Shown: positions 1 to 64,000, numbered from the stretch's first letter. The stretch is DNA of 64,000 bases from IMGVR_UViG_3300035183_000733:186001-250000, one strand, 5' to 3'. A program made the numbers and translations. Notes: generated from the sequence alone by a model not told the origin.

Positions 1-269
1 TTGGCCTCAGCATCGTTGGTCTCCCACCTCGCACGCCAAACTTCCTGTGTCGGGGATGTCTGTTGACCCAGTACTGGGAATGTGAGCGTGTCTGCTCCAG
101 GAGATCCGTATATTACGTTCTCGAGTATGAATATGTGTTCGTTTTCGTACAGGCCAATTGACACCTTGGAGAAGTACATATTGCCCTCCCAGTATCCGGT
201 CTCCTCGTTGAAGGAGAAGTTCAGGTTATTGCCGGTCTTATCGTAAAATTTCAGGTGCTTATATGACAT
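1..269 (-). CDS. Hypothetical protein, runs off the left edge (MSYKHLKFYDKTGNNLNF...), possibly structural
   Basis: Manual translation: ATG at 269, open to position 1; not in the ORF track. Confidence 0.6.
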   Translation of the reverse strand, partial: MSYKHLKFYDKTGNNLNFSFNEETGYWEGNMYFSKVSIGLYENEHIFILENVIYGSPGADTLTFPVLGQQTSPTQEVWRARWETNDAEA

Positions 270-285
270 GTATTATAATCCTTGC

Positions 286-1146
286 TTAATTATACCACTT
301 TATGTTCGGTAGTTCCATTATTTCCTTGCCCATTTCTGACAGCATCTTGCCCATGGAACTGTAAGTGAGCGCACGCCAGTGTAAAGGTGTCTTGCCCGTC
401 TTAGAGTTCAGCACGATTTTCAACCGTTCGCCGGATAGATTCTTCTCACTCATTCCGAGCGCTTTGAGCATATTCGGCTTGCTACTGAACCCGACCTTTT
501 GTGGCTTGATCTTACCGTCTTGTATTGTCAGCCTATAATAATCATCGCCAAGCAGAACCATGTTGGCATCCTGTGCATCGGTATTGTCTGCTTTTTTCCT
601 ACCGTATGATAATACTCTCTGTATCGGTATCGCGTAGAGCCTGGTCGTCCCATCCGGTTGTTTCTCCCCGGTCATTAGTATCATGCTCCCGAGTCCGGCC
701 TTCGTAAAATTCTCGTTGACATTCTCGTTCATTATCTCTGCATCATCTTGATCGAACACTGCAACCATGTTACCGTCGCGTACCGTGTGACCGTCGAACT
801 TCTGTAAACGTTCTTTGATGAACAGCGCGTCGTATCCCTGTGATATTAGCTTGGCCTTCCAATTTTTGAAAAACTCGGTATCCTTGGTGTGCTCCATTCG
901 TATTGCGTCCCACTCGTCCATAGTTATAACTTTCGGATTCTCGTAAGTCAGCTTGCATTTCATGATGTTCTCTCCGAACATCTTGGCAAGCTCTGCATCA
1001 TCAGCAAACCAAATACCGAAAGCCGATGGGCCGCTCTTAGTTTTTGACATATCAAACTTGTCAAACTTACTGTCGGTACCATGATACCAAACAGAACCAT
1101 CGGTATTCTCGGACTCAAATAAGCTATAAGTTTTTATGTGCTTCAT
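286..1146 (-). CDS. ADP-ribosyltransferase-like (ART-PolyVal-type) domain protein with internal-protein-like N-terminal tag
   Basis: WYHGT..KFDKFD....G..AFGIWFAD motif; start moved to MKHIKTYSLFES at 1146 (ATGA overlap with the upstream gene). Confidence 0.6.
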   Translation of the reverse strand: MKHIKTYSLFESENTDGSVWYHGTDSKFDKFDMSKTKSGPSAFGIWFADDAELAKMFGENIMKCKLTYENPKVITMDEWDAIRMEHTKDTEFFKNWKAKLISQGYDALFIKERLQKFDGHTVRDGNMVAVFDQDDAEIMNENVNENFTKAGLGSMILMTGEKQPDGTTRLYAIPIQRVLSYGRKKADNTDAQDANMVLLGDDYYRLTIQDGKIKPQKVGFSSKPNMLKALGMSEKNLSGERLKIVLNSKTGKTPLHWRALTYSSMGKMLSEMGKEIMELPNIKWYN

Positions 1147-2237
1147 ATCTTTGGTTTTCCCACCATTAGTTTTATGTGTTCTTTTCCGCCTATATCGCGA
1201 CCGTACCATCCGTCGCCTAGCATATCTGGGTCCGTAGGATGTTTGCCATAGAACATTATATCTTTACCTGGCATCAACTTTTTTATCTCGTCCTTGTCGT
1301 TGATGACGTTGATGTGATACTTGTTTATCAATATCTGCGCGAGCTTGCCGGACACCTCACTGTAGTAACCTATCTTAGATAAATCTTTAGCCTTATGCTC
1401 AAGATACACTTTCTTCGTGTCCTTCTGTCCGTCGTGTCCGACTCCGGAGAATTTTATACCGTATTTTGTCTTCTGTCCGAACACAATTAGATCGAGGTCG
1501 GGGCTTCCATGAATATCGACTCCGCTCCAGAAGTTCCAATCCTTGTCGGCAAAGACGTCCTCTGGCTTTTTGATTTTTGCATGACCACCTATTTCTGAGT
1601 ACGCTGTCGATATTAGATCGAAGAACTCCTTAGAAAGTTCCGGGTGTTCCTTTGGATTTATCTCCACCCACTGGTTTCTCTTCGGATCGAGTATCTCGCC
1701 AGACTTCTCGTCCATCTTAACGAGCTGCAGCACGTGTTTCTGGAATTCTTCGCGAGAAATACGGTGCTCGAGATCGTCCATTATTATCTCAGTGTTCCCG
1801 CTGTAATTATCGGCGAGCCACTTCTTCGTAATATTGGGGTCTATCCATGTATCCTTCTTGCCGAGTATAACAGTCATAGTCGGGGTGGCGCTTGCTGTTC
1901 GGTCCACTTGCACATCGGTCGATTGCTTATGCAAAGCCGGGTTGAATAATATGCCTGGAACGTTCAGCTTTCTGCACAGCCAAAACGCGAGGAACCCGCC
2001 CATCGAGTTGCCTATTATCAATGATACTTCCTTACCTTTTAAAAGATTTATTATTTGGTTGAATATGGTGGATCCTTCCCTCCTATAATCCACATGTGGC
2101 ATAATCACATTGCTGAAATGCGACGCGAGCCATTCCCCCTTATCGCCTGGATTGGAATCAAGTCCGTGCAGATATAATATAACTGGGCCGTCCTTTTGTT
2201 CGGCCTCGAATAGTCTGAAGTTTATTAGGTGTCTCAT
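1143..2237 (-). CDS. Alpha/beta hydrolase (YqiA/UPF0227-like esterase) fused to an unknown C-terminal domain
   Basis: LYLHGLDS, GNSMGG nucleophile elbow, LFNPAL. Confidence 0.7.
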   Translation of the reverse strand: MRHLINFRLFEAEQKDGPVILYLHGLDSNPGDKGEWLASHFSNVIMPHVDYRREGSTIFNQIINLLKGKEVSLIIGNSMGGFLAFWLCRKLNVPGILFNPALHKQSTDVQVDRTASATPTMTVILGKKDTWIDPNITKKWLADNYSGNTEIIMDDLEHRISREEFQKHVLQLVKMDEKSGEILDPKRNQWVEINPKEHPELSKEFFDLISTAYSEIGGHAKIKKPEDVFADKDWNFWSGVDIHGSPDLDLIVFGQKTKYGIKFSGVGHDGQKDTKKVYLEHKAKDLSKIGYYSEVSGKLAQILINKYHINVINDKDEIKKLMPGKDIMFYGKHPTDPDMLGDGWYGRDIGGKEHIKLMVGKPKI

Positions 2238-2240
2238 TGT

Positions 2241-3095
2241 TTATTTATTTGTATCTACGAACACGAACTCTATGTCAGATCCCGTCATCTCCGCTTTCAT
2301 CGATGGGTTGTCGTCATAGTGTCTTATAGAACCGAGCTTCTCAAGGAACGGTCTCTTCGGCCTATCATTGGTGCATATAATTCCATCCACTGGGAGGTTA
2401 TTCTCTTTTACGAATTGTTTAACCCATGGGTTTGGCCCGCCGTTCGGCATAGAATCTCTGGCAGTGACTATGTATATCGTGTGAGTCTTTGCCTCCTCGC
2501 GCATCTTGTCAATCATCTCGTCATTCGGAGTCCACAGTTCCGGACTCGGCAGAGGGTGTATTGTACCAGGGTAGATCCCAGTATGGAGCACACCATCAAA
2601 GTCGAATGTGACCACCGACTTTTTATTCTCCGATTCGTACACAAGCTGCCTGCTTATGTGTATTGTTTTCTTATCTCCCATCAGTTCCCATTTATATGTG
2701 TCTGGTAAATCCTTTATCATCATCTTGTATATGCGGTCCCTCTTAGAAGGTCCGTTGTCATCATCGTCCTTGACACCTATGAACTCCACCTCGTACTCCA
2801 CCTCGTACTCCGCATTCTCATCGAGAAACGCAATAACAATATCGAGAACCGTTGCGAGCACTCTCATAGCGTTGTCGGCATTACCGAACCCGGTGGCGTT
2901 GACTCCGTACTTATCGGACTCGAACGTCACCTTGTACGTGTTGTCGTACCCGCTCGACATGAACTCGACGAAGTATCTGTCGTCATCCGAATTGAACGTC
3001 GCGACCCTATTGGTGGTAGCAGGGATGGTCGTCCACTTCCACATGTATGGATTGGCGTTCATCTCGAACAGATTGTATGCGGTGAGGTGCCTCAT
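2241..3095 (-). CDS. Two-domain protein with C-terminal HAD-family phosphatase
   Basis: TFDFDGVL motif I, IVTAR motif II, HYDD motif IV. Confidence 0.65.
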   Translation of the reverse strand: MRHLTAYNLFEMNANPYMWKWTTIPATTNRVATFNSDDDRYFVEFMSSGYDNTYKVTFESDKYGVNATGFGNADNAMRVLATVLDIVIAFLDENAEYEVEYEVEFIGVKDDDDNGPSKRDRIYKMMIKDLPDTYKWELMGDKKTIHISRQLVYESENKKSVVTFDFDGVLHTGIYPGTIHPLPSPELWTPNDEMIDKMREEAKTHTIYIVTARDSMPNGGPNPWVKQFVKENNLPVDGIICTNDRPKRPFLEKLGSIRHYDDNPSMKAEMTGSDIEFVFVDTNK

Positions 3096-3340
3096 TAGTT
3101 CTTGTCGCGGTAGTTCTTGGGTACTATGTAGTTGGCGTGGTTCTTTATGGTCTTCACGCGCTCGATCAGCTCGTATACCACGTCTTCGAGGTACGTGAGT
3201 ATCTGTGTTCGCTTCTCCTCTGCGAACAGGAATTTGGACATAGTCCTCTCGAAGAGCCTGCCCTTGTAGTTGAATCCCTTGTGTAGAACGCGGCGCTTCC
3301 TGCTCTCCGCTATGTCGTATAAACTTTGCTTAAGCGGCAT
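3095..3340 (-). CDS. Hypothetical protein
   Basis: 81-aa ORF overlapping both neighbours in operon fashion. Confidence 0.5.
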   Translation of the reverse strand: MPLKQSLYDIAESRKRRVLHKGFNYKGRLFERTMSKFLFAEEKRTQILTYLEDVVYELIERVKTIKNHANYIVPKNYRDKN

Positions 3341-3881
3341 TTTGTACTATCGGCATTTTTGTTTGGTTCCTGTCGGCGTCTGAGTATATAAACTCTTTCG
3401 GCTTCACTTTGTACAATAGACCGTTAAAAAGCGCAACGTACTTCTGCCCGAGCCCTGGCTTCAGGTATGCGAGCGTGCAGTGAGGTTTGTAGTCTGGATA
3501 CTCGTTTGTGTGTGGCAGTTCCTTCAGCTCTCTGTTAGTGGCATGCAGCCAATCCCCGATGGCATCGAACTTTAGCACGTCGAACTTGTCGTTGGAGAAT
3601 ACTGAAACGGGCCCGAGCGTTATGTCGCCGCAGCCGTCCTCGCCCATGCAATTGCGCATGCACGCGAAGGCTTGTTCCGCCGTGACCTCGTCCTGGTGAA
3701 GGCCGAACAGCAGCGTTACGTGCGGCTCATCCTCGAATCCTTTCTCGTCGAGGTCCTCCTTGTCTATGGCAGAGTGCAGCGTCTTGAGAAGTGGCACGTC
3801 GAATGATACGAGCGCGCACGCGAGCTTCTTCTCACTATTCTCGCTCTCAAAGAGCCCGGCGTATGTCTTTAGAAATCTCAT
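3330..3881 (-). CDS. 2H phosphoesterase, Acb1/T4 gp57B-like
   Basis: Two HxT motifs (PHVTL, PHCTLAY); YPDYKPH resembles FDDYTPHITL of T4 57B. Confidence 0.7.
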   Translation of the reverse strand: MRFLKTYAGLFESENSEKKLACALVSFDVPLLKTLHSAIDKEDLDEKGFEDEPHVTLLFGLHQDEVTAEQAFACMRNCMGEDGCGDITLGPVSVFSNDKFDVLKFDAIGDWLHATNRELKELPHTNEYPDYKPHCTLAYLKPGLGQKYVALFNGLLYKVKPKEFIYSDADRNQTKMPIVQNAA

Positions 3882-5611
3882 TATCCTCTAAGATTAGATT
3901 TGGTGTTCTGGTTTACCCCCGTGTTGTACGTCTTCGGTATGACCTTCTTGATGACGATGTTAACCGAGCTCGGTACCTCGTCGTCTACGTCCTTCTCGTA
4001 TGTTATGCCTCTCCTGTCGGTCCATCCTCCGCGCACTATGGCGAGCTCGCCCGGCTGTATGAGTATGTCGCCGAACTCGTCAATGCGAGGCGGCTCCAAG
4101 TTGGCGGTCGAGCTCCTTCCCGACGTCAGCGAAAGCTGATACTGGCGCTCGTCTATCTCTGACACTATCGAGATGTTGACCGAGTCTATCCCCGGTATGT
4201 TCTCCAATATTGAGATGAGGTCGGAGCGCGGGATACGGTCCCTTCGCCTGATGTTCAAGAAGTAGTCGCTCAGCTTCTCTATGACGTCCTGCTTTATTAT
4301 ATCCTGCGGGATGTCGTCAAAAACTATCAGCGCTATGTTTATGACGAACCTGCTTATCTTGGGGTCCACTATCTGCAGCTCGGTGCTCACTATCTTCTGC
4401 CCGGATCTCTCAAACAACGTCAGCACCTTCTCCTTCTGGAAGTCGTTGAGTGTGAACCTCGACTCGTCTATGTTGAAGTAGTTCTCGTTAGACTTCAGCT
4501 TCTTCTTGACGTCTGGCACGAGGAACAGGTAGATTATCTTGTCGTCGGTCAGGTCCGCATCATTCGGCGTGGTGTACGCGTCTATGATGGAGAACTGGTT
4601 GAACTTCTCGAGGAACACGATGCAGTGGTCCTCGTTAGCGAGCGTGTACGACCTGGAAGTCTTCGGCGCTATGAGCCTGGTGAGCTCGAGCAGCTCCGGG
4701 TTGGACCCAAAGTCCGGTGCGTTGATACTCCTGACTGTCAGAAGTTCGTTTAGGTCGAGCTCCTCACCGTACAGATTGTACCCTACGTCGTCCCACTTGT
4801 ACACGGCCTCCTCGTCTGTGGCGAGCACGAGGTTACCGTTGAGACCGGATGACACCACGTACTCGACGAGTATCTCGGCGCCGAGCTCAGGCATCTTGCC
4901 GAAGTGACCGTTGCCGAATATAACGTCTATACCGGAATTTATGCCAGTCTTGACAAGGCATCCTTTAGCCTCGCGCGGCATGTCGTACATTGAGTCGTAC
5001 AGCTTCCACTTCTCCCCGTTGACGTACACGTTGACACGATAGTGTTCAACGAGCACTGTCTGGTTGAAGTTGGGAGAGAACGACTGTAATGGCTTGCCCG
5101 TACCGGTAGTGCTCTGCGATTCGAGCAGGCCCTGGATTATGTTCACTGGCGTGCCGTTCTTCGACCCGTCCAGAGGTATGCGCACCTCGTCGCCAGGTAG
5201 GTCGAGCATGTATGTCTGGCCGTTGTTCACACACTTTATCTTGGTCCAGTTCGGCAGTATGACGGTGCCCCCCGGTATGTCTATGTCCGCCCCGGCCTTT
5301 ATCGAGAGACCGATCTCGCCGACGGCAGAGATCGCCCTCGTAGAGTTGTGCCCGGCGAGACGCGCAAGACCGGTGACCGAGTTGGCCCTGGTAGCCGTGT
5401 TAATGTTTAGCTCGGTTATGGAGTCCTCAATGTAGTACAGTATCATCTGCGCCAGGTTGTGCAGGACAAAGATTATCTGGCCATAAGCGGATGCTACCGT
5501 GAAGTTGGTCCTGCTCTGGCGGAACTTGTCGACGGTGAAGTTTATCGAGTCCTCGATGAGCAGTTCTATCGCGAGTCGGTTCTTCTTGAATATGCTTGGT
5601 TGCTCTGCCAT
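3881..5611 (-). CDS. Baseplate wedge protein (T4 gp6-like)
   Basis: LARLAGHN, IFGNGHFGKMP and IDSVNI motifs of the baseplate J/gp6 family; length 576 aa. Confidence 0.75.
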   Translation of the reverse strand: MAEQPSIFKKNRLAIELLIEDSINFTVDKFRQSRTNFTVASAYGQIIFVLHNLAQMILYYIEDSITELNINTATRANSVTGLARLAGHNSTRAISAVGEIGLSIKAGADIDIPGGTVILPNWTKIKCVNNGQTYMLDLPGDEVRIPLDGSKNGTPVNIIQGLLESQSTTGTGKPLQSFSPNFNQTVLVEHYRVNVYVNGEKWKLYDSMYDMPREAKGCLVKTGINSGIDVIFGNGHFGKMPELGAEILVEYVVSSGLNGNLVLATDEEAVYKWDDVGYNLYGEELDLNELLTVRSINAPDFGSNPELLELTRLIAPKTSRSYTLANEDHCIVFLEKFNQFSIIDAYTTPNDADLTDDKIIYLFLVPDVKKKLKSNENYFNIDESRFTLNDFQKEKVLTLFERSGQKIVSTELQIVDPKISRFVINIALIVFDDIPQDIIKQDVIEKLSDYFLNIRRRDRIPRSDLISILENIPGIDSVNISIVSEIDERQYQLSLTSGRSSTANLEPPRIDEFGDILIQPGELAIVRGGWTDRRGITYEKDVDDEVPSSVNIVIKKVIPKTYNTGVNQNTKSNLRG

Positions 5612-5633
5612 CCTAAATGCGGTTCTATTTTCT

Positions 5634-5641
5634 TATATATC
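5634..5641 (-). promoter_or_regulatory. GATATATA putative late promoter
   Basis: Recurrent intergenic octamer, 22 nt upstream of the baseplate gene ATG. Confidence 0.6.
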
Positions 5642-5647
5642 ACTAAT

Positions 5648-5681
5648 AAAAAAGCCCGCCGTTTAAATGGGCGGGCTTTTT
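5648..5681. terminator. Bidirectional intrinsic terminator
   Basis: A6-GCCCGCC-loop-GGCGGGC-T5. Confidence 0.75.
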
Positions 5682-5811
5682 AACTTCAAAATTTACTCTT
5701 ATTTAGCGGCTATCTGCGGTGTCGTTTTTTGTGTACTCGCCCTTCTTGGCTTCCACGTAATCTACCACGGCCTTTGCTGCCGCGACTATGCCCCTCAGGT
5801 GTGTTTCATTG

Positions 5812-6183
5812 TTATTCTGGTTTTTGTTCGAGGACCGCGTCGAGTCCCTCCTGGTTCGGGCTTATCTCGTCGGTCTCGATCTTCTGGATCTTCTTGAGGC
5901 TCGCGACGTACGCTTTGGTAGAGTTCAGAACCTTCCCCTTGCCCTCCTGGTCCATGCCGAGCACCTTCTGGATGAACTTAGACTTATCGCGCTCCTTGTC
6001 GAAGTGCGAGTAAAGCGAATACGCAGCATTGAGTATGGCCTTCCTGACCGGCGTATCCTTGTCCCCAAAGTCTGCCACCTTAGCATCTTCCACGAACTTG
6101 ATGTCCTGCGGATCGACAGTGATGAACCTGGATATAAGCGACTCGTTCAGTTCGAAATCGGATATGTCCTTGATCTTGCGCAT
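5812..6183 (-). CDS. Hypothetical tagged protein (MRKIKDISDFELNES); probably extends to 5703 after correcting a +1 indel in an A-run near 5824
   Basis: The alternative frame continues NQNNNETHLRGIVAAAKAVVDYVEAKK...* to 5703. Confidence 0.6.
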   Translation of the reverse strand: MRKIKDISDFELNESLISRFITVDPQDIKFVEDAKVADFGDKDTPVRKAILNAAYSLYSHFDKERDKSKFIQKVLGMDQEGKGKVLNSTKAYVASLKKIQKIETDEISPNQEGLDAVLEQKPE

Positions 6184-6684
6184 TTACTTGAGCCTTGTTG
6201 CTTGTCCTGATAGTTCTTTGAGGATGGACTGGATTGCATCAACTATCATCTCGCGACGATCGTCCTCCATGTCATCGATGCCGTTGTCGGTGCAGATCTT
6301 GTCGAACGCCTCCTGCAATATCGTTCCATTTATTCCCCCATCCCTGTCGCTGGCCTTTGACATCTCGAACGCCTCGGCTATGATTGCCTTAGCGTGCTCC
6401 TCCGCGATGTCACCAACGTCGAGGTCCATCTCGTATCCCTCACCGATCATCTTGGTCTTGTACTGGTTGAGCTCTTCCTGGGTCTTGTAAAATGAGCCAA
6501 CGTTAGGTCCGGCCACTTCCTTCCAGCCTTTGCTTTCCTTGACGATCTTTATCTTCTTAGGCTCGTCAAGCGTGTTTGAGTAGTGATCGTCCACAACCTG
6601 GTCGCCCTTCTCAATCTTTACCTTGTTCTTGAGGAACTCCTCGAAGGACATGGTCTTTCTCTTTTTTACGTTGTTGTTATCCAT
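6184..6684 (-). CDS. Hypothetical protein
   Basis: 166-aa ORF; KTMSFEEFLK tag-like motif; GATATATA at 6706-6713 upstream. Confidence 0.6.
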   Translation of the reverse strand: MDNNNVKKRKTMSFEEFLKNKVKIEKGDQVVDDHYSNTLDEPKKIKIVKESKGWKEVAGPNVGSFYKTQEELNQYKTKMIGEGYEMDLDVGDIAEEHAKAIIAEAFEMSKASDRDGGINGTILQEAFDKICTDNGIDDMEDDRREMIVDAIQSILKELSGQATRLK

Positions 6685-6704
6685 ATTGAACGGGTTTGTT
6701 TGAT

Positions 6705-7640
6705 TTATATATCGAAGCTGTCTATGCTTTTTATGTGAATTCCCTCGTATATATTACTCGTCCCCGGGTCGAACCTGCCGTTGTTGTCGACGCTCTTTAT
6801 GTTCTTCGAGTCGAATACGCAGTACTGGCTCACCCTGGAGTTCTTACTCGGTGCGTCGTACCGGGTATCTACTATGGCAAAACCGTCGTGCTGGCTGTCG
6901 GTCAGCTCCTTCAATAGCTTAAGGTTTGCCTCCTTCTTGTTAGTGTTGATGTACCTCTCGAGCCATGCGCCAGGCTTCCCCTTCTGACCGTTTATGTATT
7001 CTGTGTATTTGTCCCTGTAGTTCATGAACTGCTCGAATGAATCCGTGTGCTTCAGCAGCCTGATCTGGTCGTGCAGGTCCTTCATCTGCCTCTCTATCTT
7101 GTAGAACTTCTCGCGCTTGTCTGGCGTCATATCGTTGACTGACCAGCCGAGTGAGACCTTGTCCACGTTCAAGTCGTGTATTGTCTGCTCCAGTGCGTCT
7201 ATCTCTGATTGGTTGAACAGAGCCGGCTTGAATACCTTGGGGTTCCTCATGTTTAGGAACACCTCGTAGATGCCACCCTTAGACGAATTGAACATGAATT
7301 CCTTTGCCACGCGCAGGTCGTTCGTGAACCAGATGCCGAGGTCGTTCGTCTCGTTGTCAGTCGCCCTTGCCATCTTGTAGTCATTCATGAACTCCTTGAA
7401 TCCAAATGACGGAGTTCCGTGGTACACGACCATGGGCTCGCCGTTCTTGTCCACAACCTTGCTCGAGTTCTCCGGGTCGTTCTCCCAGTCACCGAACCAG
7501 GTCTTGAACTCCGGCGTACGGACCATCGCGTGCAAATTCGCGGGCAGGGAGGACTTCTTGCCGTTCGGTGCTTTCAAAGCAGCGTCGAGCGCGGTCTCAC
7601 CAGGCCCCCCGAATTCTGATATGTCCTTCAGTTTCTTCAT
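6705..7640 (-). CDS. ADP-ribosyltransferase-like (ART-PolyVal-type) protein
   Basis: FKTWFGDWE...SKVVDKNGEPMVVYHGT, GIWFT, YEVFLNMRNP, VFDSKNIKSVDNNGRFD. Confidence 0.7.
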   Translation of the reverse strand: MKKLKDISEFGGPGETALDAALKAPNGKKSSLPANLHAMVRTPEFKTWFGDWENDPENSSKVVDKNGEPMVVYHGTPSFGFKEFMNDYKMARATDNETNDLGIWFTNDLRVAKEFMFNSSKGGIYEVFLNMRNPKVFKPALFNQSEIDALEQTIHDLNVDKVSLGWSVNDMTPDKREKFYKIERQMKDLHDQIRLLKHTDSFEQFMNYRDKYTEYINGQKGKPGAWLERYINTNKKEANLKLLKELTDSQHDGFAIVDTRYDAPSKNSRVSQYCVFDSKNIKSVDNNGRFDPGTSNIYEGIHIKSIDSFDI

Positions 7641-7661
7641 TTATTTGTAAGTTGCGCTGGA

Positions 7662-8024
7662 TTATTTTATCAGCACGCCGAACGCCGGCCTGTTGTTTAT
7701 GTATATGTCTATCAGGCACATGTCCCTGACCGTGCCCCTTGCGAACTTTACGTCGAAGTCGACGCTGTAGTTTACGGACCTCGGTATGAACTTGAGTGTC
7801 TGGTCCCTCAGCATTTGCCTCAGCGAGTACTCGTTCAGACCGAAGGTGAAGAGCATCTCCTCGAGGTTGGCGCCAAAGTCAGGCGCGCCGAGCACCTCAC
7901 CGCGGTTGGTATACAACATCATTTTAATTTCCGCGATCAAGGCCTCCATTTCGTCACTTATTTCGAGGATGCCTTCTTTGTAATTCGGATCCGTGGCAGG
8001 ATCCCTCATGTAAAGATCCCTCAT
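7662..8024 (-). CDS. Baseplate gp25-like protein
   Basis: MLYTNRGEVLGAPDFGANLEEMLF gp25/GPW motif. Confidence 0.75.
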   Translation of the reverse strand: MRDLYMRDPATDPNYKEGILEISDEMEALIAEIKMMLYTNRGEVLGAPDFGANLEEMLFTFGLNEYSLRQMLRDQTLKFIPRSVNYSVDFDVKFARGTVRDMCLIDIYINNRPAFGVLIK

Positions 8025-8191
8025 TATACTGATATATTATTTTTCCACTTTCGAGCAACTAAGTTATCTTGATCATCTGAGCCACTCATTGAGCGCATAA
8101 CAATATGGTGAGACTCATAGTAAACATCATCCATAAGAATTCTGTTCTCCCGAGTCTCGATAAGATTGTTATATGCCTTTAGATAATCCAT
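8024..8191 (-). pseudogene. Truncated HNH homing endonuclease remnant (55 aa)
   Basis: Manual translation MDYLKAYNNLIE...YYESHHIVMRSMSGSDDQDNLV then terminates; AT-rich; not in the ORF track. Confidence 0.65.
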
Positions 8192-8200
8192 GTAATAATG

Positions 8201-8623
8201 TTACTCCTCTGTATTTTCGGCTTTCTTGCCCTTGATCTCGTCAGCTGGTTCCTTTGGCTCATCCTCGATGGCCGCGAGCTTGTCGTAGTACTTAGGATCT
8301 TCCATCAGGTGGTCGAGCGCTATCTCGCACGCGACCTTCTCGTCGTCTGTGTGCTCGAGCTCAACCTTCTTGCCCCTTTCGAGCTGGACGTTTACCTCCT
8401 CCACAGAGACGTTGTGCTTTGACGCCACGTCGGCAGCGGTCTTGCCCGATGCGAGTCCACCTGGTATTTCCTCCCGCGGTGCTGCAGCAGCTACGGCTTC
8501 GGCACCCGGGATTTCGGCCGTCTGCGTTTGTTCGCCGCCCGCGCCCGCGAGGCCCTGGTCGACGAGTTCGTTCTCGTCGAGCCACTCGTTGAATCTCATA
8601 ACCTTTTTGTTCATCTTGTCCAT
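8201..8623 (-). CDS. DUF5661-like protein
   Basis: GKKVELEHTDD..VACEIALDHLMEDPKYYDKL. Confidence 0.65.
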   Translation of the reverse strand: MDKMNKKVMRFNEWLDENELVDQGLAGAGGEQTQTAEIPGAEAVAAAAPREEIPGGLASGKTAADVASKHNVSVEEVNVQLERGKKVELEHTDDEKVACEIALDHLMEDPKYYDKLAAIEDEPKEPADEIKGKKAENTEE

Positions 8624-8626
8624 TAT

Positions 8627-8944
8627 TTAGTCGGTTGTTTGTACCGGGGCTGATTGCGCTATCTCGATAACGTCCGTCTCCGACAGCTTCTTTTTCTTCT
8701 CTATCAGGTACTTCCTGAGTCCGGTGACGTCGTCGGGTGTGGACATTCCGCCGTCCTCGAGTATCTTGGGTGTTATCGTGAACACACACTTGCCGTCGCC
8801 GTCCCTGACCTCGCCGGAGAACCCCTCGGTGCTGCTGTCGAACATATACAGATAGTACGTGTTGCCTGATCCGCCCGTCTTTTCCGGGTATGGATCGGCG
8901 AAGTTCTCCACGATGAAGCTCTCGAATGTCTTAAGTCTTTTCAT
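8627..8944 (-). CDS. Hypothetical tagged protein (MKRLKTFESFIVEN)
   Basis: Start moved to the ATG at 8944, downstream of GATATATA at 8965-8972. Confidence 0.6.
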   Translation of the reverse strand: MKRLKTFESFIVENFADPYPEKTGGSGNTYYLYMFDSSTEGFSGEVRDGDGKCVFTITPKILEDGGMSTPDDVTGLRKYLIEKKKKLSETDVIEIAQSAPVQTTD

Positions 8945-9000
8945 CCTGTCGGAAGTAGTTTTTTTATATATCACAGATTTTTATTATCTTCGTACCAATT

Positions 9001-9453
9001 ATGGCAGACAACAACATACGATTCGAGAACCGCAAGGCGAAGTTCGAGTACGAATTCATAGAGGAGTACGAGGCCGGCATCATGCTGGTGGGCACGGAAA
9101 TCAAGTCTATACGCCAGGGCCACGCGAGCATAAACGAGGCGTACGCCTACATAGACGGGGGCGAGGTGTTCATCAAGGGGATGCGGGTGGACCCGCTCCA
9201 GGATGCCGCGGACAACCACGACCCATTGAGAGTTAGGAAGTTACTGCTGAACAAGACCGAAATAAAGAGGATTGCCGGCAAGCTCATAAAGGGCACTACC
9301 GTGGTGGTGAAGTCGATGTACCTCAACCAGAGGGGAATCTGCAAGCTCGGTATAGCCGTTGCCAAGGGCAAGAAGCTCCACGACAAGCGCGAGACGATAA
9401 AGAACCGCGAGGCGGATAGAGAGATGAACCGCTTAAATAAGCATAACCAGTAA
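9001..9453 (+). CDS. smpB: SsrA-binding protein
   Basis: NRKAKFEYEFIE.YEAGI.LVGTEIKSIR, RKLLL, KGKKLHDKRETIK.RE. Confidence 0.95.
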   Translation: MADNNIRFENRKAKFEYEFIEEYEAGIMLVGTEIKSIRQGHASINEAYAYIDGGEVFIKGMRVDPLQDAADNHDPLRVRKLLLNKTEIKRIAGKLIKGTTVVVKSMYLNQRGICKLGIAVAKGKKLHDKRETIKNREADREMNRLNKHNQ

Positions 9454-9454
9454 G

Positions 9455-9573
9455 TTATTTGGATTTCCAAATGCGTACGTTTAGCACACCGTCGCCCTTA
9501 TCCACATGATATTTTATGCCATCATGTTCGGATTCGGTTAACAGCCTTGGTCCAATATCTTGATGTGTCTCAT
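9455..9573 (-). pseudogene. Small tagged ORF (MRHIKILDQ..LLTESEHDG...) with a one-base frameshift
   Basis: 119 nt from ATG to stop; two frames join near 9545. Confidence 0.4.
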
Positions 9574-10008
9574 TTATTGTTGTGGCTGGAGTCCACCCAT
9601 TGCAAACGGCCTCTCTGCGAGCGCATTTAACCTGCCCTGAACTATAGTGTGGAACACGGTCTCGGCGCAATACTGCGTCCTGAAGTTCCTGTTCTTGCAG
9701 TTGAAGACTATCAGGTCGAACTCGTCCTGCCTCTCGTTGACAACCTTGTCGATGACCTCCTTTAGCCTGTCGAGCATGGTGAAGTTCTTCTCAGATATTG
9801 ACAAGAAGTCCATACCAATGTTGAAACAAGCGTCCCTCACTGTCTGGTAGTAGTCGTCTCGTATCGGTTCCAACTGCCCGGACATCATATAATAATTATT
9901 CAGCCCGAGTGGATTCTGCGGAGAACGTCTGCGAACGGCCACGGTAATATTGGTGGGTCCGCTCCCATTGAGCTGTATCGATTCGTTTATGTCCTTGATG
10001 TACTTCAT
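9574..10008 (-). CDS. Hypothetical tagged protein (MKYIKDINES)
   Basis: 144-aa ORF, coupled to neighbours. Confidence 0.6.
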   Translation of the reverse strand: MKYIKDINESIQLNGSGPTNITVAVRRRSPQNPLGLNNYYMMSGQLEPIRDDYYQTVRDACFNIGMDFLSISEKNFTMLDRLKEVIDKVVNERQDEFDLIVFNCKNRNFRTQYCAETVFHTIVQGRLNALAERPFAMGGLQPQQ

Positions 10009-10358
10009 TAGACCGATGCCTGCAGTAGCTTTATCAATTCTTCGAGGACGTACTGCGCCTTGTACTTAACCTCGCTCTTGCCGACCTTGCCGACCCTCGA
10101 GTTTATCTCGGTCTCCACGATCTTGCCAATTTCTTCCACTATGGCATCGAGCTCCGGAGCATCGTCCTTCACAATTCCTTCGGCAACAATGTGGTTCTGC
10201 GAGTACTCGCCGAACCTCTCCTTGTACTGCTCCTGTATCGCCTGGAGCGCAATCCTGGCTGCATCCTGTTGCGACTTGAGCGGATTGGTCTTGATGATGT
10301 GCATCATCTCGTTCATCTGTGTGACGAAACGGAGTCTGTCGAATTCTTTCTTTTCCAT
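10008..10358 (-). CDS. Hypothetical protein
   Basis: 116-aa ORF; GATATATA at 10379-10386. Confidence 0.6.
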   Translation of the reverse strand: MEKKEFDRLRFVTQMNEMMHIIKTNPLKSQQDAARIALQAIQEQYKERFGEYSQNHIVAEGIVKDDAPELDAIVEEIGKIVETEINSRVGKVGKSEVKYKAQYVLEELIKLLQASV

Positions 10359-10384
10359 TTATTTTCGGTTGGTTTCTTTATATA

Positions 10385-11017
10385 TCACTTGACCGCGGCC
10401 AATTTCTCGTTGGCTTCATACAGCACCTCTTGCGGGACTACCTGAGAAAGGGTCTCGTAGCTGTCCGCATCCGCCCTGGTTATCCCGAGCCACTTGAGGA
10501 ACTCGTCGGGATCCGACGTTATCTCAACCGACGACGACCATACGCTCTCCGCCTTCATTGCGCCCTTGTTGAGGTCGAACTTGACGCCCCTGCTCTTGGC
10601 GAGCGCACACAGCAACCAGTTCCTGTGTGCGCTCTTCGCCTTGCCGGTCACCTTCGCGTACACGAATTTGGACCATTCTGGGTAGTACACCGGTATGAGG
10701 TCTACCTGCACCATCCCGTTGATCGCCTTGCCACATATCGGGAATCCGAAGCTGTACACTGATATTCCCGGCATCGCCTTGCCCTGGACGGTCTTGCCAA
10801 GCTTGGCGCTCATGACCCATGTAAAGTCCTGCTTCGGATCGACTCTCACACCAAGATCCAGGTCGCCGGACAGTCCCTCCTCCCGGTGCCACGCTGATCC
10901 TATTAGCATGACCGTCTCGACCTTCGAGTGATCGAGGAACCTCTTTAATGGAGAGAGTGTCTGGCGTGCCTCGTCACCAGTTATCTTTCTAACACCTTGT
11001 ATCGCATATCCCCCCAT
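10385..11017 (-). CDS. Pol-beta superfamily nucleotidyltransferase
   Basis: IGSA.....SGDLDL signature and a third Asp in VQVDLI. Confidence 0.65.
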   Translation of the reverse strand: MGGYAIQGVRKITGDEARQTLSPLKRFLDHSKVETVMLIGSAWHREEGLSGDLDLGVRVDPKQDFTWVMSAKLGKTVQGKAMPGISVYSFGFPICGKAINGMVQVDLIPVYYPEWSKFVYAKVTGKAKSAHRNWLLCALAKSRGVKFDLNKGAMKAESVWSSSVEITSDPDEFLKWLGITRADADSYETLSQVVPQEVLYEANEKLAAVK

Positions 11018-11310
11018 TATCTTGTAGTTTCTGTCTTTGCAAGTTCCAATGCCTCCTTGTACGTATTATTGTCGGGGTATAGTCTGCAGAGCTTGCCTAT
11101 CCATGATACTATCTGGTCCTTCTTGTCCTTGGTGAATATGCCCTTGCCTACCGAGATGTAATGAAAATTGCTCAGGACATCCTCCTTGGAAATACTCGGA
11201 TGGTCCTCAAACGCGCTAAGCTCCTCTTCAGTCGGTTCTCTGTACAGAGTACGATCGAACACCATGATTGGTTTCTCATTGAAACTTTCGTATAGTTTTA
11301 GATGTTTCAT
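11017..11310 (-). CDS. Hypothetical tagged protein (MKHLKLYESFNE)
   Basis: Start moved to the ATG at 11310. Confidence 0.6.
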   Translation of the reverse strand: MKHLKLYESFNEKPIMVFDRTLYREPTEEELSAFEDHPSISKEDVLSNFHYISVGKGIFTKDKKDQIVSWIGKLCRLYPDNNTYKEALELAKTETTR

Positions 11311-11365
11311 ATTAGATTGCCACTCCAACCATGCCCCGCTTCATAGTCGTCCATCAACAAAATAT

Positions 11366-12515
11366 CTACTTTATAGTTTTAACACCCTTACCGTTATATA
11401 TCCAAAACTCGAACTTAATACCAAGTGCTTCTGCTGCTTGTTTTTTTAATAAGTTCAATGGAAGGTTTGTTTTTAATGTATAGTCGCACTTAACCTCCAC
11501 TATTCTATTCTCAGATATTATATAAATATCGGGGTAGTACTTGCGTTTAATTCCTACAGAATCGACATACCAGATGCGCCCCGTGTGCTTCTCTATCTCT
11601 GCGTTCGACACCACTATGTCGTCCTCCACATACCCCATGTTAAGCAGGTCGTTGATAGCAAACCCTTCGTACCCTTGGATCTTCTCGAGCCTACCAGACG
11701 GGAACATGTATAATTTCTTCTTGAACTGTGCTGACTTGTTAGCATCAAACGACGGAGCGTGCTGCATGATGTGCTCTACGCCATACCGCTCCACCATCGT
11801 CTCCCTGAACTTGGCCCTGAAATCCTTGGACTGTGTGTACCAGTCTGCACCGTGCTTTGACCTGTTTGTGTTGCGAGCCTTTTCTTTCACCACATCCGAA
11901 CACATCGATGACGCGCCTCCGTACCTCTCCTTGTTTGTATTTTGTAACTTCTTCATTACGGACTTGTTTTGTAGCACATGGTCTACACCGTACTTGGCAC
12001 GGACCGTATCGATCTTCCTCTTCTTTGACTGGTCGGATTGCGTGTGGTGCTCGACTCCGTACTTTTTGATATAAGTTAACTTTGACTTTATCCTTGAAGT
12101 TCTGAGATTGCGTCTGGTGATCACAACCGTACCGCTCGCGGTTTGTCGCTATGACCTTTTCTTTGCATTCTTTGGTCTCAAAATAATTGTCGACTCCATA
12201 CTTAGCTTTCACTGCTTCCTGCGTCTTATCTAAGTTATACTTCTTCTTGCATTCTATAGCAGTACATGTAGCGTAATAGTTAACTGCATTTGTTGGCTTG
12301 ATGCCATACCGATCGATGGAGAATTTTCTCATCTTTGAAAACTCTCGCGGGGCCGAACAATATGGACAAACCTCAATCTCATAGCTGGAAAACCACACGT
12401 GGTAGAACCGCTGTTGTATGGAAATATTTTCTGCTGGTGCATACATCTCGTCGAGAAACCGGGTCAGTTCTCGCAGCTCCGCCACATGTTCAGGGTTCTT
12501 CGATATACACTGCAT
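11366..12515 (-). mobile_element. Homing-type endonuclease with KYG/RYG repeats and a C-terminal PD-(D/E)XK domain, split by a +1 frameshift near 12078
   Basis: Zn-knuckle CPYC; repeated KYGV/RYG units in both ORFs; YYPDIYI..IVEVK; deleting one A from AAAGTTAACTTAT gives KVTYIKKYG. Confidence 0.7.
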
Positions 12516-12587
12516 GATTGAGCCAAAGGCCTTGCCTGTCTTGGATCTCCACTGATAAGTTTGTTTATCTATATATCTCTTAATTTT

Positions 12588-13319
12588 TCAACTCCACAGT
12601 AAAAACCATGCAGGAGAGTTCTCGCTGTCTATCTGTGCCAGAATTTTCTCGAGCTCCTCTTTGCCGTCCTGTTTGATGCCGTCGAAGTTTATCTGTACAC
12701 CGCCTGGCAGGTTGTAGTTGAATATGGATAACGTGCGTCCGAGGTTTATCTTGGCCATCGCCAGGCAGTAGCGAACGAACAGCTCGTCGTCATAAAGATT
12801 CTCTTCTGGTATCTTCACCATCGTGCGTATTACTGCGCTCCTGAACGGGTTGCGGCCCATAACAGTTATTCTCTTCGTGTTCTTGTTGAAGCTGTATGCT
12901 ATGGTCTCGAGAAGGTAAGCCCTTGCGAGGTCGAAGTAGCTGTACATCGCCGTCCTGTAAACGAGGTTGTCACCTTGGAATGGTGAAAGGAATATCTCGG
13001 CTCCGAGGAGCTTTGAGTCCGAGAAGTCTCTTTCCGGCTGGCCCACGAGTCCGAGACCGGTGATTTCGCGCATATCGTACACCGACATGACGCAGTCTGG
13101 AAGTATTATCTCGCGCTTGGTCTTGAAGCTCTCGTGCTGGAATATGCCCTCTGGTATCAGGATGAACCTGTCCTCGACGGCATATTGGTAGTTATCGTAG
13201 AAATACTCGCGGGCCCTCTTTATGATACGCTTGACTTCCGCCTCGTTGAGCGAGTACGGGAGCGCGCACGATAGGGTGAGCTCGTTGTTTATTTCTTGAA
13301 TTAGTTGCGCCTCTGTCAT
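12588..13319 (-). CDS. Neck/head-completion protein (T4 gp13-like)
   Basis: YCLAMAKINLGRTLS.F..NLPGGVQIN motif of gp13. Confidence 0.75.
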   Translation of the reverse strand: MTEAQLIQEINNELTLSCALPYSLNEAEVKRIIKRAREYFYDNYQYAVEDRFILIPEGIFQHESFKTKREIILPDCVMSVYDMREITGLGLVGQPERDFSDSKLLGAEIFLSPFQGDNLVYRTAMYSYFDLARAYLLETIAYSFNKNTKRITVMGRNPFRSAVIRTMVKIPEENLYDDELFVRYCLAMAKINLGRTLSIFNYNLPGGVQINFDGIKQDGKEELEKILAQIDSENSPAWFLLWS

Positions 13320-13387
13320 TTTTTAATAACCTTTTCTTTTTAGCTTGGCAATATATTTCGGGTCGTCAAGTTCCTTTATCCATCGTT

Positions 13388-14755
13388 TCATAGTTTATTT
13401 ATGCCGAGCTCGGTCTTGCCGTGAGTGTTTGGCGTTCCCTTGTCGTCTTTGTTGTCGGCCTTGAGCACCTGCTCTATGACCTCGGTCTCCTTTGATATTT
13501 TTGCCAGCTGGCCTATCTCGCCGGACCTTATGATACCACCCTCGACCTTACCGTTTATTATTCGCTTCTTGTTGTCGATGTAGCAACTGTGCGCTTCATT
13601 GTACGCGTGGAATGGCGTGTTAATTATCTTTGACTTCGACACGATATTGCCGGAGTACAGGTTGGAGTCTGCGACGTGCGCGTTAGTTATCACGCACCTG
13701 TACAGGTCGCACCCGAGTATGTTGCCCTGTAGCTTGGAGTCAAATAATTCAAGTTCCTTTATGTCGAATCCCTTCTGTATTATGGCGTCCTTGAGTTGAT
13801 ACCTTCCGGCATCTGCGTCGTAGTTTAGGATGCCCTTACGCATGCCACAGTTGACGATGAGATCGAACAGCTTCTCCCTCAGTACCGGGTAGTACGTCTT
13901 AATCACTTGCGGCTCACCCTTCAGGTCCACAAACAGCTTTATGTTCGGGTAGTTGTAGAAGAACGCCTCCATGTCCGAGAACGAGGATACCACCTTCTTG
14001 TGCTCGACTATGACGCTCTTGAGCCTCGACAGTTCCGCATCAGTATAGATGTTGTTGTTCTGTAGCACGTTATACGTGAACGTGCCGATATAATTTATTA
14101 TCTGGAGCAGGTCGTGTGCTTTCTTCTCGTAGCTTCGCCCGCCGCAGTACCTGACCTCGAAGTATCCCTTCGAGAGCTTGGAGAAATTGATGCCGTAGTA
14201 CTTGTCGCTCGGCAGCTTGTAGTTCTCTTTGTGTATCTGTGTGATGTTCTCGTTGAAAATGAACTTGTTTACCGGCAGTATCTGGTTGATGCTCCTGGCG
14301 TACATCGAGTTCTTCCTTTTCGGGAATCTGTCGTATATGAACTGCTCGTCGAACCCGAGTATGAACTTGAGCTTGTTTATGAACTGCAGCTTGTTCTTAA
14401 GGTCTATCTTGAACTCGTCGAACGACATGTTGACGTGCAGCGCGCACTTCTCGTCGGTCCACCCGTTGTCCCGTATCCACCCAAGCACCTTGGTCAAACA
14501 AGATATTGCCTCGTAGTACGGCATCGGTTCTGTGATGATCTCGTTCATGCGGACGCCGCCGGAGAAGTCAGGTTCGACCTTCCATTCGCCATCGCCGAGC
14601 GGAGTCTCGGAGTGGTACACCTCGCCGACCTTAATCTTCTTCCTGACGATGGCGCCGAGCTCCTTGGAGAGCTCCTTCCTCGTCTTGTTGGTGTACATCT
14701 CGAACTCGAACCCAATGACCAGGCCGTTCAGTATTTTGCTTTCTTGTATGTTCAT
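13388..14755 (-). CDS. Putative amidoligase (COOH-NH2 ligase type 2) domain protein
   Basis: IGFEFE, WKVEPD..G..NEIIT, CALHVN, KYYGIN, FEVRYCG. Confidence 0.65.
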   Translation of the reverse strand: MNIQESKILNGLVIGFEFEMYTNKTRKELSKELGAIVRKKIKVGEVYHSETPLGDGEWKVEPDFSGGVRMNEIITEPMPYYEAISCLTKVLGWIRDNGWTDEKCALHVNMSFDEFKIDLKNKLQFINKLKFILGFDEQFIYDRFPKRKNSMYARSINQILPVNKFIFNENITQIHKENYKLPSDKYYGINFSKLSKGYFEVRYCGGRSYEKKAHDLLQIINYIGTFTYNVLQNNNIYTDAELSRLKSVIVEHKKVVSSFSDMEAFFYNYPNIKLFVDLKGEPQVIKTYYPVLREKLFDLIVNCGMRKGILNYDADAGRYQLKDAIIQKGFDIKELELFDSKLQGNILGCDLYRCVITNAHVADSNLYSGNIVSKSKIINTPFHAYNEAHSCYIDNKKRIINGKVEGGIIRSGEIGQLAKISKETEVIEQVLKADNKDDKGTPNTHGKTELGINKL

Positions 14756-14901
14756 CTAAGACCCAATTTTAATAATAAGTCGGCACCCGTTCCCATCCTC
14801 GCAGCTGTTTGTGATAATGACATTCCTCATCATGTTATTTCGTTAGCTTGTTCTGGCTTCAGTTGTTCCATCTTCTTCATGTTTTATATATCGTGTAAAA
14901 T

Positions 14902-14932
14902 AAAAAGAGGGACCAGTTTTAATGGTCCCTCT
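14902..14932 (-). terminator. Intrinsic terminator downstream of the S1 gene
   Basis: AGAGGGACCA/TGGTCCCTCT stem followed by a T-run on the minus strand. Confidence 0.75.
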
Positions 14933-15065
14933 CATCTAAGATTGAGTGCCTAACAGTGAGCAGGCCGTATCTATCGTTCGCGATTTGGCCCCTGTGTCTG
15001 TACGTCGCGACTCGCTCAGGGTTCCTGGTTTACACTCGGTATTTCGACCCCTTATTCCCCTTAGA

Positions 15066-16163
15066 TTACTCTTCGTCGGCCTTCAGGTAGATCTTGCGAG
15101 CCGAAACATCCACGAATTTCACGTAAACGTCCACGTCGTCGCCGACTTTGAGACGTCCGAGTTTCTTTAGTTCCTTGGTAGGTAACAATCCAGTCACCTT
15201 GTTCTTCATCTCAACAAAGGCCCCGAACTGCTTGATGTCCTTGATCTCTCCCGTCACAATCTCTCCCTCGTACTTGGCCTTGAACTCGGTCAGCGCCATA
15301 ATCTCAGGCGATGGACCCTTCTGACTTAGTATGATACGGTTGTTCTCGCGTATCTCCTTTATGTAGAACTTCATCTGGTCTCCCGGCTTTATGTTCCTCC
15401 AGTCGCCGTCAGTAATCTCGGATTCGTGCAGGAGCCCTGTGAACATCTCGTCCCACTCCACGAACACGCCGTAGTCCACAGTCCCAGTTGCGATCCCGGT
15501 AAATTGCGCTCCGAGGTCGAGTTCCTTTATCTTCGAAGGGATTATCTTCTGTATGTACTTCTTGTTCGACACTACGAACATGTCGGACGATTCGAGGTAG
15601 TTTTCCACCATTACCATGACCTCCCTGCCGAGCATTGACTCGAAGTTGAGGACCTTGTTGGCGGCAGCCAGGGATCCTGGCATGAAGCAGTCGAGCCCGG
15701 CGATGTCGACCATGAAGCCGCCATCGTTTATGGACTTGATGGTGCCCTTGTAAGCGGTAAACTCTGTTTTCATAGAATCGAATAGGTCTCGCTTCAGGGT
15801 TATCATGTACGCCTTCTCTATAGAGCCGTAGTAATTGCCCCTGTTGATTGTCTCGAGCAGGACATCCACTTGCAGCCCCGGCTTGAGCGTGTGCCCGGTT
15901 TTCTCGAGGAATCTGCTTTCCTTCTGGTAGTCGAGGAATATGTTCGCGGACGATTCCGTTGTAACAACGACGATCGATCCGTCGACTTTGTCTACTCTGG
16001 CCTTGCATATCTGGCCCACAACCATGTCTTTGGGGACTATGGAGCGGCCCTCGAAGTAGGCCTGGTATTTGTCGTAAAGTTCTTGCGCGTATGGTTCCTG
16101 GCAGTATACCTTGTGGCTTGGGTCCTTGGTTATTACTGACTTGTTCTCTATGAGTCTGCCCAT
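15066..16163 (-). CDS. Ribosomal protein S1-like protein (multiple S1 domains, truncated)
   Basis: GGFMVDIAGLDCFMPGS, YGVFVE...TGLLHESEI, FGAFVE...GLLP. Confidence 0.8.
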   Translation of the reverse strand: MGRLIENKSVITKDPSHKVYCQEPYAQELYDKYQAYFEGRSIVPKDMVVGQICKARVDKVDGSIVVVTTESSANIFLDYQKESRFLEKTGHTLKPGLQVDVLLETINRGNYYGSIEKAYMITLKRDLFDSMKTEFTAYKGTIKSINDGGFMVDIAGLDCFMPGSLAAANKVLNFESMLGREVMVMVENYLESSDMFVVSNKKYIQKIIPSKIKELDLGAQFTGIATGTVDYGVFVEWDEMFTGLLHESEITDGDWRNIKPGDQMKFYIKEIRENNRIILSQKGPSPEIMALTEFKAKYEGEIVTGEIKDIKQFGAFVEMKNKVTGLLPTKELKKLGRLKVGDDVDVYVKFVDVSARKIYLKADEE

Positions 16164-16423
16164 TGAGATTTTAATTTTGGTGGTTAAACAATAGTTATCT
16201 GCGTATCGTATCTTTATTATATACTCAAACCTATAAAAGCTTCGGCTTTTTTAAGAATTATTTGAGCTTCTCCTCCAAAACGAGAGTGCCGTCCTTTTTT
16301 ATCTTATCCGCGAGCTCCCTCGTTATGACATACGTCTCCATTCTCTTGGGTGTCAACGATTTCTTCATCTTGAATTTGGCTATCTCCGGGTGGCTCGATT
16401 TGTACACGGACACCGTAAGCTTC

Positions 16424-16975
16424 CTAAAAATATGCAGACCGTATTTTTTTTAGCCACACAATAAAGTCCGCCAGGTTATTATCGGTTATCAGGTCTACCG
16501 GCACGACTACGAGACTGATAGCCTCGATTTCGTCAAATATGACGACCCCGTATTCCTTTATCCTCGCATAGCTCGAAACCTCGAACTCCTCGGCGTTCTC
16601 CGACTTGACTATGTTGTATTCTGGGAATTTTTTGTTCAGTTCCTCCCTCATCCTCATGAATCTCGGGCCGTGCGCGTCCCGCTCCCTCACCCCCGTTTGC
16701 TCAAGGTATGCGTGTATCATCTCGTGCGCGAGAACGTTCCTGAGCTCCTGGAGTGACATCTTGTAGTAGTACGATATGCCTATGTCTCGGATATTCTGCC
16801 CGTCGTAGCTCATGAGCCCTACGGTGTTCTTCGAGTTCATCCACCTCAGCGGCACCGGTTTAACTTTGCCGTCGAACTGGCGCGTATTGATATGGTCGAA
16901 TTCGGCACGGAGGTCGATTTTCTTGTAGTTAATGTGTTCGGCCTCAAACAGTCCTATGTCCTTGATGTATTTCAC
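16424..16975 (-). CDS. SprT-like zinc metalloprotease with internal-protein-like tag
   Basis: LAHEMIH and HGPRF motifs; N-terminus MKYIKDIGLFEAE. Confidence 0.75.
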   Translation of the reverse strand: MKYIKDIGLFEAEHINYKKIDLRAEFDHINTRQFDGKVKPVPLRWMNSKNTVGLMSYDGQNIRDIGISYYYKMSLQELRNVLAHEMIHAYLEQTGVRERDAHGPRFMRMREELNKKFPEYNIVKSENAEEFEVSSYARIKEYGVVIFDEIEAISLVVVPVDLITDNNLADFIVWLKKIRSAYF

Positions 16976-17354
16976 GCTTTATATCGCTCGAATCCACAGT
17001 AAGTGGGATCCTTACGATACCTTTGGCATTGAGCATCCTCGGATCCTGTGGAACTCCGTGCCGTGCGCTGCGTTGTCGCGTATGTCAAACTGTGCAAGAT
17101 ACTGATGGACATTTCGTGAGCGAGTATGCCACGCATGTCCTCTTCCGTTTTTGTGTAGAACCCGGACAGCTCTATGTACATCGGGGTCTTGGTAAATACT
17201 CGCTTGCCGTTGACGAAGCTGGAAGACGTCTTGGACACGAACAGACCGCCCCTGCTTTTAGTGTGATGCTTAGTTCTATCGGCTCGAGCACCCCGTCAAA
17301 CAGCACCGTATTTAGGTACGCGTGGTGCTCGTACAGGTCAAATTAGGTATTCAT
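16976..17354 (-). pseudogene. Disrupted SprT paralog (in-frame TAA plus about three one-base frameshifts)
   Basis: Frame-joined reading FDLYEHHAYLNTVLFDG..ILAHEM.HQYLAQFDIRDNAAHGTEFHR aligns with the adjacent SprT. Confidence 0.65.
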
Positions 17355-18760
17355 CGCCTCACAATATAGAGTAGGTCCGTTGGCCTGGTGTATGCCGTGT
17401 ATTTAATCCTATTCCTCTCGTACACGTTCCTGTTGTAGTTGATGTCGTCCTCTATTATGAATGTGTTGGTGTACGTAGAACCCTGCGCCTTGTGCGCCGT
17501 GATTGCGTAGTTGTAGCTCACGTCCGCGAACTTCCGTAAGAAATCGTAGTACTTGACCCAAGAGCGGTCCTTACCCTTTAGTTTGATGGCCTCACTCTTT
17601 AGGTACGCTGCGTGCCTGTTGAAGTCCCCCTCTGAATCCTCGTGCAGTATTTCTACTTCCCTTGTGATCTCGCGTCCGTCGATGTCGATATGTCTGACCT
17701 TGACCTCGTATATCTGGAGCTTCACCGCCTCGTCATAGTTATTCCTCGCGTAGTTCCTCGTGCGTATGTCGTACGATACAACCTCGAATTCATCGTTGGT
17801 GGTGAATATGATTGTGTCGTAATCCGACACCACCGGCTTGTTCGCTATCAGCTTCTCGCCAGGCATTATCTTAGCCAGGTCGGTCTGCTTGTATATTATA
17901 GAGCGTATAATGCGGTTTAGGTTGTCCACCGTTACGTTCCTCCACGCGATTATCTTGGCGTAGTCGGGGTTCGCGGTGAACTCAGGCGAATCGAACTTCT
18001 CAGTAAAGAGCTCGGTGAGTTTGTCGCGCTCCTCCTTTTTATTAGCATCTATTATCACGACGCCCTTGCCGTCGCATCCGAGCGTTGTCTGCCTCGGGAC
18101 GTCCGGGTGGACATCCGACTTCAGGTCATTCCTGATAGCGAAAGCCGCAGCGAGTATGGGGTTGCCCTCCGCCTGGCGCATGGTCTCCGTGAGCGTGCAC
18201 CTGTCCATGACGTACTTCTCCCTCTCCTCCGGTATAAATGGAATGCAGTCCGGCTTTCCTACCGGTGGAATCTGTGCCGGGTCGCCCATGTATAGCAGCT
18301 TAACGTGCCCGCTGTGCCTGTACAGCTCTACGAACAGCTCGTCGCTTAGCATGGACACCTCGTCGACTATGACGAAGTGGAAGTCCTCTATGGTCGAATC
18401 CTCCTCGTTCTGCCTTACGAATACTTGTTTGCCGTCATTGGTTATTTGCTCCTTCAGGCCGAGTAGCTTGTGTATGGTCTGAAACTCGAGCTTGCGGTCC
18501 TTCATGCTGCTCGATTTCTGCAGGACCTTCACCGCTTTGTTGGTAGGCGCGGTCACGGCTATCTTCCATCCTGGAAATTTGGTCAGCACGTGCCTGATTA
18601 TCTTGGATACGAGGTAGGTCTTGCCGGTGCCCGCGTATCCCTCGAGCAAGAACATAGAATCACCGCCGGCCTCGAGAAAGTGCACAATCTTCTTAAATGC
18701 CTCGCGCTGGCCGGTGTTAAGGTCTATCGGTATCAGTAATTTTTTGGTGTCTTCGCTCAT
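17351..18760 (-). CDS. Dda/RecD-like SF1B DNA helicase
   Basis: GYAGTGKT, APTNKA, VDEVSM, GDPAQIPPV, ITAHKAQGST; start moved to MSEDTKK. Confidence 0.85.
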   Translation of the reverse strand: MSEDTKKLLIPIDLNTGQREAFKKIVHFLEAGGDSMFLLEGYAGTGKTYLVSKIIRHVLTKFPGWKIAVTAPTNKAVKVLQKSSSMKDRKLEFQTIHKLLGLKEQITNDGKQVFVRQNEEDSTIEDFHFVIVDEVSMLSDELFVELYRHSGHVKLLYMGDPAQIPPVGKPDCIPFIPEEREKYVMDRCTLTETMRQAEGNPILAAAFAIRNDLKSDVHPDVPRQTTLGCDGKGVVIIDANKKEERDKLTELFTEKFDSPEFTANPDYAKIIAWRNVTVDNLNRIIRSIIYKQTDLAKIMPGEKLIANKPVVSDYDTIIFTTNDEFEVVSYDIRTRNYARNNYDEAVKLQIYEVKVRHIDIDGREITREVEILHEDSEGDFNRHAAYLKSEAIKLKGKDRSWVKYYDFLRKFADVSYNYAITAHKAQGSTYTNTFIIEDDINYNRNVYERNRIKYTAYTRPTDLLYIVRR

Positions 18761-18806
18761 GCGGGTTATACGGCAAAAGATACCCAATGTTGCCCCCAAT
18801 CTTCCA

Positions 18807-21800
18807 TCAAGGATTCTCAAAAAATCCGCACGTTTTCTTGCCCTGCCTGCACCACTCGTCGAGGAAGCACACGAACAGGAAGTTGTCGAGGGTGAACCTT
18901 TCCCATGGCGGGAGGTCGTCGCTCGTGAGCACTGGGTGCAGCTGCTTGAATAATTGCGGCGCTATCGCGACAGCTGGGTACGGGGTTAGCGATATGGTCT
19001 TAACCACCGCCATCGCAGCCGCCATCGCTTCCGGCGTGACAGTGGGTATGCGCGAGTGGTCGAGGTTCAGTTTCTTTAGGCCGAGCAGTTCGGCAAAGCT
19101 CTTATCTTTCGCATTCTGGAATCCCTGCGCTATGTCGAGGAACGGTCCGAGCTTATCCTCTACGGGCTTAAACGAATCCTCCACTATGGATACCATAATT
19201 TGTTTAAGATCTATCGGACTCAGCGTCGGGAATGGAACCGTCTGGGCAGGGAACGCGTTCATGATGCCCTCGACGCCGACCTTCAACGAACCTCTCAGCA
19301 GCTCGCCCGGCACGGATATTCTTATCTGCGGCGGCTTAGTAGGGTCCGGCAGGCTCGGCAGTTGCATCTTGACAACCATTTTAACCGAGTCCTTGAGCAT
19401 GTCCTTTATAGACACCTTCGACGGGTTTGGTACCTCCACGTTAGGCATGGTGCCGAGAACGTTCCTTGCCAGCTCTTTTAAATTACCCGGCAACGCCGGC
19501 CTGTTGCCAAGCAGCTTCAGCATGTTCTCGGTCGATATACCGTTGACTGCGGCGAGCGTCAGTTGGTCGAGCACGGCGAGTCCAATCAATACCGGCCCCG
19601 GTATTGGCGGCAACGATAAACCCTTAGTCGTGCCCTTGCACTGGTACGGGTTTACGAACACAACGCCCTCGATCCCTATCTCCGCGAGGATGCCGAGCCC
19701 TTCCGGTGTTATCTTTGATTTCGCTTTACCTATGAACTTCACCAATGCCTCGCGCACCTTCTTCAGATAATCGTTAAGCTCGTTCGGCACTTCCGGCAAC
19801 CGCGGTATCGAAGGCAGCTCTACGTCTTCCAGCCCAAGCTTGTCTATCTCCGCGAGCAACTTCGTCTTAAGATTCATCTTCTCGACGGACGGCACCATCA
19901 ACTGAGGCAGATTAAGCTTAGCCGCCTTCTTCAGCTGGTCAATGATCTCCGTTATCGGAGGTGGTTTCGGATTTACGGTTGATCCGTCTTTCGGGAACTT
20001 TAGGTCCGGTATTTTTATCTTGTCTATCTCGGCCAGTATTGCGTTCTTGAGCTCAGCACGCTTCTGGTCTATCGACGCGTTAGGATCGAGTGCGTTGAGC
20101 CGCGCCGTGCTTGGCAACTGCGGCAGCTTCTGTATGTTTTTTATTATCTTGTCCTTTATGTCCTCGAGCAATCCAGACGAACCGTCCGGGTTCAGCAGAG
20201 GCTGGAAGCCTGGCACCTGTATTTGATTTATCAGGTTTTTTATCGGGGCCTTGATGCCGACGCCGAGCTTGTCTATGGTCTTTATTATCGACTCCTCCGC
20301 GTTTGCTCCGAAGTCATCACCTGGCCTCAGCGATATTATGAACTTCTTCTCGCCGTTCGGCCCTATGTAGAACACGACCGGTGAAGGACATATACCACAC
20401 AGCCCAATGAATATTACGAATATTCCCACCTGCAGCGGTATAACGGCTATAGGTATCCAGATTATCGGGAGGGGTATTTTTATCAGTCCGCTCGGATTAG
20501 GTATTGTAAGCCCTATCGGCCAGTACCTGAAACCACCGCTACCAGGCAGCGGCAGTATATTGACGGCAGTTGCGTATGCAGCAAAGCGCACCCAGTAGCA
20601 CCACTTTGTAGGGTTGGGTTTTGACGGGTCCATACTCAGTAGAGACTCCGCACCGAGCGGGTCGCTGCCGGCTCCGTCCGGCTCCGTCTGTTCTGGCGGC
20701 GCGGTATTTAATGCGCATGGAACTGTCAAGTACTGGCCGCGCTTTGTCGTGATGTCCGCGATAACCTTCTTGTGCGATTCTTGCACGAACAGAAAATCGG
20801 ATCTCAGCTCCTGCGTCTTTGCCATGTACCGCTCGGACGACTGCCTAACATATTCTATTATGTTGCCGAGCCATTGCACGTCGGCTGGCAACTGTTCGTA
20901 TGCGTTTCCGTATGCGAGGAGGTACTCGACCTCACTAACAGCAAATAACTCGAGCGCGCTGATAAGATCGGCATGCGCCGGGTTTATCACGTTCTCTTTG
21001 GTAAACGACACCTTGTTCTCCCACTCCTGTGTGAAGTTCTCATAGAACGCCCTGAACTTGGACACGTCGCCTATGAAGCTGCCCTTGAATACTTCGGCGC
21101 CGGAGCCCTTAAGGTTTGACGCGGCGTCCGCGGCGTTTGCGGTTAATCCCCTCTCCTCCCTCGTGAAAAATTTCTCGTCGTCATCCCATATATTGTATAG
21201 CCTGTCATACAGAATACCGTGCGGTGTCTCGTTAGGCGGTACAGGCAATATGGTGGTGTCCTGGTCGGAGAACATGTAAGTCTTCGGTCGTCCGGCGAGA
21301 ATATTGGCCCTGTCTATGGGGGTGTATTTTATTTCGAGCCTGAACGATTCGTTTGTGTTAGAGTTGTTGCTGTTCTGCTGCTGCACAGCAGTCGTCCTGG
21401 TCGTGAACGTCGTTATCCTGGTGTATATTGAATCGCCTGCGCCGCTGAACAGCCCTGCGAGACGTTGCTCGAGGAACCTGAACCTCTCGTACTCTGCGTT
21501 GCTGCCGTACTGCTGCGTGTTGACTGTCGTGACGTCGGTGTTAAGGAACGGAGCTATCTTGTTCTGCTCCATTGTGAGGTTGTCCTTGGTGGTCTGCAAA
21601 TCCGCTTTCAGCTGATTCAGATATGCCTCGTCGTCCTCAAATAATTTCTTGGCGGCTTGCCAGTCTGAGTATTGTTGCTGCGAGTACTGAGGCGTATAAG
21701 TTGCGTTCGACGCGTTTTGCGCGGCGCCAGCAATCCCGCTTAACCCCGCGTCTCCGGCGGCCGTGGACACTGCACCAGCCACACTGCTCACAGCATTTGC

Positions 21801-22601
21801 TGTTGCGTTCCCTATGGCGTTAGCTATGCCGGACACGTTGGACGTATAGTTCTGGGGGTTTATTATCTTGTCGAGCTCGATGAACTTATCTCTGTCGTCG
21901 TCGCGGATGGGCTGGAACCTGTCTATCTCCGCCTCAAGCCTTCGCTTCTCTATGATTAACGGGTCGAATATGCCGAGTATCTCATCGAGCCTCTGTACAC
22001 GTTTTTTGTAGTACCGCTCGAATATGCTGAAGTTGTAGTAGAGTTCCTCGAGATTTATCTCGGTCTCCCTGACCTTTGTCTCCCTGTCTATCAGGACGTT
22101 CAGCTCGTCCGCTATGCTTTGCATCTTGCCGACGCAGTCGAGCATCTTATTCTTATCCTCGTCCTGAAGTTCGAGTATCTGGTCGAGCTCCTTCTCAAGC
22201 TGACTTATCTCCGCATTCAACTCGAGAAGATCCTTATCCGATGGTGCGGCGTCCGGGTCGTCGGAGTTAGGGTCCGGGAATTCGTTGGGCACCTCGCAGG
22301 ATATGGCGGCGTCAAGCTCCTCTTGTGTGTACACGAGCGGCACACCGTCCTCCGGGCATTCGAGCACCCCTATTTGCGCTTCCACTATCTTGGCCGTCTC
22401 GTTCTCGAGTGCTATCGCCTCCCTGCTCTGTTTATCGAAGTCTATGTCTACGTAAAGTATTTCGCCTGCCTCGAGCAGCAACGTATCGAGGTCGCGCGAG
22501 GTGTTTACGTTCGAATAGTCGAGGTCCGGGAATTTCTCCTTGGCGAGCGCCAATGCGGTCTCGTATGGAAAGTCCAGCGTATGTGAAAATGCAAGTATCA
22601 T
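18807..22601 (-). CDS. Large hypothetical protein (1264 aa; coiled coil plus Pro-rich half), possibly virion-associated
   Basis: Long uninterrupted ORF with strong codon bias. Confidence 0.8.
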   Translation of the reverse strand: MILAFSHTLDFPYETALALAKEKFPDLDYSNVNTSRDLDTLLLEAGEILYVDIDFDKQSREAIALENETAKIVEAQIGVLECPEDGVPLVYTQEELDAAISCEVPNEFPDPNSDDPDAAPSDKDLLELNAEISQLEKELDQILELQDEDKNKMLDCVGKMQSIADELNVLIDRETKVRETEINLEELYYNFSIFERYYKKRVQRLDEILGIFDPLIIEKRRLEAEIDRFQPIRDDDRDKFIELDKIINPQNYTSNVSGIANAIGNATANAVSSVAGAVSTAAGDAGLSGIAGAAQNASNATYTPQYSQQQYSDWQAAKKLFEDDEAYLNQLKADLQTTKDNLTMEQNKIAPFLNTDVTTVNTQQYGSNAEYERFRFLEQRLAGLFSGAGDSIYTRITTFTTRTTAVQQQNSNNSNTNESFRLEIKYTPIDRANILAGRPKTYMFSDQDTTILPVPPNETPHGILYDRLYNIWDDDEKFFTREERGLTANAADAASNLKGSGAEVFKGSFIGDVSKFRAFYENFTQEWENKVSFTKENVINPAHADLISALELFAVSEVEYLLAYGNAYEQLPADVQWLGNIIEYVRQSSERYMAKTQELRSDFLFVQESHKKVIADITTKRGQYLTVPCALNTAPPEQTEPDGAGSDPLGAESLLSMDPSKPNPTKWCYWVRFAAYATAVNILPLPGSGGFRYWPIGLTIPNPSGLIKIPLPIIWIPIAVIPLQVGIFVIFIGLCGICPSPVVFYIGPNGEKKFIISLRPGDDFGANAEESIIKTIDKLGVGIKAPIKNLINQIQVPGFQPLLNPDGSSGLLEDIKDKIIKNIQKLPQLPSTARLNALDPNASIDQKRAELKNAILAEIDKIKIPDLKFPKDGSTVNPKPPPITEIIDQLKKAAKLNLPQLMVPSVEKMNLKTKLLAEIDKLGLEDVELPSIPRLPEVPNELNDYLKKVREALVKFIGKAKSKITPEGLGILAEIGIEGVVFVNPYQCKGTTKGLSLPPIPGPVLIGLAVLDQLTLAAVNGISTENMLKLLGNRPALPGNLKELARNVLGTMPNVEVPNPSKVSIKDMLKDSVKMVVKMQLPSLPDPTKPPQIRISVPGELLRGSLKVGVEGIMNAFPAQTVPFPTLSPIDLKQIMVSIVEDSFKPVEDKLGPFLDIAQGFQNAKDKSFAELLGLKKLNLDHSRIPTVTPEAMAAAMAVVKTISLTPYPAVAIAPQLFKQLHPVLTSDDLPPWERFTLDNFLFVCFLDEWCRQGKKTCGFFENP

Positions 22602-22623
22602 CTCAACTTATATATTGAGATCT

Positions 22624-22857
22624 TTAGATAGTCGTTTTCAACGACACGGTCATTATGGGTACCATGTAGCTGGTACTGCCGAAGAAATCTATCTGGGTGT
22701 CGTGAACGTACCAGCGCTCGTTGCGGACCCAGTCCGGCACCTGGTCCACGTCATGAAACGTCATGACCGTTTTTTCGGCCGGCTGCATACCAAGCTCCGT
22801 ATCAATCTGGTATGATTGATCTCTCCCAGACCCCCTGAATATAATCTTTGTCTTCAT
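22624..22857 (-). CDS. Hypothetical protein
   Basis: 77-aa ORF. Confidence 0.5.
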   Translation of the reverse strand: MKTKIIFRGSGRDQSYQIDTELGMQPAEKTVMTFHDVDQVPDWVRNERWYVHDTQIDFFGSTSYMVPIMTVSLKTTI

Positions 22858-23374
22858 CGCTCAGCGTGTTTATGAATTCGTGGTATGTTTTTATTTCGTA
22901 CCCGAGGAGCTGTGCCTCCTCGACGTGGTGTTTGTACCGCTTGGCGAGTCTCTTGTGTGCTTCTTCGTCCATCCTCCGGTGGAGCTCGGCCTGTATGTTC
23001 TTAAAGTCGTACAGCTCGTTCTCTCGGCCGCGCATCACAGATATTACGTGATCTGCGAGATTCACCATGGACTCCACCATAACGAGCTTGTCGTCCGGGA
23101 ACGTCTCGAGTTCGTCGATGTCCAAGCCATTGTATACGACACGGTCGTTGGCGATGTCTATTACATATAGCAAGTTCTGCCCGTTCATGGGGTTAGCTGC
23201 GTTGTACTTTATCCTCAGCCGCACTTCGAGATCGTCATTGAACCACATTGGGTACACCGACATGTGCCAAGACATAGACTCTATGCCGAGGTACTTCTTG
23301 CCCATGCCCTCCGGCTTAAGGCGCCACTCATTTATCATGCGGAGCAGTCGCTCGTCTTCTCTTAGTCCCACCAT
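22802..23374 (-). CDS. Hypothetical protein
   Basis: 190-aa ORF; start uncertain. Confidence 0.55.
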   Translation of the reverse strand: MVGLREDERLLRMINEWRLKPEGMGKKYLGIESMSWHMSVYPMWFNDDLEVRLRIKYNAANPMNGQNLLYVIDIANDRVVYNGLDIDELETFPDDKLVMVESMVNLADHVISVMRGRENELYDFKNIQAELHRRMDEEAHKRLAKRYKHHVEEAQLLGYEIKTYHEFINTLSDEDKDYIQGVWERSIIPD

Positions 23375-23500
23375 AGTCTGAACCAGTTTTCGTTATCTTG
23401 CCTTGTGAATTCGTCCGGGCGCCACGCGTGTATGTGCACCATTAGGCTCGCCAGGTCCGTACTGTTGTTTATCCTGAAGAATATTGTATCGGCTGCCCCA

Positions 23501-23788
23501 TCATTCACGTCGAATCTCAGCAACACCAAGATTCTTGAATTTCTCGAGATACTCAATGGCATCACGCCTACCTTGTAAGTAGTTTGTCTCGAAGGAGAAT
23601 TCCTCGTTATCTATGAACTCCTCCAACGTTACGAGGTTGCCGTAATATGATCCTATGTCAGGGCGCATATCCGTGTCCTTATGTACCTGGACGATTGTTA
23701 GCAGCGAAACATCGGTGTCGTTGCCGTGCAGGATCTTGGGACCGCCGTTCGCGGATATGTCCCCTGTGTATATGAATCTTCTAAGCAT
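23501..23788 (-). CDS. Hypothetical protein
   Basis: 95-aa ORF directly after the RNase P RNA. Confidence 0.5.
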   Translation of the reverse strand: MLRRFIYTGDISANGGPKILHGNDTDVSLLTIVQVHKDTDMRPDIGSYYGNLVTLEEFIDNEEFSFETNYLQGRRDAIEYLEKFKNLGVAEIRRE

Positions 23789-23800
23789 GTTTTAAAAATA

Positions 23801-24032
23801 AGAAGGCCTATAATCGCGTTTCTGTTCCTCTTGCGAGGCGCCGTACATTTGACTATGCCCCAACCCGACCATCATCGACCTGCTCACCGCCTAAGTCTGT
23901 TTGGGTTGCATCTCGGAAGGACTTTCACTTACGGTGGTACTATACCGGCATTGCTGCCTCCCACTCCTCCTAAGCAGAGATGACGCGAATTTCCTCAGCG
24001 TGCAACAGCCCGCCGCGTACGACCGGCCTTCT
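23801..24032 (-). ncRNA. rnpB: RNase P RNA, minimal form (about 232 nt)
   Basis: P1 AGAAGGCC/GGCCTTCT; P2 GTCGTAC/GTACGGC; P3 hairpin; GAGGAAATTCGCGT pairs with ACAGAAACGCGATTA (P4 with bulge); P5 CATCTC/GAGATG; GCAACCCAAACAG; TAGTCAAATG; P19 CCTC-GCAA-GAGG. Confidence 0.85.
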
Positions 24033-24053
24033 ATAAATATAAATATAGCCGTT

Positions 24054-24785
24054 TTATTCGACAATGTCAAACGAGATGTACGGAAGAAAGTCTCCAATCT
24101 CCGTGATCGAGTACTTTACATCCACGCTCTCGATGTCATGACTCTCGTCGATCTTGTAATCCTCGACCTCCGGAGTATCGCATTTTATGAATATGCCGTT
24201 CTCCTCCATTGACCCCTTGCGACCCACGATTACACGATTGCCAACCGGGCTGATGAAAAACTTAAGGCCGCCTGCGTTCGGGTCCGGCTGGTAGAACTTG
24301 TTCTTGGTCTCTCCATCCGGGAAGAACAGACGTTTGTATGTGGATTCGCTGACGAGCGCGAAGTTTGCCGGCCCCCTCCTGCCCATTACCGCGATCATAT
24401 TGGAGACCGCGAGTATGCGGGCGAATATCTTGCGGTGCGCGTTACCGTCGAGCTTCAGGTTTATGCCGGTAGGAAACCTGTCGTTGACGAGCTTCCCGTT
24501 TTCTGCCGAGATCTCCAATAGCCTGTCAAACGCTTTGTCGATGACGTGCTCGGCAACATCTGCCATTGGATCGCCAGCAATCTTTATGTTCTCCGATATG
24601 GTCTCTATGTCTTTGACCGCTGTGGATAGGTGGACCTCAGTAACGCCCCGCAACTCGTGATCCGGCGGTGCGGACTTGGCCGGCGCCTCGTTGAATTTCA
24701 GGTGCATTATGCTGCTCTTGTCACTGGGCACGTAATTAAACACCCCGAAGTCAAAGAACGACGACATCTTGTCTTGCGTATTCAT
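24054..24785 (-). CDS. Protein with a major-capsid (gp23)-like C-terminal segment; truncated paralog
   Basis: RKIFARILAVSNMIAVMGRRGPANFALVS resembles the T4-like MCP motif IA..T.RG.GNF; start moved to 24785. Confidence 0.5.
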   Translation of the reverse strand: MNTQDKMSSFFDFGVFNYVPSDKSSIMHLKFNEAPAKSAPPDHELRGVTEVHLSTAVKDIETISENIKIAGDPMADVAEHVIDKAFDRLLEISAENGKLVNDRFPTGINLKLDGNAHRKIFARILAVSNMIAVMGRRGPANFALVSESTYKRLFFPDGETKNKFYQPDPNAGGLKFFISPVGNRVIVGRKGSMEENGIFIKCDTPEVEDYKIDESHDIESVDVKYSITEIGDFLPYISFDIVE

Positions 24786-24815
24786 ATTGTAAAATTTACT
24801 TATTATACCGCGCAG

Positions 24816-24846
24816 AAAAAAAAGTTCCGGATTTCTCCGGAACTTT
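24816..24846 (-). terminator. Intrinsic terminator
   Basis: AAAGTTCCGGA-GAAA-TCCGGAACTTT followed by a T-run. Confidence 0.75.
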
Positions 24847-24864
24847 CGAATATAAGATTTATCT

Positions 24865-25650
24865 TTAGGCCGCTGCTTGCGCGAGCTTCTCCATCTCCTC
24901 CGCATCCATGCCGACTTCCTTCTCGGCCTCGGCCTTCTTGTTGGCCGCGCTCTTGATGAGCTCATTCACTTCTTTGTAGATGTGCGCGAGCTCGGCCGAC
25001 TTGCCAACAAGGCCGGTCAACGAAAGAACCCACCAAAGTATTCCAGAACCCAGAACCGGGAAGTGTATAATGCCGAGTGTGAACAGGAATATTACGAGAG
25101 CACCCATTCCGAGAAGTGCCGACGTCTTCTGTCCGGTTTCATTGGCGCCGAGCTTCTTGGCAACCCATGAGAAAAATTTACCAATGGCCTTGCCGGGCAG
25201 TCCCGTTACTTTCTTCAATGCTCCGAAGATCTTGTTCATGGTGTCCTTGACCTTCTCGCCGTCGACCGGCTTACCGGTCAGCTTCTCGAGCTTCTTGAAC
25301 AAGAATTCGAGAAACGCAGAATTGCCGAGCAAGTTACCAGCGACCTCCACTACATGTATGATGCCACCTGCGTTCTCGTTAATAGGTTGGTCCCTGATGG
25401 TCATACCCTCCTTCACGTCCTTCTTAAGCTGTTCTGGATCTATCTCCTCGAGGTCCCCGTCATTCTCAATAGCCTGCAAAAGGATTGCGGCCTTGAGCTC
25501 GTCGTCCTTAGCGCCTTCCTTGCCGAGCTCGTCCATGACGTCCTTGACTTCGCCCTGAATGTCCTTGATGTCGCCTGTTACAGATTCACACAGGGCTTCA
25601 AATGCGCTCGCCGTGTTGAACTGCTCAAATAGCATTGTTCTCCTCTTCAT
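24865..25650 (-). CDS. Tagged hypothetical protein with C-terminal hydrophobic helices
   Basis: MKRRTMLFEQFN; two hydrophobic segments near the C-terminus. Confidence 0.65.
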   Translation of the reverse strand: MKRRTMLFEQFNTASAFEALCESVTGDIKDIQGEVKDVMDELGKEGAKDDELKAAILLQAIENDGDLEEIDPEQLKKDVKEGMTIRDQPINENAGGIIHVVEVAGNLLGNSAFLEFLFKKLEKLTGKPVDGEKVKDTMNKIFGALKKVTGLPGKAIGKFFSWVAKKLGANETGQKTSALLGMGALVIFLFTLGIIHFPVLGSGILWWVLSLTGLVGKSAELAHIYKEVNELIKSAANKKAEAEKEVGMDAEEMEKLAQAAA

Positions 25651-25812
25651 TGTATGATGATAATTTGTTTCTTTATATATTCGGAGGTTAATCCCAGTAT
25701 TCCCAAAATTCTCCGTTGACGTACATAACGCTGCCGTCCCAATCGAACTTTATGGATACTTCTTGAACATGTAGTGTTTTTTGATGTCTCCTCCACCTTC
25801 TCGCGCGGCATT

Positions 25813-26079
25813 TTAAGCGCGAGGTCGAGATCTGAGGAATCGAATTTTTTTAGTGATGTAGGTCACGGCTTGGCTGCCGAGTCCCCAATTCTGGGTGTCC
25901 TTGTGAGACTCTTTGTACTTGGATTTCTTCCAGCCGGCCAGTAGTAGTTTTAGGAGGTCCTCGTTCAGACCCTCCTTCACGCAGGTCTCTTTGAACTTCT
26001 TGAACGCTGCGTCGAATTTGCCGGTGATCAACTCGTTCTCGAAATCATAGCTGTAATTGAGGTAGCTGAGCGGGCTCAT
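25813..26079 (-). CDS. Hypothetical protein (MSPLSYLNY...)
   Basis: ATGA overlap at 26076-26079. Confidence 0.5.
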   Translation of the reverse strand: MSPLSYLNYSYDFENELITGKFDAAFKKFKETCVKEGLNEDLLKLLLAGWKKSKYKESHKDTQNWGLGSQAVTYITKKIRFLRSRPRA

Positions 26080-26263
26080 CCGCACGCCTCGAGTATCTTG
26101 GCGCTTTTCGGATCCACGCAATCCCATCCGCGAGACTCGCATGTAACCGGGTGCTCGACATATCCCTCCTTGTAGTTGTATATCTTCTCCTGATTACCGA
26201 ACCCCAGATGAGTTTCGCATCGGTAAAGACTTTCTTGAAGGCTTTCATGAAAGCCTGCTTCAT
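26076..26263 (-). pseudogene. Small ORF with a probable one-base frameshift (MKQAFMKAFKKVFTDAKLIW / GFGNQEKIYNYKEG...)
   Basis: 188 nt from ATG to stop; codon bias switches frame near 26200. Confidence 0.35.
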
Positions 26264-26306
26264 GTCCCTCGGACAGATCCGAAAACACGCGGCCAAATTT
26301 AGAAAG

Positions 26307-26380
26307 TGGAGCAGAAGGGACTCGAACCCTCATAAGCCTGCTTGCAAAGGCAGGTGACCAGCCAGTTGGACCACCGCCCC
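26307..26380 (-). tRNA. tRNA-Ala(TGC), 8-nt anticodon loop as sequenced
   Basis: Acceptor GGGGCGG/CTGCTCC with G3-U70; stem CCTGC/GCAGG; loop CTTTGCAA; T-arm GAGGG-TTCGAGT-CCCTT. Confidence 0.85.
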
Positions 26381-26385
26381 ATGAA

Positions 26386-26509
26386 AAACGAGAGCCTTGG
26401 AGAGGTGGAAGGAATCATCCGAACACTCGGTCCTGATGGGCAGCCAGACGGGTTTCCCGGACAATCAGATCCCTCTTTGTCCAACACTTTCCAGCGCGCG
26501 CTCTCGTTT
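26386..26509 (-). ncRNA. Unidentified structured RNA between tRNAs
   Basis: 10-bp closing stem AAACGAGAGC/GCTCTCGTTT enclosing several hairpins. Confidence 0.45.
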
Positions 26510-26511
26510 AG

Positions 26512-26585
<74 letters not shown>

Positions 26586-26633
26586 ATTTATCTGCGTCTT
26601 TCACCGCGGCGCGCTAATATAGCGTTTTTGTAG

Positions 26634-26717
26634 TACTCCCGACGGGGATCGAACCCGCTCACGGCTTGTAGCCTCCAGATTGAAAGTCTGGTGCCCTACC
26701 AAATAGGCGACAGGAGC
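26634..26717 (-). tRNA. tRNA-Glu(TTC) with a long variable arm
   Basis: CCAGA-CTTTCAA-TCTGG; V-arm AGGCTACAAGCCGTGA; T-arm GCGGG-TTCGATC-CCCGT. Confidence 0.85.
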
Positions 26718-26728
26718 ATGCCTTCTTG

Positions 26729-26807
26729 AGCACCTGGCCGGATTCGAACCGGCGGTCTTATGTACGGTTTTGCAGACCGTTGCTTTGGGCCTCTCAGCCA
26801 CAGGTGC
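26729..26807 (-). tRNA. tRNA-Cys(GCA)
   Basis: ACGGT-CTGCAAA-ACCGT; U73 discriminator; acceptor GCACCTG/CAGGTGC. Confidence 0.9.
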
Positions 26808-26830
26808 ATTTTAGTCGTTCTTGTAATATG

Positions 26831-26904
26831 TGGAGCCTATGGGACTCGAACCCGTGATCTCTTGCCTGCCAGGCAAACGCTTTAGCCATCTAAGCTAAGG
26901 CCCC
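26831..26904 (-). tRNA. tRNA-Ala(GGC)
   Basis: TTTGC-CTGGCAG-GCAAG; G3-U70; canonical D and T arms. Confidence 0.92.
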
Positions 26905-27021
26905 AAAATGGTCGCGGCACATCCAGCAAAGCAAGGACCCGGTGGCTCCACTAAGAGGATAGTCCTATGCGCGAGTTGTCTAATCTCGGCACGCCTTACC
27001 TCAGGCCCCACTTTTACACTA

Positions 27022-27036
27022 CCAATATCAAAGAAC
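27022..27036 (-). promoter_or_regulatory. boxA-like antitermination motif (GTTCTTTGATA)
   Basis: Resembles the rrn boxA consensus GYTCTTTRAMA; located just after the second tRNA of the operon. Confidence 0.35.
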
Positions 27037-27044
27037 AAACTCGG

Positions 27045-27113
27045 CGGTAGCGACGGGGATCGAACTCGCTATCCCGAGAGAGACAGTCCCGGACCTTGCC
27101 ATCAGGCGCCACC
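27045..27113 (-). tRNA. Degenerate tRNA-Asp(GTC)
   Basis: Acceptor GGTGGCG/CGCTACC, G73; loop CTGTCTC; shortened D-arm; T-stem mismatch. Confidence 0.55.
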
Positions 27114-27119
27114 AATTAA

Positions 27120-27235
27120 CACTCTCTGGCGGGATTCGGACAACAGTCATTTCCTACTGCGCCAGTATCGAGGACTCCCACCTCGGACCGTATTCCCTAC
27201 AGTGCCTTGCCTCCGTCGGCCATCGGCCTCGAGTG
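27120..27235 (-). ncRNA. Unidentified structured RNA between the two Asp tRNAs
   Basis: CACTC/GAGTG closure; hairpins CTGTA/TACGG, CGAGG/CCTCG, CTGGCG/CGCCAG with nested CAGT/ACTG. Confidence 0.35.
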
Positions 27236-27238
27236 TTG

Positions 27239-27315
27239 CGGTCTATGTCGGGATCGAACCGACCTGAATCTCCCGCGTGACAGGCGGGCGGCCACACCCT
27301 GCAGCCCCATAGACC
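27239..27315 (-). tRNA. tRNA-Asp(GTC), first gene of the operon
   Basis: CCCGC-CTGTCAC-GCGGG; G73; acceptor GGTCTAT/ATAGACC. Confidence 0.9.
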
Positions 27316-27321
27316 ATAAAT

Positions 27322-27349
27322 AAAAAAGCCCTGAATTTCTTCAGGGCTT
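27322..27349 (-). terminator. Attenuator terminator immediately upstream of the tRNA operon
   Basis: AAGCCCTGAA-GAAA-TTCAGGGC followed by T6, ending 6 nt before tRNA-Asp. Confidence 0.85.
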
Positions 27350-27402
27350 GTTAAGTATCGCGTGAATAAAATATCTTATCGCATCGTTAGCTCAACAAGC
27401 CC
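27344..27402 (-). promoter_or_regulatory. Antiterminator helix
   Basis: GGGCTTGTTGAG (27402-27391) pairs over 12 bp (one G-U) with CTTAACAAGCCC (27355-27344), which includes the terminator 5' arm. Confidence 0.8.
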
Positions 27403-27468
27403 AATGTTATCCTCTTCCGCGCAATCCGCAGCAGTAAGCATAAACAGGTATGTCGAGTTAGTTTTCAT
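27376..27468 (-). CDS. Leader peptide MKTNSTYLFMLTAADCAEEDNIGLVELTMR (30 aa) of the tRNA-operon attenuator
   Basis: Manual translation; control block GCT GCG GAT TGC GCG GAA GAG GAT at 27432-27409; below the ORF-track cutoff. Confidence 0.8.
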   Translation of the reverse strand: MKTNSTYLFMLTAADCAEEDNIGLVELTMR

Positions 27469-27482
27469 TGCTTGTTATATTC

Positions 27483-27490
27483 TATATATC
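27483..27490 (-). promoter_or_regulatory. GATATATA putative late promoter for the leader/tRNA operon
   Basis: Exact octamer 14 nt upstream of the leader ATG. Confidence 0.6.
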
Positions 27491-27578
27491 TTTTTGTTTC
27501 GTAATTGTACTGCAAATAAAGAACTTTTTCTGATACGTCCGACGAAGGCCCCCATAAATTTTTCCAGCGGGTCCTGGG

Positions 27579-27586
27579 GATATATA
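27579..27586 (+). promoter_or_regulatory. GATATATA putative late promoter for the lysin-like gene (divergent)
   Basis: Exact octamer 20 nt upstream of the ATG at 27607. Confidence 0.6.
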
Positions 27587-27606
27587 CCAAAACAACACCA
27601 AATTAC

Positions 27607-28338
27607 ATGAAAATAGACATACCAGCAATCCAGAAGGTTTTCCAGGCCAAATCATACACGTGGGACCCGCAGATCAACCTCGTCGGCGTGAGGACCACTC
27701 TACAGGTGGCGGACGTGTTCAACGACCTTATGTGCACCGTGTGGCGCCAGGAGGTCATGCCCGATGGATTGACTCCTGCGGAAAAACAGAACTGGCTGAA
27801 CATTAACCTGTTCGTCGGCAGCGACCTCAAGCCGCTGAAGGTGGACGGGGACTTCGGACCGAAGTCGCAGTATGCGATGGAACAGTACCTGCTCGTGGCG
27901 GGTAAGATGAGAATGAAATCGTACGTCATAACGACGGACCCGGGAATATACTGGCTTAACAACCCGATGAGCAAGCTCGGCACGGCCGTGCTCAAGCCGG
28001 GACAGTACGTGAACAGCCACGCCATTGGATTCCACCAGAACAAGCCGGAGCACAGGGCTCTCGTGCAGGTTGGGAAGGTCACGGTTTACCGCGACGGGGA
28101 CAAGGACGGCGTCGCAGAGGCGTCGGCCACTACGGAGACCGGACTGTTCGGCATCAATATCCACGGGGCCAACAAGGGGATGATCTCTTACAACATCGGG
28201 AAGTGGAGCGCAGGGTGCCAGGTATTCCAGAACTGGTTTCACAAGGAGGAGTTCCTCGGCATCTGCGACAAGTTCAGGGTGACGAAGGGCAACAAATTCA
28301 CGTATACGCTCATCGAGGAGAAAGACCTCGCAGCATAA
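27607..28338 (+). CDS. Putative endolysin/cell-wall enzyme: peptidoglycan-binding insert plus YkuD-like catalytic motif
   Basis: LKVDGDFGPKS PG-binding motif; GINIHGA...WSAGCQV. Confidence 0.6.
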   Translation: MKIDIPAIQKVFQAKSYTWDPQINLVGVRTTLQVADVFNDLMCTVWRQEVMPDGLTPAEKQNWLNINLFVGSDLKPLKVDGDFGPKSQYAMEQYLLVAGKMRMKSYVITTDPGIYWLNNPMSKLGTAVLKPGQYVNSHAIGFHQNKPEHRALVQVGKVTVYRDGDKDGVAEASATTETGLFGINIHGANKGMISYNIGKWSAGCQVFQNWFHKEEFLGICDKFRVTKGNKFTYTLIEEKDLAA

Positions 28339-28438
28339 ACTCATCTTTAGTGTGTCGGAGTCCAAGTTTCATATAAGTTTCATATTTACTGACTTCCTTT
28401 TTCTGAGTTACAAACCTGACACATAGGCTGATAGTTAT

Positions 28439-28702
28439 CTATGTGGTCCGGACCGCTGAGTATCCTCGGCTTGATATGATCCTTTCCTTCTTCGTAAGCC
28501 CCCGCTCCTTGGCGAAGAACTTGCCCTCTTCAGCTCGAACTTGTAGCGGTCGGACCCGAGCTTTATGGGACGCCGTCGAACACTGCCACGTCCTTCTTGG
28601 TGTGGTGCATCTCGACGAGCGCGCAGCAGGGCGTCGACCGGGTACCGGATGTATAGTTGCCAAATAGCACCCGAGCTCGTGCAGCTCGTATGTTTTATTC
28701 AT
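28439..28702 (-). pseudogene. Probable gene with several frameshifts
   Basis: Coding-like segments alternate among frames (YIRYPVDALL; LVEMHHTKKDVAVFDG; IKLGSDRYKFELK; EGKFFAKERG). Confidence 0.35.
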
Positions 28703-28815
28703 AAATTCTTTATTCTAAATTTTTTGGTTCCGTAAACGAACATGCTGTCGTTGCGAACGGGAGTCCACTCCGGACAATATTGTACGCACACATGCTCTGC
28801 ACCCTTGGGACGCAT

Positions 28816-28850
28816 AAAGGCCTGGTTATCTTATTGATAACCAGGCCTTT
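28816..28850. terminator. 15-bp perfect hairpin, likely terminator
   Basis: AAAGGCCTGGTTATC / GATAACCAGGCCTTT. Confidence 0.6.
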
Positions 28851-28884
28851 CCAATAAAGTTTCTAACAGCTTACTGTTTGGGCT

Positions 28885-28922
28885 GCGTTTCAATGATGTT
28901 TTAGCGTTTCAATGATGTTTTA
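28885..28922. repeat. 19-bp tandem duplication
   Basis: GCGTTTCAATGATGTTTTA x2, inside a short minus-strand ORF starting at 29002. Confidence 0.85.
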
Positions 28923-29001
28923 GTGACACCGGCCTTGACATGCTTACCAACATCGTCCATGTTCTTGAATCCCGGGTACTCGTACAACAGTATCTTGGCC
29001 A

Positions 29002-29517
29002 TCAGAACAGCTTCTTAATCTTCTTGGCCATAGCCTTAGCCACAAGCTCTTCCTTATCGAGTATGTCCGCCATCTGCTGTTTGGTGTCGGCATCTTTTAT
29101 GGTCTCATAGAACTCGGTCAGCGCGAAGTAGTTTATTATCGGCGAGCACAAGCTCCTAAGAGAGCTTATCATGGCGTACAGGTACTCCTTCTCCTGCTTG
29201 TGATTAGCCTTGGTGAAGTGCTGCAGGTTTGCATACACGTCGGAGCCGTTGGCCGCCTTAGCATGGCACAGTCCGCCCGTGCTCGGCTTTATTATTCGTA
29301 GCAGCTCTCCCGCGGGAACCTCTTCGTTGGTCTTGCCGGTCTGGTCGTGGTAGTGGTGCACAACGTCGCCCATCGGCACGTAAACCGATATGGTTCCCTC
29401 GCGTATGGTGTCCTTCCTCTCGAGGTCCGCTATAATTGTGTCCATCAGCTCACCTGGACCTATAGTCACTGCGAGCGTGTTCTTCAATTCTTCAATTGAG
29501 TAGTATGCTGCTTTCAT
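29002..29517 (-). CDS. Hypothetical protein
   Basis: 171-aa ORF. Confidence 0.6.
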   Translation of the reverse strand: MKAAYYSIEELKNTLAVTIGPGELMDTIIADLERKDTIREGTISVYVPMGDVVHHYHDQTGKTNEEVPAGELLRIIKPSTGGLCHAKAANGSDVYANLQHFTKANHKQEKEYLYAMISSLRSLCSPIINYFALTEFYETIKDADTKQQMADILDKEELVAKAMAKKIKKLF

Positions 29518-29527
29518 GTTACTAAAT

Positions 29528-29995
29528 TTACAACAAATATTTTAAAACGGTGTCCCAATTCGGAAACCTCTCTGTGCCAAAATGGATATGCTCACCATTG
29601 AACCTGTCGACGCCGTACTTTATACGGTCGTCAATCAACGCCCTGCCGGTGAACTGTCCCTTGTCGTGTGTCTGCGTTAACTTTTTATACACGGAGTCTC
29701 CGAGATACTTAACACACCACTGTTGCTTCTCGCCCCAACTGTGTGGATTGTCCCAGCTCGGGGCCGTGAGTATCTCGACGTGGTACTTGCTCCTCAGTGC
29801 GTGGTACGCCTCAATTGCGCCGTCTATCGGCTTCAGCGAGTAGTAGAACCCCTTGATCAGCTGACAGTCGTCAATCATCTTCTTGCGCTCTGGCGTATCC
29901 TCCGGCGGGAGTTCCTGCCCGAGGACCTCAATAGCTCTGCCGAGGAAGTCGCACATCACCCCGTCCATGTCTATGTAAATCTTTTCTAACATCAT
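29528..29995 (-). CDS. 5'(3')-deoxyribonucleotidase (NT5C, HAD family)
   Basis: IYIDMDGV, ILTAP, EKQQWC, LIDDR. Confidence 0.8.
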   Translation of the reverse strand: MMLEKIYIDMDGVMCDFLGRAIEVLGQELPPEDTPERKKMIDDCQLIKGFYYSLKPIDGAIEAYHALRSKYHVEILTAPSWDNPHSWGEKQQWCVKYLGDSVYKKLTQTHDKGQFTGRALIDDRIKYGVDRFNGEHIHFGTERFPNWDTVLKYLL

Positions 29996-30255
29996 GCTGT
30001 CCCCGTTCCTTCGATGTTAAACTTCGATTTCGCCTGGTTCTCCTCCGGCATCCCTGGTATTGACTTGTAGATGAAGCTCGGGACTTTGTTACATGCGCAA
30101 CAAACGAATACAGGCACAGGCACGTGCTGGTCCTCGCGCTGCCCGGTCCGCAGACCAGACACTCGCTTGAACATCATCTTCTCAACAAATATAGTCCCGC
30201 CACAATCGCACTGTTGCCATGGCTGGTCGCTTAGCTTTACTTTTGGTGTATCCAT
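29992..30255 (-). CDS. Small zinc-ribbon protein
   Basis: CDCGG...CCACN. Confidence 0.55.
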   Translation of the reverse strand: MDTPKVKLSDQPWQQCDCGGTIFVEKMMFKRVSGLRTGQREDQHVPVPVFVCCACNKVPSFIYKSIPGMPEENQAKSKFNIEGTGTA

Positions 30256-30257
30256 AA

Positions 30258-30527
30258 TTATTTCTTTTTAAAATATACACAGCCGAAGGTCTTGGAGTTG
30301 AACTCAACGTCTCTAAGCTCCGGCAAATTCTTGTTCCCGCATTTGCCCCAATCACTCTGATCCTGCTCAAACAAGCTGTGGTTGTCAACGAGCGTCTTGA
30401 TCTCATCCTCTGATAGAGTCGGATGCTTCGTCTTGACAAAGTCGTACCGGTCCTTCCACCCGAGCTTTGGACTCTTGTGGAACTTAAAGTACTTGCACTC
30501 GTGACACCTGTTGGTAATCGTGTCCAT
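30258..30527 (-). CDS. Small Cys-rich hypothetical protein
   Basis: CHEC...C...FGC; start moved to MDTIT. Confidence 0.5.
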   Translation of the reverse strand: MDTITNRCHECKYFKFHKSPKLGWKDRYDFVKTKHPTLSEDEIKTLVDNHSLFEQDQSDWGKCGNKNLPELRDVEFNSKTFGCVYFKKK

Positions 30528-30540
30528 CGGAAATCTTTGT

Positions 30541-31197
30541 TTAACTTGGTTTGTACTTTTTGAGCACCTCCGCAAATTTGTCTGCTATCTTCCAGTCGTA
30601 TTCTCCGGTCGACAAATAAGCTTGCGTCTCGTCCTTCCACACTTTCTTGGCATACCCAAGTTTCTTTAGGTAATCAAACATCTCGGCCTTCTCGTTCCCT
30701 GGCATCTTCTTAACGAGCGAATCCATCTCTTTGCGGTATGACTCGTTGAGGTAGTACAGTCCGTGCGCTATCTCGTGGTCTATGATGTCCCACTGTCCCT
30801 TTACAGCACCTATGAGATAGAACTTGCCTGCATTGCTCGAAGCGTAGGTCTTGCGACGCGAAGACAACTTTGTCTTTATGCTCGACACAATATTGCGCAT
30901 CTCGAGGTCGTACTTGTTGAAGTCGGGTATTCTATGCGACACATCATTGATGACCCAATCCGGAACGTTAAACCCGGCCCAATCCGACGGATACGTGAAC
31001 ACCCCTTCGTGCTTGCTCGCGTACCACTCCATAAAATCTACCAGAGTGAACATCTTCCCCTTGAATTTGGGGTTGGCAGACTCGTAGTACTCTTGGTACC
31101 TAAGGAACAGCATGGCGAGATCGTACTGGCTGTCGAACTCAGCCAGAAAGATTGCGTTGCAGTCAACCCAGATTATGTCCCTCAGTTTGTACTTCAT
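30541..31197 (-). CDS. Hypothetical protein (possible HEXXH metalloprotein)
   Basis: IDHEIAHGLYY. Confidence 0.55.
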   Translation of the reverse strand: MKYKLRDIIWVDCNAIFLAEFDSQYDLAMLFLRYQEYYESANPKFKGKMFTLVDFMEWYASKHEGVFTYPSDWAGFNVPDWVINDVSHRIPDFNKYDLEMRNIVSSIKTKLSSRRKTYASSNAGKFYLIGAVKGQWDIIDHEIAHGLYYLNESYRKEMDSLVKKMPGNEKAEMFDYLKKLGYAKKVWKDETQAYLSTGEYDWKIADKFAEVLKKYKPS

Positions 31198-31826
31198 TTG
31201 TCCTCTATGTTCGTCTCGTAGTCCTTGTCAAACTGCTCCTTGCCTATCTCGTTTATCAGCTCGTGCTTCCACTCCTCGTCGCTCGTCCAGAACCTCTTGA
31301 TGTCGTCAATTATGAACCTCCAGTCTACGAAGTCTATGTACAGGTCGTTGAGCTCGTGTTTCAGCATCTTAAGGTTGTCGCTGCCGCCCGTTGTAGATAT
31401 TAGAAGCTCGTTCAAAGATCCGAGCTTGTTCATCTCCACGAGCTGGCGCACCGCCCTTTCCGGGAGCATGTTGAAATTATTCACATACACGAGGTCAGCC
31501 TTCACTATGCCTATGGACATGAGCACATACGAGCCGTTGTCCATTATTATCATGTCATCGTCGAAGCTCGCCACCCGGTGCACAAGGTCATCGCGCTGTA
31601 TTATCTGCTTCATCATCGCTATGAGCTCCGTATCGTTGTACGCGCACGCACCAAAATAAGGTGTCCTCAACATCCTCTCGAGTATCAGGTGGCTCGCGGT
31701 GTAGGTCTTGCCCGCCCTGCGGCACCAATACATCCCCATCAAGCGGCGACGCTTAGTCATGTTCAAGAAGTGCTGCTGCCAGGTCTTGAACCTGTGTGGC
31801 CACTTAGATGATTGGGAGAACTCCAT
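31194..31826 (-). CDS. Terminase-large-subunit-like ATPase fragment, degenerate
   Basis: YWCRRAGKT Walker A; Walker B replaced by LVYVNN; no nuclease domain. Confidence 0.5.
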   Translation of the reverse strand: MEFSQSSKWPHRFKTWQQHFLNMTKRRRLMGMYWCRRAGKTYTASHLILERMLRTPYFGACAYNDTELIAMMKQIIQRDDLVHRVASFDDDMIIMDNGSYVLMSIGIVKADLVYVNNFNMLPERAVRQLVEMNKLGSLNELLISTTGGSDNLKMLKHELNDLYIDFVDWRFIIDDIKRFWTSDEEWKHELINEIGKEQFDKDYETNIEDK

Positions 31827-31859
31827 TTTTATTTTACGTAAATAGTTCGTTATGTTCCG

Positions 31860-32765
31860 CTACCGGTGGGCCAACGCCATGAGAGACAGCTCGTCATGTA
31901 TAGAATCGACCTGCTTGACCGTATCGTACGTACTGTAGTTATTTATCACAGCATCCGAAGTTCGCATTTTAAGCCTCGGGTTCAACTGGTTCTTCATGCG
32001 GGCCTCCTGCTGCTCTGGCGTTAGCTTGGACCTTTCTATGACTCTCTGTATACGCACGTCCTCTGGGGCATGCACGTATATGATGTAGTCGAAGTAATCA
32101 AACCACCCGCACTCGAACAATATGGCGGACTCGCACAACGTGTAGGCAGTATCGGCGTGTTCCTCGACAAACTTGTCGTACTCCAGCTTCACGTGGGAGT
32201 ACAATACATCGCCAATTATCTTCCTGACGTGGTCTTGTGTGTCGCTCTCGAACATCATCACCTGCAGGGCGTCCCTGTTTACGGTTCCGTCCTCATTGTA
32301 AATATCGGGTGAAATCTGGTCCTTCAGCTCCTGCTTCACGGCGGGGTTCTCCGCCGTGAGCTTCTTGGATACCACGTCAGTCAGAAAGACAGGGACGCCG
32401 AGAGACGCAAATAACGCCGCGCAGTGGCTCTTGCCGCTGCCCATATCTCCGGTTATCGCCACCTTCATCGCCCGCATTTTTTGCAAAGATCCCCTGCTAA
32501 GGGTCTTTAATGTTTGATTGACAAGCGCCTCAAGCTCTGTCTTAGCCTCCTCCACAGTCATTTCGTCGAGTTTGAGATTGTTGAGGTTTATACTGAAGCT
32601 GCCGTGCCAGCCGCCTTCCGTCTTTGTTAGCACGGAGGAGATGGCGAAATCCGCAGAATATGATTCTACGGCGGATACAGGCTCTCTGAAACCGTAAGTC
32701 TCGAACTTCTTGGTTCCGTCCTCGTTGTGTGAGGAGTTGTCTTTAAACTTCTCTTTGAAATTCAT
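31860..32765 (-). CDS. coaE: Dephospho-CoA kinase with N-terminal extension
   Basis: AITGDMGSGKS, GTVNRDAL, ESAILFE, ARMKNQ. Confidence 0.8.
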   Translation of the reverse strand: MNFKEKFKDNSSHNEDGTKKFETYGFREPVSAVESYSADFAISSVLTKTEGGWHGSFSINLNNLKLDEMTVEEAKTELEALVNQTLKTLSRGSLQKMRAMKVAITGDMGSGKSHCAALFASLGVPVFLTDVVSKKLTAENPAVKQELKDQISPDIYNEDGTVNRDALQVMMFESDTQDHVRKIIGDVLYSHVKLEYDKFVEEHADTAYTLCESAILFECGWFDYFDYIIYVHAPEDVRIQRVIERSKLTPEQQEARMKNQLNPRLKMRTSDAVINNYSTYDTVKQVDSIHDELSLMALAHR

Positions 32766-33439
32766 CGGTGGTCGAACTCGTTTGTGTTAATGAATTCCAC
32801 AATGGCGTCGAGGTCCATGTGCGGGTTGTATATCTGTTTGCCCTTGTATGTGAACTGTTCGTTGCACTCGTGTTCCTCTGCGGTCTTCACCGCGTAATGG
32901 AGCGTTAGGAACAGCTCGTTCAGTCCGGATTCGTAGTTGTATATGAATTTCCGGCAATGTTGCTCCTCTACGACTTCGGGATTGTCGTTATCTGCCGCCT
33001 CGAAAATTATTTGCACCATCAGGCCGCCATCGCGCTCTTCGGTACGGACCTTCCAGTTCTTGTACTTGAATGACACGAGCATTATCGCAGTCCTCTCTTT
33101 ATCACCGAGCTCCGTGTCGAAAGTCATCTCCGTGAACGTATCGAGGTCGATGAATTGGGCGTGTTCGACTATGAACATCTCGATGAACATTACGGCCTTG
33201 TAAGCCGTGCGTACAACCTCGGTGTCTGTGGCGAACCTGGATATGTACCACTCCTTTATCGCCAGCGGTTTTTTGAACCTGAGTTCCACTCGCTCGACTT
33301 CAGTCAACGTCCCCATGTCAGGGATTACGGACAGGATGAAACCGCCAGAGCCCTCACGCACCTTAAACGTCCAGTTCTTGTACGATACATCAGCAAGCAA
33401 CTTGTTGATGCTGTCTATGTTCTTAACTATGCTGCTCAT
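32762..33439 (-). CDS. Hypothetical protein with an internal duplication
   Basis: YKNWTFKVRE / YKNWKVRTEE repeats. Confidence 0.6.
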   Translation of the reverse strand: MSSIVKNIDSINKLLADVSYKNWTFKVREGSGGFILSVIPDMGTLTEVERVELRFKKPLAIKEWYISRFATDTEVVRTAYKAVMFIEMFIVEHAQFIDLDTFTEMTFDTELGDKERTAIMLVSFKYKNWKVRTEERDGGLMVQIIFEAADNDNPEVVEEQHCRKFIYNYESGLNELFLTLHYAVKTAEEHECNEQFTYKGKQIYNPHMDLDAIVEFINTNEFDHR

Positions 33440-34613
33440 ATTCTAAGATTGGTTGAATTTTTCCTTCGAGTAAATTATCGAGATAGTCCCACATCTCCTT
33501 GTACTTGTCGCCGCTTCTGAGCTTATTCCTGAAGTCTGGCTGCTCCTTGCGGTAGCCGTCGATCATCTTACCATTCCTCAAGCCGTTAGTTACATTTGCT
33601 ATGCGGTCGCACAATTTCTTAAACTCACCGAACTCGAACTCGAGTAGGCCATCGTAATACTTCTTCCCGGCTCTCTGCTGTCTGTTCTTGTCCTTGTCGT
33701 TGCTCATGGCGTAAGCGCCGTCGGCAACGAACTCGCCAAACCGCTTCTTGACGTCGTTGTACGTTTTGCGGGTGTCCTCAATTACATCGTGGTTCCACAA
33801 CGCAGCCTTTACCAACCTGTGGTACTTGACCGGTATCAAATGAGAAAACTTATCAAAGACATCCAGCACATCAAACAAATGTTTTGAATACATGTGGTCG
33901 TCATAATCTTGAAGTACTGAGTTGTGCGCGCCTATGGCAAACACCATGGCTCGCTCGTCAACCGGGTATTTTTCGGGATTCACCTCCATGTCCGCTGTAC
34001 GCGAAGCGCTGTACTCAAACATTACGCGGGGTGCGAGCTTGACGCGATTCTCTATGAATTGCGCCGGCATTGTTATCGGTCTCGACGTGAAGCTCGACAT
34101 CACCATCAACCAATCGTTATCCGTGCGGTGTAAAATGTGGTAGAGTTCGCCGGTTCTTTTGTGAATGTAGTAGTTGCCTGCCTGCAGCTTGGAATCGTTG
34201 ATGAATTTTTGATATAATTCATAAGCGTCCTTGTTGTATCCAGGGTGAGATTTGGACATCCTAATGAACTCTGGCCAATCCATCCACTTGACACGGCCCG
34301 TCTCGTTGTTCTTGGTCGGCCACAAATGTGGATCGAAATAGTTATTGGGTGCGTAGTAATCGCAGACAAACAATCCGCATACGTACCCGTGCTCATCGGT
34401 TTGTTCGGTCAAGTACCTCGGATTGACCACGTGGAGTCCAGTCTCCTCATATACTTCGCGGCGGAGTGTGTCCTCAGGCGTCTCATTCGGTTCGGCCTTC
34501 CCTCCAGGAAATCCAAAATCGTACAGGTCGTTCTTCCTCGACACGGCCAGCACCTGACCATCCTTGTTGATGATTAGGGCCAGTGCAACTTTAGGTTTAT
34601 CATTATTCTCCAT
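33423..34613 (-). CDS. Nudix hydrolase fused to a RelA/SpoT-type HD hydrolase (Mesh1/SAH-like)
   Basis: GGKAEPNE....LRREVYEETGL; Y..HL..V, WNHDVIEDT, KLCDRIANV. Confidence 0.75.
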   Translation of the reverse strand: MENNDKPKVALALIINKDGQVLAVSRKNDLYDFGFPGGKAEPNETPEDTLRREVYEETGLHVVNPRYLTEQTDEHGYVCGLFVCDYYAPNNYFDPHLWPTKNNETGRVKWMDWPEFIRMSKSHPGYNKDAYELYQKFINDSKLQAGNYYIHKRTGELYHILHRTDNDWLMVMSSFTSRPITMPAQFIENRVKLAPRVMFEYSASRTADMEVNPEKYPVDERAMVFAIGAHNSVLQDYDDHMYSKHLFDVLDVFDKFSHLIPVKYHRLVKAALWNHDVIEDTRKTYNDVKKRFGEFVADGAYAMSNDKDKNRQQRAGKKYYDGLLEFEFGEFKKLCDRIANVTNGLRNGKMIDGYRKEQPDFRNKLRSGDKYKEMWDYLDNLLEGKIQPILEYEQHS

Positions 34614-34617
34614 GGTT

Positions 34618-34625
34618 CAAAGGTA
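34618..34625 (-). promoter_or_regulatory. Bacteroidota-type -7 promoter element TACCTTTG
   Basis: Exact TAnnTTTG 4 nt upstream of the ATG at 34613. Confidence 0.4.
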
Positions 34626-34650
34626 CGAATAAAAATTGATTAACGAAAAC

Positions 34651-35460
34651 TTAGGTCGCGGTAACTTCCACGAACTTGGATACCTTGGAACGATCAACGG
34701 AAAATATAGGGATCGTCTTGCTTGAAACCCAATGACTTCTGGTCGCCCCGTCCTTTTCGTAGTACTCTCTCTCCACTATGTGACCGCGTTGCAGAACCTC
34801 TGGCAGTTCGTGCCAGAGTATACCCCTTTCCGCGAGCATCTGTTTCATGGTCTCCACGTTCTTTTTGTTGAGTTCTTTGTGCGAGAATTCGGATTGTGCC
34901 AACGCCGAAACCGAGTTTCTTATGGCGTCCTGCTGCCTCCACACGAATACGTTGTTGACTTCGTCGAAAGGGACGCTCCACGCGCGAGCGTCGAATACTG
35001 CGAGCTTGCGTTTCGGCGCGTCACCTACCACCTCGGCGGCAAGTATCCGCGGGTTCCAGTACATCTTGTCCATGTAATCGTTGAAGTGCGCAGATGCCAT
35101 CGATGCGGACACTGACACTATCTTGTCGACCTTGCCCTTGAACCAGTGCTCCGCTTCTGGGTTCTGGTGCGTGGTCATCAGCAAGGAAATCTCGTCAGAC
35201 TGCATGTACGCAATCTTAACGTTCTGTATCTCCTCGCACAATTTTATAGTGGTGTAAAGCATAGCACCGGATATGTGCTCGTCGAACGGCTTCTCGAACC
35301 CGTTGGTGTATGTATGGAAGGCCTTGCCGTCTATTCTTATTATGGCGGGATAACCTTCCGAGAGCACCTTGCCAACGTTCTTCTCGTACCACTTCATCCT
35401 GTCGCCAAGCGACAATGCCCTCACCTCATCCTCGGTATATACGTCCCTTATGTTTATCAT
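34651..35460 (-). CDS. tRNA(His) guanylyltransferase Thg1-like 3'-5' polymerase
   Basis: IRIDGKAFHTYT, YMQSDEISL, FDARA, WRQQDAIRNS. Confidence 0.9.
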   Translation of the reverse strand: MINIRDVYTEDEVRALSLGDRMKWYEKNVGKVLSEGYPAIIRIDGKAFHTYTNGFEKPFDEHISGAMLYTTIKLCEEIQNVKIAYMQSDEISLLMTTHQNPEAEHWFKGKVDKIVSVSASMASAHFNDYMDKMYWNPRILAAEVVGDAPKRKLAVFDARAWSVPFDEVNNVFVWRQQDAIRNSVSALAQSEFSHKELNKKNVETMKQMLAERGILWHELPEVLQRGHIVEREYYEKDGATRSHWVSSKTIPIFSVDRSKVSKFVEVTAT

Positions 35461-35461
35461 A

Positions 35462-35992
35462 TTACGCTAATTTGAACTGTGATAGAAAATAACGGAGAAA
35501 CGCGTTCGTCTCGCCGCCGACCGACTTGACCCAATTTTTGTACTCTCCGACAGGATCTCGCTGATCGATGACCTGATTCTTCAGCCAGCGCTCACGGTCC
35601 GCATACGGCACCCCGTGGAATCCTGAAATATCGTCTACCGGACACGGGTATGTCTCGCGGTCCCACACCCTTGAGTCGACGAGAAACGCTATGCCACTGA
35701 GCGCGTCATTTAAGTCCGGTTCGTTGAACACGGCGAACTTGAATTTGGCAGGCAGCTGGCTCAGCTCCTCCGCGATATTGCTCATGCCGCTCGGCTCGTT
35801 GTTGTTCGTGGTCCCGCCGTTCAAGATGATGAACGTCTTGTCTTCCCTTGCGAACTCCTTGAACTCCTTGGTTCCGGAGTATTGGAACGCGTACTCGACC
35901 ACCGCGTGGCCGAACTGGATCCCCTTCTGTATGTCGGAGATGTTGTACGGGACGAACCCGTACATCCTGTATTTAATCCTTTCCTTCTTCAT
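35462..35992 (-). CDS. Peptidyl-tRNA hydrolase Pth2-like protein
   Basis: GIQFGHA, TFIILNGG, VFNEPDLNDALSGIAF. Confidence 0.5.
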   Translation of the reverse strand: MKKERIKYRMYGFVPYNISDIQKGIQFGHAVVEYAFQYSGTKEFKEFAREDKTFIILNGGTTNNNEPSGMSNIAEELSQLPAKFKFAVFNEPDLNDALSGIAFLVDSRVWDRETYPCPVDDISGFHGVPYADRERWLKNQVIDQRDPVGEYKNWVKSVGGETNAFLRYFLSQFKLA

Positions 35993-36788
35993 TATCTTTT
36001 TTAATTATAGGTCCTTCATCATTTATCCACGCTTCGAGGTCCGCGAGCGTGAACCACCCGTAATGGTGCTTTCTCTGCTCGACCGGATTCAACCAGAATA
36101 TTACGTCAGTTTTGTCGTCGTTCCAACTCGGAGACAACGCATAATAATCTTTGCCGGCGGTCTTCAGCTTTTCGTAGATTCCCATAGCCTCTACCTTCTT
36201 ACTCAACTCGAACGATGATTTGTCGGCCACATACATGGCATCCGTTATAGATTTGTCAAGCTTGGTCGCTATTGCTATAACGAACCCGCGATTGCTTATG
36301 AAGTTGCTGTTACCGAGAAATATCGCGATGTTGCGGGCGTAAAACGCCTCTTTGAGTTCGAGTATTTTTGACTGGTCGTCCGATACTATTAAGAATCCCC
36401 TGTCGCACCAGTACGCCACGAAATCAGATCCCTTGCGCAACCGCATGTCGCGAACCGCGTCCTTGACGAGCGTATCTATCCACTTGGCGAACATTGAGTC
36501 GTAGAATCCTATGAACCTGTGCTTGCCTGCTATACCATGGACGAACTGCTTTGGTATGGTGTTTATCAATCTCGCGGACAGTCCGAAGTTCGGCTCGTCC
36601 TTGGTGCGCACGGGCAGGCCGAATATCTTGGTGACCTTTTTCTTGACGATGCCGTCGATATTAAAGGCTGCCTTGATCAGGTCGATGCCCGACTCGTGCT
36701 CGGCGCAAAAGTCAGACCCAAGGTCCACCCCGCAGAACTCACCTTTCTCGTTGGTGAGCCAAGCTTTATTTAGTACAGTCTTCTTCAT
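35973..36788 (-). CDS. Hypothetical protein
   Basis: 271-aa ORF. Confidence 0.65.
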   Translation of the reverse strand: MKKTVLNKAWLTNEKGEFCGVDLGSDFCAEHESGIDLIKAAFNIDGIVKKKVTKIFGLPVRTKDEPNFGLSARLINTIPKQFVHGIAGKHRFIGFYDSMFAKWIDTLVKDAVRDMRLRKGSDFVAYWCDRGFLIVSDDQSKILELKEAFYARNIAIFLGNSNFISNRGFVIAIATKLDKSITDAMYVADKSSFELSKKVEAMGIYEKLKTAGKDYYALSPSWNDDKTDVIFWLNPVEQRKHHYGWFTLADLEAWINDEGPIIKKDNEEGKD

Positions 36789-36835
36789 CTGTGCGTTTGT
36801 TACAATAATAACAAAAAGCTCGTAATGGAAGAAAT

Positions 36836-36861
36836 AAAAAACCCTCGACTTAGCGAGGGTT
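36836..36861 (-). terminator. Intrinsic terminator
   Basis: AACCCTCG/CGAGGGTT stem with a T-run. Confidence 0.7.
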
Positions 36862-36883
36862 CTGTGAATTATTACCGCGGATT

Positions 36884-37258
36884 TTATACCGACTTTCTCT
36901 CGAGGAAGTCCTTCTTGAGTCGCTCCAGATTTCTCTGCAGCCTTTTGGAGTTGTCAATAACCCCTGTGTTTGTGCCGCTCTTGCGCTCGCGCTTGAGTGC
37001 GCCGACCATATTGTCTATGTTGTACTTCATGTTGGTGAGGATATTCATAGACTCAGGATCCAGGTTGGTGTAAGTCGTCTTGAGTAGGACTATTTCGTCC
37101 GACATCTCCGTTAGGAGCTGCGAGAGGTCAATGAGGGTCTTCTGGATTTTGGCTACCTTCTTCAGGTTGTCGGAAATCTCGAAGCTGCCGCTGACCTTAG
37201 GTGACTTAACTTTCTCGTTGACAGTTTCAAACTTATCAAGTGATTGTATTTTTTTCAT
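36884..37258 (-). CDS. Tagged hypothetical coiled-coil protein (MKKIQSLDKFETVNE)
   Basis: Start moved to 37258; GATATATA at 37280-37287. Confidence 0.6.
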   Translation of the reverse strand: MKKIQSLDKFETVNEKVKSPKVSGSFEISDNLKKVAKIQKTLIDLSQLLTEMSDEIVLLKTTYTNLDPESMNILTNMKYNIDNMVGALKRERKSGTNTGVIDNSKRLQRNLERLKKDFLERKSV

Positions 37259-37292
37259 CGAACGTGGCGATATTTTATTTATATATCCGGCT

Positions 37293-38066
37293 TTATTTGG
37301 ATATTTTGCAAGTCTGCGACAGAGTAAGCTGTTCTGCCAAGGCACAGGCCGAGGCCATGGCCGATGGTGTCGGGTAAAGCTTAGCGTCGACAGCTGCCGA
37401 TAACGTCTTCAGAAAGGCAAACAGAGGCTCGCCAAGAACCTGGCTGTACGATGCAACGTGACCGGTTTTAGTCTCTTTGCCGTCAATCCAGACCTCTGGG
37501 GCGGTGACCTTGACCCTCGATCCGGCTGTCGCGTTTATCTCGGAATCCGCCGTTATCGTGATGTTGTTGCCCCTGAGTTCTATGATAGCACTTGTGCCCT
37601 TGTGCTCTATGACTATTGCGTTATCGCTCTCTATTGTCACCCTCGATTCATCGAGGATGAAATTGAGACCCTTCTCCCTGGTGTAAAAAACCTTCAGACC
37701 CTTCTCGTCTTTATCATATATGAGCGCGTGCGCACCTTCGTAGGAATTCTTTATCTCTTCGAGCAGATCCGGCGACGCCTCCTGTATGTTATAGAAATAT
37801 GGCGAATACAGATTTCCGTTGTCGAACATGACGTTGACGACAGCGCCCTTCCTCGGTATGGATATGGCGCCGCTACCGCCGGCCGTCCCAAACGTTATAC
37901 CCATCTGCTGGTTGGCCCAAGGTATCTCGTCGTCCGCGAGGTCGTCGAACTTTCCGAACACGCGCACCCTGGCGCGACCCTGCTTGATGGGGTCCTCTAT
38001 GTCCACAACCTCACCCATGAACACCATGCTCTTGAGGTCGTCGTTCTTTAGTTCTCTTACTTTCAT
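37293..38066 (-). CDS. Baseplate hub/spike protein, gp5/VgrG OB-fold
   Basis: GEVVDIEDPIKQGRARVRV, IPRKGAVVNVMFDNG. Confidence 0.75.
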   Translation of the reverse strand: MKVRELKNDDLKSMVFMGEVVDIEDPIKQGRARVRVFGKFDDLADDEIPWANQQMGITFGTAGGSGAISIPRKGAVVNVMFDNGNLYSPYFYNIQEASPDLLEEIKNSYEGAHALIYDKDEKGLKVFYTREKGLNFILDESRVTIESDNAIVIEHKGTSAIIELRGNNITITADSEINATAGSRVKVTAPEVWIDGKETKTGHVASYSQVLGEPLFAFLKTLSAAVDAKLYPTPSAMASACALAEQLTLSQTCKISK

Positions 38067-38072
38067 GATTTA

Positions 38073-39386
38073 TTATTTGAATACGTTGCCTAAATCTGTC
38101 GGACTGTCCTTAGGAGGTTCCGGTACGTTAGGGTACACGTCCTCCTTGCCAAGTGTAGGCGGCACAGGCTGTTGCGCCGGATAGACGTTGTCACCTGCTG
38201 GTACCGTGAACTGATCCTCCCTATTTAGGAACCCGTTAAGTATGGCGCCGAGTGATGACTGGCTGCGGGCGTCGCCGTATACATTACCGAGAACCCGATC
38301 TCTCACCCGCTCTTGTAATTGGTTCAATCCACGCGCGACCAAGTCGCCAGGGGCTCTCTCGAGTTTCTTCTGAAGGTCACTTATGGAACCGCCGACGAGC
38401 GTGCCGAGCGTGCTGTAATTTGACGACTTACTGAAGGCAGAGCCGAGCTCGTTGGGGCTCTTGATCTGGTCCTTAAGCAATGTGCGATCTGGAACGTTGC
38501 CGTCCTTGATGTTTACCCGGCTTCGGTCATCAACACCGTATGAATCGGCAAGGGCCACGTATGAGTCATCAAAGCTCTTTATTTGGGAATACATGTTGTA
38601 CTCGCGTATTCTACCAACCTTGATTTTGAATTTCTGCTTTGCCATCTCCATCTCCGCATGTGAAAGGTTTTCGGTCGGCCAGCTCTCGTCGAAATCAAAC
38701 TCGCAGTACTCGAGCTTGAACTGTAATATGGATATTAGATCGGTGACCTCCTCGAGCGATACCTGTAAGGTGCCATTGGTTGGGTTTTCTATAACGCCCT
38801 GATCGGTCGTCGATACATTTTCTACCGCGCTCTTAATCCTGTGAAACTTACGCATCTCCGCCACCTGCAACACCATGGTAAAGTGCCTCAAATTTTCAGG
38901 GAGCAGTTCTCTCATGGCCACATAATCAAATGTAGCTTTCCTGTACATATCGGCAAGCGAGGTTATCCTCATGTCTATACTCTCCAGACAATTGATGGTT
39001 AGCACCTTGTCCTTACCCCTGAAACTATTGAACGTCTCGCCCTTCTCGACCTTCCATAGATCGCCGACACCCTCAACTGATTGGAAATAATAAGGCGTCT
39101 TGTTGTTTATGTACTCGAGGTTTTGTTTGAACGCTCTCAGCATTTTTGCCTTCTCCACATATCCAATGTTCATCAAGTATTCTTCGGCGGACTCAAGACC
39201 GTGTGGGTTGTCAGCCTCGGCAAATAGCGCGTCATGCGTCATTTTATCGAGCGGATCCCTATGCGACGGATGGAATTCAAATATGAATTTAAACCCAAGG
39301 TAAGTCGGGTCCTCGGTCTCTCCTTGTGGTGTATTCTTGAACCCCTTGTGAAAGTTCTGTACTATTTGGTCGTAGCTTGCAAACAT
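38073..39386 (-). CDS. Putative tail/baseplate structural protein
   Basis: 437-aa ORF within the baseplate operon; function inferred from context only. Confidence 0.5.
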   Translation of the reverse strand: MFASYDQIVQNFHKGFKNTPQGETEDPTYLGFKFIFEFHPSHRDPLDKMTHDALFAEADNPHGLESAEEYLMNIGYVEKAKMLRAFKQNLEYINNKTPYYFQSVEGVGDLWKVEKGETFNSFRGKDKVLTINCLESIDMRITSLADMYRKATFDYVAMRELLPENLRHFTMVLQVAEMRKFHRIKSAVENVSTTDQGVIENPTNGTLQVSLEEVTDLISILQFKLEYCEFDFDESWPTENLSHAEMEMAKQKFKIKVGRIREYNMYSQIKSFDDSYVALADSYGVDDRSRVNIKDGNVPDRTLLKDQIKSPNELGSAFSKSSNYSTLGTLVGGSISDLQKKLERAPGDLVARGLNQLQERVRDRVLGNVYGDARSQSSLGAILNGFLNREDQFTVPAGDNVYPAQQPVPPTLGKEDVYPNVPEPPKDSPTDLGNVFK

Positions 39387-39387
39387 C

Positions 39388-40845
39388 TTATCCTTGTGCT
39401 ATATTTTCAGAGGTCTGCGGCGGAATAGGCCACTCCCTCCTTGTTAGTATGAGCTCTTGCCTGAACACAGTATCGTCCGCGTTCCAGGATACGGTCATAC
39501 CCTTTATGTAATAGTATCCGCTGAGGAACCTATCAAATGTCAAACGCTCCTCCTCAGCCTGCTCTGGCTGCTTTGTAACCTGCAGCCTCGATTGAGACCC
39601 CGTATTCAATATCAATACAGGAACCCGCATGCCACGGTAAAGGTTAAAGTTGCATCTTGGCAACCACACCCTCAGTTCATACTTGTCTATCTCCTGACGG
39701 TTCTGCCAATTTTGAATAATCGCGTGCATGTAATTCTTATGGGCGTTGCCATCCGGCAGCGACTCGTGTATGCCGAGCCACTTGTACTTGTTGGTGTTCT
39801 TGTATATCTCCGGCTCCTTCATCCTGCCCCTCTGTAGTATCTTGTCGTCACCCACATTCTTAGTATTGGACGGCTCTATGAAGTGCGACTGGTATTTGTC
39901 CGCAGGATTACTCGCAGAGCCATGTGCATCGTAGAATTGCACGTATCTCCTGTAGCCGTTTGTTATTATCACTTCGCCCGCATTGCTGACAAGCGTATAA
40001 TTAGAAATCCAGTTACCCTGACCCCTCAGATTCTTGTGGTTGCTCAGTAGCAACTTAGTATCGAACTTCTCAAGCACGTGGCCAGCGTTATAGTCACGCT
40101 GTGCCTGGAAGTTATCAAGCGCTTCGTCAAGCTCGAACTCTTCGCCGAACTGGTTGTTTACGTTTACGAAGTTCAGGTTGTAGTACTTGTCTATGAAGAA
40201 ATCGAAGAAGCTGTCCTCGTCCTTATACGATGCCAGAGTCACGTCATTTATGAACTTCAAGTACGTGTCGAACGGGCAGATCCAAGTCATCTTGTCATCA
40301 GTCATCGTTTCATTCGAGGCGAAACCGAGCTGCAATTCTGTGGCCACGTCCATCAACACGTCCATGGAACCCTTATCCTTGAAAGCCCTGCAATGGTCGT
40401 AATACAAACCCGGAACCCGCAACACACCATTAAAAGTATACTTAGCGACCTCACCGTCACTATCTGTGCTCTTGCCTGACTGAACATTGGTTATCTCGAA
40501 GTCGAGGCGTATTGGGTTGAACTCGTCCAGCTTGCTTCGTACGAATATGGATATTGGGTCGCCGTCCTTGGGGTACGACTTCGATAGAAAAACACCATCA
40601 GAACTCACTACGGTCACCGACAAGGTGGGATATTCCCCGGTCTCATCGAGCCTGAACCGCGTTAGCTCGTTCTCGGTAAACTTGTACTTGTTTATTTGCA
40701 CGAGCGGGAACAGCGAGCCCATCTGCTTGTGCTTGCGCTCTGTGGACTGCACGGGCGAGTTTGGATCGTCCGTATTGATGTGGTCCATCTGGTCAAGCGC
40801 GATGGTCGGCTTGGCGAGTTTTATTATTTTCTTCTCTACTGCCAT
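39388..40845 (-). CDS. Putative baseplate hub (gp27-like)
   Basis: Position between the gp53- and gp5-like genes; SGYYYIKGM C-terminal motif. Confidence 0.5.
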   Translation of the reverse strand: MAVEKKIIKLAKPTIALDQMDHINTDDPNSPVQSTERKHKQMGSLFPLVQINKYKFTENELTRFRLDETGEYPTLSVTVVSSDGVFLSKSYPKDGDPISIFVRSKLDEFNPIRLDFEITNVQSGKSTDSDGEVAKYTFNGVLRVPGLYYDHCRAFKDKGSMDVLMDVATELQLGFASNETMTDDKMTWICPFDTYLKFINDVTLASYKDEDSFFDFFIDKYYNLNFVNVNNQFGEEFELDEALDNFQAQRDYNAGHVLEKFDTKLLLSNHKNLRGQGNWISNYTLVSNAGEVIITNGYRRYVQFYDAHGSASNPADKYQSHFIEPSNTKNVGDDKILQRGRMKEPEIYKNTNKYKWLGIHESLPDGNAHKNYMHAIIQNWQNRQEIDKYELRVWLPRCNFNLYRGMRVPVLILNTGSQSRLQVTKQPEQAEEERLTFDRFLSGYYYIKGMTVSWNADDTVFRQELILTRREWPIPPQTSENIAQG

Positions 40846-41453
40846 TATGAGTTCTTCTTAAAGATCTTGTTCTCGAGCAATTTGGCCTTGACTCTGGCGC
40901 GCGATGCGGGTTCCGGACAATTGTTTTTGTTTACAACCACATCCCCACCAAATATTATCTTGCCGTCCACGACCTTCATCTCCTGCGATCCCGGTTCCGC
41001 AAAATTAGGCGGAAGGGCCTGGGCGGAAGCATTTGGCAAGGTGCTTGATTTCTTCTTTATGAAATCGAGCCTCTTCTGGTCCTTCTTGCTGAGCCTCTTA
41101 GGGTCGAAGAACCTCTTCCTTATATCCTCTTTCTTGTTCTCTGTTCCTGTGGATGCCCTCGAAAGTTTCATGCTCGATTCGTCTATGAGTAGCAGGATGT
41201 CACCCGCGTCAACAGAGAACGGATTGGATACACTGTTAAACTTTAACAGGTAGTCAAAGTTATTCTGATTGCCCAGGACGTGCTTTGCTACCAGGTCCGG
41301 GCGCATAGCAAAATCCTCAGTGACCAGCACGGTACCTGTAATCAGCTGCTGACCGGTGAACTTGAAAGACGCCTCGGTCAGGTCTATGATTATTTCGTTG
41401 CTCACCGGGTTGGTGAACTCGCTCTTCCTTCTTAGTGTGTCAATCAGCAGCAT
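40845..41453 (-). CDS. Baseplate wedge protein (T4 gp53/LysM-like)
   Basis: MRPDLVAKHVLG...LLKFNSVSNPF. Confidence 0.6.
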   Translation of the reverse strand: MLLIDTLRRKSEFTNPVSNEIIIDLTEASFKFTGQQLITGTVLVTEDFAMRPDLVAKHVLGNQNNFDYLLKFNSVSNPFSVDAGDILLLIDESSMKLSRASTGTENKKEDIRKRFFDPKRLSKKDQKRLDFIKKKSSTLPNASAQALPPNFAEPGSQEMKVVDGKIIFGGDVVVNKNNCPEPASRARVKAKLLENKIFKKNS

Positions 41454-43186
41454 TATTTGTTACCGTTTGTTTTAGAATCTTTGAAACCTTCACCAGCCCA
41501 CGTGCGGGCTATGTTGATCTCAGTTATGTCGAACTTGTTGCCGTACATTGACGAGCCTTGTATCTTGGCGTTGTTTCCTCCGTTAGCATAAACTTCATTT
41601 ATGGCGGTAGAGGTCTGGAATCCTCTGCGTCCGGTTTCTGTATTATTGGCCACCTCACCCTTGGTGCCGGACGTGTCTATAACAGAGTTGTGTGTGGATG
41701 AGAATACTGAGTCGTCCTTGATACCATAATATAGACGACCGTTACCGAGGTTGAACATAGATTCAATATCGCCCTTGTCACGCGGCTTACCGTGCTTCAG
41801 CTTTATAGTGACCTTCATCTCCGTAGGGAAATCATCAGCACCGAGCAATTCGCCGAATTCAAACTCGACGTCTGTGCATATAAGGTTGCCAATCATCGCT
41901 ATCGGGTTCATCGGGTTACCAACCACGAGGTGCCACTCGCCCACCGGCCTACCGGTCAACAGCGAGTTCATGGCGAGGATCTGCGGACGGTCCTTAGCGG
42001 CTATCTCGCCCATAGCGAACTTAGCTCCACCGGTCGCAAGCTCCTTGAGCGCGCTGATGGGGTCCTGTAGCAATTTAGAGAAGGTGTCCATGAATGTGTT
42101 TCCGAGACTTTTGAATTCCTTGATCACGGAGTCGATATATCCTTCGACATCACCGGCGTAGAACGCTTTCTGATCGCCGAAGAAACTAACATTGGGGTGC
42201 TGCGGGAAGTACCTGATGGCACCGCCCCAGAACTTGGCGTTGTTGTAAGTGAGTGTCAATATGTTGGCGAGTATGTCGAGCATCGCCGCCTTCGGGTTGA
42301 TGCCGCCTATAGACTTCAAGCTATAGTGGAAGTTTAGCGCTATGTCGTGCTCGAACTTGAGACCCATGTCTCTTGCCATAGTCTTGTTAACGGAGTTAAC
42401 CGGTCCGTAAACTTTATTGGCGTACGGGCCTTCCGATCCATAAACCTGCTTAGCATAATCGGATTCGGCCTGCGCCTGTCCAGAATATTCTTTCGGATTA
42501 AGGAACCCCTTTATACCCGCGAGGATATTACCGCCAGGCACCGTAGCGAACGGGCTCGACTCGAATCCACGTTCATTACCGGTAACCTCCTGAACCTTGG
42601 CCTCTATCTCCTTCCAGTTAAGACCTGCGGCAAATTTCAAAATGTCCCCAACCTTATTGCCTGTCTCCTCTCCCATCCATGTGACGGCCTGTGCTATTGG
42701 CGGAACCTTCTTCTCGTCAGGTGTGCGCAAGTTATCGAGCATCGGAATTGGGAAGCGTCTGAGCGTCACCAGGTAATTGTTTGGGATCAGACCGTAGTAT
42801 TTACAATATAAGAAATCGGCGTATGCGTACGGGGTCGAGCCAAACGGGCTGTAACCATTGGAGTTCTCCTGCGACCAAGTAATTATTTGGCTTGCCGACG
42901 GATTCCTTGATTCTACCGGTGTCAGCTTGGCATTGTTCTTATCGTATAGGGCGTTGAAATCTCCCGCTGCCGATGAGTACCTGAATACCGAATAGTCATT
43001 AAATAAAGACTTGGTGCCTTGACCCGGCATTTCCTTTAAAGTGAGGTTGTCCGAGTAAGCGTAGCTGAAAAAATCAAGCGACTTAACGCTCCTGCTCTCG
43101 AAGTTCTGAGAAGAGAATACACTCTTCTTAGGATCCGGTGAGGTTGCGTTAGCCGTTGTTGTTACGTTTGTGCCTTCTCCTGCCAT
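41453..43186 (-). CDS. Putative baseplate/tail-tube-associated protein
   Basis: 577 aa; GNPMNPIAMIGNLICTDV...FPTEMKVTIKL resembles a tube-initiator fold; context. Confidence 0.45.
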   Translation of the reverse strand: MAGEGTNVTTTANATSPDPKKSVFSSQNFESRSVKSLDFFSYAYSDNLTLKEMPGQGTKSLFNDYSVFRYSSAAGDFNALYDKNNAKLTPVESRNPSASQIITWSQENSNGYSPFGSTPYAYADFLYCKYYGLIPNNYLVTLRRFPIPMLDNLRTPDEKKVPPIAQAVTWMGEETGNKVGDILKFAAGLNWKEIEAKVQEVTGNERGFESSPFATVPGGNILAGIKGFLNPKEYSGQAQAESDYAKQVYGSEGPYANKVYGPVNSVNKTMARDMGLKFEHDIALNFHYSLKSIGGINPKAAMLDILANILTLTYNNAKFWGGAIRYFPQHPNVSFFGDQKAFYAGDVEGYIDSVIKEFKSLGNTFMDTFSKLLQDPISALKELATGGAKFAMGEIAAKDRPQILAMNSLLTGRPVGEWHLVVGNPMNPIAMIGNLICTDVEFEFGELLGADDFPTEMKVTIKLKHGKPRDKGDIESMFNLGNGRLYYGIKDDSVFSSTHNSVIDTSGTKGEVANNTETGRRGFQTSTAINEVYANGGNNAKIQGSSMYGNKFDITEINIARTWAGEGFKDSKTNGNK

Positions 43187-43245
43187 GGTTAAAATATTTA
43201 ATTTCGGGTCCTTTGCGGTCCTTACTATTATATATTCTCACCAAT

Positions 43246-43608
43246 TTAAGGCTGTATTTCGTCGAATAGACGGTAGATGGGTTTAAGTTCTTGTCCAGGG
43301 TCGAACAAGATATATTCGAATTTGGTCCCGTTGGCCCTGAAGAAGGCCTTTACGTTCTTTACGAGGGTACCGGTGATGTTGTAGTGGAAGTATATCACCT
43401 GGGTAGACTTCTTATTATTCATGGCCTGCATCAGGCGCTTCTCTATCTCATTGTTAGATATGAAGTCCTGGGCCGTCGATATTATGCCGGCGTCCGTGTA
43501 GTCGGACTCCAATATAATCTCACGGGCATCTATGATATAGCTCTGCCTGAAGTTGTCGACCTGCTTACGGACGGTCTTCCTGTCCTCCTTGGTGAATATG
43601 AATCTCAT
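43246..43608 (-). CDS. Hypothetical protein
   Basis: Start moved to MRFIFTKE. Confidence 0.5.
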   Translation of the reverse strand: MRFIFTKEDRKTVRKQVDNFRQSYIIDAREIILESDYTDAGIISTAQDFISNNEIEKRLMQAMNNKKSTQVIYFHYNITGTLVKNVKAFFRANGTKFEYILFDPGQELKPIYRLFDEIQP

Positions 43609-43650
43609 GTAAATAGGTGCCGGACGCCTTATCCACGCCCGGCACATTAT

Positions 43651-44121
43651 TTATCTGCGCTTTCCGGCGCGCATTATTTTGATGCGGTCCCTCTTCTCGG
43701 ACTCTTTCTGACGCTTTCTTGCCACAGCCCTCTTTCGCCTCTCGCCTGCTTTAACCTGCTCGGCAGCCTTGGCAGCCTTCTGTCTCTCGACGGATTCTTT
43801 GGCCAGAGTCAACGTCGCCTGCCTCGATTTAGAACGCTCCTCCTGACGCGCCCTATCGTGTGCGAGATTGTTCGCCATTATCTCCTTGGCACGGTCGGAC
43901 CCGTACGTGGCGGTGAGATTCTCGAGCATGCGGGCCTCCCTGTCAGCACGGGCCTCCCTTAAGCGTACCTCGTTCTCCGCCAGAAACTGCCTGTGTATCT
44001 GGTCGCCAGCCTCTCTTGAACGCTTGCGTCTCTCGGCCGCTTGCGCCTGGTTTTCATTCTTAGTTGACAGGAGGCCAAGCTGCTTGGCCAATCTGCGACG
44101 TTCTCTTCTGTTGTAGTGCAT
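43651..44121 (-). CDS. Basic coiled-coil hypothetical protein
   Basis: NRRERRRLAK motif; Arg/Lys-rich. Confidence 0.55.
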   Translation of the reverse strand: MHYNRRERRRLAKQLGLLSTKNENQAQAAERRKRSREAGDQIHRQFLAENEVRLREARADREARMLENLTATYGSDRAKEIMANNLAHDRARQEERSKSRQATLTLAKESVERQKAAKAAEQVKAGERRKRAVARKRQKESEKRDRIKIMRAGKRR

Positions 44122-44129
44122 CTGTATCT

Positions 44130-44441
44130 TTATTTACGGTTTTTTCTTCGTGCTTGCTTCTGCATGCGGCGGTTCTTCTTGCGCTTCTGCTCGGTTTTTT
44201 TGGACATCTGCTTTTTAGGCACACTCCTCCTGAAAGGATTAAAGGACACGGACTTAGGCTCAGCAAGCACCTCCAAATTAGATTGCGGGTTTATGTCCGC
44301 GGCGTTCTTATCCGGATCGAGGAACCCGTCCTTGTTCTCGTCGTTCTGCATCAATCCCTCGAGAAATACAGAATCTCCAAACCCCTTCTCCCCGTTTGCG
44401 TGCCCACCTACGAAATTGGGCTGTTCTTTTTTCTGTTCCAT
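44130..44441 (-). CDS. Hypothetical protein with a basic C-terminus
   Basis: 103-aa ORF. Confidence 0.5.
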   Translation of the reverse strand: MEQKKEQPNFVGGHANGEKGFGDSVFLEGLMQNDENKDGFLDPDKNAADINPQSNLEVLAEPKSVSFNPFRRSVPKKQMSKKTEQKRKKNRRMQKQARRKNRK

Positions 44442-44590
44442 TATTTAGTGAGTGTTAATTTCTCCTACAACTTCAACCTTGTATTCTTGCCCGAGTTTAG
44501 AAAAGATCCCGTCGAGCGCCGCCTTGTTCTCCTCGGATGGCTCCACCTTTGAGTAAACCACAGCCACGTTGTCGATACCTACTCCAGCGC

Positions 44591-45196
44591 CTATGATGCC
44601 CTCTTGAGAACATCATCTTTTACGTCGGCAGGCAGCGGCTGTTTCGCCGTTGTTTTTGTTTTTGTTTTTGTTTCTTCTTCCGGCTGTTGCTGTCCGGTGA
44701 ATCCGAATATGTACCTGAACACCTTCATAAACAACGAGGGTATGAAGCAGTCGTCGGTATTTAATGCGTCCTTGACCGGGACCATGCTGAAACCTGATTT
44801 GTCTTCGCCCTCTGTCGCCAGACGCTCGAGGCCGGTAACATCGCATGCGAAGCACGGATGCGAGCATGCGTCATGCTTGCTCGTTGTGAGAAACCCGAGG
44901 AACGTCCACCTATCGGGATCAAGCACATCAAAGCCGCCGTCCTCCTTGAGCATCCTCTGTGCAGTGCTCAATACATCGGGGTCCTCGTCAGTGGACGATC
45001 CAGTAAGCAGCGTAACCGACTTACCTCCGTCCCTAAATGGGTTCGTCTCTTCTACAACGCCTATTGTCGCGGGGAGCCCGCGTACAGAAGTATACGGCAT
45101 TATCACTATGCTGAGACCGTTCATCTCGGTACCAACACGTCCGTCCTTCTTTATGACGGAGAACCAATCGTTTGAATGTAAAATCTCTTTTTCCAT
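44591..45196 (-). CDS. Degenerate Nudix-fold protein; probably extends to about 44445 after frameshift correction
   Basis: GSSTDED.....AQRMLKEDGGF (altered Nudix box); downstream frames read GIIGAGVGIDNVAVV...KLGQEYKVEVVGEINTH*. Confidence 0.5.
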   Translation of the reverse strand: MEKEILHSNDWFSVIKKDGRVGTEMNGLSIVIMPYTSVRGLPATIGVVEETNPFRDGGKSVTLLTGSSTDEDPDVLSTAQRMLKEDGGFDVLDPDRWTFLGFLTTSKHDACSHPCFACDVTGLERLATEGEDKSGFSMVPVKDALNTDDCFIPSLFMKVFRYIFGFTGQQQPEEETKTKTKTTAKQPLPADVKDDVLKRAS

Positions 45197-45762
45197 TATT
45201 CGTAGAATTTTTTTATCGCGTCCTTGACCGCAGCACGGATATTTTCTATATTTATATCGGCCACGATGTACTCAACTATCTCCTCCTGCGCGTTCTCAAA
45301 AGAGTTCTCCAAAACCTTGTAGAGCTCCTTGGGCGGCATATTGAGGTCGAGCGATATGTCAACGCCCACCCTGTTTGGCTTTTGCTTCTTAAGCAGGCTG
45401 TGTATGGGACTATCCTTTACAGTAGCGACCGACGCGTTGCGTATGGTTGCTTTTCCTATTGTGTTCAACGGCTGGTCAAGAGATATTGGGTCTCCTCCCA
45501 GTTGCATGGCTTCTTGCTCCGAATTGAGCTTCACGAGCATCTCCTCGAGCAGATTGTAGTTTACCCTGCTGCCATCGTCGAACCCTACGAACAGAAGACC
45601 ATCATCCTCCATAACATCCTGGAATCGGCAAACCGTACCCGCGCGCTCCGTCTTCACCCACTGGTAAAGAGGCACCGCCGATAAGGTTTCGCGCAGAGAT
45701 TGTAATTGTTCTGGCGTCATCTTATTTGTATCTTTTTTTAATAAATTCCTTAACCATTTCAT
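45196..45762 (-). CDS. Hypothetical protein
   Basis: 188-aa ORF. Confidence 0.6.
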   Translation of the reverse strand: MKWLRNLLKKDTNKMTPEQLQSLRETLSAVPLYQWVKTERAGTVCRFQDVMEDDGLLFVGFDDGSRVNYNLLEEMLVKLNSEQEAMQLGGDPISLDQPLNTIGKATIRNASVATVKDSPIHSLLKKQKPNRVGVDISLDLNMPPKELYKVLENSFENAQEEIVEYIVADINIENIRAAVKDAIKKFYE

Positions 45763-45777
45763 CTTATCCGTTTAAGA

Positions 45778-46359
45778 CTATTTTCGAGGTCTTGTGAGTA
45801 CTGTGCTGCCGGCCTTTGGATCTTTGTCGGCGAGCATGGACCAGCGTCTGTGCGACTCTATCTTCTCGTACATCTCGTCCGCGCTGAACTCGGGGTCCGT
45901 TATGTGCCAATCGAAATCCTTGAACCCGGCAAAATCAGCACGGTCGGTAGCAAGACGCCTTTCCGGGTCGTCAGCGTCCTTCCTTGATGCAAGTCTCTGT
46001 CTGCGCACATCCTCGGGCGCGTCGATGTATATAACCAACGATTCCGAGCGCTCCTCGTCGGTCAACGCCTTGATCCCCGACGGGGTCATTATGAACAGGT
46101 TGGCGCCGTCGAAGTGCTTCTTTGGCGTGCCGTAATACCACTTATCGGCGAACTTGTTCCACTCACGGAACTCATCGTTATTTATCATCCCCAGAAACTG
46201 CTCCTCGGATATGTAGTAATAGTTTACGCCCTCCACCTCGCCAGGCCTCGGCGGCCTCGTCGTGAACGATACGGAGCACTTGAACCCCTTCCGTTCGAGC
46301 TCGTGTTTCAAAAAATCCTTGCCGGATGCGCCCGGACCGATGAGTATTACCCTTTTCAT
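45778..46359 (-). CDS. gmk: Guanylate kinase
   Basis: GPGASGK, SFTTRPPRPGEVEGVNYYY, WYYGT. Confidence 0.85.
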   Translation of the reverse strand: MKRVILIGPGASGKDFLKHELERKGFKCSVSFTTRPPRPGEVEGVNYYYISEEQFLGMINNDEFREWNKFADKWYYGTPKKHFDGANLFIMTPSGIKALTDEERSESLVIYIDAPEDVRRQRLASRKDADDPERRLATDRADFAGFKDFDWHITDPEFSADEMYEKIESHRRWSMLADKDPKAGSTVLTRPRK

Positions 46360-46422
46360 CTAAATGCTTTTGATATTATACATGTCCTTGAAACTTTGTT
46401 GCGCCGGCTGTAAAACTTAATG

Positions 46423-46492
46423 TTTGGTGAGCAGTATATAATAAAAGCCGTAACTTATTTGGTGAGCAGTATATAATAAAAGCCATAACTTA
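46423..46492 (+). repeat. 35-bp tandem duplication containing TATAAT (probable duplicated promoter)
   Basis: TTTGGTGAGCAGTATATAATAAAAGCCRTAACTTA x2, one mismatch. Confidence 0.85.
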
Positions 46493-46499
46493 TAGATAG

Positions 46500-47456
46500 A
46501 TGAGGACCCTGCACATAGGATTTACCGTACCCGCACTCTGCAAGGCGTTATCGGACGCATCGAGCGAATACCTGTTCCTCGACTGGACTCTGTGGACCTC
46601 CGTGCCCAACAACACGGCGGCTCTTCACGCGAAGACGTTAGAGACGGCCGAGCGGTTCAAACCAGACCTGATATTCCTGCACGTGCAATCACCGGGTGTC
46701 TACACGCCGGAGGTGCTCGCCAAGCTACCGGGGTTTAAGGTGAACTGGACCTGGGACTTTCGAAAACTTACGCCTCAGTGGATGATTGATTGTGGGAGGT
46801 CCGTGGACGTAACCGCGTTCACCAACGATGAGGATGTTATGTTCATGCGCGCCCTCGGCATGAACGCCGAGTTCATCCAGAGCGGATTCAACGATGATAT
46901 ATTCAGGCCAGACGGTGGCGTGGGAGAATACCCACAGATAGTTTTCATGGGCAACAACTACCCAAAGGAAGACTACGATTTCCCCCTGGCAGACTATAGA
47001 ATCAAGATGGTCAACACGCTGTCGTCCAAGTACGGTACAAATTTCGGAGTGTACGGATTCGGGTGGGGTAACGACATGCGTAACTTCATGTACAGGGAGG
47101 CCAAGGAGGCCGAGTGCTACAGGAGCTCTAAGGTGGCCATAAACGTGTCACACTTCGACGCGCTCAGGTACACATCAGACCGCATGCTACGCCTAATGGG
47201 CAGCGGGGCACTGTGCTTGTCTAAGTGGTACCCCGGCATAGAACTCGATTTTGAAGACAAGATCAATATAAGAGTATGGCACGATTTGGATGAACTCGAT
47301 GAACTTATAGAATACTACCTTGACGAGAGGAACAAGGACGAGAGGATAAGAATATCGCAGGCAGGTTGCGAACTGGTTCACCGCAACTATACGTGGAACC
47401 ACATGGCGGACAAAATTAAAAACCTGGTAACTAATGATTCATACGTTCGGAGATAG
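46500..47456 (+). CDS. CgeB-family/GT-B glycosyltransferase
   Basis: FMGNNY, YRSSKVAINVSH...TSDRMLRLMGSG. Confidence 0.7.
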   Translation: MRTLHIGFTVPALCKALSDASSEYLFLDWTLWTSVPNNTAALHAKTLETAERFKPDLIFLHVQSPGVYTPEVLAKLPGFKVNWTWDFRKLTPQWMIDCGRSVDVTAFTNDEDVMFMRALGMNAEFIQSGFNDDIFRPDGGVGEYPQIVFMGNNYPKEDYDFPLADYRIKMVNTLSSKYGTNFGVYGFGWGNDMRNFMYREAKEAECYRSSKVAINVSHFDALRYTSDRMLRLMGSGALCLSKWYPGIELDFEDKINIRVWHDLDELDELIEYYLDERNKDERIRISQAGCELVHRNYTWNHMADKIKNLVTNDSYVRR

Positions 47457-48018
47457 TCACGCTTGGTTCGCCTGGGACCAGATCGAGGGGGTTTCTACAA
47501 ACAGGATAGGACCGATAACGGCGCAGAGTTTCGGCCGTAAGAAATTGGAGATACTGGATATATCCGAGCCGAGGTTCAATGTGGCGCCCGGCGATTACGT
47601 ATGCTTCTCGTTCGGAGAGATAGACTGCAGGTGCCACATAGGCAAATTCAGGTCGAGCAGCAGGATGCTGATGGACAGTATCGCAAAAAATTACTTCGAG
47701 GCCATAAATGCCAACATCGAAAAGATGCCAGGGGTGAAGGTCATGGTGTACAACATCCCTCCGACCCTCAGGAAGGCGGATGCTAAAGAGAACGTGGATT
47801 TCCCATTTTATGGGGAAGATGCGGAGCGCGCAGAGTACATAAGGTACATGAACGAAAGGTACAAAGAACTGTGTGGCGCCAACGATTTCTTATTTGTGGA
47901 TGTTTACAATGATTATGCGGACAAATACGGGTTCCTTCAGAAGGAACTTAGCGACAACATGATACACATACAAGACCCTGTGTACATAAGGGAGTTCGTA
48001 AAAAATAATATAGTGTGA
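47434..48018 (+). CDS. SGNH/GDSL hydrolase-like protein
   Basis: FGDSH, FGEIDCR, DNMIH. Confidence 0.65.
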   Translation: MIHTFGDSHAWFAWDQIEGVSTNRIGPITAQSFGRKKLEILDISEPRFNVAPGDYVCFSFGEIDCRCHIGKFRSSSRMLMDSIAKNYFEAINANIEKMPGVKVMVYNIPPTLRKADAKENVDFPFYGEDAERAEYIRYMNERYKELCGANDFLFVDVYNDYADKYGFLQKELSDNMIHIQDPVYIREFVKNNIV

Positions 48019-48332
48019 TGAAGGATATAATCCTTAACTACATAAAGAAAGAATTCGGTAGTCAAGACCGCAGCGAAAACAGGAGGCACCACTACTCGTA
48101 CTGCTATGCTCCATTTGAGAAGTGTACGTGCAACGATTTGTTCGATGTCAATTATGATACGTCACTGATAAACGGCGGATACATCGACTCGTTTTCGATG
48201 GTGGTCGTGCTGGTGTTCATAGAGAATGAGTTCGACATACAGGTGCCGGACGCTCTCGCGATACCGGAGAACTTTGATACGGTCAATAAAATGGTGGATC
48301 TGATAAAAAGAATAAAAGACAAAGATGAATAA
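48015..48332 (+). CDS. Acyl/aminoacyl carrier protein with a His/Cys-rich insert
   Basis: GGYIDSF phosphopantetheine motif; IENEFDIQVP...ENFDTV. Confidence 0.7.
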   Translation: MMKDIILNYIKKEFGSQDRSENRRHHYSYCYAPFEKCTCNDLFDVNYDTSLINGGYIDSFSMVVVLVFIENEFDIQVPDALAIPENFDTVNKMVDLIKRIKDKDE

Positions 48333-48945
48333 GTACTTCGACAAGATATTCTGCGTCAACCTTGATAAGCGTACTGACAAATGGGAACTGTGCCTGAAGG
48401 AATTCGAGCAGGCCGGCATCGACGTCGTACGGTTCTCCGCAGTCGACGGAAGCACCATTGCATTGCCGCCAAACTGTGCAATAACGCCTGGCGAAGTCGG
48501 GTGTTCGCTAAGTCACACCACCATTCTAAAGAGAATGCTGCACGAGGGATGGGAGAGGATTCTGATCCTCGAGGACGACATAGAGTTCTCCGTGCACGCG
48601 CCGGCCCAGTTCCACCAATGGATCGGTCAGGTGCCTGCCGATTGGGACATGCTGTATCTCGGGGGCAACCACATAGCCCACCCGATACCGGTGACGCAAA
48701 ATGTGTCCAAGATAGTTAGGACGTACACGACGAGCCACTACGGCATAACCAAGAAGATGGCGGCCGAGGTGATAGCAGAGGTGGAGAAGTTCAAATCCCA
48801 GATAGACGTCACGTATACCGATTTTCAGAAAACACACAACTGCTACGTGTTCAATCCGAGCATAGCGTGGCAGAAGCCGGGGCACAGCGACATACAGAAC
48901 GCATATATGGACTACACCAGACTAATGAAACCTCCAGGACAATAA
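48325..48945 (+). CDS. GT25-family glycosyltransferase
   Basis: CVNLDKRTDKW, RFSAVDG, GCSLSH, ILEDDI. Confidence 0.8.
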   Translation: MNKYFDKIFCVNLDKRTDKWELCLKEFEQAGIDVVRFSAVDGSTIALPPNCAITPGEVGCSLSHTTILKRMLHEGWERILILEDDIEFSVHAPAQFHQWIGQVPADWDMLYLGGNHIAHPIPVTQNVSKIVRTYTTSHYGITKKMAAEVIAEVEKFKSQIDVTYTDFQKTHNCYVFNPSIAWQKPGHSDIQNAYMDYTRLMKPPGQ

Positions 48946-49850
48946 TGTATCCACTGATAAACGGCAATAGAAAATTCATACTGTACTGGAACGCGAGGTG
49001 CGCCTGCACGTCTCTCAAAAACTGGTTCTACTTCGTCGACCGCGATACCTACTCGCACGTGGCATTGATAAACGGCAACGGGGTTTCTCTGCCCTCCAAC
49101 AGGGTGCACATGGTCGTACCCTACATAGAAATCCCGTTCAAAATATCCAACGACGAAAATTTAAAGGACTACGTAAGCATCCTCGTGACCCGCAACCCAG
49201 TGGACAGACTTGTGTCGGTTTTGAACCATTCTGTTCTTGAAGTGCTCGGTGTGACAAACCTGAACAAACACAAGATTGAGCGGATGGAGGACCTGCTGAG
49301 GTTTCTGGAAGAACGGGACATGGACTCCAATATAGAGCACCATCTAAATCTGCAGTGCCTGTTTCCGGACAACCACAACTGCCACAAAGGACCGATAAGG
49401 GACCGGTTCAACCACATACTGCGGATAGAAGACGGCCCTGTCATACCACGAATAAACCAGATCCTCGGCACAAACGTTCCGGACTTCAGGGAGAACATAT
49501 CTGACAAGGACTCGTACGTCCCATTCCCGGAGCAGGTTGAACGAATTAAAAAATTATACGCGTGGGACTACTTCCACTTCTACCCGGACGATGACGGCAT
49601 AATAAACAATTCGTACTACAAGTTCTACCCGTACGAACAACCTTCAGAATACATCCCAAAGTTCGGAGACTGTAACACCGATATAATAATAATGCAAAAC
49701 CGAATGATACATCTCGGCATGAACGTGTCCTGCACTGGTGTATACGACGAACAGACAAGAGCGGCCATAATACAGTGGCAATCGGATAACGGCATGGACA
49801 TAACTGGAGAGCTTGACGATAAAACTAAGAAATACATTAGAGGTCTATGA
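48945..49850 (+). CDS. Sulfotransferase-family protein with a C-terminal peptidoglycan-binding domain
   Basis: NARCACTSLK, RNPVDRLVS; GVYDEQTRAAIIQWQSDNGMDITGELD; start moved to 48945. Confidence 0.55.
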   Translation: MYPLINGNRKFILYWNARCACTSLKNWFYFVDRDTYSHVALINGNGVSLPSNRVHMVVPYIEIPFKISNDENLKDYVSILVTRNPVDRLVSVLNHSVLEVLGVTNLNKHKIERMEDLLRFLEERDMDSNIEHHLNLQCLFPDNHNCHKGPIRDRFNHILRIEDGPVIPRINQILGTNVPDFRENISDKDSYVPFPEQVERIKKLYAWDYFHFYPDDDGIINNSYYKFYPYEQPSEYIPKFGDCNTDIIIMQNRMIHLGMNVSCTGVYDEQTRAAIIQWQSDNGMDITGELDDKTKKYIRGL

Positions 49851-50590
49851 TAACATTCAGCAATCTCGGCAAATACGGCCGCCTCGGCAACCAGATGTTC
49901 CAGATAGCATCCGTTATTGGAATAGCTCGCGCCAACGGACACGAATACATATTCCCAGAGTGGAAGTACTCACACTACATGAAAAAAGAGCTCCCTGCCG
50001 GAATAGTGCCGGCTACGAAGGTGGACGAGGTAGGGTTTCATTACGGCGAGATAAAGGTCGGCGAGGGCATCTTTGATATTGTAGGATACCTGCAGTCATG
50101 GCGGTACTTCGACAAGTACAAAGAGGAGGCTCTCGGGTACTTCGAGCTAAAGCCAGAGCACGCCGAAAAAATAGACGCGCTCGCGGCATCGTTCGGAGAC
50201 AATACCTGTTCTTTGCATATAAGGAGGACGGACTATGTGAATCTGTCGCAACACCATCCGGTCATGCCCATGGCATATTACACCAGGGCTATGGAGGTGA
50301 TGGGTGATTGTACGTTTGTCATATTCTCTGACGATATAAACTGGTGTAGGGAGAATTTTGTAGGTAATAAGTTTGTTTTTGTAGACGAGCAGCACCCGGA
50401 CGTATACGACCTGATGTTGATGTCCAAGTGCAAGCACAACGTCATAGCAAACTCGAGCTTCAGCTGGTGGGGCGCGTACCTTAATAAAAACCCCAACAAA
50501 CGAGTTATAGCGCCTGGCAAATGGTTCGGACCTGCGTACGACAACCTCGATACAAAGGACTTGTTGCCAGAGAACTGGTCAAAAATATAA
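49847..50590 (+). CDS. GT11 alpha-1,2-fucosyltransferase-like
   Basis: GRLGNQMFQ, SLHIRRTDY, IANSSFSWWGAYL. Confidence 0.85.
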   Translation: MITFSNLGKYGRLGNQMFQIASVIGIARANGHEYIFPEWKYSHYMKKELPAGIVPATKVDEVGFHYGEIKVGEGIFDIVGYLQSWRYFDKYKEEALGYFELKPEHAEKIDALAASFGDNTCSLHIRRTDYVNLSQHHPVMPMAYYTRAMEVMGDCTFVIFSDDINWCRENFVGNKFVFVDEQHPDVYDLMLMSKCKHNVIANSSFSWWGAYLNKNPNKRVIAPGKWFGPAYDNLDTKDLLPENWSKI

Positions 50591-50604
50591 AGAATAAATA
50601 TACT

Positions 50605-51126
50605 ATGCCAATAAAGAAAGATACATTCAAGAAATACCTAAATCCCTGCCTCGTAGAAACGGGTTCTTACATGGGTGATGGTATACAAGGGGCGCTTGAC
50701 GCCGGGTTCAAAAGGGTCATATCTATAGAGCTGTCCGAGAAATTCTACAACCACTGCGTTGCAAGATTCAAGGATAATCCAAACGTCAAGATAGTGCAGG
50801 GCGACTCCGCCGACGTGCTATACGATGCGATAAAGGATGTCGATACTCCCATAACGTTCTGGCTCGACGGGCACTGGTCCGCCGGTGAGACTGCGTACGG
50901 CAAGAAGAACTGCCCGCTCATAGAGGAGTTCGAGCAGATCCAGCGGCACGGCATCAAGAACCACATAATTCTCGTGGACGATATGCGCTGCTGGCAGGTA
51001 GAGGACCCGGAGATCAAGTTCGGAGAGAACGACATAAAGGAGAAAATCCTACAAATAAATGAAGGATACAAATTCTCGTACGAGGACGGACACATACCGA
51101 ATGATATTTTAGTCGCAAAACTATGA
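50605..51126 (+). CDS. Class I SAM-dependent methyltransferase-like
   Basis: VETGSYMGDG, SIELS, FWLDGHWS. Confidence 0.7.
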   Translation: MPIKKDTFKKYLNPCLVETGSYMGDGIQGALDAGFKRVISIELSEKFYNHCVARFKDNPNVKIVQGDSADVLYDAIKDVDTPITFWLDGHWSAGETAYGKKNCPLIEEFEQIQRHGIKNHIILVDDMRCWQVEDPEIKFGENDIKEKILQINEGYKFSYEDGHIPNDILVAKL

Positions 51127-51740
51127 TGACACCAGAACAGCTACACAACCACTTCATGTCGGAGATACGAAGGTGGTTCGACAACAGGGGAGACCAGACG
51201 CACAGGGTAAACTATGCGCTAACGCAGGATTCTGTAGTCATCGATCTCGGCGGGTACGAGGGCAAATGGGGTAAGACCATCAGCGACATGTACGGATGCA
51301 CGATACACGTGTTCGAGCCAGTGGCCTCGTTCTGCCAGAACATCAAAGCGATGTTCGCCAACAGCCCAAAGGTGCACGTTTACCAGACCGCGCTCGGTCA
51401 CGAGAAAAGCGATGCAACCATAACGATGTCGGCAGATGGATCGGGCATGTTCGCGGAGGGCGACGAGAAGGTGCCTATAACTATAGACTCGGTGCACGAG
51501 TTCCTCGCAAACATACAGAAGGTGGACCTGATAAAGATAAACATAGAGGGCGCCGAATACGACCTACTTGACTGCCTGACTACAGATGAACTTTTGAAGC
51601 TCGATAATATTCAAGTACAATTCCATACGTTTTATCCGGAGTGCCAGCAGCGCAGGGACGCTATAAGGACACGCCTATCAAGGACACACGTACTTACATA
51701 CAATTACGATTTTGTTTGGGAAAATTGGAAACTAAAATAA
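51123..51740 (+). CDS. FkbM-family methyltransferase
   Basis: DLGGYEG, FEP, KINIEGAEY. Confidence 0.8.
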   Translation: MMTPEQLHNHFMSEIRRWFDNRGDQTHRVNYALTQDSVVIDLGGYEGKWGKTISDMYGCTIHVFEPVASFCQNIKAMFANSPKVHVYQTALGHEKSDATITMSADGSGMFAEGDEKVPITIDSVHEFLANIQKVDLIKINIEGAEYDLLDCLTTDELLKLDNIQVQFHTFYPECQQRRDAIRTRLSRTHVLTYNYDFVWENWKLK

Positions 51741-51741
51741 C

Positions 51742-53397
51742 ATGGGATATTTCAGCAAACAGTACAAAAGCAAGTTGGTACATTTTGTACAGAAGAAACT
51801 GAACCAGCAACAAAAACAAGAAGAAGTGAGCACACCACAATCACCAGTCAGCCAGGAGGATTTGGATGATTTCAAGCCAGAGCAGGTAGTCGGCAGCTTG
51901 CCGGCTCCGCTAACCCCGCCGGCAACTAAGAAGAAGGTGCCGCTTGCCGACACTCTGTTCGGGCACGTGCCGGACGACAGACGTTATTTCGACTGGGATC
52001 GTAACGTTAACGCGTACAACTATGTGTTCATGACGGATGCGAGCATCAAGAATCACGGGATGTTTAACGGCAAGACTAAGTACGCATGGATGATTGAGTC
52101 ACCAGAGATAACAACAGACGAGTATGGGTGGCTTGCTCAGAATGCAACGCAGTTCAACAAGGTATTTACGTTCAAGCGATCATTGCTCGACTCCGATCCT
52201 GTCAGGTTCAAGTTTGTTCCGGGCGGGTCATGCTGGATAAAGGAGAAGGATTGGGGACTGCACCCCAAGACCAAACTGGTGTCGATGATAACGTCAAACA
52301 AGAACTTCACAAGCGGACATCATCTACGCCACAGAATCGTGCAACGCCTGCGCTCTAAGATTGACTTATACGGGCGCGGGTTCAACGACATACCGGATAA
52401 GATAGAGGGTTTGAAAGATTACATGTTCTCCTTTGCGATAGAGAACACGAAGGAGGATTATTACTTCACGGAGAAGCTGATAGATTGCTTCATGACCGGC
52501 ACTGTTCCGATATACTACGGATGCCCGTCCATTGCTCAGTTCTTTAATCCGAACGGCATAATACAGATAGACAACCTGGCCGAGGCCGAGACGATGCTTA
52601 ACTCCCTGACGCCTGATATGTACCAGAAGATGCTGCCGGCGATAAGGGACAACTATGAGCGCTGCATAAGGCAGTTCCTATCATACGAAGACTTCATGTA
52701 CTTCAACTACCCTGAACTTCTGTTCGGACTCGGGTCTTCTCCAAGTCCATTAAACGATGTGGTGGACGAAGTGTACTGCATAAACCTCGAGAGAAGGCAC
52801 GATAGATGGCTCGAGGTTTCTCAGCAATTTGACGTGCACAACATCAAGGTGACGCGCTGGCTTGCGGTGGACGGATGGAAGATCGAGGGCACGCACCACA
52901 TGAGGCACGGAGATATGCAAGGCGACAAGATAAAAGGTGCCGTCGGATGTCTGCGTTCGCATCGCAATGCCATAAAGGACGCGCTCGACAAAGGTCACAA
53001 TTCTATATGTGTGTTTGAGGATGACGTTGTACTGCAGCCCGACTTCAACAAAAGATTCGTGAAGCTAATGTCCACTGTTCCCAAAGACTGGGAAATGCTG
53101 TACATTGGATGCCACTGGCACGGACTACCAAACCCGAGACACATAGGCAATAACGTATATTCGCTCAACTGCTTCGGAGTGTTCGGCGTATTGATACGCG
53201 GTCAGCACATGCTACAGAGGATATACGAAGTCACTAAGGGAGAGGAGATGACGCTCGACGATTACCTGTGCTACAGGGTACAACCTGGTCACAAGGTGTA
53301 TACGACCATACCATTCTTGGTCAAAGTAAAGGAGGACTTTTCTGATATTGCCAACCAGTTTGCCGACTACAAAATAGTCAGCAAGTATTTCTACTAA
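51742..53397 (+). CDS. Fusion: GT10-like fucosyltransferase plus GT25 glycosyltransferase
   Basis: YMFSFAIEN..YFTEKLIDCF..GTVPIYYG; CINLERRHDRW, GCLRSH, VFEDDV. Confidence 0.75.
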   Translation: MGYFSKQYKSKLVHFVQKKLNQQQKQEEVSTPQSPVSQEDLDDFKPEQVVGSLPAPLTPPATKKKVPLADTLFGHVPDDRRYFDWDRNVNAYNYVFMTDASIKNHGMFNGKTKYAWMIESPEITTDEYGWLAQNATQFNKVFTFKRSLLDSDPVRFKFVPGGSCWIKEKDWGLHPKTKLVSMITSNKNFTSGHHLRHRIVQRLRSKIDLYGRGFNDIPDKIEGLKDYMFSFAIENTKEDYYFTEKLIDCFMTGTVPIYYGCPSIAQFFNPNGIIQIDNLAEAETMLNSLTPDMYQKMLPAIRDNYERCIRQFLSYEDFMYFNYPELLFGLGSSPSPLNDVVDEVYCINLERRHDRWLEVSQQFDVHNIKVTRWLAVDGWKIEGTHHMRHGDMQGDKIKGAVGCLRSHRNAIKDALDKGHNSICVFEDDVVLQPDFNKRFVKLMSTVPKDWEMLYIGCHWHGLPNPRHIGNNVYSLNCFGVFGVLIRGQHMLQRIYEVTKGEEMTLDDYLCYRVQPGHKVYTTIPFLVKVKEDFSDIANQFADYKIVSKYFY

Positions 53398-53398
53398 T

Positions 53399-54049
53399 AT
53401 GAAGACACTCGTTTACTGTGGTATTCATAATTGCAATACCATCATGCAGCTCATAGATAAGTTTGACGTCATCATTGGATTCGATGCTAATCCCCGAAAG
53501 ATTGCGCGCGCAGCCAAGATACTCCCACCAAAGGTGAAGAAGGTATTCGGCGCCCTGTGCGACAAAGATACCGGACATATCGAGTTCAACATAATGAAGA
53601 AGTGGGACGCATCATCATCCATGGGCACGTTCAACCCAGAGTTTCACCACATGAAAGATCCCAACTCGGTGTTATACAATACGGGTATAAAGAAGTTGAA
53701 AGTTCCTTGCATAAACTTGTCAGAGTACCTAAAGCGTCGTGGAATAGAGAAGATAGACCTTCTCGTCACCGATCTACAGGGTATGGACTTGACCGTACTA
53801 AAGACCATGGAGTCTTGGATAAAAGAAAAACGCATTGTGAATATACAATGCGAGGTTGAAAAGGATGACAAGCCAAACATTTACGATGGGCTTGGCGGCA
53901 ACAAAATGAAAGATTTCATGGAACTGCTATCTGAAAACTACGACTTCATAGCATACCATACGGTCAACGACTGGTGGGAGGGCGACGGCGTATGGCGGTT
54001 GAAAGGCGTCGACGAACCCATAGAAATCGTGCCAGAGATTATCGAGTAA
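53399..54049 (+). CDS. FkbM-like methyltransferase
   Basis: FDANP, IDLLVTDLQGMD. Confidence 0.65.
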   Translation: MKTLVYCGIHNCNTIMQLIDKFDVIIGFDANPRKIARAAKILPPKVKKVFGALCDKDTGHIEFNIMKKWDASSSMGTFNPEFHHMKDPNSVLYNTGIKKLKVPCINLSEYLKRRGIEKIDLLVTDLQGMDLTVLKTMESWIKEKRIVNIQCEVEKDDKPNIYDGLGGNKMKDFMELLSENYDFIAYHTVNDWWEGDGVWRLKGVDEPIEIVPEIIE

Positions 54050-54494
54050 AGAACTTGTCGAACGACAATATCTTGCGCTTCTTCTTCTTCTTTGTCGGTG
54101 CAACACTTGGAACGTCACCAGAACCAGTCACGCCTCGAGATGCAAGAACCGGAGCACCCATTCCATTTACTGAATCAACAGTACCGAATCCGGAATCTGG
54201 TCCAGGACCTCCGCCTTCTCCGTCTTCGCTAACTTCGTGTTTAACTTCGTCGTACTTATTCACGTATCCCTCTTTAACTGGGAACCATCCCTCGTTCTTG
54301 AATTTCTCGAACATTTCGGATTCTGTGACAGCGAGTTCACCGGTCTCCTCGTCGTAGTGCGCGAGGCCTATCGGTTTGTCAAGCTTGAAATACTTGCCTT
54401 CGTCAAGATGTCCAAATTCCCGTATAACTACGGTCTTCTCGTCGAGTTCGGCCGGAAGCTGTGCGAGTAAATCTCTTAGGTCTTTTATGCGCAT
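54039..54494 (-). CDS. Hypothetical protein with a Gly-rich linker and tag-like C-terminus
   Basis: Ends KKKKRKILSFDKFFTR. Confidence 0.55.
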   Translation of the reverse strand: MRIKDLRDLLAQLPAELDEKTVVIREFGHLDEGKYFKLDKPIGLAHYDEETGELAVTESEMFEKFKNEGWFPVKEGYVNKYDEVKHEVSEDGEGGGPGPDSGFGTVDSVNGMGAPVLASRGVTGSGDVPSVAPTKKKKKRKILSFDKFFTR

Positions 54495-55267
54495 TGGTCC
54501 TGTATGTTGAATTTATTGTCCACTCTCTTGACGTCGTACATCCTTCTCTCCTTGCCGGCGAACAGGCACTTCTGCCCGTACTGCCAGTTCTCGTAGTGCT
54601 GGGCTATCTCCTCAATCCTGTCCTTGAAATTAACAGAAGCGGACGAGTTTATCAGCTTTGCACGTATATCCTTGCGAACATACGAGAAGTGGTGCATCTG
54701 TATCTCATTTCGCTCAAACAGCTTGATGTTGCCTGGCAGCATCCTTCTTGTAGGATCTGCAGCAACCGGCCACCGCGAACTCATCGAGAATACACGACCG
54801 TCTATTTTATATATCAGCGGGACGTAATATTCTTCGGGCGGATCCACTATGAACTCTCCGGACCGGTAGTACGTGAGCATCTTGCACGCGCTCGATTGGA
54901 ACCCGCCTGCCTCGACCATCTGCCTGGCGAACATGAGCTCGTCCTTATCGTACAGCTCGTCCACGTCCATCGTCATGAAGTGTGTGCACCCGACTGACTT
55001 GGCGAGGTCGAGCCCCCAGTTGCGCTTGGCCAGTTCGTTAACGTGACCCCCATTAACCTTAGGAACGTACCGAGCCATCTCATCTATCTTGCCAGACATC
55101 CTCAGTCTGCGCACTTCCGCCTCTACATCCGCGTTTATGAAATTGCCGAGGTTCGAGGTTGTCTGGTATATTACACAGATATAATCGGCAACCGGACGAA
55201 CACTGTCGATCGACGATTCGAGTAGTTCGATACCGTCAAAAACGTTGTATGCCACTCCTAAACGCAT
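54485..55267 (-). CDS. GT-A (GT2-like) glycosyltransferase
   Basis: GIELLESSIDSVR, TMDVDE, MHHFSYVR. Confidence 0.65.
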   Translation of the reverse strand: MRLGVAYNVFDGIELLESSIDSVRPVADYICVIYQTTSNLGNFINADVEAEVRRLRMSGKIDEMARYVPKVNGGHVNELAKRNWGLDLAKSVGCTHFMTMDVDELYDKDELMFARQMVEAGGFQSSACKMLTYYRSGEFIVDPPEEYYVPLIYKIDGRVFSMSSRWPVAADPTRRMLPGNIKLFERNEIQMHHFSYVRKDIRAKLINSSASVNFKDRIEEIAQHYENWQYGQKCLFAGKERRMYDVKRVDNKFNIQDQCA

Positions 55268-55277
55268 AATTTAAAAG

Positions 55278-56116
55278 TCATACCATTTTTAGATTTACCG
55301 GAAACACACAATTTTTTATAGTATTTTTATGTAAACCACTGTGCTTAACAGCAAGATTTAAACTATCGAAGTGAATTATTTGGTCATCTTCGGTACGCAT
55401 GTCAATCGGCATTAAATTTTTCTTAGTTTTTCGTATCTTATCTCTGGTATCTTTATTATGAGTTTTTCCATAAAATGGATTGGCTTTACCAAATTTTTTA
55501 ATACCGAACATTGGATTGTTGGTACCCGACATCGATTCTGATATTTTAGTTTTTGTTTCATCTGACATAACCCAACCTTTATTAGCATCACTAATTATCT
55601 TCTTAGTTTCTACAGAATGTTGTTTACCAAAAATGGATTAGCACTACCAATAAACCGACCTTTATTAGCATCACTAATTATCTTCTTAGTTTCTACAGAA
55701 TGTTGTTTACCAAAAAATCCGTTATCAGTACCAACGCATTTACCAGTTCTCGATTTACTAATTTTATTCTTTATCTCATCAGATAATATCGTACCATACC
55801 TGCTGCCGGCTGTGGGGTTTATATTATATCCATATTCACATGCTCTCAGTATATCTATAAAAAATTGTTCGCGTTCAAGCAACTTATGTACATCTTCTAT
55901 TTTTTCTATAATATCAAATACGAAGTCGATTTGTCCGTATTTGTTCCAAGCACGTTGTAGGTAGATATTATGGTGTAATCCCTTATTTAACTTAGCAAGA
56001 TGTCCAGAACTTTTATGGTAGAATCGTTGATAATAGTTTATAGCAGAACCTACATAAAATTTAGAGGTAGTTAAATTTTTAATTATATAAACAGCTGCTC
56101 CCGTATATATTTCCAT
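55278..56116 (-). mobile_element. GIY-YIG homing endonuclease with NUMOD3 repeats; -1 frameshift in a T-run near 55630
   Basis: VYIIKN..KFYVGSA; NGFFGKQHSVETK repeats; AT-rich versus flanks; adding one T joins both ORFs. Confidence 0.8.
55575..55717. repeat. About 59-bp direct repeat encoding duplicated NUMOD3 units
   Basis: Copies at 55575-55633 and 55658-55717 are identical except A5 versus A6 at the end. Confidence 0.85.
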
Positions 56117-56125
56117 ATCTTATAT

Positions 56126-56812
56126 CTACTTGGTACCGGTATTTCTGGCGAGATCGGACATTTTTTTATAAAACTCGAAACTTGTACTATCTACTTTATC
56201 TTTAAGCCAATTCAGTTCTTCATCATTTATTTTATACTGACATAGGTCCCATCTATGACCTATACCTCCAAATAAAGCACCTTCTTTATATCCCTTAATA
56301 CCTATGGATATTGGCTTGTCCGGAATGAATGTCTTGCCAGTCAACTTCTTCCATATCTCTATGTCGGTGAACACGTAGTTATCATCAGGCCACCGCATCT
56401 TGGAGGCGCCAGCTGCAGACATGAGCGTGCTCATGGCCGAGGCCCTTGGTAAATGCGTGTACTTCAACCAGGCGCGCATACCGAGATGGTAGTAGATTGT
56501 CTCACCTATGCCGTACACGAGCGGGCGACCTGCGTTAATCCAGTTGTTGTACATGGTCTCAATGTAATTGTGCGCATACCAGTCGTCGTCCTCTATGAGC
56601 ACGATGGCCTCGGTATTCGGGTTGGCCGCGAGGATGCGTTCACACCCAATGCGGTATCTCCAGGTAATATCCTTCTTGGCCGCGTCCTTAGGCGGATCGT
56701 CAACGACTTCAACGTGGGTCGGCTTCAGCGTCTGAGCTTCGAGCAACCTGTGTGCATTGGATAGAAATTGCGGTCGGTCGCCGCGGGTCGGAATTAAAAC
56801 CGAAATGTTCAT
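56126..56812 (-). CDS. GT2-family glycosyltransferase
   Basis: ISVLIPTRG, LIEDDDWY. Confidence 0.7.
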   Translation of the reverse strand: MNISVLIPTRGDRPQFLSNAHRLLEAQTLKPTHVEVVDDPPKDAAKKDITWRYRIGCERILAANPNTEAIVLIEDDDWYAHNYIETMYNNWINAGRPLVYGIGETIYYHLGMRAWLKYTHLPRASAMSTLMSAAGASKMRWPDDNYVFTDIEIWKKLTGKTFIPDKPISIGIKGYKEGALFGGIGHRWDLCQYKINDEELNWLKDKVDSTSFEFYKKMSDLARNTGTK

Positions 56813-57945
56813 ATCTTCTTCTTTTTAGCGCGGTCCTTAATACTATTCAGCGTCTGGCCAAAGCTCTTCTCAACATCGAATTTAACGTTAGATGTCTTGC
56901 GACCGTCCTCCTTATAGGTCCAATCCATCCTTCTTCCCATCGATGCGGAGTGCGAAAACTTTACCTTGGACTTGCTCGCGCGTACAAGCTCGTCGCGCAT
57001 CTGCTTTATCTTCTTCATAGTGACCTCGTCTGGTTTGCGGCCATAGAAGTCTTCAAATATCTCCAAGTATATCCTGACTATCTGGTCCTTGTTTAGACCC
57101 GGGCACGTGTTGGCTTCTATAATCCACACCTTGCCTTTCGAGTCGAGACCGAAGTCGAGACCCATAACCTGCAGCTTCAGTTTCTCACAGACAGTCGGCA
57201 TGATGGACTCCATCTGCTTCCACACCTTATCGTCGAGGTCCGAGTTCTTTATCTCGACCCACTTATAGCTGCTACGACCGTCAAGTGTTCCCTTCTTACC
57301 AAATAGGTCCTTGCTCGGGAATATGTTGGCACTCTCCCTCAGACTCTTGGCCTTCTCATTTATCGGGATCCTTTCGGCGATGTACACCCTCTTGCCATTT
57401 ACGGTTATCACCCTGAATTCCCTCTTCAGATCGAACTTCTCGCTGAACAAATCAAGTTTGAATTCTTCGTCCTCCGGTTTAAAACTGTCAAGTTCTTCCT
57501 TGGTTTTAAATACGGTGATGCCCTCTCCTTTGCTACCATCCTTGGGTTTGGCTATTATGGGGAACTTAAGCTTCGATACGTCCTCTTGCTTGAACACGGT
57601 ATTCGGCACGAAGTCAAGACCATCCATCGCCTTGTGGAACTCTATCTTGTCGTTGGCGTACTTAAGGTTATCGGGGTGGTTGTATATGTTCTTCTTTTTG
57701 AAAACGCCGCTCTCTATCAGGTCGTATATCTCATCATGATTACCATAGTTGTAAACCGGCAGCTCGGAGTTTATGGAGTCTTTAAAAATACCTGGCGCCA
57801 TCACGAGATCGAACAGATTCTCCGCCACACGTCGGACAAGGTGGTCGATGTGACTGAAAGAGAACCGATCCGAGTGCGGAATCAGGTATATTTTCCGCAA
57901 GTCTTTCGGGGTTGCATACTCCCCAAACTTCATCAACTTTTTCAT
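56809..57945 (-). CDS. ATP-grasp ligase (RimK-like) with internal-protein-like tag
   Basis: FPIIAKPKDGSKGEGI, REFRV, GLDFGLD, WIIEANTCPG; N-terminus MKKLMKFGEY; GATATATA at 57965-57972. Confidence 0.8.
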   Translation of the reverse strand: MKKLMKFGEYATPKDLRKIYLIPHSDRFSFSHIDHLVRRVAENLFDLVMAPGIFKDSINSELPVYNYGNHDEIYDLIESGVFKKKNIYNHPDNLKYANDKIEFHKAMDGLDFVPNTVFKQEDVSKLKFPIIAKPKDGSKGEGITVFKTKEELDSFKPEDEEFKLDLFSEKFDLKREFRVITVNGKRVYIAERIPINEKAKSLRESANIFPSKDLFGKKGTLDGRSSYKWVEIKNSDLDDKVWKQMESIMPTVCEKLKLQVMGLDFGLDSKGKVWIIEANTCPGLNKDQIVRIYLEIFEDFYGRKPDEVTMKKIKQMRDELVRASKSKVKFSHSASMGRRMDWTYKEDGRKTSNVKFDVEKSFGQTLNSIKDRAKKKKI

Positions 57946-57978
57946 TAACGAACTCTTGTTTTCTTATATATCAAAGAG

Positions 57979-58006
57979 AAAAGCCCGACCTGCTAAGATC
58001 GGGCTT
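57979..58006 (-). terminator. Probable intrinsic terminator
   Basis: AAGCCCGA/TCGGGCTT stem with a short T-run. Confidence 0.5.
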
Positions 58007-58025
58007 GTTTCTTGAAAGCCGGCGC

Positions 58026-58268
58026 TTAAGCCTTAGCTTCTGCCACAGGAGCTGTTTCTGCTGTCGCAGGAGTTGCTGTGGCCTCAGGCTTCTGCTCTAC
58101 AGCGAACACTGATACCGCTTTGTCGAGGAGAGCTGCATCCTTGAGGGTGTATACTCCTTTAGACTGTGCGAAGTGAACGCCTTGGATAAGAAGACCAAGT
58201 GCTTGCTGTGGCGTCAGATTCTCAGGAACCTGGTTGTTTGCCGCCGGTTGTTGAACGTTGTTTTCCAT
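58026..58268 (-). CDS. Small hypothetical protein
   Basis: 80-aa ORF. Confidence 0.55.
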   Translation of the reverse strand: MENNVQQPAANNQVPENLTPQQALGLLIQGVHFAQSKGVYTLKDAALLDKAVSVFAVEQKPEATATPATAETAPVAEAKA

Positions 58269-58395
58269 GGAAACGTTTGGTTTAAGTTACTATTGGATCA
58301 TTATATGCAGGCAGAACTTAGATGTTTCATCGACGGCGGCACGTTTTTCGTTAAGCACCGCCACCGTAAGGGTCATACAAATTATGGAATAATTT

Positions 58396-60939
58396 TTACG
58401 AACATTTCGAACTTCCACACGAAGTACAGGTCAAACACCCCTCCTGGAATATTACAGACTCGGACCCGCAGTCCTTGCACTTCTTATCGGTCGCCCGAGT
58501 GCCGTCCGGGATGTACTTCTTGATCATCCTCTGGATGCCACCCTTCCACGTGGTTATCACCTCGTCATCGAGATTCAATGAAGTGATAAGATCTACCACA
58601 TAAGGCAGGGGCATTCCATGCCTCAGAATTCCTGACAGCATCTTGGCGTAATTCCAGTAATGCGGGTCGAAAGACTTGTTCAACCACTCAACCACAACTT
58701 CCTCACCCTTGTCCACGTAGATGAAGTCGTACTTTGATCCACTGTCGGTTTTGGTTTTGCGTATACGGCCAGTATCGATCTTTCCGGGCACCTTTATGTG
58801 CTCGGCCTTACCTGTGAACACTTCATAAGGTCTGCCATCAAACAGCCCAACAAAACCTATCCACTGTTCGCCCTTGTTCATGAACCTGTGAATGTCGCAC
58901 TCGAGAGTCTTCGGACGGCGAGGCGCATTATTGTCCTTGGCCTTAGGCTTGTCCTCCTCCTTCTCCTTCTTCTCCACAAGAACTCCGGAACGTGACCCGT
59001 CCCTGTATATGGTGCAACCCTTGCAGCCGGCCTTCCAAGCCGCGACGTAAACCTCGTTTACGAGTTCCTCCGTCACGTGATTGGGCAGGTTAACCGTAAC
59101 CGATATTGAGTGGTCAATCCATTTCTGTATCGCACCCTGCATGTTAACCTTCTCCACCCAGTCAACATCATTAGCCATGGCCTTGTAGTAAGGTGACTTC
59201 TCAATTACTTTATTGAGCTCCTCGGTAGACATGTGAGCAACCGCATCTGGATCGTATCCGTTGACAATCATCCAGGTTTTGAAGTGGTGGTGGAACACGT
59301 TATACTCCTCCCAGCTATCTCCGACCTCATCAACGAAATCGACCCTCGCGCTCTTGTCGTTAGGGTTGATCTTCTTACGACGCATGTACGCAGCCATGAA
59401 CGCGCACTCTACACCTGACGTTGTCTGCGTCATCAAAGACACAGTGCCGGTAGGAGCTATGGTCAACAGAGCGATATTTCTACGACCGTACTTGGCGAGC
59501 AATTCGCGCAACTCCGGGTCTGCTTCCTTGAGCCTGTTCAAGAACGGATTGTTGACCTCGAGCTTCTCATCATAAATAGGAAACGCGCCGCGTTCCTTCG
59601 CCATAATTGCCGAACTCTTGTATGCGGATATGGCGAGTGCCTTGTGCACAGACTCGGCAAATGCAGTTGCCTCCTTTGTACCATAACGAAGTCCAAGCGC
59701 TGCAAGCATATCACCCTCGGCCGTAACACCAGTTCCAGTCCTGCGACCATTAGCGCACTTCTGACGAATCTCCTCCCACATAGAAAGCTCGTTGAACTTA
59801 ATCTCTGCGCTCTCTGGATCAGATTTGATTTTGGTTATAATATCATCAATCTTCTCGAGCTCAAGCTCGACAATATTGTCCATCATCCTCTGCGCTATGC
59901 GAACGTGCTTGTCGAACAACTCAAAATCGAAGTAAGCATCCGGAGTGAACGGATTACGAACATACGCATAAAGATTCAAAGCAAGTAATCGGCAAGAATC
60001 GCCAGAACATAATGGCAACTCACCACACGGGTTAGTAGATACGGTCCTGAACCCGAATGCAGAATAGCAATCGGCCGGAGATTCCTTAATGATCTTATCC
60101 CAGAACAAAACGCCCGGCTCCGCAGACTTCCACGCATTATGAATGATCTTCTTCCATAATGCAGCGGCGTCGATCTCCTTGTGAATGCGCCCATCGCCGT
60201 ATATCGGCCACTGCTGCTTGTACATCCGGCCCGCAAGTACGGCATCCATGAAATCATCGTGGATCTTCACAGAAACGTTAGCTCCGGTGACCTTCGTGCT
60301 ATCCATCTTAGCATCGATGAAAGCCTCGGACTCCGGGTGCCGGATAGAAACGGACAACATAAGTGCCCCACGACGCCCATCCTGCGCGACCTCTCGGGTT
60401 GTGTTCGAATAGCGCTGCATGAATGGAACTATACCAGTGGACGTGATTGCTGCATTATTGACGGCAGTGCCCGCTGGCCTAATGTCGGACAAGTCCGTGC
60501 CCACGCCACAACGCCTCTTCTGTAGCTGTGCAATGCGCTCGTCTATCCTCATGATGCCACCGTAAGAATCACCCATTCCGTCTGGGTTACCAACCACGAA
60601 ACAGTTGGACAAAGAAATCTTCTGCAGGTTGTTGCCGATACCTGCCATCGGGCTGCCTTGAGGTATTATGTACCTGAACCTATCGAGTAGAGAAAAGAAC
60701 TCTTCCTCACTCACAGGGTTCGGGAACTTGGCCTCGACCCTGGCGATCTCCGACGCAATCCTACGGTGCATGTCCTCCGGGGTCAGCTCGTAGATGTTGC
60801 CATCGGAATCCTTCAATGCGTACTTGTTAATCCAAACACTCGCCGCCAACTCGTCGCCACCGAAGTAGCTTTTTGCCTTCTCGAGCACCTCAGCGTAGCT
60901 GTAGGATTTTTTCTCTGTTTTAGTTTCGATTACTTCCAT
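58396..60939 (-). CDS. nrdJ: Class II (adenosylcobalamin-dependent) ribonucleotide reductase, Bacteroidota-like
   Basis: SNCFV, STNPCGELPL, IAPTGT, GCTIYRDGSR, C-terminal CxxC...CxxCG.SKC; AASVWINKYALKD N-terminus. Confidence 0.92.
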   Translation of the reverse strand: MEVIETKTEKKSYSYAEVLEKAKSYFGGDELAASVWINKYALKDSDGNIYELTPEDMHRRIASEIARVEAKFPNPVSEEEFFSLLDRFRYIIPQGSPMAGIGNNLQKISLSNCFVVGNPDGMGDSYGGIMRIDERIAQLQKRRCGVGTDLSDIRPAGTAVNNAAITSTGIVPFMQRYSNTTREVAQDGRRGALMLSVSIRHPESEAFIDAKMDSTKVTGANVSVKIHDDFMDAVLAGRMYKQQWPIYGDGRIHKEIDAAALWKKIIHNAWKSAEPGVLFWDKIIKESPADCYSAFGFRTVSTNPCGELPLCSGDSCRLLALNLYAYVRNPFTPDAYFDFELFDKHVRIAQRMMDNIVELELEKIDDIITKIKSDPESAEIKFNELSMWEEIRQKCANGRRTGTGVTAEGDMLAALGLRYGTKEATAFAESVHKALAISAYKSSAIMAKERGAFPIYDEKLEVNNPFLNRLKEADPELRELLAKYGRRNIALLTIAPTGTVSLMTQTTSGVECAFMAAYMRRKKINPNDKSARVDFVDEVGDSWEEYNVFHHHFKTWMIVNGYDPDAVAHMSTEELNKVIEKSPYYKAMANDVDWVEKVNMQGAIQKWIDHSISVTVNLPNHVTEELVNEVYVAAWKAGCKGCTIYRDGSRSGVLVEKKEKEEDKPKAKDNNAPRRPKTLECDIHRFMNKGEQWIGFVGLFDGRPYEVFTGKAEHIKVPGKIDTGRIRKTKTDSGSKYDFIYVDKGEEVVVEWLNKSFDPHYWNYAKMLSGILRHGMPLPYVVDLITSLNLDDEVITTWKGGIQRMIKKYIPDGTRATDKKCKDCGSESVIFQEGCLTCTSCGSSKCS

Positions 60940-60993
60940 CTCTCTTCTGAAAAATTGTTTGTTTTTTTTTATAGAACAATCCCCGAAAAAGTC

Positions 60994-62916
60994 TCACTTT
61001 CTTTCGGGCAGCTCTGTATATATTTCCGCATCTTTTAAGATTTCCAAAACACCCGCAACTACCTCATTTGGAGTCACAAAGGCTGATTTATCTAAGGCAA
61101 CATCGCGCCACCATCTGAACTGGTCCGGGCGCAAATATTCTCTTGATTTTAAGAGGTTTAGGTGGATGGAATGTCCAAAAATTTTTGGGTCCGACTTCGA
61201 AAAAATAACCACACCTTTTTTGTTGTGGTACGCTGCAAAATGAGGGAAGAACGAGTCCACCGACACGAACGTATCGCATGCGTTGAGGATCTTTAGGAGT
61301 TTATCGGGCGCCGCGTTCAGTATGACTTCGTCGCATCCGACCAACTTCTCGCCAGCAACACCTACCTGTATGGTGTAAGCGCCGAGTGCGCGAAGCATGC
61401 CAACCACCTCCGGCCAGTCCTGGTAATTCTTGGCGTTTTCCATCCCCGGCAACTTAGCAGCCCATGGGGCTATCACTATGACTTTACCATCGAGTGAGCC
61501 CTTCTCGAAATCCGATACATCAGGAGTCAACTCTAACTTTGGTTCATTGCTCGGGATAGTATCAACGCTGGATGTCATCCCAGCGAACTTGATAGCGAGG
61601 TCGAACCTCCTCTCTGCGGTAACTGTCACCTTCGCTATTGTATCGACGAGTTCGTCAGGGCCGCCAAATAACTCGTTGACGCACCTGACAACACCCGGCC
61701 AGTCGCGCTCGAAGTAGTCGTGAAACATTATCACGGCGCCGTCCTTCAGCTTGGGCAGGTAGTTCTTTACATCGTTCATGACCGACTCGTAATCGTGCAT
61801 GCTATCTATGAATATGAAGTCGAACTCGTCGTTCTTCAGCAACTGGTGCACGTTCTGCGACATACCAATGAGCGGTGTGACGTTGTTGAGATGCGCGGTG
61901 TTCCTTGCGAAATCAACGTAGGTGGTGAGCGACTGCATCTGAGTCTGTCCGCCGTTGTCCGCCTTGAACGTGTCTATGCACACGATGCTCGTCGCCTTCG
62001 GCGCCATAAAACAAGCGCTCTTGCCCTTGTACGAGCCTATCTCTATACATCTGCGGCCCTCGGCGTTTTTTGCGAGGAACTCGCCCTCCGCCCTGGAGAG
62101 CCATCCCTCGACATTCATTGGATCTTGTAAATTCATCTTCCGTTGTATTCTTAATTTAGCGGCATGCGAGTCCTCTGCCGTATAGTACGAGCCCGTGCTC
62201 TTCCATGTGTAGATTATGCTCGGCTTCTTTGCGTGTACGTGTTTGACCCGATACTTCGCGGCAACGCGCAACCAGTACTCCCAGTCCTCCATCGGGACGG
62301 CATCCTCGGAGAACTGACCGACGTCTATACACTCCCTCTTCATGACCACGGTTGATATGAAGATATAATTGCCCTGCTTGAGCAACTCATAATCGAACTC
62401 CTCCGGATTCGGTATGCCGAATATCTGCAAAGGCTCGCCCTTCTCGTTCTCGCACTCGACGTTCGAATACACCATATCATACCCGTCATCAATGGCCTGC
62501 AAGCTACGGGCCAGGTGCCATGGGAACCACATGTCGTCGCTATCACAAAATGCCACGTGAGTGAAAGCTTCCGGCGTGTTGTCCAAACTCCTTATGTACT
62601 CGAGTGCAACATTTCGTGCAGCGGCCGGTCCGCGGCCGCTGCCATTAAGGATTACGAGCCTCCGAGTGTGCTCTTGCACGATACTCTCGAGAAGTTCCCG
62701 GCTCCCGTCGGTGGCTCCGTCGTCGATGGCGAGAAGTATAATCTCGTTCGGACCGCGCATCTCGGTGGGGTTCAATGCCACGGCGGCGGACCTGAGAATT
62801 AGGCTGTTGCCATCCGCGTCTTTGGTATTCTTGAACGGCATGACTATTGCAATGCGTCCGGCAAAATACGGCGGATCTGGCTTGTCGCATCTCTGGCTCT
62901 CAATATCATTTATCAT
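60994..62916 (-). CDS. Three-domain fusion: GT2 glycosyltransferase, class I methyltransferase, GT9-like domain
   Basis: DDGATDG, FCDSDD; EIGSYKGKS, FIDSMHDY; VSVDSFFPHFA. Confidence 0.75.
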   Translation of the reverse strand: MINDIESQRCDKPDPPYFAGRIAIVMPFKNTKDADGNSLILRSAAVALNPTEMRGPNEIILLAIDDGATDGSRELLESIVQEHTRRLVILNGSGRGPAAARNVALEYIRSLDNTPEAFTHVAFCDSDDMWFPWHLARSLQAIDDGYDMVYSNVECENEKGEPLQIFGIPNPEEFDYELLKQGNYIFISTVVMKRECIDVGQFSEDAVPMEDWEYWLRVAAKYRVKHVHAKKPSIIYTWKSTGSYYTAEDSHAAKLRIQRKMNLQDPMNVEGWLSRAEGEFLAKNAEGRRCIEIGSYKGKSACFMAPKATSIVCIDTFKADNGGQTQMQSLTTYVDFARNTAHLNNVTPLIGMSQNVHQLLKNDEFDFIFIDSMHDYESVMNDVKNYLPKLKDGAVIMFHDYFERDWPGVVRCVNELFGGPDELVDTIAKVTVTAERRFDLAIKFAGMTSSVDTIPSNEPKLELTPDVSDFEKGSLDGKVIVIAPWAAKLPGMENAKNYQDWPEVVGMLRALGAYTIQVGVAGEKLVGCDEVILNAAPDKLLKILNACDTFVSVDSFFPHFAAYHNKKGVVIFSKSDPKIFGHSIHLNLLKSREYLRPDQFRWWRDVALDKSAFVTPNEVVAGVLEILKDAEIYTELPERK

Positions 62917-64000
62917 GACCAGGCCCTCCCCTTCACGTAAAGCTCCCTGAATGCGTCGAGCAACGTACCGTTCCAGTTCTCTTCAACCCCGAACTGATAC
63001 ACGTTCATCTTGCTAATACGTTTTTCGTCGAACATCTGCTTGGCGTCCGCGATGCTCATCAGATCCACGCCGGAATCGTCGAACACGTGGGGGAAGCACG
63101 CAGCTATGGTTATGCGGTCATCCGGGTACTTGGCCTTGACCTCTGGTAGAATCATCTTAAAGCTCCAGTGATCTCCGAGCCCGCAATCGAGAACGATATA
63201 TCTGCGTCCCTTCAGCTTCACCCCCCACTCCTCCATCTTGCGCCTGAATACGGCCTCGTCGGCCTCCCATAGTTTGGAATCGTCGAAACTGCGTATTCCA
63301 CCCACGGTCTCCCTCAAATGATGAGTCACGGCAGAGCGGTCTATCAGGAGCTGCCACCCCGCACGTTTCATCTCGTGCGTGAATATAGTCTCCTCCCTGT
63401 GGCCAACTGTAGACAGCTCCTTACAGTACCCGTGCGCGGCTGCCACCTTCCTGAACACGAAGGTGCTGTACAGATGGTCTGCCGGTATAATGCCAGTTCC
63501 GACAGACCACTGTATGTTGCTGGACGAGCATATCTCCGATATTTTTGTGGAGCAAGGGCCGGGCACATTCTGCCCCGGAGTCGGGACGCTGCCCCCAACG
63601 GCGCCTACCCCTTCGTCGAAGCATGCCATCAGTTTCTCGAGGACATCCGGCTCGGCGGAGTTGTCGTCGTCGAGCCTCCATAGAAACTCGGTGCCCGCCA
63701 TGTCGATGGCCTTCTGGTGGTTTAGCACCTGACCCTTTCCCTCGCCGAACACCACGTCCCAATTTATGCCGGCATCGAGGAGCATCTTGAACAGATGCTG
63801 GTATACGCTGTACTTGCGCAGGTCGACCGGCTTCTCGTTGTAGTCGTCCATGAATATGATCAGACGCTTTGGCTTCAGCTTCTGGTTTATCACTGACATT
63901 ATGGCGAGCGGCAGCGTTGAGAAGTACCTGCCCCTGGTAGATATGTAGCAGGTCACGTCCGCGTGCGTAGCGTAATAAGCATTCTTGGTGCGATGCTCCA
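62913..64000 (-). CDS. GT2-family glycosyltransferase, start beyond the right edge
   Basis: WRLDDD, HREETIF; frame stays open upstream of the track start at 63956. Confidence 0.75.
   Translation of the reverse strand, partial: EHRTKNAYYATHADVTCYISTRGRYFSTLPLAIMSVINQKLKPKRLIIFMDDYNEKPVDLRKYSVYQHLFKMLLDAGINWDVVFGEGKGQVLNHQKAIDMAGTEFLWRLDDDNSAEPDVLEKLMACFDEGVGAVGGSVPTPGQNVPGPCSTKISEICSSSNIQWSVGTGIIPADHLYSTFVFRKVAAAHGYCKELSTVGHREETIFTHEMKRAGWQLLIDRSAVTHHLRETVGGIRSFDDSKLWEADEAVFRRKMEEWGVKLKGRRYIVLDCGLGDHWSFKMILPEVKAKYPDDRITIAACFPHVFDDSGVDLMSIADAKQMFDEKRISKMNVYQFGVEENWNGTLLDAFRELYVKGRAWS

What the first reader, a model, noticed from the sequence alone, without database searches (positions are those of the whole stretch)
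46500..64000. Large phage glycan-building and decoration cluster
Seen: at least eight glycosyltransferase genes (CgeB-like, GT25, GT11, a GT10+GT25 fusion, several GT2, a GT2-MTase-GT9 fusion), plus three stand-alone methyltransferases, an SGNH hydrolase, a carrier protein and a sulfotransferase. They form two converging blocks. No nucleotide-sugar synthesis genes lie in this window. Established: GT10 and GT11 are fucosyltransferases, GT25 enzymes build LOS, and FkbM-type enzymes O-methylate. Inference: the phage builds a fucosylated, methylated, possibly acylated or sulfated glycan on the virion, on DNA or on the host surface.
Basis: partly seen in the sequence, partly recalled or inferred. 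Interest (0 to 1): 0.6.

Follow-up and report, generated by a model that had tools for sequence, protein, structure and literature searches.

The report
Huge-phage fucosyl glycan-building gene cluster
A 374-kb uncultured phage carries about 18 kb of intact, selected genes for building a fucose- and galactose-type sugar chain with methyl, probably sulfate and perhaps acyl decorations, most likely to coat its own particle, though the target is unproven.

Summary
Window 46500-64000, continuing to about 64814 in the genome, has two converging gene blocks. They encode 8 glycosyltransferase genes with at least 9 supported GT domains: CgeB-like, GT25, GT11, a GT10+GT25 fusion, a new GT-A family, and GT2s. 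They also encode 4 methyltransferase domains, a sulfotransferase fused to a peptidoglycan-binding domain, an ATP-grasp ligase, and a weak SGNH plus DltC-like carrier pair.

The GT9 call is unsupported.

All shared genes are under purifying selection. Fucosyltransferase and sulfotransferase motifs are intact. The phage encodes an APS kinase elsewhere, but no nucleotide-sugar enzymes of the two families searched and no flippase, polymerase or priming transferase among the ORFs screened.

The module recurs in other huge phages, often with GT25, GT10, GT11 and once GT6.

Both late sub-operons carry the promoter-like motif found before portal, prohead protease/capsid, sheath and baseplate genes. 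One cluster protein copies the capsid protein's N-terminal segment.

Best reading (about 0.45): late, cytoplasmic glycosylation of virion proteins. Rivals are host-envelope remodelling (about 0.25) and DNA glycosylation (about 0.1).

The parts
46434..46478 (+). Tandemly duplicated (35-nt period) promoter-like motif GTATATAATA, two copies, 23 and 58 nt upstream of the first + block gene
   Evidence: Motif RTATATAAKA occurs 6 times in the window against 0.26 expected, always upstream of ORFs. One copy is conserved in L033.
46500..47456 (+). CgeB-like glycosyltransferase (Glyco_trans_1_2)
   Evidence: 67.3 bits, cut-off 25. 74% aa identity to the L033 ortholog, dN/dS 0.13. 47% identity to L044.
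47434..48018 (+). SGNH/GDSL-like esterase or acyltransferase. Part of a 2-gene insertion that is absent from L033.
   Evidence: 28.2 bits, below the cut-off of 32.9. N-terminal GDS motif. ESM Atlas look-alikes are viral, including giant-virus GT8 fusions, and TM is 0.84 to an SGNH cluster. Absent in L033. Present in the ~95%-identical wastewater contig.
48015..48332 (+). Carrier protein, DltC/ACP-like, with a DSF serine motif
   Evidence: PP-binding 17.5 bits; DltC NF003464 at 37.2 bits, E 2.3e-9; both below their cut-offs.
48325..48945 (+). GT25 glycosyltransferase (LOS beta-galactosyltransferase family), EDD motif
   Evidence: 57.5 bits. 88% identity to L033, dN/dS 0.03.
48945..49850 (+). 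Sulfotransferase (Sulfotransfer_2) fused to a C-terminal PG_binding_1 domain. The true start overlaps the GT25 stop codon.
   Evidence: PHROG 3347, Gal-3-O-sulfotransferase, E 2e-5. Only 3 homologous 90%-identity clusters in 5.8 billion proteins. The fold attempt failed (pLDDT 46).
49847..50590 (+). GT11 alpha-1,2-fucosyltransferase-family protein, motifs intact
   Evidence: (86.4 bits).
50605..51126 (+). Small class-I SAM methyltransferase-like protein. Absent from L033.
   Evidence: Gly-rich SAM-binding-type motif, read by eye. (structure TM 0.87-0.88 to O-methyltransferase/FkbM clusters). No Pfam hit.
51123..51740 (+). FkbM-family methyltransferase 1
   Evidence: 35.7 bits. 90% identity to L033.
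51742..53397 (+). GT10 (alpha-1,3-fucosyltransferase family) + GT25 fusion with a disordered N-terminus
   Evidence: aligns to H. pylori FucT 5zoi/2nzw, E 5.5e-13, across the FENT..Y.TEK motif.
53399..54049 (+). FkbM-family methyltransferase 2
   Evidence: 43.3 bits.
54039..54494 (-). 151-aa protein. Its C-terminal module copies the N-terminal segment of the phage's gp23-like capsid protein and ends in a poly-Lys tail. It overlaps the upstream GT-A gene by 10 nt.
   Evidence: BLASTP E 8e-11; hhalign 95.5%.
54485..55267 (-). New GT-A glycosyltransferase family with no Pfam model, invariant DxDE motif
   Evidence: 388 homologs at E<=0.001; pLDDT 95.9; SunS/ThuS, TarS/TarP, SpsA.
55278..56116 (-). 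GIY-YIG + NUMOD3 homing endonuclease split into two ORFs around a 57-nt direct repeat. An insertion, not part of the pathway.
   Evidence: Absent in L033.
56126..56812 (-). GT2-like (GT-A) protein with an EDDD motif. Family assignment is weak.
   Evidence: 18.2 bits, below the cut-off of 23.3. 71% identity to L033 and 51% to L044.
56809..57945 (-). ATP-grasp ligase (YheC/D-like, sugar-transfer-associated, D-Ala-D-Ala-ligase-like)
   Evidence: Paralog at about G000:174117-175082.
57962..58006 (-). Intrinsic-terminator hairpin (57981-58006) followed by the promoter-like ATATATAAGA (57962-57971) before the ATP-grasp gene
   Evidence: (arrangement conserved in L033 and L044).
58026..58268 (-). 80-aa conserved ORF with a Thr/Ala/Pro-rich tail, function unknown
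   Evidence: (89% identity).
58396..60939 (-). Ribonucleotide reductase large chain. It sits inside the block and keeps that position in relatives. It is not a glycan enzyme.
   Evidence: (283 bits).
60994..62916 (-). GT2 + Methyltransf_24 fusion with a C-terminal region of uncertain fold (the GT9 call is unsupported)
   Evidence: (40% identity to L044).
62913..64000 (-). Double-GT2 protein. It continues beyond the window to about 64745-64814.
   Evidence: (95.6 bits, two stretches).

Best explanation
The region is a glycan-assembly module of a T4-like huge phage, probably one that infects Bacteroidota.

Its enzymes are soluble and would work in the cytoplasm on host-made nucleotide sugars (GDP-fucose, UDP-galactose and others). 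In the proposed order of action:
1. GT-A and GT2 enzymes start and extend a chain.
2. The GT25 domains add galactose-type residues.
3. GT11 and GT10 add alpha-1,2- and alpha-1,3-type fucose.
4. Four SAM methyltransferase domains O-methylate sugars.
5. A PAPS-dependent sulfotransferase adds sulfate, with PAPS supply helped by the phage's own APS kinase.
6. An ATP-grasp ligase may add an amide-linked group.
7. In this strain only, an SGNH + carrier pair may add an acyl group.

The two sub-operons that hold most of the transferases appear to be transcribed with the virion structural genes. The most likely acceptor is therefore a virion protein, either the capsid or the Ser-rich collagen-like fibres.

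Shown here: gene content, motif integrity, purifying selection, conservation in relatives, lack of export genes among those screened, the shared promoter motif and the capsid-mimic protein. Inferred only: sugar identities, order of steps, late timing and the acceptor.
For: Gene content and catalytic motifs.

Selection: pN 0.06-0.21 against pS 0.6-0.77 in all 14 shared genes.

Sulfate supply: APS kinase at G000:325151-325600 above curated cut-offs.

Soluble machinery only. None of the 20 cluster proteins has a predicted TM segment. The most hydrophobic polytopic ORFs of the genome that were scanned are an M50 peptidase, TerC, a weak ABC permease and proteins without a Pfam hit.

Shared promoter-like motif:
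- RTATATAAKA occurs 6 times in the window against 0.26 expected, always upstream of ORFs.
- Genome-wide, 41 of 89 TATATAA sites lie within 90 nt upstream of ORFs.
- Those ORFs include portal, the prohead protease with the capsid gene directly downstream, sheath, baseplate wedge and three collagen-like proteins, as well as the CgeB-GT and ATP-grasp genes.
- The terminator-plus-promoter arrangement before the ATP-grasp gene is conserved in L033 and in the 482-kb phage L044.

Capsid mimic: the 151-aa cluster protein, overlapping the conserved GT-A gene, shares a roughly 40-90-aa segment with the N-terminus of the gp23-like capsid protein.

Nearest folds of the GT-A include the peptide glycosyltransferases SunS/ThuS and the spore-coat enzyme SpsA.

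CgeB and YheC/D are spore-surface maturation families. This point rests on the family names and my own knowledge.

The SGNH look-alikes are fused to GTs in giant viruses.

Candidate acceptors: a 512-aa protein with 80 Ser among 88 G-X-Y triplets and a 974-aa protein with 27 of 31, both behind the same motif.

The module recurs in other huge phages together with GT25, GT10, GT11, FkbM and once GT6.
Against: - No glycan, glycoprotein or timing data exist, because the phage is uncultured.
- The promoter-like motif also precedes non-structural genes (topoisomerase IB, an AAA ATPase, an RNA ligase fusion) and, in L044, the RNR. Calling it 'late' is therefore an inference.
- The first half of the - block (two GT2 fusions, RNR, 80-aa ORF) lacks the motif.
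- The cluster sits among nucleotide-metabolism genes: guanylate kinase, the RNR and, in relatives, dUTPase/DCD, PolB exonuclease and gp32.
- GT25, GT10 and GT11 are classically LOS/LPS enzymes.
- The peptidoglycan-binding domain on the sulfotransferase is unexplained by a virion target.
- Collagen-like proteins do not co-occur consistently with the module.
- The capsid-mimic protein lies beside the GT-A in only 2 of 80 more distant IMG/VR loci.
- The capsid N-arm motif also occurs in relatives that lack the GT-A.
Confidence: 0.45

Rival explanations
1. Host-envelope remodelling. The soluble transferases work at the inner face of the membrane on host lipid-linked intermediates (LOS/LPS core, O-unit, capsule or Bacteroidota glycoprotein glycans), and host flippases export the product. 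This changes the cell surface to block superinfection or re-adsorption. It is the published reading of GT clusters in jumbo cyanophages.
For: - GT25, GT10, GT11 and GT2 are typical LOS/O-antigen families.
- FkbM methyltransferases and sulfotransferases occur in surface-polysaccharide loci (my knowledge).
- LPS glycosyltransferases are usually peripheral proteins without TM helices, so one search does not exclude this reading.
- The sulfotransferase carries a cell-wall (peptidoglycan) binding domain.
- Accessory genes vary between relatives in the way O-antigen loci do.
- Iyer et al. 2021 (PMC7824862) interpret jumbo-phage GT clusters this way.
Against: - No priming phosphoglycosyl transferase, flippase, polymerase or ligase was found in the genome.
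- The promoter-like motif is shared with portal, protease/capsid, sheath and baseplate genes. Late expression would leave little time for surface change.
- A conserved core kept at 40-54% identity across distant huge phages that presumably have different hosts fits a phage-intrinsic acceptor better.
- A capsid-mimic protein sits in the operon.
Confidence: 0.25
2. DNA hypermodification. Some of the transferases, for instance the highly conserved GT-A, glycosylate a modified pyrimidine in phage DNA to evade restriction, as in T4, RB69 and the metagenomic clusters of Pyle et al.
For: - The genome's only ThyA homolog has Asp at the position of E. coli N177, the change that confers dCMP specificity (PMC13326640 section 24).
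- The cluster sits beside a guanylate-kinase-family gene and contains an RNR. In relatives it sits beside dUTPase/DCD, PolB exonuclease and gp32.
- The GT-A fold hits include TarP/TarS, the same PDB neighbours reported for phage DNA GT-A enzymes (bioRxiv 2023.12.21.572611).
- The closest relative carrying the module (G010) has a T4-type dCMP-hydroxymethylase-like gene.
Against: - The ThyA homolog keeps L143 (linked to a methyl rather than a hydroxymethyl product) and D169 (so it is not the 5-hydroxy-dCMP synthase type). No hydroxyl acceptor is therefore predicted.
- No Tet/JBP dioxygenase was found.
- Across near-complete relatives the GT-A occurs with ordinary N177 thymidylate synthases or with none (G011-G014). 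The hydroxymethylase-like genes occur without the GT-A (G001, G004). There is no association.
- At least 9 GT domains, 4 methyltransferase domains and a sulfotransferase far exceed any known DNA glycan, which reaches three sugars at most.
- GT10 and GT11 act on oligosaccharide acceptors (my knowledge).
Confidence: 0.1
3. The module makes a glycosylated small protein or peptide, or another soluble glycoconjugate. The 151-aa or 80-aa ORF would be the acceptor, by analogy with glycocins. The product would be packaged in the head or released, rather than decorating the virion surface.
For: - The GT-A's best structural matches are the glycocin S-glycosyltransferases SunS/ThuS, which modify an adjacently encoded peptide.
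- The GT-A gene overlaps the 151-aa ORF. Small homologs of 78-94 aa follow the GT-A in L044, L223 and L126.
- The shared module starts at an LxE-like site resembling T4 prohead-protease sites (my knowledge) and ends in a poly-Lys tail, like packaged internal peptides.
Against: - Foldseek scores for SunS are not clearly better than those for TarS, TarP or SpsA.
- Adjacency holds in only 2 of 80 more distant loci.
- A peptide acceptor does not explain the need for more than 9 GT domains.
- The complex prediction could not be run.
Confidence: 0.08

Closest known systems
Autonomous glycosylation machinery of giant viruses: chlorovirus PBCV-1 A064R and A111/114R acting on the major capsid protein; mimivirus fibril glycosylation clusters
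   Same: - Virus-encoded, soluble, multi-domain glycosyltransferases, including GT+methyltransferase and GT+GT fusions.
- Fucose and methylated sugars.
- Cytoplasmic action without ER or export machinery.
- Clade-specific variable gene sets (PMC9614988, PMC4691112 and PMC10117803 listed; the enzyme details are from my knowledge).
- The SGNH look-alikes here are fused to GT8-type enzymes in Nucleocytoviricota.
   Different: - This is a tailed phage of bacteria.
- It has no nucleotide-sugar synthesis genes of the families searched.
- It adds a sulfotransferase-PG-binding fusion, an ATP-grasp ligase and a DltC-like carrier.
- No glycan has been observed.
Mycobacteriophage virion glycosylation (Freeman et al. 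2023, cited in PMC12619734)
   Same: Phage-encoded glycosyltransferases, sometimes with methyltransferases, that decorate capsid and tail-tube subunits. This is the only experimentally shown case of phage self-glycosylation that I am aware of.
   Different: - Those systems have 1-4 GT genes placed next to the capsid genes in 50-110-kb actinophages.
- This one has at least 9 GT domains in a 374-kb T4-like phage.
- The families differ here (GT10, GT11, GT25).
- This cluster sits between the baseplate and nucleotide-metabolism modules.
LPS/capsule-type gene clusters of jumbo cyanophages (such as P-SSM2), as reviewed by Iyer et al. 2021 (PMC7824862)
   Same: - Sporadic, polymorphic clusters of several GT families in large T4-like phages.
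- They are proposed to diversify surface polysaccharide.
   Different: - Those clusters usually include sugar kinases, nucleotidyltransferases and epimerases, which this genome lacks.
- A conserved core (GT-A, ATP-grasp, GT2-MT fusion, RNR) and a structural-gene-type promoter motif were found here.
Bacterial Lewis/H/ABO-like antigen pathways: H. pylori FutA/B/C with LOS galactosyltransferases; E. coli O86 (my knowledge)
   Same: - The same enzyme toolkit: a GT25-type galactosyltransferase, a GT11 alpha-1,2-FucT and a GT10 alpha-1,3-FucT.
- A relative (L223) adds a GT6 A/B-transferase-family gene.
- The GT10 motif region aligns to H. pylori FucT.
   Different: - Those pathways act on lipid-linked LPS with export machinery.
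- Linkage and sugar specificity of the phage enzymes are untested.
- The source is a microbial mat, with relatives in wastewater and soil, not an animal mucosa.
Phage DNA glycosylation systems: T4 alpha/beta-GT; RB69/DLP3 arabinosyl-5hoC (PMC13326640); 5mYOX/ThyS-associated GT clusters (bioRxiv 2023.12.21.572611)
   Same: - A phage GT-A with TarP-like fold neighbours.
- A ThyA homolog with the N177D change in the same genome.
- A nucleotide-metabolism neighbourhood.
   Different: - The diagnostic residues for hydroxymethyl or hydroxy products are not present.
- The GT-A does not co-occur with dCMP-modifying ThyA homologs.
- The enzyme count is far larger.

Membership tests
GT11 (Pfam PF01531, alpha-1,2-fucosyltransferase family) | Profile score above the curated cut-off | tested here: met
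   86.4 bits against 23.9. Whole-genome search gave 82.5 bits.
GT11 (Pfam PF01531, alpha-1,2-fucosyltransferase family) | Conserved motifs HxRRxD, SDD..WC and NS(S/T)FSWW (motif definitions from my knowledge) | tested here: met
   Read directly in the translation: HIRRTD, FSDDINWC, NSSFSWWGAY.
GT11 (Pfam PF01531, alpha-1,2-fucosyltransferase family) | Transfers L-fucose from GDP-fucose in alpha-1,2 linkage | not testable with these tools
   Needs an enzyme assay.
GT10 (Pfam PF00852, alpha-1,3/4-fucosyltransferase family) | Profile score above the cut-off, and the alpha-1,3-FucT motif FxxxFENxxxxxYxTEK | tested here: met
   48.9 bits against 23.9. Motif FAIENTKEDYYFTEK. Aligned to H. pylori FucT 5zoi/2nzw at E 5.5e-13 across this motif.
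GT25 (Pfam PF01755) | Profile score above the cut-off and an acidic DxD-type motif | tested here: met
   57.5 and 48.9 bits against 24. LEDD and FEDD motifs.
Sulfotransfer_2 (Pfam PF03567), PAPS-dependent carbohydrate sulfotransferases | Profile score above the cut-off | tested here: met
   31.6 bits against 22, E 2.4e-7. Independent PHROG 3347 'Gal-3-O-sulfotransferase' hit at E 2e-5 covering 5-214 of 219.
Sulfotransfer_2 (Pfam PF03567), PAPS-dependent carbohydrate sulfotransferases | 5'-phosphosulfate and 3'-phosphate binding motifs and the sulfotransferase fold | tested here: inconclusive
   The R..CTS and RNPVDRLVS segments are invariant in 4 homologs and resemble the PAPS motifs (my knowledge). 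The AF2 model was unusable (pLDDT 46). No PDB sequence match.
GT9 (Pfam PF01075, heptosyltransferase) | Profile score above the cut-off | tested here: not met
   16.5 bits against 22, with no stretch passing on its own. PDB sequence searches of both C-terminal regions were empty.
D-alanyl/acyl carrier protein (PP-binding; DltC) | Profile above the cut-off, a phosphopantetheine serine, and cognate ligase and PPTase | tested here: inconclusive
   PP-binding 17.5 bits against 20.8. DltC 37.2 bits against 68. A DSF serine motif is present. No AMP-binding ligase, PPTase or MBOAT in the genome.
SGNH/GDSL hydrolase | Profile above the cut-off and the catalytic GDS block | tested here: inconclusive
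   28.2 bits against 32.9. GDS at residues 6-8. Atlas structure TM 0.84 to an SGNH cluster.
GT-A fold glycosyltransferase (the 260-aa protein) | GT-A Rossmann-like fold with a DxD motif | tested here: met
   pLDDT 95.9. More than 400 PDB matches at E<=0.001, led by GT2 enzymes. Invariant D101, D103 and E104 in 41 homologs.
Wzx/Wzy- or ABC-dependent surface polysaccharide locus | Priming phosphoglycosyl transferase, flippase or ABC exporter, polymerase or ligase (polytopic membrane proteins) | tested here: not met
   No TM segment in any cluster protein. The polytopic ORFs that were scanned against Pfam are M50, TerC, a weak ABC permease or have no Pfam hit. The hydrophobicity scan is crude, and only 7 of 23 candidate ORFs were scanned.
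Phage DNA glycosylation pathway (5hmC / 5hoC type) | ThyA homolog with N177D plus L143D/E (hydroxymethyl) or D169N (hydroxy), or a 5mYOX/TET enzyme | tested here: not met
   N177D is present, but L143 and D169 are retained (criteria from PMC13326640). No Tet_JBP. No co-occurrence of the GT-A with D-type ThyA homologs.
Phage/virus virion self-glycosylation | Glycan covalently attached to virion proteins by virus-encoded transferases | not testable with these tools
   Indirect support only: a promoter motif shared with structural genes and a capsid-N-terminus mimic in the operon.

The most novel reading that the evidence does not exclude
A widespread clade of huge T4-like phages coats its capsid or Ser-rich collagen-like fibres with a Lewis/H-type (histo-blood-group-like) fucosylated glycan. 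The glycan would be methylated and, in this lineage, sulfated. A conserved, late-expressed module would build it in the cytoplasm. That module would be seeded by a previously unrecognised GT-A family that reads a peptide shared by the capsid protein's N-terminal arm and a family of small capsid-targeted proteins. This phage would boost PAPS with its own APS kinase for the sulfation step.
Probability: 0.15. Interest if true: 0.8.

Novelty: new variant of a known kind. Interest (0 to 1): 0.6.

Why it matters
To my knowledge, phage self-glycosylation has been shown experimentally only in mycobacteriophages, and complex virus-made glycans only in giant eukaryotic viruses. If huge phages of Gram-negative bacteria build a ten-sugar-scale, fucosylated, methylated and sulfated glycan on their particles, three things follow:
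- Autonomous viral glycosylation would extend to tailed phages.
- It could explain part of the 'extra' coding capacity of huge phages.
- It would bear on particle stability, adsorption, and evasion of host or grazer recognition.

The cluster also offers tractable enzymes: GT10+GT25 and GT2+methyltransferase fusions, a new GT-A family with 388 detected members, and a sulfotransferase-PG-binding fusion with almost no relatives.

A phage-encoded APS kinase without any sulfate-reduction gene, paired with a sulfotransferase, suggests that this auxiliary gene serves sulfation rather than sulfur assimilation.

Tried and rejected
- **Sulfotransferase fold.** A 4-sequence alignment gave pLDDT 46, which is unusable. 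PDB sequence searches for the sulfotransferase, the 260-aa protein, the small methyltransferase, the SGNH protein, GT11 and both putative GT9-like regions gave nothing useful.
- **Complex prediction.** There is no verdict.
- **Module in tail-sheath relatives.** Relatives chosen by tail sheath (G001-G009) lack GT11, the sulfotransferase, both GT2 fusions and the GT-A, except for a GT10/GT11 cluster in G006/G007. I first read this as 'accessory island'. I revised it when the capsid-closest relative G010/L044 (78% capsid identity) showed nearly the whole module.
- **Collagen-like proteins as obligate partners.** They are present in G000, G010, G004 and G006 but absent from G011-G018, which carry the GT-A. 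No consistent co-occurrence.
- **Capsid-mimic module as a universal neighbour of the GT-A.** It was found in only 2 of 80 IMG/VR loci.
- **DNA-modification link.** See the third rival. The co-occurrence test was negative.
- **Expression evidence.** The runs labelled RNA-Seq are probably DNA and are held only as contigs, so they give no evidence on transcription.
- **Other negatives.** Sigma-70-type promoters are not enriched (32 found against 23.9 +/- 5.0 in shuffles). Rfam finds nothing in the 129-nt repeat at the - block start. DNA-level search of the phage collection gave only a 163-bp hit.
- **Not run.** The large HMMER search was not used, because the family scans and the word search sufficed.

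Full report
**Context**

The window is bases 186001-250000 of a 373,759-bp IMG/VR virus record that CheckV rates complete.

- The tail sheath is nearest to metagenomic huge phages (LR756500 and relatives), Flavobacterium phage MaF61 and the Prevotella Lak megaphages.
- The terminase, portal, prohead protease and capsid protein are T4-like.
- The phage's APS kinase is closest to Bacteroidota genes, with Myxococcota and others mixed in, at 57-62% identity. A Bacteroidota host is therefore plausible but not shown.
- The DNA comes from a microbial-mat metagenome. A ~95%-identical strain lies on a 65.5-kb wastewater contig, and fragments occur in a soil run.

**The observation**

ORF listing and family scans confirm two converging, tightly packed blocks. 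Many stop and start codons overlap.

The + block (46500-54049) encodes, in order:
1. a CgeB-like GT
2. an SGNH-like protein
3. a DltC/ACP-like carrier
4. GT25
5. a Sulfotransfer_2 + PG_binding_1 fusion, whose true start at 48945 overlaps the GT25 stop
6. GT11
7. a 173-aa class-I methyltransferase-like protein
8. FkbM
9. a GT10+GT25 fusion
10. FkbM

The - block (54039 to about 64814) encodes, in transcription order:
1. a double-GT2 protein
2. a GT2+Methyltransf_24 fusion
3. a ribonucleotide reductase
4. an 80-aa ORF
5. an ATP-grasp ligase
6. a weak GT2-like protein
7. a split GIY-YIG/NUMOD3 homing endonuclease
8. a 260-aa protein
9. a 151-aa protein

The 260-aa protein has no Pfam, NCBIfam or PHROG hit. 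It folds with pLDDT 95.9 into a GT-A glycosyltransferase with an invariant DxDE motif. Its nearest PDB folds are SunS/ThuS, TarS/TarP and SpsA.

That gives 8 GT genes, at least 9 supported GT domains and 4 methyltransferase domains.

The SGNH and carrier calls rest on sub-threshold scores plus motif and look-alike evidence.

**Are the genes functional?**

- A related phage (contigs L033-L035) keeps the same order. Every shared gene has pN 0.06-0.21 against saturated pS 0.6-0.77.
- The GT11 and GT10 signature motifs are intact.
- The GT10 domain aligns to H. pylori alpha-1,3-FucT across its nucleotide-binding motif.
- The sulfotransferase keeps PAPS-type motifs that are invariant in its only four known relatives.
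- The phage encodes a bona fide APS kinase 75 kb away, next to an intein-bearing terminase. It has no ATP sulfurylase and no PAPS reductase. This points to PAPS as a sulfuryl donor rather than to sulfur assimilation.
- The genome has no SDR epimerase/dehydratase and no sugar nucleotidyltransferase. Donors must come from the host. Relatives carry GDP-mannose-dehydratase-type and epimerase genes beside their GT10 and GT11 genes.

**Conservation**

- The 260-aa GT-A family has 388 detected members on large phage contigs from many biomes.
- The capsid-closest relative (482-kb contig; capsid 78% identical) has almost the whole module: GT2-MT fusion, RNR, 80-aa ORF, ATP-grasp, GT2-like, GT-A, a small 151-like ORF, CgeB-GT, FkbM, a GT10-like gene, GT11 and GT25. 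It adds an epimerase, a DegT aminotransferase and a hexapeptide transferase, and it has no sulfotransferase.
- More distant loci pair the GT-A with GT25 (27 of 80), GT11 (20 of 80), GT10 and FkbM. One pairs it with a GT6-family gene.
- The picture is a conserved core with a variable, fucose/galactose-centred periphery.
- The SGNH + carrier pair, the small methyltransferase and the homing endonuclease are insertions relative to L033. The ~95%-identical wastewater strain covers the SGNH + carrier pair and the small methyltransferase; the laid stretch ended before the endonuclease.

**Where does the glycan go? Evidence favouring virion proteins**

1. *No export machinery.* No cluster protein has a TM segment. 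No flippase, polymerase or priming transferase was found among the genome's most hydrophobic ORFs.
2. *A shared promoter-like motif, (G/A)TATATAA(G/T)A.*
   - It occurs 6 times in the window against 0.26 expected, always just upstream of ORFs.
   - Genome-wide, 41 of 89 TATATAA sites lie within 90 nt upstream of ORFs.
   - Those ORFs include the portal, the prohead protease with the capsid gene directly downstream, the sheath, the baseplate wedge, three collagen-like proteins, the first gene of the + block (duplicated copy) and the ATP-grasp gene.
   - Before the ATP-grasp gene, a strong terminator hairpin followed by the motif is conserved in L033 and in the 482-kb phage.
   - The motif resembles the T4 late promoter (my knowledge). 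It also precedes some non-structural genes, so 'late' remains an inference.
3. *A capsid mimic in the operon.*
   - The 151-aa protein overlaps the GT-A gene by 10 nt.
   - It shares a segment with the N-terminus of the gp23-like capsid protein (BLASTP E 8e-11; hhalign 95.5%).
   - The segment begins at an LxE-like site and ends in a poly-Lys tail.
   - The same portable module sits on other N-terminal domains, including DUF5661, in related phages.
4. *Analogies.* CgeB and YheC/D are spore-surface maturation families. The SGNH look-alikes are fused to GTs in giant viruses. GT+MT fusions recall chlorovirus A064R (my knowledge).
5. *Candidate acceptors exist.* There is a 512-aa protein with 80 Ser in 88 G-X-Y triplets and a 974-aa protein with 27 in 31. 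Both sit behind the same motif.

**Counter-evidence and rivals**

- The cluster sits among nucleotide-metabolism genes, and its families are classic LOS/LPS families. The published reading of jumbo-phage GT clusters is host-surface modification (PMC7824862). The peptidoglycan-binding domain on the sulfotransferase fits an envelope context better than a virion one.
- For DNA glycosylation, the genome's only ThyA homolog has the dCMP-specifying N177D change. It keeps L143 and D169, so a methyl product is predicted rather than a hydroxymethyl or hydroxy one.
- No TET/JBP enzyme was found.
- Among near-complete relatives the GT-A and dCMP-type ThyA homologs do not co-occur.
- Collagen-like proteins and the capsid-mimic protein are not universal partners of the GT-A.

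**Comparison and novelty**

The module works most like the autonomous glycosylation systems of giant viruses and like mycobacteriophage virion glycosylation. Its enzyme toolkit is that of bacterial Lewis/H-type antigen synthesis.

Large GT clusters in huge phages are known in outline (PMC7824862; PMC12619734 reports four core GT families in 'moraphages').

Several features appear undescribed in the literature I could search:
- this conserved core
- the unrecognised GT-A family
- the GT10/GT11/GT25(/GT6) theme
- the sulfotransferase-PG-binding fusion together with a phage APS kinase
- the capsid-mimic protein

I rate it a new variant of a known kind, with interest 0.6.

**Limits**

- Everything about sugar identity, order of steps, timing and acceptor is inference from sequence.
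- The promoter analysis used a crude ORF caller.
- The hydrophobicity scan is simple.
- One fold failed, and the complex prediction could not be run.

Noticed in passing
G000:C1:291035-292123 (+), outside the window (locus L036:1501-2589): The genome's only thymidylate-synthase homolog scores as a true TS (362 bits). It has Asp at E. coli N177 (dCMP specificity) and Met at Q165, keeps L143 and D169, and has two insertions. It may make 5-methyl-dCMP, so the phage DNA could carry 5mC in place of C. Relatives that carry the GT-A have the normal N177.
   Followed up: partly
G000:C1:325082-325660 (+) (L006:9082-9660): A phage-encoded APS kinase (CysC) lies directly upstream of the terminase gene. 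No ATP sulfurylase or PAPS reductase was found in the genome.
   Followed up: yes
L006:9691-14518 (G000 about 325.7-330.5 kb): The T4-type large terminase appears as two ORFs (336 aa and 1276 aa). The second carries LAGLIDADG and Hint/intein domains, so one or more inteins interrupt the gene.
   Followed up: no
window 55278-56116 (-): The GIY-YIG/NUMOD3 homing endonuclease is split into 168-aa and 96-aa ORFs around a 57-nt exact direct repeat. The whole element is absent from the related phage L033.
   Followed up: partly
window 64735-64861 and G000:357065-357190: A 129-nt element is repeated at 93% identity. It covers the annotated start of the double-GT2 gene. The ATG is not conserved in the second copy, so the real start is probably about 23 codons downstream and the element is non-coding. 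Rfam gives no hit.
   Followed up: partly
window 26306-27315 (-): A cluster of six tRNA genes (Glu x2, Cys, Ala, Asp). ARAGORN reports one with a four-base anticodon (ttgc) and no assigned amino acid.
   Followed up: no
G000:72684-74222 (-), 360052-362976 (+), 161576-165067 (-): Three collagen-repeat proteins. Two are (G-X-S)n with Ser at nearly every Y position (80 of 88 and 27 of 31 triplets). All three sit behind the structural-gene-type promoter motif.
   Followed up: partly
L002:14753-18647 (G000 about 262.8-266.6 kb): An ABC permease (weak TauC/SaoP-like hit), an ABC ATPase and a 413-aa left-handed beta-helix protein lie about 12-16 kb beyond the cluster. The last resembles LpxD/NeuD sugar acyl- or acetyltransferases but scores below the cut-offs. 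It could be a further tailoring enzyme.
   Followed up: no
L006:6641-8817 (G000 about 322.6-324.8 kb): A 2H phosphoesterase with a weak Acb1 (anti-CBASS) hit and an ART-PolyVal ADP-ribosyltransferase lie near the APS kinase.
   Followed up: no
window 8258-8437 (-): A 132-aa ORF carries DUF5661. In related phages DUF5661 is fused to the capsid-N-terminus-like, poly-Lys module of the 151-aa cluster protein. Here the two parts are separate genes.
   Followed up: partly
G000:174117-175082 (+) (L039:1117-2082): A second, divergent copy of the YheC/D-like ATP-grasp ligase (24% identity to the cluster copy) lies 12 kb upstream of the window.
   Followed up: no
G010:C1:17333-17869, G001:C1:242731-243426, G004:C1:6152-6823 (loci L221, L217, L216): Related huge phages carry a T4-type dCMP-hydroxymethylase-like ThyA homolog, with Asp at both the N177 and L143 positions. 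In G010 it sits alongside a normal thymidylate synthase. Cytosine modification therefore differs between close relatives.
   Followed up: partly
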